DNA of 64,000 bases from Rhynchopus sp. YZ270_cl-10 (GCA_964035575.1 OZ037838.1:372001-436000); one strand, 5' to 3'. Counted from the first letter of the stretch, positions 1 to 64,000 are shown. Made by a program: numbers and translations. Notes: a model not told the origin generated them from the letters alone.

Positions 1-848
1 GTGGGGGATTAAAAAGGCAGCGTGAACTTTGTTTTTTACGGGATCTCTTATTTTTGTTGCGGTCTTTTTTTAGAGCCCTTTGAGAGCAATGATGTTTTTA
101 TGCTCTCATTAATACTTTTTCCGAAGAAGCTGGTCGATGACAGTCCATGAAGACGGTCCATGCCCTTTCAAACGCCTGTTCGAAAGGGCTTCACTTCCCT
201 ACAGTACCCAGTGCCATTCAGTTTCAAAAAAAAAGAAATATAGTACTTCAGCATGTGCAATCAATAAATAGTACAAAAAGAAAAGAAAAGAAAAGAAATG
301 CTCGAGAGACTCGTTACTCTTTGCTTGTTGATCAAAAGGCTAAAAACGGGAAGAGGAAAAATTAAGGTTGTTTGTTCTTCGCTTCCACACCAATTCTGTT
401 TCAGATGCAAGTCTTTAGGCCGTCCTTACAAGCGCCCGCCAAAACGCTGGGTGGACTTATTTTGTTTATATAGATTGTAGGAGTACTGTAGTTGCCTCGG
501 TTATGTTGCCACAGTACTGAGCTCGTCGCTCAGTGAGTCGGCCTCCCCGTAAGAGGAACAAGTTATCAGTTGACATCGTCCCCGACAGTTGTTCGGTAAC
601 ACCAAAAAAGGAAAGTACAAATTCATATCATACATTCCATGACTTTGCGTATAGAAAAGCCTGTTTCTGGAGCCAGTTTAAAGTGATAAAAAATCCGCCA
701 AAAAAATGTTGCGACCCCGGAATTTTTTCAGATCGATCCGGAAATTCACTTCCGCCCATTTTCGGGGATCAACAATGCACGACCTGGGTCGCAAATGCAA
801 CTGTCCGTGGACAGATGGATTTTATGAATTTTACCCCCCGATTTTTTT

Positions 849-1275
849 TTTTGGGGATATGCAATATACAAGGAAAGTTTCTGTCGCGATGAAGGGGATA
901 AGTATCCCTCACCAGTTCTTTTTACCCCCTAGCAACCCAACCCCACCCCCTATAGACAGCCCCTCCCATCCCATGTCTGTGCTCCGCACCAGTCCACAAA
1001 CTTCACAGAATTCTACAAGACATGTTCACAACAATCAAACGAGACGATTTGGGTTTTTCTGTACTTCAGTGATAATACAAGTCATGATCACAACAACCAA
1101 AGGGAAGAGACGAGTTGGGTAGAGTCGATCAACACGGTGTTTTAAAAAAAAAAAAAAAAAAAAAAGGGTAAACAGGGTACCACGGGTAGAAGAGAAGAAA
1201 GGATAACAAGGTAAATACGAGTAGATGGGGGCTAGGTAAACAGGGTTACTAGCAGGTTAACAGAGTACTACGGGA
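849..1275 (+). repeat. Split direct repeat A1
   Basis: About 427 bp matching 4761-5187 apart from homopolymer lengths. The ORF-track translations of the two copies are identical. Confidence 0.95.
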
Positions 1276-2768
1276 AGACGAGAGAACAGCCAGGAAACAA
1301 GGTCAATACCGGTAGATGGGGGCTAGGTAAACAGGGTTACTAGCAGGTGAACAGAGTATTACGGGAAGACAAGAGAAAAAGGAAACATGAAAAGGGGAAA
1401 AATAGGTATCAGGGGCTAGGTAAACAGGGTTACTAGCAGGAAAAGAGAATACCACGGGAAGACAAAAAGCCAGGTAAACAGGGTCACGAGCAGGGAACAG
1501 GGAAGGTAGGTGACCGGGAAGCCACAGGGAAGGAATGGGGTGAACGAGAGAGTATAAGAAACATGACGAAGATCATGAATAATATGGGGAATAAAGGAGG
1601 CTTCTGGGGGGACGGGATACACGGACTGCATTTAACCGGACTATTACGATGGGGTTATCACGATGACTATGCGTGGGAAGGCGGGGGGAAGACTATGCAT
1701 GGAGTAGCGCGCGGGTGGCTGGACGCATTCTCTGCCGTGGGGTGGGTGTGCACGTACTGCTGCTGAGAGGCGATTGCAGAAGGAGGAGGCGAAGAATGTC
1801 GCGACGGTAGTGAGCAACGAGGAGTAGGGCTACCACCCGCGGCAGCCGGAAAGGACCGTCCACCAGCTCAAGAGGGTGGCGGCGATGCGCGCGTTTACTT
1901 TAAGGAAATCATGAACTCCCGACGAGCACGTTCGCAATGTTACTGCCATGGTGCCTCTTTGCTGCAGTCTGGCAGCCTATCTGGTACAGTTCTCATCTTA
2001 CACATGCCTCCATTTGTTGACTGTGGGCGACATTGTGAAGCACACGAGCCACACGTTGAGTCTTCTGTCTGATGGTAAAGCGGGTGTGCTGCCTGTAGTC
2101 GATGGTGAAAGGTTTCGAACAAACTGATATCCGTACGGCACATATTCTCAGTGGATGAACAGTACAAACAGATCTTCAGCAAAATCAAAGTTATTCCGCA
2201 GACTCCAGAAGTGGCGATACAACTAAAACAGTACTTCGACGGACGAGGTCGCTGCCTCGGCCCAGGGAAAACTCCCAACGCTGTGTGGAACGGGTTCGAC
2301 GCCGCGAGTGAACTTTGGGGAGCGTGCTGACGTCGGGGTCGCGGCGCTGCACGGCGGTGGTTGATCGACGGTGACGTATGCGAATGCGGCAAAGGCCATT
2401 GATGCGGGTACAGTTAATCTTCGGTGAGTGCTGGCGTGGGGTTTGTACCCGAAGGGGGGTACGGGGCATTACGTTCCCTCATACGATCCGTACTGGAGGC
2501 CACAGGGAAAGGAGAGCAGGTTTACCCCGGGGGGAAGGGGAACGAGCAATCAGAGACATAGCTATCGTGGAGGTGGGGTACGGGGGGGGGCCCGGGGGGG
2601 GGGGGGGGGGGGGGAAAGGTTACAGAACAGGGGAGACTAATAACAGAGAGAGTTAGCGCGAAACATGAGAATGAAGAGAAAAACGATGGGTCAAAGCACG
2701 ATGAACGGAGCCTGAGCGGGGTCATATTGGGGCAACAGGGGGACGGGCAGTAAAGAGGGACGAAAAAT

Positions 2769-2805
<37 letters not shown>

Positions 2806-3559
2806 GATGAAGAAGAAGAAGGGGAAAAGGTAGAGGGATAAAAGGTACAGGGAAATAAGGTAAAGGGAGATAAGGTAGAGGGAGATAAGGTAGAGGGATA
2901 AAGGGTACAGCACTTTGCAAACGTGGTGTACGGGTTGAAGAGGTTCAGGGATAGACGTGTCGGGCCAGGTCGAGGCAGACCTCCAGAGGGCGCTGAACAG
3001 GCAGAGGGGGCGGTGGTGCTCGAAGCAGACAGAACCGGCGTCTCCGCAGGGTGACGACATCGTTTAAGGTCGTGCTGTCCGGGCCTGAAGCGTGTTTTTA
3101 TTTTATTTTTATGTTGATGGTACAGTGCGGCTCGCGAAAGCAACGGTGATGGGACGGTGTGTTACGCGTTTATGGCATAGGGGGTTGCGCGTGGAGGATA
3201 CGGCGGCGTTCTCGGAACCGCTGGCGTTACGCACAGAAGTACGAGGGGGATGAGTTTTTGGTGGATTGGGCCAGGGACATGGCAGAAGGGGGATGGTGTA
3301 GAGTGTGGTTACGACGAGGTTTTGTCGACTGGTGGGGCGATCCGGATGAGAGGCGGAGGTCTCAGTCTGAAGAGCGTTTGGCGGCAATCTGTGTGACGCG
3401 CATGGGCCTCGACGAGCTGCGTGCACTGGACGGGGACGGAAAGCTGGTTGGGGGTCACGGACCTCATTAGGTCTCCAGAGGCGTTTAGGGCGGCGTCAAG
3501 GACGGGGATGCTGCACGAGCTGGCACGGAAGACCCGCGCAGTGATTTCTTACCACCTGC

Positions 3560-4680
3560 GATTAGCACATGGAGGGATTGATGGAGTACAAAGTAGTGTT
3601 GCCTTTGGAGCGAAGTTTTTTATATAGAAGGCAGGGTTTAGACTTGGCGGGCACACAATGCAAAAGCGTTCGGGGAGGTTCCGTTTTGGTGTTCGACCGC
3701 TGCACGACATGTTGGTGGGACCTGCGGACATCGCATCAATGTCCTCGTGCGGTGTAGGAGGTACTGGACGTGAATTCCAATATCCGGTAGACAGAGACGT
3801 ATTGTGTATGTGCATGGGGTGAGGACGTACCGACGATTGCGCACCGTACGGCGAGCTTCTATTGCGGACGGATGAGGGTGTAGCGTGGGACGATAGCCTT
3901 TTGGTGTTAGGGGGCTGGTGGGTACGTATTGCGTGCGCAGTGTTTTTCCGGGGTCGCTGCGAACGGTGTATATTACGGTGAACTGCTCAGAGGTACACGG
4001 GAGGCCATTTCAGTTTTGAGAGAGTTCCGTGATCTGATCCGATACGCACACCGTATGTGAGCTGGCTGACGAAGTTGCGGGGACAGCGAGTGAGATGTCT
4101 TCGCGGAGGGTTTTTCGCGTGTTTGGGAGTCTGGTGTGGCAGTTGTACGTGACGCAGGTACCTATGGCATTCTTGGCCGCGACGATGTTACGTCCGGCGC
4201 GTAGCGGGAGCTTGTTCGACGGACAAGGCGGCGTGGGACGTATGGGTGCAGGTCCCGAGGTGGGGGTGTAGGGAGCTCGTTCATCGCCTGGGTTGGTGGA
4301 AGATAACGGGTGGTAGCATTTGCCCCCTACCGAGTCTTTGACTGTGTGGACGGACGCATCGAGCTAAGGCGGGGTGTGTACGTCGAAGGGGAGGAGCAAG
4401 CAGTAGGTATTATGGACGTTTCGGGGAGGCAGTTGTGCGGTCTACGGGTGGCGTCAGGCATGGTCCAAGGGTGTCGGATCAGATTGATGGTGGACATATT
4501 CGGAAACGGGGCATGGCGCAAACTTTGTACGGCACGGGTATCGCCGAGTAGAAGGCGGATGTTTTGTTACGGGGTGTGTTTACGCTGCGGTCGCGTGCGG
4601 CAGGTGAACGTGGCTGACCTGACTGCTTCGAAGTCGATACAGCACCCGATGTAGCCCCGTGAGTCAGGGTGCCTCACGTC
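3560..4680 (+). pseudogene. Decayed reverse transcriptase / RNase H of DIRS type
   Basis: Motifs occur in the expected order across frameshifts and stops: KRSGRFR/LVFD (~3664-3700), WDLR..HQ (~3716-3742), CMG*..TIAH (~3810-3845), VAWDDSLLVLG (~3880-3912), RRVFRVFGSLVW (~4104-4139), VWTDASS*G (TDAS at 4350-4361), IRLMVD (~4478-4495). A possible recombinase remnant AFRAASRTG lies at ~3481-3507. Confidence 0.75.
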
Positions 4681-4704
4681 CCTAAGGGGTCCTCAGGGTC
4701 CAGC

Positions 4705-5187
4705 GTGTGGATGCTGCAATGCAACACGATACTTATCAACACGAAGAGACACAAGTAACTTTTTGGGGATATGCAATATACAAGGAAAGTTTCTGTCGCG
4801 ATGAAGGGGATAAGTATCCCTCACCAGTTCTTTTTACCCCCTAGCAACCCAACCCCACCCCCTATAGACAGCCCCTCCCATCCCATGTCTGTGCTCCGCA
4901 CCAGTCCACAAACTTCACAGAATTCTACAAGACATGTTCACAACAATCAAACGAGACGATTTGGGTTTTTCTGTACTTCAGTGATAATACAAGTCATGAT
5001 CACAACAACCAAAGGGAAGAGACGAGTTGGGTAGAGTCGATCAACACGGTGTTTAAAAAAAAAAAAAAAAAAAAAAAGGGTAAACAGGGTACCACGGGTA
5101 GAAGAGAAGAAAGGATAACAAGGTAAATACGAGTAGATGGGGGCTAGGTAAACAGGGTTACTAGCAGGTTAACAGAGTACTACGGGA
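4705..5187 (+). repeat. Internal B1-A2 junction repeat
   Basis: B1 (gtgtggatgc...caagtaactttt) runs directly into A2 (ttttggggatatgc...). This equals the element's right end joined to its left end. Confidence 0.93.
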
Positions 5188-5319
5188 TGACAAGAAAACA
5201 GGTAAAAAGGGTGAGAACGGAAAGAGAGGATTGATGGGCATAACCAGGGACAAGATAAGAGTAACTACAGAGGGAGTGGGGAAAATCATGAAGTACAGAA
5301 CGAGGTCACTGTGGAACTG

Positions 5320-5378
5320 GTGTGGATGCTGCAATGCAACACGATACTTATCAACACGAAGAGACACAAGTAACTTTT
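5320..5378 (+). repeat. Split direct repeat B2
   Basis: 59 bp identical to 4705-4763. Confidence 0.93.
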
Positions 5379-7886
5379 CGATTTTTATTTCTTTGGAAAG
5401 ATCGGTAACGAAAACGTTCAATTCCGGGGTCGCACGATTTTTTTTATGCCTCTGTGGATGGTTAGGTGATTTTTGGCTGTGGTACCCCCTTTGGGAACGT
5501 TTCTATGCAGGTTTCTTAAGGACTTCCTTAAGAAAACCTCCTCTTTTAGTCGCAACACAGTGACCTTTGTAAATTGATTTTTTTTTGGAGAAAGTTTTCG
5601 ATTTTTGTTTCTTTGGACTTATTTTTTACAAATCCTTCAATTCGGACAAAATTTTTACCCCGGAAACACACTCCACGGGATGCAACTTTTGATGGAACCG
5701 ACCCCTTTTTTCACCTTTCTATGCAGGTTTCTTAAGGAATTCCTTAAGAAAACCCCCTCTTTGGGTAGCAACACAGTGGCGTCTCTAAATTGGATTTTTT
5801 TTGAAGAAAGTTTTCGATTTTTTTTTCTTTGGATTTATTTTTGACAAATCTTTCAATTCCGACCATTTTTTTAGCCCGGAAACACACTCCACGGTACGCA
5901 ACTTTTGGTGGAGCCGACCCCCTTTTCTGCACTGAAATACCTATACGTTACTGTATAAAGACCCATGGAGCCACTTTAAATTGACTTCTACTCCACTAAA
6001 GTGGTCGATTTTTTTTATGGTGAAAAGCGGGGAGCTCGGAAATTCACTTCCGCTGGTTTTCGGGTGGGAAAAATTACATGACACACACCCACCTCACCGA
6101 GAGCCAAAACAGAAATACGCTCACCTTGATATTTTTTTTGGAAAAAAAAATTTTTTTTCTGGAGGGTGTTCAAATTTCCCGTTTTTCCCTTTTCTCCCGT
6201 TTTTCCCTTTGTCTTTGCCATTTTTTTTTTCGAAAAATTTTTGGCCCCCTGGGTTGGGTCTTGGGGCACCGAAAAATGCCAAAAAACGCAAAAATCGGCT
6301 GTTTTGACCATCTGTGGTTACACCATATACACGTCTCTGTACAAGCCTATACTATACCCAAAAGTGGATAGGCAAGGCCGTGTTTGACCAAAAAAAAAAA
6401 TTTTTTTTTTCAAAAAAATCGAGTTTTCGTCACCTGTGGGTGGTCGTAGGATCGAAATTTGCGAAAATTTTTCACTTTTTTTTTTTGACCCAAAAAATTT
6501 TTTTTCGACAAGGGAAGCCTCTTTTTTACTTTCAACGGATGTCATCCGTCCGATTTTGAGAAACCCCCCCCCCCCTCCCCCCCCGGAGAAGATTGTAAAT
6601 TTGGCAACCTGAAGTTTTCGGCTTTTGGACAGACGTAAAAAAATTTGAAAACCAGCGGAAGTGGATTTCCGAGCTCCCCGCTTTTCACCACAAAAAAAAT
6701 CGACCACTTTAGTGGAGTGGAAGTTAATTTAAAGTGGCTCCAGTACACAGTACACAGTACACAGTACACAGTACACAGTACACAGTACACAGTACACAGT
6801 ACACAGTACACAGTACACAGTACACAGTACACAGTACACAGTACACAGTACACAGTACACAGTACACAGTACACAGTACACAGTACACAGTACACAGTAC
6901 ACAGTACACAGTACACAGTACACAGTACACAGTACACAGTACACAGTACACAGTACACAGTACACAGTACACAGTACACAGTACACAGTACACAGTACAC
7001 AGTACACAGTACACAGTACACAGTACACAGTACACAGTACACAGTACACAGTACACAGTACACAGTACACAGTACACAGTACACAGTACACAGTACACAG
7101 TACACAGTACACAGTACACAGTACACAGTACACAGTACACAGTACACAGTACACAGTACACAGTACACAGTACACAGTACACAGTACACAGTACACAGTA
7201 CACAGTACACAGTACACAGTACACAGTACACAGTACACAGTACACAGTACACAGTACACAGTACACAGTACACAGTACACAGTACACAGTACACAGTACA
7301 CAGTACACAGTACACAGTACACAGTACACAGTACACAGTACACAGTACACAGTACACAGTACACAGTACACAGTACACAGTACACAGTACACAGTACACA
7401 GTACACAGTACACAGTACACAGTACACAGTACACAGTACACAGTACAGTGAAGTCAATTTAAAGGCTCCATGGGTCTTTATACAGTAACGTATAGGGATT
7501 TCAGTGCATAAAGGGGGGTCGGCTCCACCAAAAGTTGCGTACCGTGGAGTGTGTTCCTGAATAAAAAAAATGGTCGGAATTGAAAGATTCGTAAAAAATA
7601 AATCCAAAGGAAAAAAATCGAAAACCTTCTTCAAAAGAAATCCAACTTAGAGACGCCACTGTGCTGCGACCCAAAGAGGAGGTTTTCTTAAGGAATTCCT
7701 TAAGAAACCTGCGTAGAAACGTTCCCAAAGGGGGTACCACAGCCAAAAATCACCTAACCATCCACAGAGGCATAAAAAAAATCGTGCGACCCCGGAATTG
7801 AACGTTTTCATAACCGATCTTTCCAAATAAATAAAATTCGAAATTTTTTTTTTTGAAGAAAATTCATAAAATCCATGTGACCACGG
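5376..7886. repeat. Long imperfect inverted repeat (foldback-like) with arms ~5376-6062 and ~6646-7886
   Basis: 5966-6061 is the reverse complement of 6647-6742, and 5376-5990 matches 7450-7840. Internal palindromes such as ttcttaaggaattccttaagaa occur. The left arm continues at 806-848 beyond the retroelement. Confidence 0.8.
6741..7447. repeat. (CAGTACA)n satellite, ~101 units
   Basis: Perfect 7-mer tandem array. Confidence 0.99.
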
Positions 7887-10742
7887 TTTTGTACTAGACC
7901 CCCCCGTTGCCAAATTACCAAACTTTTCCGCTCACCCCCCCGGAGACCCCCCCCCCCCCTCCCCCCCCGGATGACATCCGTTGAAAGTAAAAAAGAGGCT
8001 TCCCCAAGGCAACGGGAAAAATGACTAAGGGGAAAGGGGAAAAAAGGGAAAAACGGGAATTTGGAGGATCCCCTATTTTGAGGATCATTTTTTACAGTCA
8101 CATTTTACCTTAGCAAAATCCGAAAAAAAAAATTTTTTTTTCGAAAAAATTTTGGCCCCCTGGGGTGGGTCTTGGGGCACCGAAAAATGCAAAAAAAACG
8201 TAAAAATCGGGTGTTTTGAGCATCTGTGGTTACACCATATACACGTCTGTAACCCCACATAGGCCCATTACCATGGTTTCGTTAGCTCTTGTGGCATGCC
8301 CTCCTGCAGTTTCCTGCTCATCGGCGGCCTCTAGTCCGTGTGGACTTGGGCCACTACCAGCTTCCGGAGGAGCGACGCTCACGTGCGAGCGTCGGAGCAC
8401 CGCACGTCAGTTCTCCTAAGCTCCTTGTGACTTGACTCGTGCCGGTGCTGGTGTCTCTTCTTGTGACCCACCGAGCACGCAGCCAACAGTGCGTCAAACC
8501 CTCAAGATCCTGTAGCACCGAGGGTGTGTGAACCCCAATCGTCTGCGTCAGGACATACGCCGTCTGCCATCAAGCGGAGGGTGCTCCAATACTCCTCAGA
8601 CACGAAGGAGCAATCACAGCGATCACGAACCACGCGATTGAGGCGGTTTCACAGGTGGTCAGCGGGGGAAGCATACGAGGCTTCACAAAGCAACACCGCT
8701 TCCGGAGATGACCGGCTCCCCTCTTCCTCAACATGCACCAGAGCCCTATTTTTCACAAGCGGTCCCGAAACCTTAAAGTTTGCGCAAGCCCTGGAGTCAT
8801 CCGATGACGCAAGGCAAGTCACTCTCCCAAAGCGATGGCATTGGATGGCAGTATCCGAAGTCAGACCTCCGGGAAATATTGAATCCTTAATGGACGACTT
8901 CAATGTGATCGCTGCCTTCTCCCTCTACGTCCCACCCTTCAAGAACACGGAGACTCGCAAGCTGCAAGTAATTTGAGGTTGTTTCTGCGAGCCCCGACCT
9001 AAACCGTTCATCTTCAGAGATATGTACAGTGTGCGCACTACTTTCCGCAGGAAGAACGGGCCCATTTTGGGCTCCGACCTCAGAGGCCGTTTTCGAAGAC
9101 AGCTACAGTGGGATATTTTGGTTCCTCAATTTTTTATAACAAAAGCGAAAATCTGCCTATGTGCTTGAAAAATGCTGTGCATTTTTGGTAGAATTTTTTA
9201 AAAATTGCTATACTCCCCTATGACTGGACCCAACTCCCCTCACTCTTTTTTTGGTCAAAAACACCCCAAATTTTTCTACCGTTTTTTCCGTTTTTGACCT
9301 TTTTAGACACCCTCCTCTGGATTTTTATTTCTTTGGATCCGGCCGATTCGAAACGTTCAATTGCGGGGTCGGACGATCAAAAATATGCATCTCACATTTC
9401 TGAGTGCAAAATATGAAAAAGTATACGCTTTTATTTTTCCTTCCTTCAAAACTACACACACACAACGCTTTTTTGGTTTTTGGGAGACACACAAGGTGCC
9501 AGGTTCTATGATAAGCACGGAACCACCCTGCACCTATTTGTCATGTTGTTTCCCGTGCAATACATGGAGAAACGTTTCGCACTCGAAACAAGGGAAACCA
9601 TGACAACACAGGTGCAGGGGTTTTTTGAAGTTTGCTGCATTTGAACATATTTTTCTGCTTTATGACAAAGAACAAGAGATACGTAAGAGCAGACACGCCG
9701 CTAGGCTGTGTACTGACAGAGCAAATAGAAACATGTATACATGTTCCAGAGAGGGAACCGAGAAGCGTCACAAGAAAGCGCTACGACGAGCGTAGCAGAA
9801 AAAATCGTAAGAAAGTCACAAGAGATGTTAGCAAGCATCCAGCACTCAATCCACTAAAGGAATACAAGAGCACTATGTAAGAGAAAAAACAACACTAACA
9901 TTCATGGAGCCAGGGGAGCGAAGGGTGCACACGGCACCGAGAAAGAAACACGAAGGAGACCCGAGTATCCCGCACTCTGTCCTACGAGAGACCACCAGCT
10001 CTCTTCCCCGGACAGGCGAGCCCACAAGTGCTCTGTCCAATCCACGAGATCAACTAGGATCTTAACTTAAATACAGGTACAGACTCATTTGACTTTCATG
10101 CAGCGAAAAAGAATGGCAAAACAGAGTGCTAACAGCACCGGGAGAGAGCATCAAAAAACATCCGAGCAGCTAATACTCAAGTCAAGCAAGAGATCCCGAG
10201 AACTCATCACTAGGCTCCAACAAGAACTTAATCTCTAACCTAGCTCAACCAAGAACTCTACCCAAGCAAGACCAATCCATACGAGACGTCACAAGAACTC
10301 GTCACCTGGCTCAACCAAGAACTGAATCTCTCACCAGGATCATCTAAGAACTGTACTCACGCAGGGTTACCAAGTATAAACTCATCAGTGTTCGCGGCGC
10401 AGAAGAAACAAACAAAGTGCAAACGGCACATAGAAAAACGAAAAACATGAAACATATCCGAGCATCAAATACTCGATCTCCACCAGAGACCATAAGAACT
10501 CCTCACCCATGAAAGACTAGCCCCCTCGGCACTCAGTCTCACACCAGGGCTCAACCAAGAACTTGACTCAAGCAGGACCACCAAGTACATATTCATTAAC
10601 ACTCATGACACAGGGGCCGAAAGCGGAGTTTCTTGGGGGTGTTTTGAGGGTCTTGGGTTTTTTTGCTGGTGCCCTGGGTTATATTTATCACCACGCTCCC
10701 GCCCCTCCCTCCCCCGCTTCCCTCCCCTCCACTGTCACATTG

Positions 10743-11831
10743 CTAACCAGTGTGTGGGTACAGATGCTGTGTCACAATGACGCCATTTGATTTCATAACC
10801 ATAACAACACGTGAACACGGAGATATCGCAAATGCCCCATTCTCGGTTTGCGACAGAACACGCACACAGGACATGGTTGCCACATCATACTGGCGCAACA
10901 CGAGCATAGTCTTCACCACAAGGTACTTCCCACACGGGGTGAACTGCATGCCCTGGACACCCCCATCCACATCAACACTGCGAAGAGCTGCACCACTCCA
11001 ATCAAAGAGCTGCACGGTGTTTATAAAGAGGCGTTCACTGATATCGCTCCCCACAGCAATGACAGAGGCAGACCGTGAAAGCGCCGCTACACACCACCTG
11101 ACCGCAGGCAGAAATGCCACAGCTTCACCTGTGTTCACATCCCACAGACGTACGTTGTCCTCACTGGAGGTGGCCACCCACCCACCACAGTCCGACAGTG
11201 CCACGTCCCAGCACCCTTCGTGCGAGAGAGAGCGGAGCAACGTCAGGTCTTCGTCATACACAGAGACGCCGTCTGTGCCCTTCGAGACAACAACACCGCC
11301 ACACGTCCGTATTGAAACGGAGGGGCAGTCGACTTTGCGGACCACCTCCCCACCCGGAAGTGCAACCTCGAGAAGGCAATCCTTGTATGCCAGGTAGCAG
11401 CGTGTCTTGCGCTGCGAGATGGCAGCCGGACCGTACACTTCATTGGCCACTTTGAACGAGAAGACAGTGTTGAAGGTTTCTGTGTCGAAGCCGCCAACGT
11501 CCCCACTCTCGTTACTGTGGATGCAGAGCGTTCCACAACGCGACAGCGTCAACGACGTCGCTTGTGGTTCTGCAGTGTACTTAGCAGGACACTTGATGTC
11601 GGCAAAGCGAGGGCGGGCAAGCACAACCTGCACCCCTGCATCAAACGCAGTGTCCTGCAGACGGCACGTCCCCTCCAGCACCTGCGTGCCGATGCGCATC
11701 TCGACAGACGCAGGCGAGACAGCAAGCGCCGTGCACGCAACCTCCTTTGCCGCTGCAACGTCCGCCTCGCACGGCACCTCCACTGTCGCAGTCACGCCTG
11801 ACTCTTCCAGCACAAAGGTCACATCCATCAT
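10743..11831 (-). CDS. UBL-WD40 propeller family, copy 1
   Basis: MMDVTFVLEESG... beta-grasp pattern without C-terminal GG, followed by 7 blade motifs (LSRCG, ISQ.K, CGG, SDCGG..RLWDVNTG, LSRSAS, FTPCGKY, ISPCSR). Start set at the conserved ATG. Confidence 0.9.
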   Translation of the reverse strand: MMDVTFVLEESGVTATVEVPCEADVAAAKEVACTALAVSPASVEMRIGTQVLEGTCRLQDTAFDAGVQVVLARPRFADIKCPAKYTAEPQATSLTLSRCGTLCIHSNESGDVGGFDTETFNTVFSFKVANEVYGPAAISQRKTRCYLAYKDCLLEVALPGGEVVRKVDCPSVSIRTCGGVVVSKGTDGVSVYDEDLTLLRSLSHEGCWDVALSDCGGWVATSSEDNVRLWDVNTGEAVAFLPAVRWCVAALSRSASVIAVGSDISERLFINTVQLFDWSGAALRSVDVDGGVQGMQFTPCGKYLVVKTMLVLRQYDVATMSCVRVLSQTENGAFAISPCSRVVMVMKSNGVIVTQHLYPHTG

Positions 11832-12133
11832 ATTGTTAAGGGCTCTGTTGTGTTTGATGTGATGATTGGTGGTGTCACTTCGCAATGACAAATAAGAAGG
11901 TTGGTGGGTTAAATACGTGTTTCAACAAACTCTGACAAAGCGAGCAATTTGAAGATACCCTGCGGCAAACACACAGGAGCGAGGCGACCTGACTGTGAGA
12001 CAGGCAAACAAGAGAAAAGCAGCAACAGGGCTGAAAAGGGGAGTTTCTTGGGGGTGTTTTGTCTTGGGTTTTTTTTTGCTGGTGCCCTGGGGTATATTCA
12101 TCACCACCCTCCCTCCCCTCCCCTGGTCACACA

Positions 12134-13243
12134 TCACTCACTGTTGTGTGGGTACAGATGCCTTGTCACAATGAGGCCAGGTGGCATCGCCACAACGACA
12201 CGTGAACACGGCGATATCTCAAACCATGAACGGTCGCATGGTATTACACGCACACAGGACATGGTCGCCACATCATACTGGTGCAGCTCATCTTCTCTAA
12301 CATAGTCATAAAGCATGACCCCCACCACAAGGTACTTCCCACACGGGGTGAACTGTATTCCCTGTACATCCTCCACATCAATGATGCCCAGCGCCACACC
12401 ACTCCAATCATAGAGATGCACGCGGTGCATACTTTCAGAGCATACCACAGCAAAGACAGAGGCAGACCGTGAAAGCGCCACTTGTGCGCACCCCCACATC
12501 CCCTCCGCTGGCACACATGCCACAGCTTCTCCTGTGTTCACATCCCACAGACGTGCATTCTGCCCCACCCAGGAGGAGGTGACCACCCACCTGCCACAGT
12601 GCGACACTGCCGCTTTCGCACACCGGTCGTGTGAGAGAGAGCGGAGCAACGTCAGGTCTTCGTCATACACAGAGACGCCATCTTCGCCTCGTGAGAAAAC
12701 AGCACCACCACGCGCAAACACTGAGTGCGAGGAGCCGTCGACTTTGCGGACCACCTCCCCACCCGGAAGCGCAACCTCCAGAAGGCCTTCCTTGCATGCC
12801 AGGTAGCAGCGTGTCGTGCACTGCGAGATGGCAGGCGGACCACGCACACTATGGGGTATGTTGAACTCAAAGACACGGGAAAAGGTTTCTGTCTCCAAAC
12901 CAACAACATTCTTATCACAAACATAGATGCAGAGCGTTCCACAACGCGACAGCGAGATCCTTGAGTTCTTCGATGACGGCTTAAGTTTCTGCTCAGCAGG
13001 ACACTTGATGTCGGCTAAGCGAGGGCGGGCAAGCACAACCTGCACCCCTGCATCAAACGCAGTGTCCTGCAGACGGCACGTCCCCTCCAGCACCTGCGTG
13101 CCGATGCGCATCTCGACAGACGCAGGCGAGACAGCAAGCGCCGTGCACGCAACCTCCTTTGCCGCTGCAACGTCCGCCTCGCACGGCACCTCCACTGTCG
13201 CAGTCACGCCTGACTCTTCCAGCACAAAGGTCACATCCATCAT
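12134..13243 (-). CDS. UBL-WD40 propeller family, copy 2
   Basis: Intact paralog with the same architecture. Confidence 0.9.
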   Translation of the reverse strand: MMDVTFVLEESGVTATVEVPCEADVAAAKEVACTALAVSPASVEMRIGTQVLEGTCRLQDTAFDAGVQVVLARPRLADIKCPAEQKLKPSSKNSRISLSRCGTLCIYVCDKNVVGLETETFSRVFEFNIPHSVRGPPAISQCTTRCYLACKEGLLEVALPGGEVVRKVDGSSHSVFARGGAVFSRGEDGVSVYDEDLTLLRSLSHDRCAKAAVSHCGRWVVTSSWVGQNARLWDVNTGEAVACVPAEGMWGCAQVALSRSASVFAVVCSESMHRVHLYDWSGVALGIIDVEDVQGIQFTPCGKYLVVGVMLYDYVREDELHQYDVATMSCVRVIPCDRSWFEISPCSRVVVAMPPGLIVTRHLYPHNSE

Positions 13244-13891
13244 ATTGTTAAGGGGTCTGTTGTGTTTGATGTGATGGTTGGTGGTGTCACTTCGCAACGA
13301 CAAATAAGAAGGTTGGTGGGTTAAATACGTGTTACAACAAACTCTGACAAAGCAAGAAATTTGAAGATACCCTGCGGCAAACACACAGTCATTGTGGCTT
13401 GCCAAAGATCGTGGGGTGGAATGATTCTTTTCTGGGGTTGTCGTCGAATTGATTTTCTTGACACGATTGTGGCCAAAGTATACATGATGATATGATCGTG
13501 TTGTTGTTTGGCTAAGTGGTGCAGAAGGAACAGGATGAGGATGTCAGGCAGTGCAGCTACCTCAGATGCTGTGCGTTTGGCAAGTTGCAGCGTCTGTGCA
13601 TAACGTCCAGCTCAGGCGAAAAGAAGAGAAAGTGCAAAAAGAAGTGACTCGAGATACAATGCCTTGCCCTGGCAGTGTACCTTTTGGTGCGTGACCAGAA
13701 CACCGTGGGTGGACCCGCGGCTGATCCCCCTAGACATAGATGGCGTGCGAAGAGTTTTCTTTGCATTCTTCTTCGCATTCGGGGGGAAAGCTAAAAGGGG
13801 TTTCTTGGGGGTGTTTTGAGGGTATTGGGTTGTTTTGCTGGGTCCCTGGGGTATATTCATCACCACCCTCCCTCCCCTCCCTGGTCACACA

Positions 13892-14980
13892 TCACTCACT
13901 GTTGTGTGGGTACAGATGCCTTGTCACAATGACGCCATCAGGTTGCATAACCATGACAACACGTGAACACGGCGATATCGCAAATGTCCCATCCATGTCT
14001 TTCGGCTGCGGTTGCGGTATCACACGCACACAGGACATGGTCGCCACGTCGTACTGGTGCAGGAAAACATCGTCAACCACAAGGTACTTCCCACATGGTG
14101 TGAACTGCATGCCCTCGATACCTCCACCCACATCAACACTGCGAAGAGCCGCACCACTCCAATCAAAGAGGCGCACACTGACATCGCTCCCCACAGCAAA
14201 GACAGAAGCAGACCGTGAAAGCGCCACTGCATAGCACCACTCCTCATGCACACATGCCACACAAACCCCTGTGTTCACATCCCACAGACGTATGTTCTTC
14301 TCCTCCCAGGAGGAGGTGATCACCCACCCACCACAGTCCGACAGTACCATGTACGTGCACCCTCCGTGCGAGAGAGAGCGGAGCAACGTCAGGTCTTCGT
14401 CATACACAGAGACGCCGCCTTTGCCTTTGCCTTGGGAAACAACAACACCGCCACACGCGAACACTGAGAACGAAGGGCCGTCGACTTTGCGGAGCACCTC
14501 CCCACCCGGAAGCGCAACCTCGAGAAGGCCTTCCTTGCACGCCAGGTAGCAGCGTGTCTTGCACTGCGAGATGGCAGGCGCACCGTGCACACTATGGGGT
14601 ATGTTGAACTCAAAGACACGGGCAAAGGTTTCTGTGTCGAAACCGACAACATTCCCACCACAAACATAGACGCAGAGCGTTCCACAACGCGACAGCGAGA
14701 ACACTACGTCCGTCAATATTGTTAATTTCTGCTCAGCAGGACACTTGATGTTGGCAAAGCGGCGGGCAAGCACAACCTGCACCCCTGCATCAAACGCAGT
14801 GTCCTGCAGACGGCACGTCCCCTCCAGCACCTGCGTGCCGATGCGCATCTCGACAGACGCAGGCGAGACAGCAAGCGCCGTGCACGCAACCTCCTTTGCC
14901 GCTGCAACGTCCGCCTCGCACGGCACCTCCACTGTCGCAGTCACGCCTGACTCTTCCAGCACAAAGGTCACATCCATCAT
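13892..14980 (-). CDS. UBL-WD40 propeller family, copy 3
   Basis: Intact paralog. 5' flank shared with the copy at 42458-43546. Confidence 0.9.
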   Translation of the reverse strand: MMDVTFVLEESGVTATVEVPCEADVAAAKEVACTALAVSPASVEMRIGTQVLEGTCRLQDTAFDAGVQVVLARRFANIKCPAEQKLTILTDVVFSLSRCGTLCVYVCGGNVVGFDTETFARVFEFNIPHSVHGAPAISQCKTRCYLACKEGLLEVALPGGEVLRKVDGPSFSVFACGGVVVSQGKGKGGVSVYDEDLTLLRSLSHGGCTYMVLSDCGGWVITSSWEEKNIRLWDVNTGVCVACVHEEWCYAVALSRSASVFAVGSDVSVRLFDWSGAALRSVDVGGGIEGMQFTPCGKYLVVDDVFLHQYDVATMSCVRVIPQPQPKDMDGTFAISPCSRVVMVMQPDGVIVTRHLYPHNSE

Positions 14981-15547
14981 TGTTTCAAGAGCTGTGTTGG
15001 TGGAATGCAATATAATGTTCTGTTTGGTGGACAGTTGAAGGAGCTGAGAGGGTGGACACGTGGAAAGAGGGGACGAGGGATGGGGGTCGTTGTTTTGGGT
15101 TGGGGTAAGTGCTGGGGTACAGGTTTTATAGTCCCCTTTGTAAACCACATTGTTTTGTTCTTCCTTTTTGCTTTCAACCTTTTTTATTCATTTACTTTTT
15201 TGTTGTTTGGGAGACACGCCCTACGTATCGGTTCTGTGGAAAGACCAGCACGGAACCACCTGTGTGCTGCCCCTTTTCATGTCTATCCATGGAAACTGTA
15301 TCACAAGTGATACCGGGCACATCTCTGTGTGGAGGGTGACGAGGGCGGCCTGGCGGGAGGCAATGTGGTGTTCGGCTGCGACAAGGTGGTCTGCGGTGTC
15401 TTGCTCGTGGATGCAGATCTGCCATCACTGGATAGGTGTGTGGTGGCAAGACGCAGGCTTCTGTTGACGACACCAGTTCTTGCGCCTCCACGGAATACAA
15501 GGGGGCAAGTCACCACACCCATTTCACATGGTGGCAAAGCATGAACA

Positions 15548-16684
15548 TCACTCGTTGTGGGGGTACAGATGTCTTGTCGCAATAGTGGTGCGTTCGCGTG
15601 ATACAAACACAACCACACGCGAACACGGTGATACCACAAATGATTGACCCTTGAGACCAGGAATCACAAGTGCACAGGACATGGTCGCCACATCATACTG
15701 GTGCAGCTCTGAATATGTGGTTCCATCGTCAGTATGCTTGTGGACACGGACCACAAGGTACTTCCCACAGTGGGTTAATTGCACGCCAACCACACGTCCA
15801 GAGATGGCGGCGTTCTGAAGAGCCGCACCACTCCAGTCGTAGAGCTGCACACTCGCTGCTTCGTCCACATTGTCCACCACAGCAAAGACAGCAGAACTTG
15901 GAAGAGCCTCACACCGTCCATCCGTAGGTACACATGCCACAGCTTCACCTGTGTTCACATCCCACAGACGTACATTCTTCTCACCGATGGAGGAGGTGAT
16001 GACCCACCCACCACAGTGCGATGCCACCACCCCGCTGCACCCTTCGTGCGAGAGAGAGCGGAGCAACGTCAGGTCTTCGTCATACACAGAGATGCTCCCT
16101 CGGATACGAGAGACAACAACACCGCCACACGCAAACACTTGAATCGAGCTGTCGACTTTGCGGAGCACCTCCCCACCCGGAAGCGCAACCTCATGCAGAC
16201 CTTCCCTGCCCGCCAGGTAGCAGCGTGTCTTGCACCGTGAGATGGCAGGCGCACCGCACACCTCAATGTCTACTTTGAACCTGAAGGCAGGGCTGAAGGT
16301 TTCTGTATCGAGGCCGGTGACATATCCTGCCTTCTGTACATAGAGAGCCTGTGTAAGGAGGCAGAGTGCTCCACAGGGAGACAGCGATAAATGATTAACA
16401 TTCATCGGATGCCTAACAGATAGCACCTCTACACTGTACTCAGCAGGACACTTGATGTCAGCAAAGCGGCGGGCAAGCACAACCTGCACCCCTGAATCAA
16501 ACGCAGTGTCCTGCAGACGGCACGTCCCCTCCAGCACCTGCGTGCCGATGCGCATCTCGACAGACGCAGGCGAGACAGCAAGCGCCGTGCACGCAACCTC
16601 CTTTGCCGCTGCAACGTCCGCCTCGCACGGCACCTCCACTGTCGCAGTCACGCCTGACTCTTCCAGCACAAAGGTCACATCCAT
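15548..16684 (-). CDS. UBL-WD40 propeller family, copy 4
   Basis: Intact paralog, LSPCGALCL subfamily. Confidence 0.9.
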   Translation of the reverse strand: MDVTFVLEESGVTATVEVPCEADVAAAKEVACTALAVSPASVEMRIGTQVLEGTCRLQDTAFDSGVQVVLARRFADIKCPAEYSVEVLSVRHPMNVNHLSLSPCGALCLLTQALYVQKAGYVTGLDTETFSPAFRFKVDIEVCGAPAISRCKTRCYLAGREGLHEVALPGGEVLRKVDSSIQVFACGGVVVSRIRGSISVYDEDLTLLRSLSHEGCSGVVASHCGGWVITSSIGEKNVRLWDVNTGEAVACVPTDGRCEALPSSAVFAVVDNVDEAASVQLYDWSGAALQNAAISGRVVGVQLTHCGKYLVVRVHKHTDDGTTYSELHQYDVATMSCALVIPGLKGQSFVVSPCSRVVVFVSRERTTIATRHLYPHNE

Positions 16685-16798
16685 TGTTTTCTTCAGGGCC
16701 TGTTGTGTTTGATGTGATGTATCCTCCCTGACTTCGCAACTCGAGTGTTCAGGTCAACGACATTCATAAAGAATGGGAAGGCAACACTGCTCACATTG

Positions 16799-17408
16799 AT
16801 ATGGGTCGATTTCAAAACCCCCCCCCCCCCCAAAAGTTCTTTTTTGTCTTTTTCATGATATAGGCAGTTTTTTTGCAGTCTGAGGTCCGGAACCGCCCCA
16901 AAAACGATTTTCTGGGAGGTTTTGGGTGGTTTTGGGGCGAAATGGACCTTTTTTGACCATTTTTATGGTATTTTTAGGCTGTTTTTGGCCCTTCTTCTTA
17001 CACAGCCTATTGGGGGTCAAAATAGCTATTTTTGACCAAAAAACATCAAATAAGCACCAAGAAAAGTGCCAAATGTGCCCAAAACAGGTCGGATTGGGCT
17101 CACAGCCCATTTTTGGGATATATTTGGGCCAACGGAGGCCTCCTGGCGTCAAATAAATTGTGTTTTTTGGTCAAAAATAGCTATTTTGACCCCCAATAGG
17201 CTGTGTAAGAAGAAGGGCCAAAAACAGCCTAAAAATACCATAAAAATGGTCAAAAAAGGTCCATTTCGCCCCAAAACCACCCAAAACCTCCCAGAAAATC
17301 GTTTTTGGGGCGGTTCCGGACCTCAGACTGCAAAAAAACTGCCTATATCATGAAAAAGACAAAAAAGAACTTTTGGGGGGGGGGGGGGGTTTTGAAATCG
17401 ACCCATAT
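16799..17408. mobile_element. Foldback/MITE-like element with ~247 bp inverted arms
   Basis: Arms 16799-17045 and 17161-17408 are near-perfect reverse complements with a ~115 bp spacer. Ends read atat|gggtcg...cgaccc|atat. Confidence 0.85.
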
Positions 17409-17770
17409 GGAAGCCTCCGATAAGCAACCCAGGCACACCTCCCTGACGTTCCCTGACCCTCCCTACCAACAGACCAGGCAAGAGCGCGTCGTAGACGTCT
17501 GCCCCTAAGTACGGCATGCGAGGGCAGCTGTCCTATGATGTCCTCATGATCCTTGCTCTCGCAGCATTGCAGAGAGGCGGTGAAACTCGCCATAGTCGCG
17601 TCAAAACCTAGAATAGGTTCACTCGAGGAGCAGCAGACTCAGCACGTTTGCTCCACCGTTAACGTGTGGGGAGTCAGGAAGGGGGTCGGGGTGCGAACTC
17701 AGGTGGGCAAAACTAAGGTGGGTTGGGTATGTGGGGAGTGCGGGGGGTAAAGTAATATTGTTTGTTTGGG

Positions 17771-18868
17771 CTATTGTGTGGGGTACAGAGGTCTCGTTAC
17801 GATTCTGTTGCTTTCGGGCGACGCCAGCACAACAACACGTGAGCACGGTGATATCGCAAACGATGAACTGCCATAACCTGGGATCACGTGCACACAGGAC
17901 ATGGTCGCCACATCATACTGGTGCAGGTGTGTATCGCAACCATCTGCGTCATAAGCTTCCACAACATGCACCTCGACCACAAGGTACTTCCCACACGGGG
18001 TGAACTGCATGCCCGCTACATCCCCACCCACATCAACACTGCGAAGAGCAGCACCACTCCAATCATAGAGGTGCACGGTGTTAGAGGACCGCACAGCGAA
18101 GACAGAGGCAGACCGTGAAAGCGCCACTACACACCACCTACCCGCAGGCACACATGCCACAGCTTCACCTGTGTTCACATCCCACAGACGTACGTTCTTC
18201 TCCTTGTTGGAGGAGGTGATCACCCACCCACCACAGTCCGACAGGGCCACACACCAGCACCCTTTGTGCGAGAGAGAGCGGAGCAACGTCAGGTCTTCGT
18301 CATACACAGAGACGCCGTCTTCACACCATGAGACAACGACACCACCACACGCTAGCACTACTCTCCAAGTGCTGTCAAGTTTGCGGAGCACCTCACCACC
18401 CGGAAGTGCAACCTTGCGTATGTCTGACTCGCACGCCAGGTAGCAGCGTGTCTTGCACTGCGAGATGGCAGCCGGACCGGACACTTCCGTATCCACTTCG
18501 AACGAGAAGACAGTGTCGAAGGTTTCTGTGTCGAAGCCACCAACACCACCGGTCCAGTTACTATGTACGCAGAGCGTTCCACAACGCGACAGCGACAAGC
18601 ATTCCGGATATGCGTCGTACTCAGCAGGACACTTGATGTCGGCAAAATAGCGGGCAAGCACAACCTGCACCCCTGCATCAAACGCAGTGTCCTGCAGACG
18701 GCACGTCCCCTCCAGCACCTGCGTGCCGATGCGCATCTCGACAGACGCAGGCGAGACAGCAAGCGCCGTGCACGCAACCTCCTTTGCCGCTGCAACGTTC
18801 GCCTCGCACGGCACCTCCACTGTCGCAGTCACGCCTGACTCTTCCAGCACAAAGGTCACATCCATCAT
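17771..18868 (-). CDS. UBL-WD40 propeller family, copy 5
   Basis: Intact paralog. Confidence 0.9.
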   Translation of the reverse strand: MMDVTFVLEESGVTATVEVPCEANVAAAKEVACTALAVSPASVEMRIGTQVLEGTCRLQDTAFDAGVQVVLARYFADIKCPAEYDAYPECLSLSRCGTLCVHSNWTGGVGGFDTETFDTVFSFEVDTEVSGPAAISQCKTRCYLACESDIRKVALPGGEVLRKLDSTWRVVLACGGVVVSWCEDGVSVYDEDLTLLRSLSHKGCWCVALSDCGGWVITSSNKEKNVRLWDVNTGEAVACVPAGRWCVVALSRSASVFAVRSSNTVHLYDWSGAALRSVDVGGDVAGMQFTPCGKYLVVEVHVVEAYDADGCDTHLHQYDVATMSCVHVIPGYGSSSFAISPCSRVVVLASPESNRIVTRPLYPTQ

Positions 18869-19128
18869 ATTGTTGAGGGCTCTGTTGTGTTTGATGTGAT
18901 GGTTGGTGGTGTCACTTCGCAACAACAAATAAGAAGGTTGGTGGGTTAAATACGTGTTGCAACAAACTCTGACAAAGCAAGCAATTCGAAGATACCCTGC
19001 GGCAAACACACAGGAGTGAGGTGTGTGAGGTGGGCGACCTGTGCCAGGCTAACAAGAGGGGTGCTTTTGAGGGTAGTGAGTTTTTTCGCTGGGACCCTGG
19101 CTACATTCATCGCTCCCCTGGTCACACA

Positions 19129-20250
19129 TCACTCACTGTTGTGTGGATACAGATGCCTTGTCACAATGACGCCACCTGGTTGCATCGCCATGACAACGCG
19201 TGAACACGGCGATATCGCAAAGGACCCTCCAAATGTTTGCGGTATCACATCCACACGGGACATGGTCGCCACATCATACTGGTGCAAGTAAAAGTTGTGC
19301 GCGTCCCTAGATTCCGCAACCTCTACCCTCACCACAAGGTACTTCCCACACGGGGTGAACTGCATGCCCTTGATGTCCTCGACTTCCCCACCCACATCAA
19401 CACTGCGAAGAGCCGCACCACTCCAATCATAGAGGTGCACGGTGTTTTGTTCCTCCACCACAGCAAAGACAGAGGCAGACCGTGAAAGCGCCACCTCCCA
19501 ACATCTGCCTGCCTGCATACATACCACAGCTTCACCTGTGTTCACATCCCACAGACGTACGTTCTTCTCCTTCCTGGAGGAGGTGATCACCCACCCACCA
19601 CAGTCCGACACTGCTGGTTTGCCACACACCAGGTGCGAGAGAGGGCAGAGCAACGTCAGGTCTTCGTCATACACAGAGACGCCGTCTGTGCCCTGCGAGA
19701 CAACAACACCACCACACGCGAACACTGAGTACGAGATGCTGTCGACTTTGCGGACCACCTCCCCACCCGGAAGCGCAACCACAAGAAGGTGATGCTCACA
19801 CGCCAGGTAGCAGCGTGTCTTGCACTGCGAGATGGCAGGCGCACCGTACGCACTATGGGGTATGTTGAACTCAAAGACACGGGCAAAGGTTTCTGTGTCG
19901 AAACCGGCAACAACATTACCATCATAAACAGAGACGCAGAGCGTTCCACAACGCGACAGCGAAATCTTTTCGGTTATCGATTCCCTCTTGAAATTGAACC
20001 GAGCAGGACACTTGATGTTGGCAAAGCGAGGACAGGCAAGCACAACCTGCACCCCTGCACCAAACGCAGTGTCCTGCAGACGGCACGTCCCCTCCAGCAC
20101 CTGCGTGCCGATGCGCATCTCGACAGACGCAGGCGAGACAGCAAGCGCCGTGCACGCAACCTCCTTTGCCGCTGCAACGTCCGCCTCGCACGGCACCTCC
20201 ACTGTCGCAGTCACGCCTGACTCTTCCAGCACAAAGGTCACATCCATCAT
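19129..20250 (-). CDS. UBL-WD40 propeller family, copy 6
   Basis: Intact paralog. Confidence 0.9.
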   Translation of the reverse strand: MMDVTFVLEESGVTATVEVPCEADVAAAKEVACTALAVSPASVEMRIGTQVLEGTCRLQDTAFGAGVQVVLACPRFANIKCPARFNFKRESITEKISLSRCGTLCVSVYDGNVVAGFDTETFARVFEFNIPHSAYGAPAISQCKTRCYLACEHHLLVVALPGGEVVRKVDSISYSVFACGGVVVSQGTDGVSVYDEDLTLLCPLSHLVCGKPAVSDCGGWVITSSRKEKNVRLWDVNTGEAVVCMQAGRCWEVALSRSASVFAVVEEQNTVHLYDWSGAALRSVDVGGEVEDIKGMQFTPCGKYLVVRVEVAESRDAHNFYLHQYDVATMSRVDVIPQTFGGSFAISPCSRVVMAMQPGGVIVTRHLYPHNSE

Positions 20251-20892
20251 ATTGTTGAGGGCTCTGTTGTGTTTTATGTGATGGTTGGTGGTCACTTCGC
20301 AACGACAAATAAGAAGGTTGGTGGGTTAAATACGTGTTTCAACAAACTCTGACAAAGCAAGCAATTTGAAGATACCTACTGAAAAGAGTCTCTCTTCTTG
20401 CTTGTGCGCAACAGACGAACGTGACAACACTCGCCACGACTGCAAAGGCAAAATAGGGACACAAACGTTTCACTGAAGGAATCCACAGTTGCTACATCTC
20501 ACTGGGGAAGCACTTCTGCGATACCTTCGGTGCTGCACTACACAAGACTGCAGACCACAGCTATGTGCACATCCTGCACCAAACCCCACACAGAAGACCC
20601 GCTCCGCATCCTCAAGCAACGGCGGCAAAAGACTCTCCAAGAACACGAAGCTGGATGCGTTCCATATGAGTCCACGAAGCACACACTTGCCGTTCTCTTG
20701 CACGCACAGAGGCGTCTGACACTCCCTCAGCAACCCCCTTGCGCACACGCTGTTTCGACCGCCATTTCCGACCTTCGCTTCACACCGTTGGACATTCCGT
20801 TCCATTCACTTCACATCCGAATCCTCATGCATTTTCTCCTTCTTCTTTGACATGAGATGTCTTCCAGATGGTCCTTCATATGCGTATCCTCT

Positions 20893-21558
20893 CTACAGAT
20901 CGAACCGGTGCACCTGGTCCCCTGCCTTGAAGCATACTGAGGCAAATGAGAACTCTGCGGGCTTGCTCAGGGGTCTTGGTGTGGTGTGCGTGCAGGTGTT
21001 TGGCCGTGTTGCGATGGTGATGTGCGGTGTAGGGTCTTTGAAATACCTTCTGAAGCCGAGGCTGTGGAGTGCGGTGTCAGCTGCGTCGATGAGGGCAAGG
21101 ATGTGCTCAGAGCGTGACGTCACCACAGCGAACTCTGTTGTGCCTTCCTCATTCACAAATACGTCTTCATGCGTGAAGCTTGCATCAAACGGTGGAAACG
21201 GTGTGAACCCTGCTCCCAGCGCCTCCGCCACCTGCACGATGTCACCCTTGTTCATGTAGAGCTGGCGACTCAGCGAGACGTGTGGGTGTGCTATCGGCGT
21301 CCAGCCTTCCTCCACCGGGAAGGCGAGCTGCGGCACCTCCAGATACACAATGCCAGACCACATGCCCACCTGGTGTGCCTGGTGCCGTACGCGTGTCGCA
21401 GGTGCAGGTCCTGGTTCCAACGATCCGACAGTGTCCTGCGGTGCGGGCGGCACATCGCGTTTCCTCTTCCGTCGGCGCCGTTTCGCTAGCACCGTGTCGT
21501 CGGGTGGGGTCTCATGACCATCGTCACTGCCCGACCCATAAAGCGCAATGCCGTCCAT
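20893..21558 (-). CDS. USB1: U6 snRNA phosphodiesterase (2H phosphoesterase, Usb1/Mpn1 family), 221 aa
   Basis: RVRHQAHQVGMWSGIVYL matches the Usb1 R.R.F.H..GNW motif. Two catalytic motifs, HVSLSR and PHITIA, plus FVNEEGTTEF and a basic NLS-like stretch. The longer ORF in the track is a satellite artefact. Confidence 0.85.
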   Translation of the reverse strand: MDGIALYGSGSDDGHETPPDDTVLAKRRRRKRKRDVPPAPQDTVGSLEPGPAPATRVRHQAHQVGMWSGIVYLEVPQLAFPVEEGWTPIAHPHVSLSRQLYMNKGDIVQVAEALGAGFTPFPPFDASFTHEDVFVNEEGTTEFAVVTSRSEHILALIDAADTALHSLGFRRYFKDPTPHITIATRPNTCTHTTPRPLSKPAEFSFASVCFKAGDQVHRFDL

Positions 21559-21633
21559 CGAGGGGGTGTGATAAAGTGAACTGTGAAGAAGGTCAAGGTG
21601 GAGGGGGGATGAGCAGAGGATGATGAAGAAGAT

Positions 21634-22409
21634 TGTACTGTACTGTACTGTACTGTACTGTACTGTACTGTACTGTACTGTACTGTACTGTACTGTACTG
21701 TACTGTACTGTACTGTACTGTACTGTACTGTACTGTACTGTACTGTACTGTACTGTACTGTACTGTACTGTACTGTACTGTACTGTACTGTACTGTACTG
21801 TACTGTACTGTACTGTACTGTACTGTACTGTACTGTACTGTACTGTACTGTACTGTACTGTACTGTACTGTACTGTACTGTACTGTACTGTACTGTACTG
21901 TACTGTACTGTACTGTACTGTACTGTACTGTACTGTACTGTACTGTACTGTACTGTACTGTACTGTACTGTACTGTACTGTACTGTACTGTACTGTACTG
22001 TACTGTACTGTACTGTACTGTACTGTACTGTACTGTACTGTACTGTACTGTACTGTACTGTACTGTACTGTACTGTACTGTACTGTACTGTACTGTACTG
22101 TACTGTACTGTACTGTACTGTACTGTACTGTACTGTACTGTACTGTACTGTACTGTACTGTACTGTACTGTACTGTACTGTACTGTACTGTACTGTACTG
22201 TACTGTACTGTACTGTACTGTACTGTACTGTACTGTACTGTACTGTACTGTACTGTACTGTACTGTACTGTACTGTACTGTACTGTACTGTACTGTACTG
22301 TACTGTACTGTACTGTACTGTACTGTACTGTACTGTACTGTACTGTACTGTACTGTACTGTACTGTACTGTACTGTACTGTACTGTACTGTACTGTACTG
22401 TACTGTACT
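21634..22409. repeat. (TGTAC)n = (CAGTA)n satellite, ~155 units
   Basis: Perfect 5-mer tandem array starting ~75 bp upstream of the USB1 ATG. Confidence 0.99.
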
Positions 22410-22418
22410 CCCAATCCC

Positions 22419-22502
22419 CTGTGTATACTGTGTATACTGTGTATACTGTGTATACTGTGTATACTGTGTATACTGTGTATACTGTGTATACTGTGTATAC
22501 TG
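22419..22502. repeat. (CTGTGTATA)9 minisatellite
   Basis: Nine 9-mer units abutting a dispersed repeat also present at ~37803-37885, ~37980-38050 and inverted at ~53745-53825. Confidence 0.95.
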
Positions 22503-23135
22503 CGGAAATTGACCAAAAACGAGAACTTGTCCATTTCGGCAAATTGACCCCACTGGCCGGACGGATTCCGGAAATGCAAATGCAAGTATTTTGGTGTGAA
22601 CTGTGTATACTCTATGTACTGTACGCTACCACAGCACAGGACCTCATAAGCTCTCAGTAAGCTCTCACAGACTCTCACAGGCTCTCACAGCCTGTTACGT
22701 GTCTCACGGAGACGATCATAGATCACCCACCAAATAATCACAAAAACCAAAAAAAAATCACAAATATTACGCGCGGCGGGTAAGCTGGCGGATCATCTCG
22801 AGATCTACATCCCGACCCACCAGGTGCTGTACCGCCCCCCTTCTGAGAGAGTGGGACGTGAGTGTTTGACAGGTCTTCTTCAGCTCGTCCGAGATGACCT
22901 TGAGCACAAGCAAAGGGCAATGAAAGGGAAACAATGAGTAAAAGAACAAGACAGAAGAGCCAGTATTTATGTCTGAACTACACACGCAATTCCAATCATT
23001 CGAGCCGAATAATAAAACATGAAAAAAGCTCGTTGCAACCCCACTACGTTTCCACTGCGCTCTCACTACGTTCCCATTCCATTCGGTTTTCACTTACTTA
23101 ACGGATACTCGCATTTGAAGGTGCAAAGAAGGCTC

Positions 23136-23169
23136 CGTTCGGTTCAAAACATGCGTTTTGAACCGAACG
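23136..23169. other. Perfect hairpin, 15 bp stem and 4 nt loop
   Basis: cgttcggttcaaaac-atgc-gttttgaaccgaacg. Confidence 0.8.
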
Positions 23170-23791
23170 ACAACCCTCTCTGAATTCACGACATTTTTTC
23201 TCGACCCGATTAGTGGAGTAGATATTTATTATCTACCCCTGGTTACCCTACTGACGCATTTTCAAAAGAATGGGCGTTAGCAGATCGCCCTAGTGTAGTT
23301 TGCGGGAAAACGCGGATGCCTGCCACACACTATGCTTCAATGACCCTCCCTTCCTTTTCGATGTTGGAAAACACAAAAACAGGAAAGAGGATTTTATAGC
23401 AAGGGGCGGGTGTTCCATGGGGGAGGGTTTTGAGGCATGGGAAAATCGTTTGGGAACATTGCCTACCGGGGAAGAGAAGAAATTGACATTACTGTAGTTA
23501 TTAAGGCAGGAACCTCCGACTGACCCTCGTACGATGCCAGCCTCAGATGAAAGCACAAAAGTACGCTGCAGCCAACAGCAGAAGATGTAAGAGGAGACCT
23601 AACCAGACCTACCCGCACCGTAGTGTCAACAAGGGCGGTACACAACAGCTCGTCAGCCGGCGGCCACCTTCCGTTGAAGAGTTCTGAGCGTACAGGTACT
23701 GCAGTTCGCTGCACCCAACGCTTCATGAAATAGATAAGGCCGCCAGGCAGCCTTACCACAAAACCCAAAAAAAAACAACAACCAAAACCCT

Positions 23792-26702
23792 TCATGTATC
23801 TGCAACCGACAAGACAGGCTCAAGCTTATACTCCGTCTCGCACACCGCCCTTGCTGCAGTGCAGTGTTTCTCGAACTCCGCTCTGTCAGTGTCGCCAAGC
23901 TTCTCCGCCACAGCAGCAGCGTCGTCCCACTGTGCTGCGAAGACATGCACCATGGCAGCGTTGTAGCACTCATAGGGGTTTGCTGCGGCGCATTTGTCCA
24001 GCTGGTACATCCACTCCTCGTTCTGGGTCTCCATCTCCTCACGCAGCTCGCTCAGGACTAGTTTCGCACGGAACTTTGGATACGACACACAGGCGACAGT
24101 CTTCGAGTAGAAGGCATTCGCAACAGGTGAGTGCGTGATGTTGTCGTGCAGGATCGTTGTGCCGTACGTTTTGTTCAGTCTCTCGAGTGCGTGCAGCCAC
24201 GGCACACACCCGCCAAGGAAGGTGTACTTCTTCATGCCTTCGCAGCCCATGTTCCCGCACCGCACCTCTGCACAGACGAAGGCCATCGAGAGTGTCCACT
24301 TCTGTGCCAACAGCGTCTTGTGAGTGCGCACCCTGTGCGAGAACTTCGCTGCCTGCAGCTTCGCCGAGCTGCAGTGGCGTGCACCGTTCCAGTGCGTCAA
24401 GACACGGTCGCCTGAGAATCCGTCGTTCACACCGTTGTATGCGTGCGTGATGGACAGCACCGTGCTCAGGTACTCCGTGTGGCGTGCCTGCATCTCGCCA
24501 GTCGGCAACTCACGTGAGGCTTCAAAGAAGCCACGCACGTTCACCACGGAAAGGGCCACCTTCTTTTGGTCAAGCTTCTGCATGGTGAGGAACTGGTGCT
24601 GTGCAGTGGGTGACGCAGGTACGGAGCCATTGCTGCGGCTCTTGCGCGATGCTTGCGTCTTGTCGTCCAAGTCGCTCTCATCCTCCGTCTCAGTCTCAGT
24701 CCGCGACACATCCTCAACCAGCACAGAGGCAGGCATGTAGTTGCGGTACTCCTTCAGGTTGCGAAGCATCTGCAGGAACGACGTCTGCATGTGTCCCACC
24801 TCCTCGATGTTGCTGATGGCACGTGTCTCATCCACCTGCGACAGGTTCATCACAGCCACACGCGCCATCTCCTCCTGCAGCTGTACCAAAGGTGCGACAA
24901 TGCGGAGGACCAGCATCAGTGCCAGCAGCATCAGCAGCACACTTGCAACCACAACAGTCACAACAAGGATGATGCGAGAACGCACAAGCTTCTCATCCAC
25001 GCTGTCAACCTCGTCACGGATGCGCTCCTGTGCAGCAAGTGTGCTCCGGTCAATGTCGCCAAGTATGTACTCTCGGTCGAGGGTGACCACCAGCCACCAG
25101 TCCACACCGTAGCCGTCGTTCACACGTTGCACTCTGTGTTGTGGTGTGGTGTCATTCATTGGGACAAAAGCTACGCAGCAAAGACACAAACTGGAAGAGA
25201 AACAAAGCATGCCACCTCACACATACCTCAAGAAGAACTGCTCCTCAGTCCCGTTGACGGAGATCGAGTACTCGTAAATGGTCTTGTTCGCCATCGCCTC
25301 GTAGCGCCCGTCGACAGCGTGAATGTGTCGGGCGGTGGAGCTGATGATCTCGTCCGTTTCACATCGGGAAGTTGGGAGGCGACCATAGTCGCCGGGTCAT
25401 AAGCGTGCCCGCTGTGATGTGGTGGTTCAGTTTACCTGGGGTGTTCGTGTTGACTAAATCAGGCTGCTTTACATGATCCTCACCACACCATTGTTACCAA
25501 CTTTTACGTGAGGGACCACTTGCGGTCAACCAGCATTGCTATCACTTTGATAGATGCGAACCTTGTTTCTGATGTGAACTGAACAAGCTACATTCCAAGA
25601 AGTACCTCTTCTTGCTTGAGCGCTGCAGAATAAAACGAAACAGAAAAAGAAACACATACTCTCCGTGCGAAACTGCAGTCAGAATGTACTTCTGGTTGAA
25701 GTCTGGGATACCCGACACATCATACATCCAGTCACTATTCACAGACGTGTACAGCCTTCCCTTTGACGTGGTCCCTCCCTTCCCGAGCTTCAGACGCCCC
25801 AGCTCACGTGAAATGGCACGCACGTCAAGACCGTTCATGACAGCACCAAGACGCACACCGTTTGCAGTCTCGTGTGACCATGTGCCCATCATCAAGATAA
25901 CGATGTACGGCGGTATAGGGAAGAGAGGACTCCACCGCACACCAGCCTCACCATGCACCTGCAAGAAGTCAGTTAAGGAATATACGTCTTTCTGGTCGTA
26001 CTTCCATGTTACGCAGCGAGGTGACGGCTGTGCACCGTTCGTTTCGAATGCCCTGCCGTCATGCGTGCATCCCATCTGCAGCCCATCCGTTGATCGGTAC
26101 GTCGAGTTCTCTGGAGCAAGAAACTGACCTGTGTAAGGATCTGCCGTGCCGATGATAGTGCGTATCGCTGTCGGTGCACCTGCCTCAGCATCGTAGTCGC
26201 TGCCGTTGTTCCTATCCGCCATGTAGTGATGGTACCCGCCAACTGGGTTCGAAATCGTGCGAAAGTCTTCAAACATCGTGACACCCTGTCCCTTGTGCCC
26301 GATCAAGGAAACAGCAGTTGCCCCCATACCATTGAACATACGCAGCTCGTTTATCACTGAGGAACTCTTCTCGTCCATGAACGCCCACGACTCAGTCACC
26401 TCCGGTGGGAACGAACCCATCTCAGCAGCCAGCTTCTGCGTCCGGACACGGTGCACGGAAAGGAAGTTGACAATGATCTGCGACGCTCCCTCCTGCACAG
26501 ACGTCAGGTAGTCCTCCAGTGCTGCCCGCAAGGACGCGTCCCCGGTGCCAAAGCATTGGTCAGCAGTGCTCTCAACGAGCGTGTTTGTGTCGGCCAGTGC
26601 ATCGTCGGCACTCGTGATGCTCATCACCATGCACACCACGGCTGTGATCACAATGCAGGCTAGCGCAAGCAGGATGTTCAGGTTCCGCAACGACACTTTC
26701 AT
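23792..26702 (-). CDS. Receptor-type TM-extracellular-TM-HAMP-class III nucleotide cyclase-like protein, 3 exons (26702-25660, 25411-25227, 25133-23792); apparent 1-nt frameshift in exon 2
   Basis: N-terminal TM, a second TM (IILVVTVVVASVLLMLLALMLVL), HAMP (APLVQLQEEMARVA..EEVGHMQTSF) and cyclase fold (VVNVRGF, FSGDRV, CGNMG..KYTFLG). Both introns are GTATGT...ACAG. Exon 2 is 185 nt between two phase-2 junctions. Confidence 0.8.
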
Positions 26703-28786
26703 CTTCGCTGAAAGTCCTCTTCGGGTGGTGGGGTGGGTGGTGGTTGGGTGGAGTGTTGGTGTCGAGGAGTGGAAGTAAAGACAGAAAAATGGCCTTTTTT
26801 TCATAAATAATCTATCACACTGAACAGTTGCTAGTCTTGTCTAAGGGGATGGGAGGCTCTTTTTTGTCACATCGACAATCCAGAAGAGGTGCTCAAATAC
26901 TGTGCTGTATCGAAAATACATAGACCAGAATAATTATGGGGCGTTTTGGAATTTTTGTTCAATGGGGGCTCCCTAAAACATGTTAAAAAAGCGCAAAAAA
27001 GTTCAAAAAGTGTTTTTTACCTTTGCCAAAACTGAGATACAAAGGGGAAAAAAATGTTTTTCCCCAGCAAAAACTGAGAAATAGCCGGGAAAAAAATGTT
27101 TTCGAATGTTTTAGTGACCCTCGGACTACGGACCCTCCCGCCCCACTTTCCAGCTATTTTGACTTATAGAAAGGGACTCTCGCAAATTTTTTTTCCCGCC
27201 TATATAGGGCTAATTTCGACGATTTGAGGCCGTTAAAACCAGAATTTGACACTTTTGAGCATCTGTGGGGGTCTAAAACGTGGTTTCGCGCCCGAAATTT
27301 CGTGGTTTTTACTTAGGAAAATGCCCATTTCAACCCAAATTTTCGGTTTTTCTGGCCCGAAAGTCCAAAAAAAAAGCGCCGGGGGGCTTTGCCCCCCAAA
27401 CCCCCCAGACCCCCCTATGCAATTGGGGGCCTGCGGCGCAGTTCGGAGCTCTAGGTCATACCGAACCTGAATTTTAAATGTAGATGTTATAGTGCTCGCA
27501 GCGCTATTCCTTGCCATCATGCGGCATCAGACCTCATGCAGGAGAACACTACGGTGTCCAGCATCGGCAGTGCGTACACATTGCTGCAGGATTTTATCGA
27601 CGTGACGTGGAACGCGGACGACGTCTGGCATTTAGGGTTCAGTACAAGTGTGAGCAGTGCGAACGCACTAACGATTTTGCGACGAGGCGGAAGCGATTCC
27701 TTTCTCCTCTCCCCGGTGCAGGGTGGATCCTTCTTTTCGCTGAAAATCCGAGATTTTTTTTCGTTTTATTTTTCTCTCCCGTTTTTGAGATTTTTCCGCG
27801 CAGGCCTGATGCTAGCTGTCAGGTTTTTAGGAAATCGTGGGGGGGTTGATGGTTTGTCCGCGAGCGCAGCACCGTCTGAAAAGAAAAACGAACAAGCAGG
27901 TTGGGACCTGTACTGAGGCAGAATAGTGGTGTTTTTTTACACATCTCAGCTGTCGCAGAACTAAACCCCAGGGGAATATAGGTTTTGGTGGTTTTCGCTG
28001 AAATTCGGTCATTACTCGGTCGAGCCCAACCCAGCTCGTTCGGGGACTCCGGCAGAATGTGAGAATTCCTCGGTTATCCTACTGCGGAGTTCGACACTAC
28101 ATTGATATTTGCACTGGGCACACGCAGTATCAGTAATCTAAATACATTTACAAAAGAAACGGCGGTCATGGCACCCATGGCGAAGCCACGGTACGCAACA
28201 TTTCTAAAAATTGCGCTCAAAATTGCACGTTTTTAGTGCCAAACTATGTCACGCGAAGTGTGGGTTGCAAGCTTGCGCCCAAGGCGCACGGTGCGCTACT
28301 TTTATTCTCTCGCCATACTGCATCCTTCCTTTTCCTTCGGCGTTTGACCCCAATTAAATCGCGTTCTGTCTGTGACCCTTGTCGGACACTGCGCCCTCTG
28401 ATAAGAGTAATACTTTCTAGAAACATTCTGAACTCTGTTTTTGACACACAATCGGGGTGGGTGGGCCATAATTTGCTCAACCAGTCGAAAAATTGGGATT
28501 TTTCTGAAATTTGCATTGTGCCCAGCAAAAATCGTCGTTTTTTTGAAGAATTTTCCAAAAAATATGCTATACCCCCTATGACTGGACCCAACTCCCCTCA
28601 CTATTTTTCCCCTCTTTTTTGACCCAGAAACCACACGCTTTTTGAACCTTTTTATGAGGTGGGCGACCTGTGGCAGGCAAACAAGAGAAAATCAGCAACA
28701 GGGCTGAAAGGGGAGTTTCTTGGGGGTACACTGGGGTGTACTGAGTTATATTGATGATGACCACCCTCCCGTCCCCTGGTCACACA

Positions 28787-29890
28787 TCAGTCACTGTTGT
28801 TTGGGTACAGATGTCTTGTAACAATGACGCCATCTGAGTGCATAACCATGACAACACGTGAACACGGAGATATCGCAAAGGGCCCATCCTCGGTGTGCGT
28901 CATCACGTGCACACGGGACATGGTCGCCACATCATACTGGTGCAGCACGTGTGTAGTCCTCACCACAAGGTACTTCCCACACGGGGTGAACTGCATGTCC
29001 CTGGCTTTCCCACCCACATCAACACTGCGAAGAGCCGCACCACTCCAATCAAAGAGGTGCACGGTGTTGTCCACGGTATTTTGCACCCCCATAGCAAAGA
29101 CAGAGGCAGACCGTGAAAGCGCCACTAGCCACTCTGGCCCCGGCATATCCGGCATACACACCACAGCTTCACCTGTGTTCACATCCCACAGACGAAGATC
29201 GTATTGCTCCTCGGAGGAGATGATCACCCACCCACCACAGTGTGACACTGCCGTGTGCCAGTACCCTTCGACCTCGTGCGAGAGAGAGCGGAGCAACGTC
29301 AGGTCTTCGTCATACACAGAGACGCCGTCTCTGCCCTCAGAGACAACAACACTGCCACACGCGAAGACTGCGTACGAAGGGCCGTCGACTTTGCGGACCA
29401 CCTCTCCACCCGGAAGTGCAACCTCGAGAAGGTGATACACACATGCCAAGTAGCAGCGTGTCTTGCACTGCGAGATGGCAGGCGCACCGTGCACACTATG
29501 GGGTATGTTGAACTCAAAGACACGGGCAAAGGTTTCTGTGTCCAAGCCAACAACATGCCTACTCAAGTCACTATAGATGCAGAGCGTTCCACAACGCGAC
29601 AGCGAGAACACTACGCGCGTCGATGACTTCTTGAAATTGTACTCAGCAGGACACTTGATGTCGGCAAAGCGAGGGCGGGCAAGCACAACCTGCACCCCTG
29701 CATGAAACGCAGTGTCCTGCAGACGGCACGTCCCCTCCAGCACCTGCGTGCCGATGCGCATCTCAACAGACGCAGGCGAGACAGCAAGCGCCGTGCACGC
29801 AACCTCCTTTGCCGCTGCAACGTCCGCCTCGCACGGCACCTCCACTGTCGCAGTCACGCCTGACTCTTCCAGCACAAACGTCACATCCAT
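28787..29890 (-). CDS. UBL-WD40 propeller family, copy 7
   Basis: Intact paralog. 5' flank shared with the copy at 46880-48061. Confidence 0.9.
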   Translation of the reverse strand: MDVTFVLEESGVTATVEVPCEADVAAAKEVACTALAVSPASVEMRIGTQVLEGTCRLQDTAFHAGVQVVLARPRFADIKCPAEYNFKKSSTRVVFSLSRCGTLCIYSDLSRHVVGLDTETFARVFEFNIPHSVHGAPAISQCKTRCYLACVYHLLEVALPGGEVVRKVDGPSYAVFACGSVVVSEGRDGVSVYDEDLTLLRSLSHEVEGYWHTAVSHCGGWVIISSEEQYDLRLWDVNTGEAVVCMPDMPGPEWLVALSRSASVFAMGVQNTVDNTVHLFDWSGAALRSVDVGGKARDMQFTPCGKYLVVRTTHVLHQYDVATMSRVHVMTHTEDGPFAISPCSRVVMVMHSDGVIVTRHLYPNNSD

Positions 29891-30466
29891 TGTTTTATTT
29901 GCCAGTACTCCTTTGCGTTTAAAAGAACCCCCAAACCCTCCCTGACCCACTAAACCAAACCTGCTGTACTGATAAAGTGTGGGGGGAAGAGAAGCGTGAG
30001 GAGCATGGCAATCTTCGTGTATTGGTGTGTTCGGAATCAGACGGGGAAATGTGGAAATCGGGAGTGGTGTAGGAATTTTCTGGTTTGAGGGGCCCTCCGC
30101 TTATTCCTCACCTTCCCTGATACAATGAAGAGGCTGCACTGAACACCAACTTCCACAATGCAGGCACTTCACCCAAAATGAAAATAATTCTCCACCATTC
30201 ACGCTCTTCGGGGTAAAGGGTCTGATGGTGGGGGAAAGAAGGGGGCGAAGATGATGAATTATCAGAGGATTGTGAGACGGCGAACCTCGTGGACAATGAG
30301 TTCGAGAGTCGTGGACGTGATACTTATTAGCGTCGACAACGTCGCACGCATCTCAAAATCTTACGTACACTCTCTGTTGATTCTAAAACGGGGGAGGGTA
30401 AAAAAGGCGTGAAAGGTAAATTGGGGAAGAGGTATATGTCACAAGTGTCATGTCACCGAAAAATTA

Positions 30467-30580
30467 TACTCAGCAGGACACTTGATGTCGGCAAAGCGAG
30501 GGCAGGCAAGCACACCCTGCACCCCTGCACCCTTCACCAAACGTCTCCCACCATGAGACAACGACACTGCCACACATACG
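30467..30580 (-). pseudogene. Scrambled micro-fragments of the UBL-WD40 family
   Basis: 30467-30531 matches the UBL/linker junction (VLACPRFADIKCPAEY). ~30541-30576 resembles a blade-3 segment. The two pieces are in non-native order. Confidence 0.65.
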
Positions 30581-30610
30581 TAATGAAACCGTAGAGGCGG
30601 CTTTCACCCT

Positions 30611-31714
30611 TTAGACCAACACAACATCAACAGATTTGCCTGACACGTGAAAGAGCCACTGACCGCACCTGCTCAGGACCACGCCAAATTCCTCACCAGA
30701 GCCGCCGTGGGTTATTGTGCGGAGAAGGGCGCCGGTTTGCAGCGACCAGAGGAAGATGTGCACTTCGCTGCACACAGCAAGAACTTTGCCTGAGGAGGAG
30801 ACAGAGACGTCGGAGAGAACGCTGTTGTGTGTTGCGGTCAGGTCGTGCAGGAGGGCTTGCGTGGACACGTCCCAGACCCGCACCTTCCCGTGGGCACCGC
30901 ATGCGACTGCCACACTACCATCCTCGGACAACGACGAAAAATACACATCATCCCCCAAATCGAACGACCCCGTGCACACCCCTGTCCGGTAATTCCAGAA
31001 CGCCACCGCCTGCCTGGTCTTCTCAATCAAGACCGAATCGTGCGTTACCGGCAGGTTGTACCCCCCCGCACACTCCACATGGGTCCATTCATGCACGACA
31101 CTGCCCGACTCTGCCTCATACACCTTCAGGATCGGGTTTGCAACTGAAAGGATATAACGACCACACGGAGCCCACCCTACCAGCAGTTCTGGTTCGGGAT
31201 CTGGGTGGCCTCCGGGCAGGGAGAGCTCTCGTTGGGTGCCTGAGGGGATGTGGTGGACATGGATGGTCAGGTCGACGTTGCTGCTTGCGACGTATTGGCT
31301 GCATGGGGAGAAGACCGGGGTGGCGTAGGTGGTGCCGGTGAGGGTGGTGAGGAGGGTGTGTGTCTCGGTGCTGTGGATGAAGGTGTTTTCATCATCGCAT
31401 ACGACGGCAACGTAGCGTGTGCACGGAGACACCACCAGGAAGATGCACTTTCCCTCCACAGCAAAGCTGCCGGTCTGCACCGCTGCAGCACGTTGCACCA
31501 AATCCACGTTGTCTCCACCTTCCAGAGCGGTCTCGCTGACTCGTGTCGCGTCGCCCAGGTCCACATCGCAGCCCACCGCACGCAGCGACAACCACGTGGC
31601 ATCACATCGAAGGTCCAATGCTGCTATAATGTGCTGTTTTAGTTGCAGGATCGTGTCGTCGTGCGAGACACCCACCACGCAGGAGTTCTCGTTGTAGTGC
31701 CCTACCACCTCCAT
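30611..31714 (-). CDS. Divergent UBL-WD40 propeller protein
   Basis: UBL-like N-terminus (DDTILQLKQHI..LGDATRVSETAL) then WD40 blades (VSPCTRY, FSPCSQY, WAPCGRY, VRVWDVST, IFLWSLQTG). Confidence 0.85.
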   Translation of the reverse strand: MEVVGHYNENSCVVGVSHDDTILQLKQHIIAALDLRCDATWLSLRAVGCDVDLGDATRVSETALEGGDNVDLVQRAAAVQTGSFAVEGKCIFLVVSPCTRYVAVVCDDENTFIHSTETHTLLTTLTGTTYATPVFSPCSQYVASSNVDLTIHVHHIPSGTQRELSLPGGHPDPEPELLVGWAPCGRYILSVANPILKVYEAESGSVVHEWTHVECAGGYNLPVTHDSVLIEKTRQAVAFWNYRTGVCTGSFDLGDDVYFSSLSEDGSVAVACGAHGKVRVWDVSTQALLHDLTATHNSVLSDVSVSSSGKVLAVCSEVHIFLWSLQTGALLRTITHGGSGEEFGVVLSRCGQWLFHVSGKSVDVVLV

Positions 31715-32472
31715 GTGTAGGTGACAACAACAGAATCAAAGCTGTGGCTATCAGGGGGTAGAAAGAGAAAGGCAGGGCAATCAGCAGCTTGTGCGTTTGG
31801 TTGCCTTGTTCTTAAGAAAAGGAGGGGGGGTCTGTGTGAGGCTGATGTGGGCGGGGTTTGAAAAAAGAGAAGTTCGCAAAAGAAAGTTGACTTGAAATAC
31901 AACAGCCACAGTGCACCTAGGTACAATAACCAGCTGTACCAAGGTGGACACCCAACCGTGCAGGCTAGGACTGCATCCATTTTGTGGCGCATCTGATATG
32001 CGCTTCCATTCATCAGCCAGATGAAAGGGGATCATTGCGAACACAGGGACGCGAATCTTGTGTGATGTAGGGTCCGGCTGGGGCCCCGTTTCGCAGTGTG
32101 GGAAAATAATAAAACCTACATTCTCGAACTTTTCTACTGACGTGATTTTCATTGGACGCATCCCCCAAAAGAGCACAAAAGCACAAGAGCACAAGCAAAG
32201 GGCAATGAAAGGAAAACAATGAACATTAAACAAGCTAGAAAAGAGACAGTATATATTTCCGAACACACACATACACACTATTCAAATCATTCAATCCGAA
32301 AGAGCCCAATCATTTCGGGTTGTATTATTTCCGTACAAACCGTACGCGTACCGCTTCGTATGTTTGTATACAAGAGGCTAAATAAAAAAAGAATACAGTC
32401 CAAATAAGCGTGGCCAAATAAGGTTGGGGGAATTTTCGGTACTTTGCAGCCTTTTGTAGCCCACACACTGCA

Positions 32473-32678
32473 TCAAACCCCAGCTCTCTGCGCAACTCTC
32501 TGCAGGAGTGTGTGTGACGCGTCTCCAGTGGATCCACCTGGGACAACACCGTTTGTTAAGGCGAGAGGCGTGCAGCCGTCGTCTGCGAAGACAAGGTGTG
32601 GACGCTCCCTTCGTGTGAACGTTGTGCTGGTCCCGTCGGTGTGGTCAACATGGTTAGTGTATGCCAGACCGGAGTAGG
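32473..32678 (-). pseudogene. Orphan 3'-terminal exon resembling the C-terminus of GH43-like five-bladed propeller proteins
   Basis: YSGLAYTNHVDHTDGTSTTFTRRERPHLVFADDGCTPLALTNGV..SHTLLQ. Preceded by a candidate ACAG acceptor. No upstream exons visible. Confidence 0.45.
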
Positions 32679-32761
32679 CTGTCCGCAGGGGTGTGGGTGC
32701 TTTTGAGGATCTTCCTGTGTTTTGCATTGGGACCTTGGGTTATCATCATAACCACTCTCAC

Positions 32762-33895
32762 TCACTGTTTGTGTGGGTACAGACGTCGTGACACAATGAC
32801 GCCATTTTGTTGCATAACCAAAACAACACGCGAACACGGCGATATCGCAAAGGACACACCTGATCGTTGAGGTATCACACGCACACAGGACATGGTCGCC
32901 ACATCATACTGGTGCAGGTGTACGAAGTAATCATCGGTAACCGCATCATTGTCATCTCCGTCATCATCCTCAGATTCCAGAACAACTACCCTCACCACAA
33001 GGTACTTCCCACACGGGGTGAACTGCACGTCTTCGACATAACTACCCACATCAACACTGCGAAGAGCCGCACCACTCCAGTCATAGAGGTGCACGGTGTT
33101 GTCCGCCCCCACAGCAAAGACAGAGGCACACCGTGAAAGCGCCACTCTACACCACACCACCGCAGGCACACATGCCACAGCTTCACCTGTGTTCACATCC
33201 CACAGACGTACGTTCTTCTCCTTCTCAGAGGAGGTGATGACCCACCCACAGTCCGACAGTGCCGCTTTCGCACACCGGTCGTGTATGAGAGAATCAAGCA
33301 ACGTCAGGTCTTCGTCATACACAGAGACGCCGTCTGAGCTGCGTGAGAGAACAACACTACCACACGCTAACACTGAGTGCGAGGAGCCGTCGACTTTGCG
33401 GACCACCTCCCCACCCGGAAGCACAACCTCGAGAAGCCAATCCCCACACGCCAGGTAGCAGCGTGTCTTGCACTGCGAGATGGCAGGCGGACCACGCACA
33501 ATATGGGGTATGTTGAACTCAAAGACACGGGCAAAGGTTTCTGTGTCCAAACCAACAACATTCTTATCACAAACATAGATGCAGAGCGTTCCACAACGCG
33601 ACAGCGAAATCCTTGAGTTCTTCGATGACGGCTTTAAATTCTTCTTAGCAGGACACTTGATGTCGGCAAAGCGAGGGCAGGCAAGCACAACCTGCACCCC
33701 TGCATCAAACGCAGTGTCCTGCAGACGGCACGTCCCCTCCAGCACCTGCGTGCCGATGCGCATCTCGACAGACGCAGGCGAGACAGCAAGCGCCGTGCAC
33801 GCAACCTCCTTTGCCGCTGCAACGTCCGCCTCGCACGGCACCTCCACTGTCGCAGTCACGCCTGACTCTTCCAGCACAAAGGTCACATCCATCAT
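32762..33895 (-). CDS. UBL-WD40 propeller family, copy 8
   Basis: Intact paralog with a long acidic loop in blade 6. Confidence 0.9.
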   Translation of the reverse strand: MMDVTFVLEESGVTATVEVPCEADVAAAKEVACTALAVSPASVEMRIGTQVLEGTCRLQDTAFDAGVQVVLACPRFADIKCPAKKNLKPSSKNSRISLSRCGTLCIYVCDKNVVGLDTETFARVFEFNIPHIVRGPPAISQCKTRCYLACGDWLLEVVLPGGEVVRKVDGSSHSVLACGSVVLSRSSDGVSVYDEDLTLLDSLIHDRCAKAALSDCGWVITSSEKEKNVRLWDVNTGEAVACVPAVVWCRVALSRCASVFAVGADNTVHLYDWSGAALRSVDVGSYVEDVQFTPCGKYLVVRVVVLESEDDDGDDNDAVTDDYFVHLHQYDVATMSCVRVIPQRSGVSFAISPCSRVVLVMQQNGVIVSRRLYPHKQ

Positions 33896-34695
33896 TGTTT
33901 TGCGTTGCTTCGTGAGAAGGTGCAAATCAGCACGTTTGCTCCACCACAAACGCAGGGGGTGATGAGGTGGGTGGGGGAGAGGTGTTGTTCTGTGTTGCAT
34001 GTTTGTGGTGGTTCTCGTTGTGAGAGGTGACTGAAGCAAGGTGCTGAAACGAATGGAAAATGACACTCAACATCGCGATCTGTCACCCACACGAGAGCAC
34101 CGCATGGGCAGTGTGATGGGACGGGAGGGATGTCTCTCTGTGGGCGTAGACAGGTATCAAAAGGGAGGTAGGGAGTGCGGGTGTGGTGTGCAAGAGACAA
34201 CAAACAGGTCGGGGAGAGGTCTTGTTTTGTCTTTATCGCGCAGCATCAGCTGCGTGGGTTCCCACAAGTTTGTTGTCAGGGTTGATGCCATTTCCCTATC
34301 GGGAGTTCGTAATGTTGGCACGTACGATGTAGTGTTCGAGCATGAGCATGGTGTAGCGCGGGTACGTGAATTGGGCGACGAAAAAGATCGGGTCTTTTGT
34401 TTGTGCGCTCAAAGCCGGGAAAACAAAAAGGTGAAAAAATGTGTTAAACTGAAGTACGGTTGTTGTGGTTAATTGAGTACTCAAAGAAAACAAGCAAGCT
34501 TCTGTTTTTTTCAATCCGTTTTGTTTGCCCTGCAGCGCTGCCTCCAATTTTTTTAGAATTGACAACAAGTTGTTTTATCAAAAAAAAGCTTGAAAACACA
34601 AGTCATTCGCAGCAAAAATCCAAATAACGGTGTTTTTTGGGTACTTTCAGTTTGCACCACCCCCCCACCGGGGTCCCCCCCCACGGTCCCCCCCA

Positions 34696-35009
34696 CACCA
34701 CGACCTAGTATGGGCAATGACAAGGGGGTATGACTAGTTACATGACAAGACTAAAAAATGACAAGACCCCCCCCTGTCAAATGACAAGACCCCCCTTGTC
34801 AAATGACAAGACCCCCCCTGTCAAATGACAGGGCCAAACGCCACGTATTTTACACAGGAGCCTTGTCATTTGACAAGGGGGAAGTCTTGTCATTTGACAG
34901 GGGGGGTCTTGTCAAATGACAGGGGGGGTCTTGTCATTTGACAAGGGGGGTCTTGTCATTTTTTAGTCTTGTCATGTAACTAGTCATGGGTGGTAACTAG
35001 GTCGTGGTG
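34696..35009. mobile_element. CAC...GTG-ended MITE with internal inverted arrays of tgtcaaatgaca units
   Basis: Outer TIR caccacgacctagt/actaggtcgtggtg. Inner long IR 34730-34987. Possible 2 bp CA duplication. Sits 16 bp beyond the stop of the next gene. Confidence 0.75.
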
Positions 35010-35025
35010 CACCCCTCGCGAAACA

Positions 35026-36144
35026 TCACTCACTGTTATGTGGGTACAGATATTTTGTTGCAATGACGCGATCTGATTGAATAGCCATAACAACACGCGA
35101 ACACGGCGATATCGCAAAGGACCCACCTGTTCCGTGCGGTAACACACGCACACAGGACATGGTCGCCACATCATACTGGTGCAGGAAAGTCGTCCCAAAG
35201 CATCGTGTGTCCACGAACCTAACTACGGCGAACTTCCCACATGGAGTGAACTGCACGCCACAGACGCTAAGCTGCTCGTCTTCAAAGCGTCCAAGAACCG
35301 CACCACTCCAGTCATAGAGGTACGCTTTGTCATAGTACTCCACAGCAAAGACAGAGGCAGACCGCGAAAGCGCAACACACCACCCATTTGCAGGCACACA
35401 TGCCACAGCTTCACCTGTGTTCACATCCCACAGACGTACGTTCTCCTCCTTGTCGGAAAAGGTGATCACCCACCCACCACAGTCCGACACTGCCACACAC
35501 CTACACCCTGTGTGTGAGAGAGAGCGGAGCAACGTCAGGTCTTCGTCATACACAGAGACGTTGTCTTCGCCCTGCGAGACAACAACACCACCACACGCAA
35601 ACGGCGTTCTCAAGGAGCCGTCGACTTTGCGGACCACCTCCCCACCCGGAAGCGCAACCTCCGCAAGACAATTCCGATCCGCCATGTAGCAGCGTGTCTT
35701 GCACCGTGAGATGGCAGGCGCATCCCACACCTCAATGTTTGATTTGAACCTGAAGGCAGGGCTGAAGGTTTCTGTATTGAGGCCGGTGACACAGTCATCC
35801 TCCTGTGCAAAGAGGCAGAGTGCTCCACAAGGAGACAGCGACAAATGCCTAATTTCCCTCTCCGGCTTTCCAATTGGCACCTCTGCACTGTACTCAGCAG
35901 GACACTTGATGTCGGCAAAGCGGGGGCGGGCAAGCACAACCTGCACCCCTGCATCAAACGCAGTGTCCTGCAGACGGCACGTCCCCTCCAGCACCTGCGT
36001 GCCGATGCGCATCTCAACAGACGCAGGCGAGACAGCAAGCGCCGTGCACGCAACCTCCTTTGCCGCTGCAACGTCCGCCTCGCACGGCACCTCCACTGTC
36101 GCAGTCACGCCTGACTCTTCCAGCACAAAGGTCACATCCATCAT
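35026..36144 (-). CDS. UBL-WD40 propeller family, copy 9
   Basis: Intact paralog, LSPCGALCL subfamily. Confidence 0.9.
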   Translation of the reverse strand: MMDVTFVLEESGVTATVEVPCEADVAAAKEVACTALAVSPASVEMRIGTQVLEGTCRLQDTAFDAGVQVVLARPRFADIKCPAEYSAEVPIGKPEREIRHLSLSPCGALCLFAQEDDCVTGLNTETFSPAFRFKSNIEVWDAPAISRCKTRCYMADRNCLAEVALPGGEVVRKVDGSLRTPFACGGVVVSQGEDNVSVYDEDLTLLRSLSHTGCRCVAVSDCGGWVITFSDKEENVRLWDVNTGEAVACVPANGWCVALSRSASVFAVEYYDKAYLYDWSGAVLGRFEDEQLSVCGVQFTPCGKFAVVRFVDTRCFGTTFLHQYDVATMSCVRVLPHGTGGSFAISPCSRVVMAIQSDRVIATKYLYPHNSE

Positions 36145-36438
36145 ATTGTAAAGGGCTCTGTTGTGTTTGATGTGATGGTTGGTGGTGTCACTTCGCAACG
36201 ACAAATAAGAAGGTTGGTGGGTTGAATACGTGTTTCAACAAACTCTGACAAAGCAAGCCATTCGAAGATACCCTGCGGCAAACACACAGGAGTGAGGCAT
36301 GTGAGGTGGGCGACCTGTGGCAGGCAAACAAGAGAAAAGCAGCAACAGGGCTGAAAGGGGAGTTTCTTGGGGGTATACTGGGGTGTACTGAGTTATATTG
36401 ATGATGACCACCCTCCCCTCCCCTCCCCTGGTCACACA

Positions 36439-36520
36439 TCAGTCACTGTTGTTTGGGTACAGATGTCTTGTAACAATGACGCCATCTGAGTGCATAACCA
36501 CAACAACACGTGAACACGGC
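36439..36520 (-). pseudogene. 3' remnant of a UBL-WD40 gene
   Basis: PCSRVVVVMHSDGVIVTRHLYPNNSD*. Together with its 3' flank it is near-identical to 28655-28868. Truncated next to the transposon nest. Confidence 0.85.
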
Positions 36521-36796
36521 TGTTTTGAGCGGGGTGTAATTTCTGAGGTACCTACCCTCCCCCGTGTATATGTCCTGTGCATATGTCCGTGTTGGTCGAG
36601 GCTCGGACATATGCACATACCGCACGTCAGGTAGTATACTACAGTGCACAGCGGCAAAAACTCATTCCGAGCTTGCGGTCCGGTACGTTGGCGGGGCATC
36701 TCCGCTCATGTGTGTATATGTCCGGAAATTTTTCAGAAAGTGCCGGACATATCAGTGGCTGTCACGAAATGTGGTAATTTCAACATTTTTGAGTAA

Positions 36797-38414
36797 GGGT
36801 AGCACAATTAAAAATATTGTTTAGTGTCCTGCGCGCGAACAGATTTTTGGAAATCCAAAAAAAAAAAATAATTGGGACACAACTACATGGATGTCCAAAG
36901 TACTTGAAGTATATCAAGTACTTGATCCCCCAAAAAACCCAATACTTGATACTTGAAGTACTTGACACCCTATTTTTTTTTTCTCGTACTTTTTTACTTG
37001 TTTTCTCTCTGTCAAGTACTTTTTTTACAAAAAAAACGTCAAGTACTTGATCAAGTACAAAAAAAGTGGGTACTTGATCAAGTACTTGAACGTTTTTTTT
37101 CGAAAACAAGTACTTGACAGACCCTGTCAGAGGGTAAAAAAGTAAAAAAGTACGAGAAAAAAAAATAGGGGGTCAAGTACTTGATTTTTGTCAAGTACTT
37201 GATCAGTCTTCAAGTACGTGACTGTCATTTTGAGAGGAAAAAAAAGGGGGGGGTCAAGTACTTCAAGTGCCATAAAAAATCAGAAAAAAGTACTTCAAGT
37301 ACTTTGGACATCCATGCAACTACAAAAAAAATAATTTTTATGGTTGGTAGGTTGAAGTCAGGACGGACGAAGTCTCGGAGGGCCCTAAGGGGGAAGGTAG
37401 GTGGGGACTTCTGTCTGGGAAAAAGTGACCAGAAAAAAAAATGTTGGGGTCCCGTGCTCCCAAATGTGCGAAATAAGCAAGAAATAAGCATTTTTGCGCA
37501 CACGTGTATAAAAAAAAAATCCGCCTCCGGCGGGGTTCGTTTTCGAGGATTTTCAGAGATCTCACGTTATGAAGATTTCCTTAAGAAACCATTGAATCTC
37601 ATATTTCAGAATAATAGTACCTTAGAGTGTTTTTGGACACACATGTGACCCCACCGTGGAGAGCAATCGGCTCGTGCAATCAAAAGAAAGTGGAGAAAAG
37701 GTACAAGAATAAAAAGTTGGGTACCGTGCGCCTGCGGCGCTGCCTGTTTCCTACCAGTTTCTACAGGCAAACACTTGCCCCCTTTACCTTACACTGACGG
37801 GTTTTGACCAAAACCAAGAACTTGTCCATTTCGGCAAATTGACCCCACCACAGAACGGACGGATTCCGAAAATGCAAATGCCGGTGTTTTCGCGCATTTT
37901 CATGTTTCAAGACGTCAGGATCAGGGAGAGAAAATCTGGTTGTGGGATTTACCTTGGCCCTCTTTACCCTACATGGATTTTGACCAAAACCAAGAATTTG
38001 GCCATTTCGGAAAAGTGACCCCACCACAGTGCGGGCGGATTCCGGAAATTCCAATCGCGGTATGTTTTGGAGCTGAAAACCCACTGTTTTTTTCAGGGGA
38101 AAAATTGCTTCCAAATGTCGGAATTTTCCGAATTTTCCTGAAAATGACCCTTGTTTACGAGTATGGGTTCATATTTTGCGAAAATTTAAGTCACTAAAAT
38201 TTTGTCCATTTTTCCGTATTCACCCCACCACAAGCCGGGATTGGCTCAGAAATGCAACAAAACGCCCCAGAGTTAGGAAATAGCCTGAAAAGAGGGCAAA
38301 ATAGGTGAGGGAAAAATTATTTTTTTTTGACTAGTTATTTTTTTTTTTGCGTGCGTGCGAACAGATTTTTGGGGAGCGGTGGGACACTAAACAAGGTTTT
38401 TAATTGTGCTACCC
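36797..38414. mobile_element. PIF/Harbinger-like non-autonomous element, third layer
   Basis: taa|gggtagcacaattaaaaa..tgtttagtgtcc ... ggacactaaaca..tttttaattgtgctaccc|taa. GGG ends with a TWA duplication. Second copy at 63252. Confidence 0.8.
36886..37316. mobile_element. MITE with CATGGATGTCC TIRs, 6 bp TSD and many AAGTACTT motifs, innermost layer
   Basis: caacta|catggatgtccaaagtacttgaagta ... tacttcaagtactttggacatccatg|caacta. An empty site with a single caacta is present at 63335-63340. Confidence 0.9.
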
Positions 38415-39133
38415 TAAAATGACCAAATTTTTGACTTTTTCACCGATTTTTTTTTTTTATTTGCATTGCGCGGAATGCGCTGATTGCAACGAAACGATTC
38501 TCGTTTTTTTTTTTTTTTTCAGAAATTTATTTGCTCATTTCAAAAATCATCGTTTTTTCGGATATTCTCGTAGCCATCCCAGAAAATACTGGTATTTTTC
38601 CGGAAGTCGAAAATGTGCTTAACTGCGTTTCCGAGGTTCGCGCAAAAAAATGAAAAAAAAATCGAGCAAAAAGTCCAAAATTTTAATTAGTTAAAGGCGG
38701 GCCACATGAATTACCACATTTCGTGACAGCCACTGATATACACATCAAAATGGGTCCGGACATATACACGGGGGAGGGTAGGTAAATAATAATATGAACA
38801 GACAGTGAGGGTCTGAATGGTCTCAGGCGTCAACACAAAAACAATAGCAACAGATGCATGCATTTTGAACCTGTACATCTTTTCCACAATCGATGCACAG
38901 AAAAAGAGAAAAGCCTAGTTATAAGATGAACCTAAGCCCCTCGTACTTCGTCACCTTGAGCACAATCGTTATCGCACGTTTGTGTTGCTTCTCGTTGTGA
39001 GGAATACCCCTCCATACGTGTGTCATGCCCCCACCCTCCCGCGCCCGGTTCCCCAACCCGCTTTCAGACGTTTTCACAGCGTTTTTCGACATATTGTGTC
39101 CCAGTCCGGCTGAGAACATCCGGGTCCCCACGT

Positions 39134-40300
39134 CTAATTCTCAGCTACGCTCCCGGGTGACACATTGTGTGGGTACAGATGGCTTGTTCTGATGACGCCA
39201 TCTCGTTCCATAGCCACAACAACACGTGAACATGGCGATATCGCAAAGGATACAACTGAGCTTGCATAGATTTGCGGCAACACATGCACACAGGACATGG
39301 TCACCACGTCATACTGGTGCAGCAGGTGTGCATTGTAAGCACCATATTCTTCTTCGTCATCTGTATCATATATGTCTTCCGGATCATGCATCTTGGCCAC
39401 AAGGTACTTCCCACACGGGGTGAACTGCATATCCGCGACACTCCCACCCACATCAACACTGCGAAGAGCCGCACCACTCCAATCATAGAGGTGCACGTTG
39501 CCACAGCGCGCCACAGCAAAGACAGAGGCAGACCGGGAGAGCGCGACAACACGGCTTGATACAGGCACACATGCCACATCTTCACCTGTGTTCACATCCC
39601 ACAGACGTATATTCTTCTCCTTGCTGGAGGAGGTGATCACCCACCCACCACAGTCCGACACTGCCACGTCCCAGCACTCTTCGTGCGAGAGAGAGCGGAG
39701 CAACGTCAGGTCTTCGTCATACACAGAGACGCCGTCTTTGCCCTTCGAGACAACAACACTGCCACACGCAAACACTGACGACGAGTAGTCGTCGACTTTG
39801 CGGACGACCTCCCCACCCGGAAGCGCAACCTGGAAAAGGCCTGCCTTCTTGTACGCCAGGTAGCAGCGTGTCTTGCACTGCGAGATGGCAGGCGGACCGT
39901 ACACACGAAGGCCCATTAATGTGAATGCGAAGACTGTGTCGAAGGTTTCTGTGTCGAAGCCGCCAACATGCCCACTCCCGAGACTATGTACGCAGAGCGT
40001 TCCACAACGCGACAGCGTCAACGTCGTCGCACGCATCTCTATAGTGTACTCAGCAGGACACTTGATGTCGGCCAAGCGAGGACAGGCAAGCACAACCTGC
40101 ATCCCTGCACCAAACGCAGTGTCCTGCAGACGGCACGTCCCCTCCAGCACCTGCGTGCCGATGCGCATCTCGACAGACGCAGGCGAGACAGCAAGCGCCG
40201 TGCACGCAACCTCCTTTGCCGCTGCAACCTTCGCATCGCACGGCACCTCCACTGTCGCAGTCACGCCTGACTCTTCCAGCACAAAGGTCACATCCATCAT
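39134..40300 (-). CDS. UBL-WD40 propeller family, copy 10
   Basis: Intact paralog with an altered C-terminal tail. Confidence 0.9.
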   Translation of the reverse strand: MMDVTFVLEESGVTATVEVPCDAKVAAAKEVACTALAVSPASVEMRIGTQVLEGTCRLQDTAFGAGMQVVLACPRLADIKCPAEYTIEMRATTLTLSRCGTLCVHSLGSGHVGGFDTETFDTVFAFTLMGLRVYGPPAISQCKTRCYLAYKKAGLFQVALPGGEVVRKVDDYSSSVFACGSVVVSKGKDGVSVYDEDLTLLRSLSHEECWDVAVSDCGGWVITSSSKEKNIRLWDVNTGEDVACVPVSSRVVALSRSASVFAVARCGNVHLYDWSGAALRSVDVGGSVADMQFTPCGKYLVAKMHDPEDIYDTDDEEEYGAYNAHLLHQYDVVTMSCVHVLPQIYASSVVSFAISPCSRVVVAMERDGVIRTSHLYPHNVSPGSVAEN

Positions 40301-40810
40301 ATTGTTAAGGGCTCTGTTGTGTTTGATGTGATGGTTGGTGGTGTCACTTCGCAACGACAAATAAGAAGGTTGGTGGGTTGAATACGTGTTTCAACAAACT
40401 CTGACAAAGCAAGCCATTTGAAGATAAACACAAAATATGTGAACATAAATCTCATGGCTTGCCCGTGTCTAGATTGACGGTGTGGCCTATGCAGTTGATG
40501 GTATACCCTTTGAAGACACTTGCACTGTCCCCTACTGTTAGAATACAGTCACCACCCTCCCACCCCTCGCGAAACATCACTCACTGTTGGGTACAGATGC
40601 CTCTCTTATACTGCCGCCTGTTGCTGTATATCTAAAAACCCCTAACAACAATACCGCAACACAAACACTGACTGCGAGGTAGAGTGCGATACGCATTCAG
40701 GGGCGAGTGAAACGAACACTGATGCAACTGCTCAGCGACAGCGAGGAGGTGCTTCTAGGGTGGACTGCCTGCGAGAAGCTGCACAAACACAACCTCTCGC
40801 AAAACATCAC

Positions 40811-41926
40811 TCAGTAGGGGTACAGATGTCTCGTCTCAATGGTGTCGCATTCCAAATTGATGACCACTACCACACGTGAACACGGCGATATCGTGAGTGC
40901 AAAGGGAGCGACGCCACGGAACGTACGCACACAGGACATGGTCGCCACATCATACTGGTGCAGAGTGTACTCTTCACAAAATACTTCACCACTCTCAAAG
41001 CAAACAACGACGGACTTCCCACACGGAGTGAACTGCACGGCACAGACGCGAGACTCCTCCTTTTCAAAGCTGCCAAGAGCCGCACCACTCCAGTCGTAGA
41101 ACTGCACTTTGTCAGAGCTCACCACAGCAAAGATAGAGGCAGACAGTGAAAGAGCCACGCACTCCCCATCCGCAGGCACACATGCCACATCTTCACCTGT
41201 GTTCACATCCCACAGACGTGCGTTCTCCTCCCCCCTGGAGGAGGTGAGCACCCACCCACCACAGTCCGACACTGCCATGTTCTTACACCCCTTGTGTAAG
41301 AGAGAGCGGAGCAACGTCAGGTCTTCGTCATACACAGAGACGCCGTCTTCACCTTGGGAGACAACAACACTGCCACACGCGGACACCGACATACAATTGC
41401 CGTCGACTTTGCGGAGCACCTCCCCACCCGGAAGTGCAACCTCGTGCATAGCTTCCCAGCACCGCATGTAGCAGCGTGTCTTGCACCGTGATATGGCAAG
41501 CACACCGCTCACCACAAAGTCTATTTTGAACTTGAAGGCAATGTTGAAGGTTTCTGTATCGAGGCCGGTGACACTGCCATCCTCCTGTCTAAAGAGGCAG
41601 AGTGCTCCACAAGAAGACAGCGTCAAACGATCAATATCCATCTGCTGCCCACCAGTTGGCACCTCTACCCTGTACTCAGCAGGACACTTGATGTCGGCAA
41701 AGCGAGGGCGGGCAAGCACAACCTGCACCCCTGCATCAAACGCAGTGTCCTGCAGACGGCACGTACCCTCCAGCACCTGCGTGCCGATGCGCATCTCGAC
41801 AGACGCAGGCGAGACAGCAAGCGCCGTGCACGCAACCTCCTTTGCCGCTGCAACCTTCGCATCGCACGACACCTCCACTGTCGCAGTCACGCCTGACTCT
41901 TCCAGCACAAAGGTCACATCCATCAT
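40811..41926 (-). CDS. UBL-WD40 propeller family, copy 11
   Basis: Intact paralog. Confidence 0.9.
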   Translation of the reverse strand: MMDVTFVLEESGVTATVEVSCDAKVAAAKEVACTALAVSPASVEMRIGTQVLEGTCRLQDTAFDAGVQVVLARPRFADIKCPAEYRVEVPTGGQQMDIDRLTLSSCGALCLFRQEDGSVTGLDTETFNIAFKFKIDFVVSGVLAISRCKTRCYMRCWEAMHEVALPGGEVLRKVDGNCMSVSACGSVVVSQGEDGVSVYDEDLTLLRSLLHKGCKNMAVSDCGGWVLTSSRGEENARLWDVNTGEDVACVPADGECVALSLSASIFAVVSSDKVQFYDWSGAALGSFEKEESRVCAVQFTPCGKSVVVCFESGEVFCEEYTLHQYDVATMSCVRTFRGVAPFALTISPCSRVVVVINLECDTIETRHLYPY

Positions 41927-42457
41927 GTTGTTAAGGGCTCTGTTGTGTTTGATGTGATGGTTGGTGGTGTCACTTCACAACAACAACAAAAATTACAGCA
42001 TCCCCCAAAAAAGAGAAGTTGAAAGTGCAAACGCCTCACCGTTCATCGGCGGACTGCAGGCACTAGTTGTGGAGGGAGGAAAGGGCGTTTCTGGCCCATT
42101 TTTGGGGGGTTTTTCGACCAAATGTCGTTCAAAAAGAGATGCCGAAAAGAAAAAAAAAACTCGTGAATGAAACGTGGGGGGGAAATAATAAAAACCCCTT
42201 TCATATTTTGTTTAGTTGGTACGCTACCCACGTCATACGCGATTTTTTTTTCTACCCCCCAAAACGTCCAGAAAAGGATGTCAAAAGGGAAAAAACCCTT
42301 AGCCTGAAGTACAGAAATGAGGTGAGTGCACAATAATAGGGAAAGGGAATAAACGACAAGTCTCAGATGTTTTAATCATTTCCCACCACAAAGTATTTGC
42401 CCTCATACAAAAAAAATTCACCCATATCACTACTCCCTCGCCTCCCCTGGTCACACA

Positions 42458-43546
42458 TCACTCACTGTTGTGTGGGTACAGATGTCTTGTCCTGATGACG
42501 CCATCTACTTCCCTAGCCACAACAACACGTGAACACGGCGATATCGCAAATGACTTAACTGAGCTTTGCGGTATTTCATGCACACAGGACATGGTCGCCA
42601 CATCATACTGGCGCGGGTATACATGCCAAGCACCATCACATACCCCTGCCACAAGGTACTTCCCACATGGTGTGAACTGCATGCCCTCGACAGGCCTATC
42701 CACAACAACACTGCGAAGAGCCGCACCACTCCAGTCAAAGAGCTGCACGGTGTTGCCCACCACAGCAAAGACAGAGGCAGACCGTGAAAGTGCCACCCAC
42801 CTCCCATCCGCAGGCACACATGCCACAGCTTCACCTGTGTTCACATCCCACAGACGTACGTTGTCCTGCTTGTTGGAGGAGGTGATCACCCACCCACCAC
42901 AGTCCGACAGGGCCACCTCCCTGCACCTTTCGTGCGAGAGAGAGCGGAGCAACGTCAGGTCTTCGTCATACACAGAGACGCCGTCTGTGCCCTTCGAGAC
43001 AACAACACCACCACACGCGAACACTGAGTGCAAGGAGCCGTCGACTTTGCGGACCACCTCCCCACCCGGAAGCGCAACCTCGAGAAGGTAATCCCCACAC
43101 GCCAGGTAGCAGCGTGTCTTGCACTGCGAGATGGCAGGTGCAGCGACCACTTTAGTGTCCACTTCAAACGAGAAGACAGTGTCGAAGGTTTCTGTGTCCA
43201 AGCCAACAACATTCTTATCACAAACATAGACGCAGAGCGTTCCACAACGCGACAGCGAGATCCTTGAGTACCTCGATGACGGCTTAAGTTTCTGCTCAGC
43301 AGGACACTTGATGTCGGCCAAGCGAGGACAGGCAAGCACAACCTGCACCCCTGAATCAAACGCAGTGTCCTGCAGACGGCACGTCCCCTCCAGCACCTGC
43401 GTGCCGATGCGCATCTCGACAGACGCAGGCGAGACAGCAAGCGCCGTGCACGCAACCTCCTTTGCCGCTGCAACCTTCGCCTCGCACGGCACCTCCACTG
43501 TCGCAGTCACGCCTGACTCTTCCAGCACAAAGGTCACATCCATCAT
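42458..43546 (-). CDS. UBL-WD40 propeller family, copy 12 (chimeric)
   Basis: Intact paralog that switches subfamily type at DTETF. Confidence 0.9.
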   Translation of the reverse strand: MMDVTFVLEESGVTATVEVPCEAKVAAAKEVACTALAVSPASVEMRIGTQVLEGTCRLQDTAFDSGVQVVLACPRLADIKCPAEQKLKPSSRYSRISLSRCGTLCVYVCDKNVVGLDTETFDTVFSFEVDTKVVAAPAISQCKTRCYLACGDYLLEVALPGGEVVRKVDGSLHSVFACGGVVVSKGTDGVSVYDEDLTLLRSLSHERCREVALSDCGGWVITSSNKQDNVRLWDVNTGEAVACVPADGRWVALSRSASVFAVVGNTVQLFDWSGAALRSVVVDRPVEGMQFTPCGKYLVAGVCDGAWHVYPRQYDVATMSCVHEIPQSSVKSFAISPCSRVVVAREVDGVIRTRHLYPHNSE

Positions 43547-43967
43547 TGTTTCAAGAGCTGTGTTGGTGTGATGCAATATAATGTTCTGTTTGGTGGACAG
43601 ATGAAGGAGCTGAGAGGGTGGACACGTGGAAAGAAGGGATGAGTGCTGGGGGTCGGTTGTTTGAATATATTGTTTTGGGTTGGGGTAGCAGTTCTCGGGC
43701 ACAGGACAAATGTGAACAGCAGTGAGCACATGAATAGGTCTCACCATGGCGCACATCTCTGTGTGGAGGGCGACGAGGGCGGCCTGGCGGGAGGCGATGT
43801 GGTGTTCGGCTGCAAGGTGGTCTGCGGTGTCTTGCTCGTGGATGCAGATCTGCCATCACTGGATAGGTGTGTGCTGGCAAGACGCAGGCTTCTGTTGACG
43901 ACGGCCTCCACGGAATACAAGGGGGCAAGCCACCACACCCATTTCACATGGTGCCAAAGCATGAACA

Positions 43968-45116
43968 TCACTCGTTGTGGGGGTACAGATGTCTTGTCAG
44001 AATAGTGTTGCGTTCGCGTGATAGAAACATAACCACACGCGAACACGGTGATATTGAAAATGAGTGACCGGTGACATCAGGGATCACATGTACACAGGAC
44101 ATGGTCGCCACATCATACTGTTGCAGCTCTTCATATGCTGCTCCATCGTCAGTACGCTGACGGACATGGACCACAAGGTACTTCCCACACAGGGTGAATT
44201 GCATGCTACCTCCAGGGATAGCAGCGTTCTGCAGGGTCGCACCACTCCAGTCGTGGAGCTGCACACTCGGTGTCTCGGCCATACGACCCACATTGATCCC
44301 TACAGCAAAGACAGAGGCAGAGCTTGAAAGAGCTACAGCGTACCTGGACACAGGCACACATGCCACAGCTTCACCTGTGTTCACATCCCACATACGTGCA
44401 TTCTTCTCACTGAAGGAGGAAGAGATGGCCCACCCACCACAGTCCGACACTGCCACGCTCCCGCCCCACTGGCTGCACCCCTTGTGAGAGAGAGAGCGGA
44501 GCAACGTCAGGTCTTCGTCATACACAGAGACGCAGTCTGTGCCTCGTGAGACAACAACACCACCACACGCGACCACTTCGTACGAAGGGCCGTCCACTTT
44601 GCGGAGAACCTCCCCACCCGGAAGTGCAACCTTGCGTAAGTCTTTCCAACACGCCAGGTAGCAGCGTGTCTTGCACCGTGAGATGGCAGGTGCACCGCCC
44701 ACCATTGAGTCTACTTCGAACCTGAAGGCAGGGCTGAAGGTTTCTGTATCGAGGCCGGTGACATAGCCTGCCTTCTGTGTAAAGAGGCAGAGTGCTCCAC
44801 AAGGAGACAGCGATAACCAATTTATTTTCATCCCTTGCCCACCAGTTGGCACCTCTACACTGTACTGGGCAGGACACTTGATGTCGGCAAAGCGAGGGCA
44901 GGCAAGCACAACCTGCACCCCTGCATCAAACGCAGTGTCCTGCAGACGGCACGTCCCCTCCAGCACCTGCGTGCCGATGCGCATCTCGACAGACGCAGGC
45001 GAGACAGCAAGCGCCGTGCACGCAACCTCCTTTGCCGCTGCAACGTCCGCCTCGCACGGCACCTCCACTGTCGCAGTCACGCCTGACTCTTCCAGCACAA
45101 AGGTCACATCCATCAT
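43968..45116 (-). CDS. UBL-WD40 propeller family, copy 13
   Basis: Intact paralog. The spacer to copy 12 resembles the spacer between copies 3 and 4. Confidence 0.9.
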   Translation of the reverse strand: MMDVTFVLEESGVTATVEVPCEADVAAAKEVACTALAVSPASVEMRIGTQVLEGTCRLQDTAFDAGVQVVLACPRFADIKCPAQYSVEVPTGGQGMKINWLSLSPCGALCLFTQKAGYVTGLDTETFSPAFRFEVDSMVGGAPAISRCKTRCYLACWKDLRKVALPGGEVLRKVDGPSYEVVACGGVVVSRGTDCVSVYDEDLTLLRSLSHKGCSQWGGSVAVSDCGGWAISSSFSEKNARMWDVNTGEAVACVPVSRYAVALSSSASVFAVGINVGRMAETPSVQLHDWSGATLQNAAIPGGSMQFTLCGKYLVVHVRQRTDDGAAYEELQQYDVATMSCVHVIPDVTGHSFSISPCSRVVMFLSRERNTILTRHLYPHNE

Positions 45117-45415
45117 TGTTTTGTCTTCTTCTTGTTCCACCCCTGTCAGGAGGAGATGAGGTGTGGGTTGTGTTGTGTGTTTGTGACGGTTTCATTGTGT
45201 CTGTTCCACCAACAGAAGAGGGTTTTAGCAAAGCAAAAGTGAAAAGACAAGTAAAGGGTGGTGTGGTCGTTATCGTGAAAATGTCTCAAAATGGATTCCC
45301 TCAGGTTAGTAGGTCGAGGGTGCAACGCAAATACTGATGCAACGCACGATAGCAACACACCGCAGTACTCAGCGACAGCGAGGAGGTACTTCCCACACAG
45401 AGTGGACTGCATCCC

Positions 45416-46546
45416 TCAGTAGGGGTATAAATGCCTTGTGACAAGGACGTTACTTCCTGCATCACCTCCTGCTGCCTTGAACACAACCACACGTGAGCAC
45501 GGCGATATCGCAAATACACCTTTGGTGTCCTGTATCACACGCACACAGGACATGGTCGCCACATCATACTGGTGTAGAGTGTGCTCATCACGAAATGGAT
45601 CACCATTGTTACACCCAACAACGAGGTACTTGCCACACGGAGTGAACTGCATGCAGGAGACGTGCTTCTCATTTTCTAATATTGTAAGAGTCGCACCACT
45701 CCAGTCATGGAGGTTCACTGCTTTATTTTTACGCACCACAGCAAAGACAGAGGCACGCCGTGAAAGCGCCACGCACGACCCATCCGCAGGCACACATGCC
45801 ACAGCTTCACCTGTGTTCACATCCCACAGACGTGCGTTCTTCTCACTGTAGGAGGAGGTGATCACCCACCCACCACAGTCTGATACTGCCACGCACCCGC
45901 CCCACTGGCCGCACCCCTTGTGCAGGAGAGAGCGGAGCAACGTCAGGTCTTCGTCATACACAGAGACGCTTCCTCCGTTACGTGAGACAACAACACCGCC
46001 ACAGGCAAACACGTGGTACGAGGGGTCAAATTTGCGGATCACCTCCCCACCCGGAAGCGCAACCTCGAGAAAGGACTCCTCACACACCATGTAGCAGCGT
46101 GTCTTGCACCGTGAGATGGCAGGCGCACTGTACACCTCAATGTCTACTTCGAACGTGAAGGCAGGGCTGAAGGTTTCTGTATCGAGGCCGGTGACGTAGC
46201 GTGCATTCTGTACCAAGAGGCAGAGTGCTCCACAAGGAGACAGCGAGAAATGATTAATATTCGTCCGCCACGTTGTAGTTGTCCCCTCTACACTGTACTC
46301 AGCAGGACACTTGATGTCGGCAAAGCGGCGGGCAAGCACAACCTGCACCCCTGCCTCAAACGCAGTGTCCTGCAGACGGCACGTCCCCTCCAGCACCTGC
46401 GTGCCGATGCGCATCTCGACAGACGCAGGCGAGACAGCAAGCGCCGTGCACGCAACCTCCTTTGCCGCTGCAACGTCCGCCTCGCACGGCACCTCCACTG
46501 TCGCAGTCACGCCTGACTCTTCCAGCACAAAGGTCACATCCATCAT
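45416..46546 (-). CDS. UBL-WD40 propeller family, copy 14
   Basis: Intact paralog. Confidence 0.9.
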   Translation of the reverse strand: MMDVTFVLEESGVTATVEVPCEADVAAAKEVACTALAVSPASVEMRIGTQVLEGTCRLQDTAFEAGVQVVLARRFADIKCPAEYSVEGTTTTWRTNINHFSLSPCGALCLLVQNARYVTGLDTETFSPAFTFEVDIEVYSAPAISRCKTRCYMVCEESFLEVALPGGEVIRKFDPSYHVFACGGVVVSRNGGSVSVYDEDLTLLRSLLHKGCGQWGGCVAVSDCGGWVITSSYSEKNARLWDVNTGEAVACVPADGSCVALSRRASVFAVVRKNKAVNLHDWSGATLTILENEKHVSCMQFTPCGKYLVVGCNNGDPFRDEHTLHQYDVATMSCVRVIQDTKGVFAISPCSRVVVFKAAGGDAGSNVLVTRHLYPY

Positions 46547-46879
46547 ATTGTTAAGGGGTCTGTTGTGTTTGATGTGATGGTTGGTGGTGTCACTTCGCAA
46601 CGACAAATAAGAAGGTTGGTGGGTTAAATACGTGTTTCAACAAACCCTGACAAAGAAAGCAATTTGAAGATACCCAAACCGTCCAGTAAGGACACACTGC
46701 AAGAGTAAGGAAAGTTTGAAGATACCCTGCGGCAAACACACAGGAGTGAGGTGTGTGAGGTGGGCGACCTGTGGCAGGCAAACAAGAGAAAAGCAACAAC
46801 AGGGCTGAAAGGGGAGTTTCTTGGGGGTGTTTTGAGGGTCTTGGGTTTTTTTGGTGGTACCCTGGGGTATATTCATCGT

Positions 46880-48061
46880 TCACTCCCCCTCCCCTCCCTC
46901 CCCACCGCTTTCCTCCCCTCCACTGACACATTGCTCACCAGAGTATGGGTGCAGATGCTGTGTCACAATGACGCCGTCTGATTGCATAACCATAACAACA
47001 CGCGAACACGGCGATATCGCAAATTCCCCATTCTCCATTTGCGGCATAACACGCACACAGTACATGGTCGCCACATCATACTGGTGTAGGTATGACTCGA
47101 AATCGGGGCAAATGCTGCTGCAATCGGCGTCCTCATCATCCATATACTCCGCAACCTCTACCCTCACCACAAGGTACTTCCCACATGGTGTGAACTGCAT
47201 GCCCCCGACACCCCCACCCACATCAACACTGCGAAGAGCCGCACCACTCCAATCAAAGAGGTGCACCATGCCAGAGCACCCCACAGCAAAGACAGAGGCA
47301 GACCGTAAAAGCGCCACTCTACCCCACCTACCCGCAGGCACACATGCCACAGCTTCACCTGTGTTCACATCCCACAGACGTACGTTCTTCTCCTTGTAGG
47401 AGGAGGTGATCACCCACCCACCACAGTCCGACAGTGCCAGGTCCCTGCACTCTTCGTGCGAGAGAGAGCGGAGCAACGTCAGGTCTTCGTCATACACAGA
47501 TGCGCCGTCTGTGCCCTTCGAGACAACAATATCGCCACACGTCCGTATTGAAACGGAGGGGCCGTCGACTTTGCGGACCACCTCCCCACCCGGAAGCGCT
47601 AACTCGAGAAGGCAATCCTTGCATGCCAGGTAGCAGCGTGTCTTGCACTGCGAGATGGCAGGCGGACCGTACATTTCATTGGCCACTTTGAACGAGAAGA
47701 CAGTGTCGAAGGTTGCTGTGTCGAAGCCGCCAACATCCCCACTCTCGTAACTATGGACGCAGAGCGTTCCACAACGCGACAGCGACAACGACGACGCGAA
47801 CATCTCTACGCTGTACTCAGCAGGACACTTGATGTCAGCAAAGCAGCGGGCAAGCACAACCTGCACCCCTGCATCAAACGCAGTGTCCTGCAGACGGCAC
47901 GTCCCCTCCAGCACCTGCGTGCCGATGCGCATCTCGACAGACGCAGGCGAGACAGCAAGCGCCGTGCACGCAACTTCCTTTGCCGCTGCAACGTCCGCCT
48001 CGCACGGCACCTCCACTGTCGCAGTCACGCCTGACTCTTCCAGCACAAAGGTCACATCCAT
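46880..48061 (-). CDS. UBL-WD40 propeller family, copy 15
   Basis: Intact paralog. C-terminus extended where copy 1 has TAG and this copy has GAG. Confidence 0.9.
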   Translation of the reverse strand: MDVTFVLEESGVTATVEVPCEADVAAAKEVACTALAVSPASVEMRIGTQVLEGTCRLQDTAFDAGVQVVLARCFADIKCPAEYSVEMFASSLSLSRCGTLCVHSYESGDVGGFDTATFDTVFSFKVANEMYGPPAISQCKTRCYLACKDCLLELALPGGEVVRKVDGPSVSIRTCGDIVVSKGTDGASVYDEDLTLLRSLSHEECRDLALSDCGGWVITSSYKEKNVRLWDVNTGEAVACVPAGRWGRVALLRSASVFAVGCSGMVHLFDWSGAALRSVDVGGGVGGMQFTPCGKYLVVRVEVAEYMDDEDADCSSICPDFESYLHQYDVATMYCVRVMPQMENGEFAISPCSRVVMVMQSDGVIVTQHLHPYSGEQCVSGGEESGGEGGEGE

Positions 48062-50907
48062 TGTTTTATTTGTCAGTACTCCTTTGCGTTTAAAAGAACC
48101 CCCAAACCCTCCCTGACCCACTAAACCAAACCTGCTGTACTGATGAAGTGTGGGGGGAAGAGAAGCGTGAGGAGCATGGCAATCGTCTTCGTGAATACTG
48201 AAACATTTCCTTAGAACTCAGCCTTGAGTTCCACAAAGACATTATACCCCACAATGGGCAGGGGATCGCAAACCTCAATTAGTCAATTATCCTTGAGGTT
48301 GAAAATTGGCCAGAAATGAAAAAGGGCGCCTTTAAGTTTTTACCTTGCGTTGCACAGTGGCATTCCAAATACCTGGGACAGAGACCGTGGACGTAAGAGT
48401 GACTGGAGCGGGCTCGTCTACTATATCATTGTTCTTTGGTTTGTACTTTACTTTCGCCAATAAAGAGTGCTTGAAACGCGCCGAAAACGTATCTTCGCTT
48501 TATTGGGGATATAGCCCATTGTGTGTATAGATGACATGTACCTACGCTTTAGATGTCAATTTTAAAGGAATATCATTGATAAAAACAAAAGACTGTGACG
48601 TAGCAAAGAGCAGTTTGAAACGCGCTAAAACGTCATCTCAGCCGAGCTCATGCTAAGGGTGAAACCCGAGTCATCAATACCGTAAGAGAACACAGAGGCG
48701 TTTCAACAATAAAAGCGCCGGTCAGTCATGGGGTACCCACAGAAGCAAAAAAATGGAAAAACTGGAGACTCAGAAAAGAACCTTTTTTATACCTAAAACA
48801 CACCGGGGTCGCAGGGAGTATGAGTGCAAATAGATGGAACACAAAATAATGTTGTTTAACTGATCATGTGTCATTTTGTTTTTCTGTTTTGTTTTTTGCT
48901 GTATCTTCTCTGTCCTATTTTTTTGTCCCACAAAAAAAGGGGGAAAGGGTGACCCTTGTCGTTCCCGTCTTGTCGTTGTTTGATGTGTGTTGACGTTTCC
49001 ACATACATTGTCTTTCATCTGTTGGGTGGTGTTGCGGAATAGCAATTGGTTGTTTGTTTTTATGCTTTCCACACACCTTCCTTCAACCCTTTTAGGATCG
49101 GTTGCCTTTTTAGTCACTTTGGTTGGAACAAAACCGATAGTACAGTAGGACAAGTAATATTGGCGACCAAAATAGTCGCCAATTGCAAGAAAACCCCCCA
49201 AATCCGCCAATATTTTTTTGGTCACCAAGTTTTTTGTCCAACTGTAACGCAAAAACAAAACAACAAATCATACGGTCCTTTGAGGGTGCGTAAGACGAAA
49301 ATGCTCGATAGACTCTTTACTTTGCTTGTTGCTCAAAAGACTGTAAACGGGGAGAGCAAAAAATAAAGGTTCGTTGTTGTTCGCTACCTTTTTTTGAAAA
49401 CATGGTTGCATTAGTGTAGCCACCCTAGAGTGTGCTCCACTATCTCTTTTCTACTTGATAACGGCAAATATGCAAATTTACGAGATGAATCTTGAACACG
49501 TTTTCCTGAAGTACAGAAAGTGTCGTTGAGCACAGGAGAGCAAAGAGGGGGGAAACAAGCGAGGTGGGTACGCAGACGCGCAACTTTTCACGAGGGTCTC
49601 GAGCATTCTGTCAAATGCTATGTGCTATCTTTAAAAATACAATATTATCATCTGATCACTAGGTTTTTTTCCCCTCCGGAAAAAAAAAAAAAGACAAGAC
49701 CGCCATTCTTCAGCCCAGTGGAAGTAACACCTCATCATCCCGTAAAAGAGAAGTAGAGGTGACGAGATTAGATGATAATACAAAAAAATGCTCGAGAGAC
49801 TCCGTTACTCTTTGCTTGTTGCTCAAAAGGCTAAAAACGGGAAGAAGAAAAATGAAGGCTGTTTATTCGCTTCCACAAAAAAGAAAAGGAATGTATCATA
49901 GTTGTATGCTCTGAAACCAAAGAAGAGAAAGATGTTCTATTCAGACCCAATCTAGATCGGATGAATAAAATCACCGTAATCGTAAAAATTATTGTAAAAA
50001 AAAAGGTCGAACTTCCAGAAAAAAAAATCCTGAAAAGGTCGAACAGTTAGTACGGTCGATAATTTTTACGAATACGGTAATACGCACTCCACTAGCCGTT
50101 TGGATGAAACAAAAACAGATACAGATAATGAATAAGATGGTTTTATTTTTCCTTCCTTCAAAACTACACACACAACGCTTTTTTTTTTTTTTGGTTTTTG
50201 GGAGACACACAAGGTGCCAGGTTCTATGATAAGCACGGAACCACCCTGCACCTGTTTGTCATATTGTTTCCCGTGCAATACATGGAGAAACGTTTCGCAC
50301 TCGAAACAAGGGAAACCATGACTGATACACAAAGCTTTTTGATAAAAATTAGCGAAATACAAAAACCGGCGCGTGTGGAAGAAAAAAGGAGAGGAAAATA
50401 TTTTTTCTGATTCAAAGTGGTGTTTACGTTTTGGGTACGGGGCGGAGAATAAAATCTGTTCGATAAAAGAAACGCGAGCTTATTGTTTTATCTTGTTCAG
50501 GTGTCGACAGGGGGGGTGTGGAAAAAAATATTCACAAAAAATATTTTCAAATTCTCTCGATCACAGAAAATCACAAAAATTCACGAAAAATCACGAAAAA
50601 TCACAAAAGTGTACCGTTTTGGGCTGCTGCAATTGTGCTGTAATTGTGGTGGAATTGTGTTCAGTTGTGCTCAGTTGTTCTCAGTTCTGCGTGTAAGTTT
50701 CGCTTAAAATTGAACTTTTTCGGCGTGGCTGCATAACCGATTCCCTACCCTGTTTCTACCAGATGTCATGCCGTTTTGGGGGGCATTCATGTGTTGTTTG
50801 TTTTTGGAAATTTTTGTTTTGTTTGGTGTGGCGCGTTACCCTACTTTTCAAGTACATACACACTACATAAGAACTACACAAAAATGACTTTTTTTTGGGG
50901 GTGTTTA

Positions 50908-52534
50908 CTGGGGGGGGGGTAGGGGATACGACTCCAGCCATTTTGGCTGGGACCAAACGCACGGAAAATTCATTTGGCATTATCTGGCCATCTCCAAGGC
51001 AACTGCGGGTGAAAAACACCCTCAGAGTGGGTCACAGGGGGCCTGTGGGTCGAAAAACGACCCAGAAGCCACCCCAGAATACAAAAAAATGGAAAAAAAT
51101 AGTGAAAAAACGGCTTTTTTCACGTTTTGGCCACTTTGGGCAAAATAGCGATTTTTCGAGAAAAAAATCAAAAACCGGGATATTTTTTGACATCACAAAG
51201 CCTCCTTTGGCACAAATATACCCCAAAAGTGGCCTGTGAGTCCATTCCAACCTGTTTTGGACATATTTGACACTTTTGGAAGTGTTTTTTTGGTGTTTTT
51301 AGGTCAAAAAAATGCCCAAGACGTCCCCAAGACATCCCCAAGACACTTTGCACACCCCCTGTTACGGTCATATTTTTTTCGTTTTTTTGCCTGAAACCCC
51401 CAAAATACCCCTCCCGGACCCCACATAGTCCCGAATATCCATCACACACCCACTCAGAGTGAGTAGAAGCACCCCAAAAAAAATATTTTTTAAAGCCCTT
51501 CAACTTCAACATGGATGCTGCCGAAACTGAAGCACAATTTTAGGGCTTTAAAAAATATTTTTTTTGGGGTGCTTCTACTCACTCTGAGTGGGTGTGTGAT
51601 GGATATTCGGGACTATGTGGGGTCCGGGAGGGGTATTTTGGGGGTTTCAGGCAAAAAAACGAAAAAAATATGACCGTAACAGGGGGTGTGCAAAGTGTCT
51701 TGGGCATTTTTTTGACCTAAAAACACCAAAAAAACACTTCCAAAAGTGTCAAATATGTCCAAAACAGGTTGGAATGGACTCACAGGCCACTTTTGGGGTA
51801 TATTTGTGCCAAAGGAGGCTTTGTGATGTCAAAAAATATCCCGGTTTTTGATTTTTTTCTCGAAAAATCGCTATTTTGCCCAAAGTGGCCAAAACGTGAA
51901 AAAAGCCGTTTTTTCACTATTTTTTTCCATTTTTTTGTATTCTGGGGTGGCTTCTGGGTCGTTTTTCGACCCACAGGCCCCCTGTGACCCACTCTGAGGG
52001 TGTTTTTCACCCGCAGTTGCCTTGGAGATGACCAGATAATGCCAAATGAATTTTCCGTGCGCAAAAAATGGCTGGAGTCGTACCCCCTATGGGGGGGGGG
52101 CCGAATAAACGAGGTAATTCGAATAAAGCACGTACGTCGAATAAAGCACGCATTTGGAAAATGGGTTTTTTGCTTTTTTTTGCGTCGAATAAAGCACGTA
52201 CGTGTTTCATTCGCCTTTTTGAACTTTTCCTCTGTTGTGACAAGGTAGTTCATATTTTGTGAAAATTTAAGTCGCTGAAATTTTGTCCATTTTTCCGTAT
52301 ATCACCCACCACAAGCCGGGCTTGGCTCGGAAATGCAACAAAATCACCTCTTGGGCGGAAAAAAATCGGAAAATTTTTTGCGACTGGAAAAACTTTCCAA
52401 AAAGTTCAAAAAGGCGAATAAAGCACGTACGTGCTTTATTCGCCTTTTTGAACTTTTTTTTTTTTTAAACCTCAGAATCTGAAGTGTAGGGACGCCTAAT
52501 AAAACACGTACGTGCTTTATTCGACCCCCCCCAG
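50908..52534. mobile_element. Probable TA-flanked TIR element with cgaataaagcacgtacg motif arrays, hosting a foldback
   Basis: ta|ctggggg ... cccccag|ta ends. The motif is repeated in both orientations at 52100-52525. A perfect 60 bp palindrome lies at 52399-52458. Confidence 0.55.
50920..52089. mobile_element. Foldback element with ~550-580 bp inverted arms
   Basis: Arms 50920-51499 and 51542-52089 with a 42 bp spacer. Identical translations appear on opposite strands in the ORF track. Confidence 0.85.
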
Positions 52535-53087
52535 TAAGGGAAAAAATATTTTTTAGAAGTGACCTTTTTTTGGGGGGTCCGGGGGGGCCGGAAAATTTTT
52601 TCACCAATTTTTGCCTACAAAAAATCGGGAATTTTTTTTTTTTGTTTTCGGTTCTTCCGAGTCTGTGCGTGCTGTGATGGGGTCACTTTGCGCTGAGAAA
52701 TGAGTACTTTTGACCTAAAATGCATGTGTCAGTTTTATACAGGCCATTTTCAGGTTTTGTGTGCAAAATATGGTCAGTACTTGACTTTGAAGGAAAAATG
52801 CAAAGTGAACGTGGGAGCAGTTAGCATAGCTGCGAACTTTGCTGCATGTTGTGACCCACCATTTGACGGACGGAGCTCGTAGAACCCAATGAGGAGTGAG
52901 AAAGAAGGACATGGTCAAATAAAAAAGTAGCGTACCGTGCGCCTGCGGCGCAAGCTTGCATTCCACCCTCCCCATGACATAGCTTGGCTGTAAAACAAAG
53001 TGCATTTTTAAGCGCAATTTTTTGAAATGTTGCGTACCGTGGCTTCGCCAGAACGCAGTTTTCTCGAAGTCTTCTTGCTCTTGAACA

Positions 53088-53531
53088 TTGCAAGTCGGAA
53101 AATGGGATACTCTCGCACGGGTTTTGGAGGCTGCGGTCGTTGCACTCCCGTCTTCCGTTGTTGTTGAACGAGGATTCTCTCTCCTGGACCACATCTACGC
53201 AAAGAGACGCCACCGCCTTTCTCACAGCACTATTGAGAAGCTGATGATTCTTCATGAACAGGCACCCGAGTTTAATACCGAAGAGATGGGGAATATTCTT
53301 GAACACGCTGTTGTCCTGTTTCTCAGCGACAAGCGTCACAGGTTCAAGAGAAAACGGAGGGCGGAGGAGTTGGAAGACTTCGCTTCCCCCGTATTTGTTT
53401 CCGGAATTGAGCTTATGAGGACCTTTTTCGCGCGCAGCACGTATGTTCGAAACGTATCGTGGGCAAAAAAAAATCATGATTTTCACCACCAGCCATGGAC
53501 CAAGGTCGAAAAATGTCTGATTCCTGTGTAG
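53088..53531 (+). pseudogene. hAT transposase C-terminal dimerisation domain relic
   Basis: W..LA...V.LPSSVVVERGFSLLDHIYAKRRHRLSHSTIEKLMIL matches the hAT P.SS...ER.FS......R.RL consensus. No N-terminal part present. Confidence 0.75.
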
Positions 53532-53931
53532 AAAAACCCGTAAAAAAACCGGAATTCCAAGCCCGAAAGTGCGATTTTTGTAGCTGTTAGCGTCAGGCCT
53601 GCTTTAACACAATGGGCGGGAAAAAATTTTTTACCCCCCCTTTTTACAATACATAAGCACTACATAAGAACTACACAAATATGACTTTTTTTTTGGGGCG
53701 TGCCACACCATTGTTTTCATTGGTGAAATTTTTAAACATCGGCATTTGCATTTCCGGAATCCGTCTGGCCAGTGGTGGGGTCAATTTGCCGAAATGGACA
53801 AGTTCTCGTTTTTGGTCAATTTCCACAGTATACACAGTTTTCACGGTATACACAGTATACACAGTTTTCACGGTATACACAGCATACACAGTGCCAGAGT
53901 GGGACAAAAAAAAGCTCATCTCAAAATATGC

Positions 53932-54060
53932 CGATCACAAAAAATCACAAAAGATCACAAAAGATCACAAAAGATCACAAAAAATCACAAAACATCACAA
54001 AAAATCACAAAAAATCGCAAAAAATCACAAAAAATCGCAAAAAGGTCACAAAAAATCACG
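53932..54060. repeat. Degenerate (AAAAATCACA)n minisatellite
   Basis: About 10 bp periodicity. Related tracts at ~50530-50610 and 63675-63989. Confidence 0.85.
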
Positions 54061-56772
54061 ACCTGTCGCAAAGAATCAGAAAGAAGAAAAATGATTCTTT
54101 GTGATTTTTCTTGATTTTTCGTGACTGCCCAGTTCCGACCCCCCTTGTCGCCACCCCATAAGAGCAAATATCCGTTCCCCTTGATCAGATCTCGACAGTT
54201 GTTTGCATTGCACGCTTCCACGACAAGAATAAAGTGAAAGCACATCAGGCGAGGTCTCTGATCTATCCGTACAGCGTATATATTTCCCCTAACACGCTAT
54301 GTTTGGCCAGGGCCCCCTCCAGCGTGTCAGTTGCACACAAAAATTGTTTGAGCATAAACCACTATCACTAGATAGCAAGCCATTTTTTTCTTCACATGAT
54401 AATTCATGACCCAATCTAGATAAGGATGAATAAAAATAAAACTAAAAAATAAAACAGAACAAAAGAAACCTTGTTCGATGAAGGTGCCTCTCGTGCACAC
54501 ACATCTCATCGGTACAGAAAAAAAGAAAAAAAAAATAGCAAGCGTATGAGATGAACTTAAGTCTCACCTTGAATAAGATGGGGAAGAAGAGAGAAAAACA
54601 CAGTGTTTTGATACGGTCTTGTGTGAGTACAAAATTAAAAAAAAAAATCCGTTTCTTTGTGTTGTTGTTGTTGGGGGGGGGGGGGGGGGGAAACGATGAT
54701 AAAGACTGCGTCTCTCTGATAGACACACAAAGCCCAAAACATCGTATTTGAGAAAAAAAAACAGAAAACAATAAAAAAAGGAATGCTGGTACTCCTGATA
54801 ACCCCATTTTGCGTACTTTGTTGCGCACTTTGTGCACGGAAAAAAAAAATACAGGAATAGCCTATATTGTGTACTTGTTGCGTACTTAGTGCGTAGTTGT
54901 TGCGTACTTGGTATTTTTTATTTCAGGAGCACCAAATGCTAAAAAAAAACCCCCGCTTTTTGTCTCTAAATTTTTGACTTTTGAAATGCACAAAGCGCTC
55001 TCTTGAATAGTGTTTCTTTGGTAAGACTGGACCCTTCACCATGCGGTCCAAAATCCATTACATCTCTGCACGATTAGAACAGAAGAAGCATATTCAAATA
55101 CGTACTGATTTTTGGGTAAACTATGATCGTCTCTCCATGAAACACACCAACAGGCTGTGAGTAGAGCTTCTGAGATGCGCTACTGAGAGCTAGTGGAAGA
55201 GGGGGGGGAAAAAAACCTCTCCCCGTTCGTAGATCACCCAACGCTAGCAAACAGTACACAGTAAAGAGTGCAAGGGTGTACTCCATTTCTTTTTTTTTAA
55301 AAGAGGGGATGGTGTTCCGGAAACACCTGTCAAGGACATGTCAATATAGGTCCCCTCCGGAACACCAGGGGAGAAAAAAAAAGGGGGGGCATTTGGCAAT
55401 GATGATCTTGAGTTCTGTGCTTCAGTCCACCACCAAACGAAAATAAAATTTCTGTAAAATGAACTTAAGCCTCTCTTGTGCTTGAGTCACCTTTACAAAA
55501 AAAGGTTGAAATAAAATGTGTTCGTTTTTTTTTTGAAAACTTGGAAAAATCACGTGTCGCAACAGAATATATCCACGCCACGCCCACCCTCCGCCCAGCT
55601 TACTTCCATTTCGCGGTCTACGTTGAGATGTCCTACTCCCGCTACCGCTCGTCAGTCAACGAAACGGGTATAATTGGAACACAAGGGAGCAACTCCTTGT
55701 GCGAAGTAAGTGACTCGGGGGGGTTTTTTTTTGAGCTGCGCATATCATCCTAACAACTAGGAAAAAAGCCCCCAAAAAAAGGGTTTATAAGATGACCCTA
55801 AGCCTGGACCCACTGGAGGGCCCTATGACTGGAGGGGGGAGGGGGGAACGCTCTGTCTGTCACAAGGGTATCACCCCTGAGGGGGGGGTGACCTGTTGTA
55901 AATCTGTTGAGCCTTGGCGTATATGCGCTGTAATTGAAATAGGGAAATATAGGAAAAAGACCAACAGAAAAAATTCCCACCTTTATTTAGGTTTCTTTCT
56001 TCTGCTGTTTTTGAACACTCTTGCGGGAGACAATAATGAAAGAGTGTTGTTCTTTTCTTCGACAGACGCAACACATCTGATTCGGTTTTGATTTTCGAAA
56101 AAGGGGGACATGAAAAACACCCGATTTTTACACCCACGTAGTATAGGAACGTAAACGCGGGGTAAAAATCAGGTGGGACAAGAGAAATAAATGAGGACGG
56201 ACGGTGGGTGCAGTGCACGACAGTGAAATAAATGACTTGGCCTTGTAGTCTTCCTTGTGGTTTCACGGGTTGTACTCCAACAGCAAAAAAAAAAGTAACA
56301 AAGTAAAATCACAAAGTCGAGTCATTTACTTCACCGTCGGGGAGGAGGGGAAGGGGGGAGGGGTGAGAAACAGGGGGTATGCGTGAAAAAAATGTTTTGG
56401 ATTTTTTTTTGAAAAAAGTGTCAAAACAAAGCATTTTTACCTGACACAGATCTCAAAGTAGGCTTGCAGCACACAGGAAGCGAGGCCAGGCCTCCGGGGG
56501 GTTTTTTTCCTGGCAAGTAAACAAATGAAACACATACACAACGTATGCTGAGATTTTCCTTGCGCATATGGGACGCGCTGACCCTTTTTTCAACAGACCT
56601 GCGCAACACCATATAAAATCCGCATTTGTGTCTAAAAAAAAACATAAACTAAATCATAAGCGTTCACTTGAATCACCAAAAGGGAAAGTTGAAAGTGCAC
56701 AAAAACGCCTCACCGTACAGCAGCGGACGCTGAAGGCACCATCACCAAAAAAAAAAATGGAGAGTTTTGTCT

Positions 56773-58863
56773 CTAGACTGGAACGGGGGTGCTTGCACAG
56801 CCCCATCCGAAGTTGAAGGACGGAATCACATCAGGCAGGTTGACGTAGATCACGACTGTCCCAAGGTAGTGCTTCGTGCCGTCGGCTGTGACGGTGTCAA
56901 CGAGAGCACCTGCTTCGTCGTAGATGGAGAAGGTCTGTCCGCCCATGTCTCTGAAGTTGAACTTCGACATGTCGGTGCTGCCGCACTGAGAGTACTTCCA
57001 GCAGTGCACACCACCGACAGCAAGGTCGTCAGACCAGAACCACTCGTCGCCATTCCCAATCTCTCCAACTTTGGCAGTGCACACATCAGGGTAGCCAGGG
57101 GGTGCAGGCACGTTGGTGTCAGGTGGGTTGGTTGCCGGAGGGTCGGTAGCAGGTGGGTTGGTGGCAGGTGCGTCAGTGGTTGCGCACGACCAGCCGAAGT
57201 TGAAGGACGGAATCACATCAGGCAGGTTGACATGGATGATGACATTACCAAGGTAGTGCTTCGTGCCCGCTGTGGTGACGGTGTCGATGAGCATGCCTGC
57301 CTCGTTGTAGATGGAGAAGGTCTGTCCGCCCACGTCTCTGAAGTCGAACTTCGAGAACGAACCTGCACTGCACACAGCGTACTTCCAGCAGTGCACACCA
57401 CCGACAGCAAGGTCGTCAGACCAGAGCCACTCTTCGTCATTCCCAATCTCTCCAGCTTTGGCAGTGCACACATCAGGGTAGCCAGGGGGCGCAGGCACGT
57501 TGGTGTCCGGTGGGTTGGTTGCCGGAGGGTCGGTAGCAGGTGGGTTGGTGGCAGGCGCGTCAGTGGTTGCGCACGACCAGCCGAAGTTGAAGGACGGAAT
57601 CACATCAGGCAGGTTGACATGGATGATGACATTACCAAGGTAGTGCTTCGTGCCCGCTGTGGTGACGGTGTCAATGAGCATGCCTGCCTCGTTGTAGATG
57701 GAGAAGGTCTGTCCGCCCACGTCTCTGAAGTCGAACTTCGAGAACGAACCTGCACTGCATACAGCGTACTTCCAGCAGTGCACACCACCGACAGCAAGGT
57801 CGTCAGACCAGAGCCACTCTTCGTCATTCCCAATCTCTCCAGCTTTGGCAGTGCACACATCAGGGTAGCCAGGGGGCGCAGGCATGTTCGTGGGTGCAAT
57901 CGTGTCCGGTGGGTTGGTTGCTGGCGGGTCAGTAGCCGGAGGGTCGGTAGTAGGTGGGTCGGTTGCTGGCGGGTCGGTGGCAGGTGGGCTGGTGGCCGGA
58001 GGGTTGGTTGCTGGCGGGTCCGTTGCCGGCGCACTTGAGGTTGCTGCTGCTCCACATGTGTGGGCCAGGATGAAGCCCGACTCCTGCATCGAGTAGTCGC
58101 TGGTGAAGTGCAGCAGAACGTGCCCCGCAGCAGACACCACGAACGGCGTGGCCAGTGGCCCAGACATCTCCTTGACCACTGTGGGCACGTTGCCTTCGTA
58201 CTGCGAGATGGCAAGCACGTCGTAGGTGGGCTCTGTGATGAAGAGGCTGAAGTCCATCCCGACGACGGCCTCGCACTGCAGCAGCCAGCAGACGTTCTCA
58301 TTCGCTTTGTACGTACCTGCGTGCGAGATCACACCGTCCTCGGTCACCACGTTGCGCACCCCACAGGAGTCCGGGAAGGGCACAACAGACGGCGCATAAG
58401 TCGGCGGTGCCGGGGTCGGCACGTTCGAAGTAGGAGCGGCAGTGCCACAGACGAAGGTGATGTCGAAGCCGGTCTTCTCCACACGACCGTCGCTTACAAA
58501 ACGGAAGACGACATCACCTTCGTACGAGACGGGGCCTTCGTCATCAATGTGCCCCGTCAGCTGCGAATCCCGTGTGTAGTACTGCGACCCCTTGCGCGAG
58601 TATGTCTCCACAAAGTCGTCGCCCTCCTCCGTATCGACGCGGTCCCACGTCACCTGGACAGAGTGCGCGCAGGAAAACCGCCAGCAGCGGTTCTCATTGG
58701 GCTCGTACCGCCAGGGGTGGTTGCGTGTCCCCGGGTAGCTCACGTAGCCGATGGTGTCCGTGACGACGACCTGTTCGGCGTGTCTGCAGACGTAAGGGTA
58801 GTCCTCCGCCGCAGCGACAGTTGTCGCAAGGGCACACACAACAACAGACACTAAGCCACGCAT
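56773..58863 (-). CDS. Secreted protein: signal peptide, two CUB domains, PAT(N/D)P linkers and three ~129 aa repeats
   Basis: MRGLVSVVVCALATTVAAA signal peptide. CUB motifs YEPNENRCW..DTEEGDDFV..FVSDG..TGF and YKANENVCW..TEPTYDVL..FTSDYS..SGF. Repeat period is 387 bp. Confidence 0.85.
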   Translation of the reverse strand: MRGLVSVVVCALATTVAAAEDYPYVCRHAEQVVVTDTIGYVSYPGTRNHPWRYEPNENRCWRFSCAHSVQVTWDRVDTEEGDDFVETYSRKGSQYYTRDSQLTGHIDDEGPVSYEGDVVFRFVSDGRVEKTGFDITFVCGTAAPTSNVPTPAPPTYAPSVVPFPDSCGVRNVVTEDGVISHAGTYKANENVCWLLQCEAVVGMDFSLFITEPTYDVLAISQYEGNVPTVVKEMSGPLATPFVVSAAGHVLLHFTSDYSMQESGFILAHTCGAAATSSAPATDPPATNPPATSPPATDPPATDPPTTDPPATDPPATNPPDTIAPTNMPAPPGYPDVCTAKAGEIGNDEEWLWSDDLAVGGVHCWKYAVCSAGSFSKFDFRDVGGQTFSIYNEAGMLIDTVTTAGTKHYLGNVIIHVNLPDVIPSFNFGWSCATTDAPATNPPATDPPATNPPDTNVPAPPGYPDVCTAKAGEIGNDEEWLWSDDLAVGGVHCWKYAVCSAGSFSKFDFRDVGGQTFSIYNEAGMLIDTVTTAGTKHYLGNVIIHVNLPDVIPSFNFGWSCATTDAPATNPPATDPPATNPPDTNVPAPPGYPDVCTAKVGEIGNGDEWFWSDDLAVGGVHCWKYSQCGSTDMSKFNFRDMGGQTFSIYDEAGALVDTVTADGTKHYLGTVVIYVNLPDVIPSFNFGWGCASTPVPV

Positions 58864-58930
58864 GGTGTGCTGTCCAGAGTTTTTGTTCTCTTCTTTTGGT
58901 TCTTTTGGAGGGTTTGCGGGATAAAACGTC

Positions 58931-59297
58931 TGGTGGTGTTGGTGGTGTTGGTGGTGTTGGTGGTGTTGGTGGTGTTGTGGTGTTGGTGGTGTTGGTGGTG
59001 TTGGTGGTGTTGGTGGTGTTGGTGGTGTTGGTGGTGTTGGTGGTGTTGGTGGTGTTGGTGGTGTTGGTGGTGTTGGTGGTGTTGGTGGTGTTGGTGGTGT
59101 TGGTGGTGTTGGTGGTGTTGGTGGTGTTGGTGGTGTTGGTGGTGTTGGTGGTGTTGGTGGTGTTGGTGGTGTTGGTGGTGTTGGTGGTGTTGGTGGTGTT
59201 GGTGGTGTTGGTGGTGTTGGTGGTGTTGGTGGTGTTGGTGGTGTTGGTGGTGTTGGTGGTGTTGGTGGTGTTGGTGGTGTTGGTGGTGTTGGTGGTG
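58931..59297. repeat. (TGGTGGTGT)n minisatellite, ~40 units
   Basis: 9-mer tandem array ending ~67 bp upstream of the CUB gene ATG. Confidence 0.98.
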
Positions 59298-59819
59298 GGA
59301 GACAGAGAGATGGAGGGAGGGGAAGGGGGCTACACCCTGCTGACAATTCGGAGTCGCGAACCGCGTGTTCTAACAACAAGAAGGGGGACGAGGTACAAGG
59401 ACCTACTCTCTCGGGATCGGCAAGAAGACAGTGACGACGCAGTGCGCAGTGCGCCCTCACAGCAGAACATGCCCTTCTGGCAGTGAAGGGCAATGAGACG
59501 ATGTTGCATGTAATGTGGTGGTTCTCGTTGTGAGAGGTGACAAATGGAAAAGAGTAGTTGAAAGTGCAAACGCGCCACCGTTCATCGGCGGACGCAGGCA
59601 CTGAAAAATGATACTCAACATCGCGATCTGTCACCCACACGAGAGCACCACATGGGCAGCGTGTGAGGTGTGCGACCTGTGGCAGGCAAACAAGAGAAAA
59701 AGCAGCAACAGGGCTAAAGGGGGATTTCTTGGGGGTGTTTTGAGGGTCTTGGGTTTTTTTTTTGCTGTGACCATGGGTTATATTCATCACCACCCTCCCT
59801 CCCGTCCCCTGGTCACACG

Positions 59820-60913
59820 TCACTCACTGTTGTGTGGGTACAGATGTCTTGTCACAATGACGCCATCTGGTTGCATAACCATAACAACACGTGAACACGG
59901 TGATATCGCAAACCATGAACTGTTGCATGGTATCACGTGCACACGGGACATGGTTGCCACATCAAACTGGTGTAGGTGTACATCGCAATCTTCATAATTT
60001 TCGTCATCAGCATCAAATTCCAAAGCACGTATCCCCACCACAAGGTACTTCCCACACGGAGTGAACCGCATGCCCTGGACACTCTCACCCACATCAACAC
60101 TGCGAAGAGCCGTACCACTCCAGTCATAGAGCTGCACGTCGTCTTCCTCCTCCACCACAGCAAAGACAGAGGCAGACCGCGAAAGCGCGACAACGTGACT
60201 TGATACAGGCACACATGCCACAGCTTCACCTGTGTTCACATCCCACAGACGTGCCTTCTTCTCCTTGTAGGAGGAGGTGATCACCCACCCACCACAGTCC
60301 GACACTGCCGTGTCCCAGCAGCCTTCGTGCGAGAGAGAGCGGAGCAACGTCAGGTCTTCGTCATACACAGAGACCCCGTCTTTGCCTTGGGAGACAACAA
60401 CACTGCCACACGCGAACACTGAGTATAAGATGCCGTCGACTTTGCGGACCCGGAAGCGCAACCTCGAGAAGGCCTGCCTTGCATGACAGGTAGCAGCGTG
60501 TCTTGCACTGCGAGATGGCAGGCGGACCGAACACTTCATTGTCCACTTCAAACGAGAAGACAGTGTCGAAGGTTTCTGTGTCGAAACCGTCAACATGCCC
60601 ACTATCCTCCGGACTATAAACGCAGAGCGTTCCACAACGCGACAGCGACAAGTCTCCCGTCTGCGTTGCAGTGTACTTAGCAGGACACTTGATGTCGGCA
60701 AAGCGGCGGGCAAGCACAACCTGCATCCCTGCAACAAACGCAGTGTCCTGCAGACGGCACGTCCCCTCCAGCACCTGCGTGCCGATGCGCATCTCGACAG
60801 ACGCAGGCGAGACAGCAAGCGCCGTGCACGCAACCTCCTTTGCCGCTGCAACGTCCGCCTCGCACGGCACCTCCACTGTCGCAGTCTTCCAGCACAAAGG
60901 TCACATCCATCAT
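59820..60913 (-). pseudogene. UBL-WD40 family pseudogene
   Basis: Full-length homolog split over three frames by 11 nt deletions at ~60886 and ~60450. Confidence 0.88.
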
Positions 60914-61258
60914 ATTGTTAAGGGCTCTGTTGTGTTTGATGTGATGGTTGGTGGTGTCACTTCGCAACGACAAATAAGAAGGTTCGTGGGCTAAATACGT
61001 GTTTCAACAAACTCTGATAAAGCAAGCAATTTGAAGATACCTACTGAAGAGAGACCTAGAGTCTAGGGGAACACCGTGGGTGGACCCGCGGCTGATCCCC
61101 CTAGACATAGATGGCGTGCGAAGAGTTTTCTTTGCATTCTTCTTCGCATTCGGGGGGGAAAGCTAAAAGGGGTTTCTTGGGGGTGTTTTGAGGGTCTTGG
61201 GTTGTTTTGGGTTAAATACATCACCACCCTCCCTCCCCTCCCCTCCCCTGGTCACACA

Positions 61259-62383
61259 TCACTCACTGTTGTGTGGGTACAGATGTCTTGTCGCAATGAC
61301 GCCATCTGGTTGCATAACCATGACAATAAGTGAACACGGCGATATCGCAAAAGACCCATAAATGGGTTGCGGTATCACACGCACGATGGACATGGTCGCC
61401 ACATCATACTGGTGCAGGTATAACTTGTGCCCGTCACAATAGCCATCAGGATCGTCCTCTGTAAATTCAGAAACAGCTACCGACACCACAAGGTACTTCC
61501 CACACGGGGTGAACTGCATGCCCCCGACATCCCCGCGAATAGCAACACTGCGAAGAGCCGCACCACTCCAATCAAAGAGGCGTACGGTGCTTCCCACCCC
61601 CTCCACAGCAAAGACAGAAGCAGACGAAGAAAGCGCCACCTCCCAACATCTGCCTGCCGGCATGCATACCACAGCTTCACCTGTGTTCACATCCCACAGG
61701 CGTATCCTCTTCTCCCAGGAGGAGGTGATTGCCCACCTGCCACAGTGCGACAGGGCCATGTTCCTGCACCCTTCGTGCGAGAGAGTGCGGAGCAACGTCA
61801 GGTCTTCGTCATACACAGAGACGCCGTTTTCCCCCTGGGAGAGAACAACACCGACACGCGCGTACACTGCCATCGAGAGGCCGTCGACTTTGCGGAGCAC
61901 CTCCCCACCCGGAAGTGCAACTTTGATAAGGCTGTTCCAACACGTCAGGTAGCAGCGTGTCTTGCGCTGCGAGATGGCAGGCGCACTCGACACTTTAGTG
62001 TACACTCTGAACTCGAAGACAGTGTCGAAGGTTTCTGTGTCGAAGCCGCCAACGTCCCCACTGTCGTTACTGTGGACGCAGAGCGTTCCACAACGCGACA
62101 GCATCAACGTCGTCGCTTGCGGTTCTGCACTGTACTTAGCAGGACACTTGATGTCGGCAAAGGGGCACGCAAGCACAACCTGCACCCCTGCACCAAACGC
62201 AGTGTCCTGCAGACGGCACGTCCCCTCCAGCACCTGCGTGCCGATGCGCATCTCGACAGACGCAGGCGAGACAGCAAGCGCCGTGCACGCAACCTCCTTT
62301 GCCGCTGCTACCTTCGCCTCGCACGGCACCTCCACTGTCGCAGTCACGCCTGACTCTTCCAGCACAAAGGTCACATCCATCAT
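61259..62383 (-). CDS. UBL-WD40 propeller family, copy 16
   Basis: Intact paralog. Confidence 0.9.
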   Translation of the reverse strand: MMDVTFVLEESGVTATVEVPCEAKVAAAKEVACTALAVSPASVEMRIGTQVLEGTCRLQDTAFGAGVQVVLACPFADIKCPAKYSAEPQATTLMLSRCGTLCVHSNDSGDVGGFDTETFDTVFEFRVYTKVSSAPAISQRKTRCYLTCWNSLIKVALPGGEVLRKVDGLSMAVYARVGVVLSQGENGVSVYDEDLTLLRTLSHEGCRNMALSHCGRWAITSSWEKRIRLWDVNTGEAVVCMPAGRCWEVALSSSASVFAVEGVGSTVRLFDWSGAALRSVAIRGDVGGMQFTPCGKYLVVSVAVSEFTEDDPDGYCDGHKLYLHQYDVATMSIVRVIPQPIYGSFAISPCSLIVMVMQPDGVIATRHLYPHNSE

Positions 62384-63251
62384 ATTGTTAAGGGCTCTGT
62401 TGTGTTTGATGTGATGGTTGGTGGTGTCACTTCGCAACAACAAATAAGAAGGTTGGTGGGTTAAACACGTGTTTCAACAAACTCTGACAAAGCAAGCAAT
62501 TTGAAGATACCCTGCGGCAAACACACAGTCATTGTGGCTTGCCAAAGATCATGGGGTGGAATGATTCTTTCCTGGGGTTGTCGTCAGATTCATTCTTTTT
62601 TTTTTTTTGCCACGATTGTGGTTAAAGTATACATGATGATATGATCGTATTGTTGTTTGGCTAAGTGGTGCAGAAGGAACAGGATGAGGATGTCAGGCAG
62701 TGCAGCTACCTCAGATGCTGTGCGTTTGGCAAGTTGCAGCGTCTGTGCATAACGTCCAGCTCAGGCGTTTTATTGTTCACTTTGTCAAAATCTCTTTGTT
62801 TTTCTCTTTGTCTATTTTTCCTGCATTTTTTATTCTCTTCTTTGTACTTTCTTTTGTTTTGGTTGTTGTTAGATAAGCTCAATCGCCTATCGAGTTCTGT
62901 GAATAGCACGGAACTCCTTTTCATGTGTATCCATGGAAATCAGTATCATATGTGATACCGGGGCACAGTCTCTGTTCATGTTGTACATGACTTTGTTCTT
63001 TGTCAGCGTGCACGGCTCGACATAGTTAGAGAAAAAATAGACAGAGAGAAAAATTGGAGGTAAAAATTTTTGAAAAAAGGTGTCGTTTGAGAAAAACAAA
63101 CAAACGGACGCGCTGTGTGAAAAACGAGTGTTTCTCTGCGCGTGATATTTTGTGGGGAAGAATAAAACATTATGAAAAAAGCTCGTTGCGTTCCCACTAT
63201 CGTTTCCGCTGCGCTCTCACTAGCGTTCCCACTCCATTCGGTTTTCTCTTA

Positions 63252-63644
63252 GGGTAGCACAATTAAAAATATTGTTTAGTGTCCTGCGCGCGAACAGATT
63301 TTTGGAAATCCAAAAAAAAAAAATAATTGGGACACAACTACAAAAAAAATAATTTTTATGGTTGGTAGGTTGAAGTCAGGACGGACGAAGTCTCGGAGGG
63401 CACTAAGGGGGAAGGTAGGTAGGGCACTTCTGTCTGGGAAAAAGTGACCAGAAAAAAAAAATGTCGGGGTCCCGTACTCCCAAATGTGCGAAATAAGCAA
63501 GAAATAAGCATTTTTGCGCACACGTGTATAAAAAAAAATCCGCCTCCGGCGGGGTTCGTTTTCGAGGATTTTCAGAGATCTCACGTTATGAAAATTTCCT
63601 TAAGAAACCATTGAATCTCATATTTCAGAATAATAGTACCTTAG
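63252..63644. mobile_element. Left part of a second copy of the Harbinger-like element
   Basis: tta|gggtagcac... Collinear with 36797-37625 minus the inner MITE. Confidence 0.8.
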
Positions 63645-63674
63645 TGGGGAGATCCGGGTGCCCGCAACAACAAT

Positions 63675-63989
63675 ATTCACAAAAAATCAGAAAAAATCAC
63701 AACAAATCACAACAAATCACACAAAAGAAATACAAAAAATCACAAAAAAAAAATCCTATTCACAACAAATCACAAAAAATCACAAAAAATCACAAGCAAT
63801 CACAAAAAAAAAATCCTATTCACAAACAATCACAAAAAATCACAAACAAAAAATCTTATTCACAAAAAATCACACAAAATCACAAAAAATAAATCCTATT
63901 CACAAAAAATCACAAGTAATCACAAAAAAAAAATCCTATTCACAAAAAATCACAAACAATCACAAAAAAATCACAAAAAATCACAAAAA
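63675..63989. repeat. Degenerate AAAAATCACA / AAATCCTATTCAC satellite
   Basis: A/C-rich tandem units near the window end. Confidence 0.85.
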
Positions 63990-64000
63990 GTGGATGTGAT

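Follow-up and report, generated by a model that had tools for sequence, protein, structure and literature searches.

A tandem array of UBL-WD40 genes with one hypervariable propeller face, a candidate repertoire of intracellular binders

What use could a cell have for many intact copies of one small gene, lying side by side, whose products are nearly identical in some segments and almost unlike in others? The initial annotation of this locus had proposed a diversified receptor repertoire, in which a constant UBL domain is joined to a WD40 propeller with one hypervariable face. Here we examine the copies, their predicted folds and the selection acting on them, and weigh what the repertoire might do.

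The array and its copies

The window, that is the whole 64-kb stretch of DNA analysed, holds between 10743 and 62383 16 intact, intronless UBL-WD40 copies, each a single ORF of 361–393 aa and all on the minus strand, which agrees with the earlier count of 16 intact intronless paralogs. A six-frame profile search of the window, for which a shuffled window gave 0 matches in three frames, found three more sequences besides these, a frameshifted copy, a fragment and a distant member:

10743..11831, minus strand, UBL-WD40 copy 1, intact, 362 aa
11829..11984, minus strand, upstream element, example of the 130–190 nt type
12134..13243, minus strand, UBL-WD40 copy 2, intact
13892..14980, minus strand, UBL-WD40 copy 3, intact; reference P0001 for folding and residue numbering
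13916..14734, minus strand, seven-bladed WD40 propeller of P0001, residues 82–354; top hypervariable and positively selected, bottom under purifying selection
14756..14977, minus strand, UBL beta-grasp of P0001, residues 1–74; without Gly-Gly, near-invariant across copies
15548..16684, minus strand, UBL-WD40 copy 4, intact
17771..18868, minus strand, UBL-WD40 copy 5, intact; a 530-nt contig of run X2 is identical over its 3' end and flank
19129..20250, minus strand, UBL-WD40 copy 6, intact
28787..29890, minus strand, UBL-WD40 copy 7, intact
30611..31714, minus strand, distant UBL-WD40 member P0121, about 27% identity to the family; one relative, P0122, at 76%
32762..33895, minus strand, UBL-WD40 copy 8, intact; listed ORF begins upstream at 34000
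35026..36144, minus strand, UBL-WD40 copy 9, intact
about 36442..36519, minus strand, 3' fragment of a copy, final 25 codons
39134..40300, minus strand, UBL-WD40 copy 10, intact
40811..41926, minus strand, UBL-WD40 copy 11, intact
42458..43546, minus strand, UBL-WD40 copy 12, intact; listed ORF begins upstream at 43756
43968..45116, minus strand, UBL-WD40 copy 13, intact
45416..46546, minus strand, UBL-WD40 copy 14, intact
46880..48061, minus strand, UBL-WD40 copy 15, intact; C-terminal tail acidic
59820..60913, minus strand, frameshifted full-length copy, frameshifts near codons 11 and 162
61259..62383, minus strand, UBL-WD40 copy 16, intact

The intact copies are 64–85% identical in protein and 76–92% in DNA (all pairs, n=16), and 16 of the 17 full-length copies are intact even though in-frame indels are numerous. 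Intact, frameshifted and fragment copies adjoin one another, and the array evolves by birth-and-death; the frameshifted copy is either a pseudogene or an assembly error. Eight of the 16 intact copies and the frameshifted one have in common an upstream element of 130–190 nt at 94–98% identity, while two further upstream types are each common to one pair of copies. Copy 5 is not an assembly artefact, since the 530-nt contig of run X2 (possibly the window's own source) matches it with zero differences; run X4 leaves this 3' end with its flank uncovered at 98% identity, a gap that carries no weight. The cover from run X11, whose RNA nature is only guessed, includes intergenic DNA, and no Rfam family was matched within the window. 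A protein search gave 433 matches; the best 120 all belong to the family and lie for the most part on two contigs, so that it has at least 120 members among the matches listed.

A constant scaffold with one variable face

The AlphaFold2 model of P0001 has 28 strands in seven four-stranded, velcro-closed blades, with pLDDT mostly at or above 90, and Foldseek matches it to G-beta with an E of 6e-19 and a whole-query TM of 0.67, in keeping with the seven-bladed WD40 propeller expected; Pfam WD40-clan matches are present, mostly below the curated cut-offs. The conserved blocks that had been picked out by eye (LSRCGTLC, DTETF and the others) are present in the alignment of the copies. Across 125 proteins the bottom face is 87% identical and the top face only 47%. 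Mean entropy is 0.31 bits in the bottom loops and 2.45 bits in the top loops. For each of the 13 A-B and C-D segments, at least 99% of the 125 proteins have the modal length, whereas the 14 D-A and B-C segments come in 4–24 distinct lengths, and when the face labels are shifted none of the 272 shifts reaches the observed top-minus-bottom difference. The proposal that the conserved A-B and C-D turns form the bottom and the variable D-A and B-C loops the top is therefore borne out by the model, the segment lengths and the label shifts; the diversity is carried by the top face rather than spread over both faces or the core. Within the top face, 13 of the 14 segments exist in 105–124 distinct versions among the 125 proteins, and they vary nearly independently of each other (similarity in one against another, r 0.02–0.09). 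Hypervariable codons are flanked by invariant ones, as with codon 131 between GTG and GGT.

The N-terminal residues 1–74 are modelled as a ubiquitin beta-grasp, beta-beta-alpha-beta-beta-beta, at pLDDT 82.5. The alignment behind this model included 11 diverse N-termini; with an alignment that was invariant across the UBL, the domain had stayed below pLDDT 50 for that reason. The model superposes on known structures with a TM of about 0.8 and an rmsd of about 1.6, and matches ubiquitin, ISG15 and Dsk2-UBL (Z 12.4 over 75 residues). A single UBL sequence as query matched nothing in PDB or Pfam, while the UBL profile matches ubiquitin (E about 1e-3) and Pfam ubiquitin is matched by four of 11 N-terminal domains, so that model and profile both uphold the beta-grasp suggested earlier, with ubiquitin and type II UBLs as its closest family and structure matches. 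Between residues 68 and 82 Gly-Gly is found in 0 of the 16 copies, and judging from the sequence the UBL would not be of the conjugatable type I but would act as an adaptor, not as a conjugated tag. By hydropathy no membrane or signal segment is seen (top 19-residue values 1.28–1.70, at most 0.73 near the N-terminus), in agreement with the initial annotation.

Selection, recombination and the status of the UBL

Codon-level tests were made on the DNA of the 16 intact copies only. Comparison of M1a with M2a gives 2dL 601, with omega 6.3 on 16.5% of codons, and all 45 M2a-selected sites lie on the top face; in the 125 proteins these sites have an identity of 0.19 and 14.6 residue types per site. 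A rate-aware scan selects 31 sites, three of them on the bottom face. After gap removal 2dL is 201 for the propeller and 56 for the top alone, and is not significant for the bottom alone, and with blade-specific trees five of the seven blades are significant (blades 4 and 6 are not). Recombination is detected among the copies and, in simulations, by itself raises selection statistics; the observed statistic is 54.7, whereas 70 neutral-plus-recombination simulations never exceed 28.2. A run-length conversion test puts 15 of 120 pairs at floor p, but is confounded by clustered conservation and serves only to locate example tracts. When multi-nucleotide hits and synonymous-rate variation are modelled, they take away most of the likelihood gain: 2dL falls to 20.0 for the propeller (p 5e-5), 25.0 for all top codons (p 4e-6) and 0 for the bottom, yet a class with omega about 3 remains, and in the gap-free top subset this strictest model gives 2dL 7.0 (p = 0.03). 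The codon class with dN/dS above 1 thus sits on the top face, and the expectation of such a class in the loops holds, weakened in the strictest subset, as does the expected mixture of homogenisation and surface diversification, both recombination among copies and top-face selection being found.

The synonymous rates qualify this picture. dS is 0.02 in the UBL, 0.20 on the bottom face and 0.54 on the top face, rising alongside non-synonymous divergence, and since top-face dS is itself about three times that of the bottom (and about 25 times that of the UBL), part of the top variability stems from rate or conversion. Taken over the entire top face, pairwise dN/dS is 0.97–1.15, with intervals that include 1, while the bottom face, at 0.44 (CI 0.31–0.64), is under purifying selection. 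DGR-like adenine-directed mutagenesis was rejected as a source of the variation, as every position of the hypervariable codons varies and each of the four bases is found at the third; no reverse transcriptase was found among the ORFs scanned.

Is the UBL then a fixed effector, as had been claimed? It is 96% identical across the 125 proteins. Its mean entropy is 0.12 bits, and among the 16 copies 59 of 71 codons are invariant (dS 0.023). However, a UBL constant at the DNA level is no proof of constraint, and its dN/dS of 0.93 (CI 0.33–2.55) shows no sign of purifying selection within the set of 16. In six deeper relatives identity is 0.64–0.88 in the UBL, 0.60–0.79 on the bottom face and 0.24–0.39 on the top face, the UBL being conserved at least as much as the bottom face, and its status as a fixed effector would rest solely on these relatives. 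Of the earlier claim, the part about the missing Gly-Gly stands, while constancy among the copies does not by itself argue for function. The hydrophobic patch L8/I44/V70 of ubiquitin is the type of surface by which Rad23/Dsk2-class UBLs dock; in a profile alignment it falls on E9/R45/A71 of the family. This replacement makes proteasome docking of the Rad23/Dsk2 type doubtful, and counts against the coupling to the proteasome in its ordinary form. Distant-member UBLs used as queries for other architectures returned only UBL-WD40 proteins, namely the five inputs themselves, which is weak evidence.

Possible roles of the repertoire

We propose that the family is a set of cytosolic binders for foreign proteins, viral or from intracellular bacteria, which would all be delivered to the same host machine, most likely ubiquitin-proteasome or p97, and we give this reading an even chance of being right. 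Each copy would present a positively selected WD40 top face of its own, the probable ligand site by WD40 convention, on a constant UBL and bottom face. Long identical stretches may be the start points of gene conversion and crossovers, which would homogenise the scaffold and reshuffle the loops. A cytosolic location is likely because no signal or membrane segment is seen; the ligands would be non-self, the output degradation, and the UBL would dock via a surface other than the I44-type patch.

By analogy, the repertoire is best likened to nematode F-box adaptors or fungal HNWD sensors, and would be a member of neither. Thomas is said to have proposed in 2006 that F-box, BTB and MATH adaptor expansions target foreign proteins. 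Caenorhabditis F-box genes are described as tandem arrays with a constant N-terminal adaptor and a positively selected substrate-binding C-terminus, read as foreign-protein recognition (PMC8665587). Like the nematode and plant F-box and BTB/MATH adaptors, the UBL-WD40 family shows tandem, lineage-specific expansion to hundreds by birth-and-death; unlike them, it has an N-terminal UBL, and so no known cullin link, and its binder is a WD40 propeller selected on one face only. No Pfam match to F-box, BTB, UBX or RING was seen at E up to 0.1. The motif WDxR, which we take to be the mark of DCAFs, the DDB1-CUL4 WD40 adaptors, is, searched as [WY]DxR, absent from 15 of the 16 copies, and the one incidental YDLR begins in a variable loop. 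With the fungal HNWD NLRs (HET-D, HET-E, HET-R), in which top-face positive selection and concerted evolution via sequence exchange are described and whose propellers are likewise interpreted as recognising foreign proteins (PMC2873952), the family has the selection and the exchange in common. It differs in consisting of UBL and propeller only (361–393 aa), without HET or NACHT, and in having blades that are divergent within a gene (one weak offset self-match, 25% identity, in the window), a fixed blade number and hundreds of genes against about ten, with exchange between paralogs at matching positions and not between near-identical repeat units.

On the output side, midnolin is reported to degrade bound substrates without ubiquitination, its UBL being required (PMC10617673). 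Together with Rad23 and Dsk2 it resembles our family in carrying a non-conjugated N-terminal UBL on a substrate-capture module (capture being predicted here), but the family lacks the Catch domain and the C-terminal proteasome helix of midnolin, the model having no helix after the UBL, and the UBA of Rad23 and Dsk2 is absent in five copies and the distant member, the model leaving no space for it. Moreover, all three occur as one gene or a few and show no diversifying selection.

Could the same binder-plus-adaptor mechanics serve to recognise variable self or kin-derived proteins, such as those of allorecognition, of mating or fusion partners, or of transposons and selfish elements? All the sequence evidence fits this equally well, HNWD propellers, themselves selected on the top face, serve allorecognition (PMC2873952), and nematode F-box genes are reported to degrade host enzymes in hybrids (PMC11573670); hundreds of near-unique surfaces, however, would exceed the need of a few self ligands, and we consider this reading unlikely. 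Distinctly unlikely, in our view, is a non-adaptive or selfish expansion, in which unequal crossover multiplies the genes, conversion homogenises them along long similar stretches, and the exposed top loops, being less constrained, drift while mutation or micro-conversion is raised locally. WD40 top loops in general tolerate change, the raised top-face dS and the mean top dN/dS near 1 are as such drift would have them, and so is the loss of most of the likelihood gain to site-rate variation and multi-hits. Against it stand the omega class of about 3 that survives the strictest model, the purifying selection on the bottom face, the intactness of nearly all full-length copies and the presence of the top-variable pattern in much older relatives as well.

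Two further readings start from the UBL. As an export header of the Crinkler/CR type it would make the family offensive effectors, whose propellers bind prey, host or competitor proteins: CR headers are described as ubiquitin-like, lack a true signal peptide and are found on families that have expanded and recombine (PMC5289972), and Pfam Crinkler gives a weak match below its cut-off (E 0.086) in two of 11 N-terminal domains, each belonging to a distant member. But there is no LXLFLAK-like motif, no toxin or nuclease domain and no swapping of C-terminal domains, the C-terminus being invariably one propeller with its diversity on one binding face; the best UBL matches are ubiquitin and type II UBLs, and the distant-UBL search above, for what little it weighs, also speaks against this slim prospect. 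Scarcely credible is descent from, and continued work like, the ribosome assembly factors Ytm1/WDR12 and Rsa4/NLE1, on whose UBL the Rea1/midasin ATPase pulls, even though they too join an N-terminal UBL and a seven-bladed propeller in one chain and NLE plus WD40 clusters are among the nearest neighbours by language model (0.84–0.85, a lead only). In those factors the UBL offers an acidic residue, Rsa4 E114 or Ytm1 E80, to the Rea1-MIDAS (PMC6624252). Pfam NLE (PF08154) matches none of our 11 N-terminal domains at E up to 1, against four for ubiquitin. At the position of ubiquitin E64, which may correspond to that acidic site, the profile alignment to ubiquitin places G65 of the family. Ribosome assembly factors are conserved low-copy genes and not diversifying arrays.

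The foreign-protein reading has a bolder form, which we regard as tentative and on balance improbable: a free-living protist, probably a euglenozoan of diplonemid-like kind, with a germline-encoded intracellular immune repertoire, in which hundreds of antibody-like WD40 faces, reshuffled by gene conversion while the scaffold stays fixed, would be coupled through a ubiquitin mimic to E3-independent destruction of viral or endosymbiont proteins. This would set a midnolin-like output on an NLR-like repertoire, a combination with no described counterpart. Viral and metagenome contigs, scanned with exact patterns, contained no relative. The literature covered, thin for subscription journals, holds no description of an expanded UBL-WD40 family, so that to this extent it is not an already characterised one. 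The main text of the D. papillatum genome paper mentions neither WD40 nor ubiquitin, and the WD-annotated gene-family rows examined in its supplement file 5, which take in two of the six 'WD40' places, list at most 14 D. papillatum members and at most 27 for any species.

The family offers a concrete, testable candidate for the recognition of invaders inside free-living single-celled eukaryotes, a small intronless single-chain binder whose variable face is mapped and whose docking end is constant. If the immune reading is true, a diversified receptor repertoire would have been invented independently here, on a UBL-WD40 chassis, and a new machine for reading the UBL would be indicated. In any case, the several hundred propeller surfaces of the family, all built on one stable scaffold, make up a natural library.

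The gene array and its family

ORF and six-frame profile searches recovered the 16 intact single-ORF paralogs that the initial annotation had placed between 10743 and 62383, all on the minus strand, 361–393 aa long (standard code) and 64–85% identical in protein and 76–92% in DNA. The family profile, which gave 0 matches in three frames of a shuffled window, also located a frameshifted copy, a 3' fragment and a distant member, listed here with other genes and repeats of the window.

Table. Further features of the window
6741–7447: perfect microsatellite (CAGTACA)101
20893–21558, minus: USB1-like 2H phosphoesterase inside the array, the only one in the window (Pfam HVSL, E 4e-15)
21634–22409: perfect microsatellite (TGTAC)155, source of two spurious long ORFs
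23792–26804, minus: multi-exon receptor-like gene with HAMP and class III cyclase-like domain
30611–31714, minus: distant UBL-WD40 member (six-frame profile search)
36442–36519, minus: 3' fragment of a UBL-WD40 copy (six-frame profile search)
56773–59787, minus: CUB-domain protein; spacers rich in Thr/Pro, 129-aa (387-nt) repeat in three copies
58931–59297: perfect microsatellite (TGGTGGTGT)41
59820–60913, minus: full-length UBL-WD40 copy with two frameshifts (six-frame profile search)

All recognisable genes of the 64-kb window lie on one strand, an arrangement that fits the co-transcription of gene clusters reported from a diplonemid (PMC10161547). GT-AG introns in the cyclase gene, whose 3' ends are CA-rich, mark the host as a eukaryote, putatively a diplonemid. 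For the CUB-domain protein the probable start is an internal Met, with a signal-like segment. Next to the expanded main family, the distant member has stayed unexpanded, its single close relative being the database protein P0122 (76% identity). A weak profile match to the UBL-linker region (30451–30528, minus strand, E 1e-4) is possibly another gene remnant.

The frameshifted copy and 8 of the 16 intact ones have in common an upstream element of 130–190 nt, 94–98% identical, and two further upstream types are each common to one pair; the repeated unit is therefore the gene with short flanks, the same start codon being joined to differing flanks. Searching 5,945 candidates with one copy as query returned 433 proteins (E up to 0.001). 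The best 120 of these 433 are all family members (54–100% identity). The contig listed for proteins of the window itself (456,684 nt) carries 33 of them, a 2,712,987-nt contig 77, and contigs of seven further lengths the remaining 10, all from one or possibly several assemblies. Profile searching of 1.84 billion representatives yielded ever more distant UBL-WD40 proteins (P0130–P0144, P0177, P0219, P0249) and then generic WD40; all 10 distant UBL-WD40 proteins looked up are ENA singletons. Runs of at least four studies contain short conserved family blocks with differing loops, and a 530-nt contig of one sequencing run (X2, possibly the window's own source) matches exactly the 3' end and flank of the copy starting at 17771. 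Three members (P0128, P0130 and P0067) carry an insertion, internal duplication or extra length, a pattern consistent with unequal exchange inside genes.

Fold and distribution of variation

AlphaFold2 with 101 sequences gave a confident seven-bladed propeller at residues 82–354 (numbered on the reference copy at 13892..14980), matching G-beta at E 6e-19. The N-terminus, invariant in that set, was modelled from 11 diverse sequences; it folds as a beta-grasp (pLDDT 82) that can be superposed on ubiquitin, ISG15, parkin-UBL and Dsk2-UBL (TM about 0.8, Z 12.4, rmsd 1.5–1.7), and the UBL profile reaches ubiquitin by sequence too (E about 1e-3). Both halves of the proposed architecture thus stand, and alignment and hydropathy agree with its two proposed absences: no Gly-Gly was found at the UBL end in any of the 16 intact copies, and hydropathy gave no signal or membrane segment. 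In the profile alignment the family has E9, R45 and A71 where ubiquitin has L8, I44 and V70.

Faces were assigned from the model's strand list and the standard WD40 convention, with D-A/B-C loops and adjoining strand halves as top and A-B/C-D as bottom. In 125 proteins (120 matches and 5 window copies, a set skewed towards the query) mean entropy was highest in top loops (2.45 bits), followed by top strand halves (1.46), bottom halves (0.48), bottom loops (0.31) and the UBL (0.12). This contrast between top and bottom was reached by 0 of 272 label shifts, as expected from the initial assignment of conserved blocks to A-B/C-D and variable ones to D-A/B-C. Bottom segments are constant in length in at least 99% of the 125 proteins, top segments have 4–24 lengths each, and 13 of 14 top segments occur in 105–124 distinct versions, the similarity of one hardly predicting that of another. 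The most variable is the blade-6 B-C segment (residues 301–307), with 124 distinct versions among the 125 proteins, a length of 8–36 residues and 33% Asp/Glu; it may favour basic ligands.

WD40 repeats usually have Asp at the A-B-turn position where the family has Cys. The cysteine is conserved in six of seven turns (residues 98, 139, 175, 215, 295 and 337; 110–125 of 125 proteins), and at least five recur in distant relatives; they could make up a cysteine ring on the constant side of the propeller, with metal, redox or lipid modification as candidate roles. Recurrently variable UBL positions are only 23, 63, 64 and 72–74 (D/K/N; D/G/E; A/S; R/C; F/L), mostly with non-synonymous changes.

Exchange between copies and selection

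Recombination among the copies is evident: site compatibility is greater for nearby than distant sites (p 0.001), AU tests on each propeller third reject both trees built from the remaining thirds (p below 0.001), and otherwise distant pairs share near-identical tracts across variable loops, such as codons 114–140 in the copies starting at 13892 and 28787. The UBL is invariant at 59 of 71 codons in the 16 window CDS, so its constancy among copies stems either from concerted evolution or from a recent spread, and the dN/dS of 0.93 (CI 0.33–2.55) carries no information on constraint. Six older relatives have a UBL conserved no less than their bottom face and much better than their top face, which supports constraint over longer times. 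The claim of a fixed UBL effector accordingly rests on these older relatives, the constancy among copies being at the DNA level.

For the 16 window CDS, site models in GY94 code written for this analysis favoured M2a over M1a (likelihood-ratio statistic 2dL 601, omega 6.3 on 16.5% of codons), M8 over M7 (611) and M8 over M8a (582), with 45 of 45 sites of posterior >0.95 on the top face; a grid method with site-specific dS gave 31 sites, 28 top and 3 bottom. Gap-free propeller codons gave 201, gap-free top codons 56 (omega 3.2) and bottom codons no significant positive-selection signal, and per-blade trees were significant for five of seven blades, blades 4 and 6 being the exceptions. Allowing double and triple hits gave 106, 30 and 68, and neutral simulations with recombination (n=70) a maximum of 28.2 against 54.7 observed. 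With synonymous-rate variation added to multi-hits, 2dL drops to 20.0 for the propeller (p 5e-5), 25.0 for the full set of top codons (p 4e-6), 7.0 for the gap-free top subset (p 0.03) and 0 for the bottom. Pairwise values speak against a simple reading: dS is 0.02 for UBL, 0.20 for bottom and 0.54 for top codons; mean top dN/dS is 0.97–1.15, and top-loop dN/dS is 1.16 (CI 0.92–1.49) or 1.45 (CI 1.17–1.82) depending on kappa. The tests therefore support positive selection at a minority of top codons (omega about 3), yet the headline statistic is inflated by scaffold homogenisation and recombination; the anticipated top-face class with dN/dS above 1 survives rate-aware models in reduced form.

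Possible function and known systems

The sequences show a single scaffold with a constant end and one face that is diversified; the copies exchange sequence and undergo birth-and-death. What could such proteins do? We give about an even chance that they are binders of changing foreign proteins: the top face would be the ligand-binding side, the UBL and bottom face would dock on one host machine, and the likeliest output would be degradation of captured proteins. Selection for novelty on the top face implies ligands that change, in the simplest case perhaps proteins of viruses or intracellular bacteria; diplonemids carry endosymbionts rich in secretion systems, as one preprint describes (bioRxiv 10.1101/719211). 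Two points favour degradation as output: ubiquitin and shuttle-type UBLs are the nearest folds, and midnolin shows that a UBL joined to a capture domain can have this effect (PMC10617673). As the I44-type patch is missing, the partner is not predictable by analogy. Nematode F-box expansions work alike (PMC8665587), and fungal HNWD sensors share top-face selection and exchange with the family (PMC2873952). The family lies outside both groups: a Pfam scan of 5 family copies and the distant member gave no F-box, BTB, NACHT or HET domain.

Self or kin recognition appears unlikely. Relaxed drift with conversion seems slightly less probable. An exported effector is less probable again; likeness to Crinkler consists of fold class and two sub-threshold matches only. 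A ribosome-factor role is highly improbable: Ytm1/Rsa4 share the domain layout (language-model neighbour score 0.85, a lead only), and an NLE match is absent in 11 of 11 N-terminal domains (Pfam).

Searches of open-access literature returned no description of an expanded UBL-WD40 family, and no comparable family is among the WD-annotated rows inspected in one diplonemid genome supplement. Judging from the sequences, we regard the family as real, large and adaptive-looking, and its function as what we infer; the principle of a constant adaptor plus a diversified binder would here be found on a UBL-WD40 chassis without earlier description.
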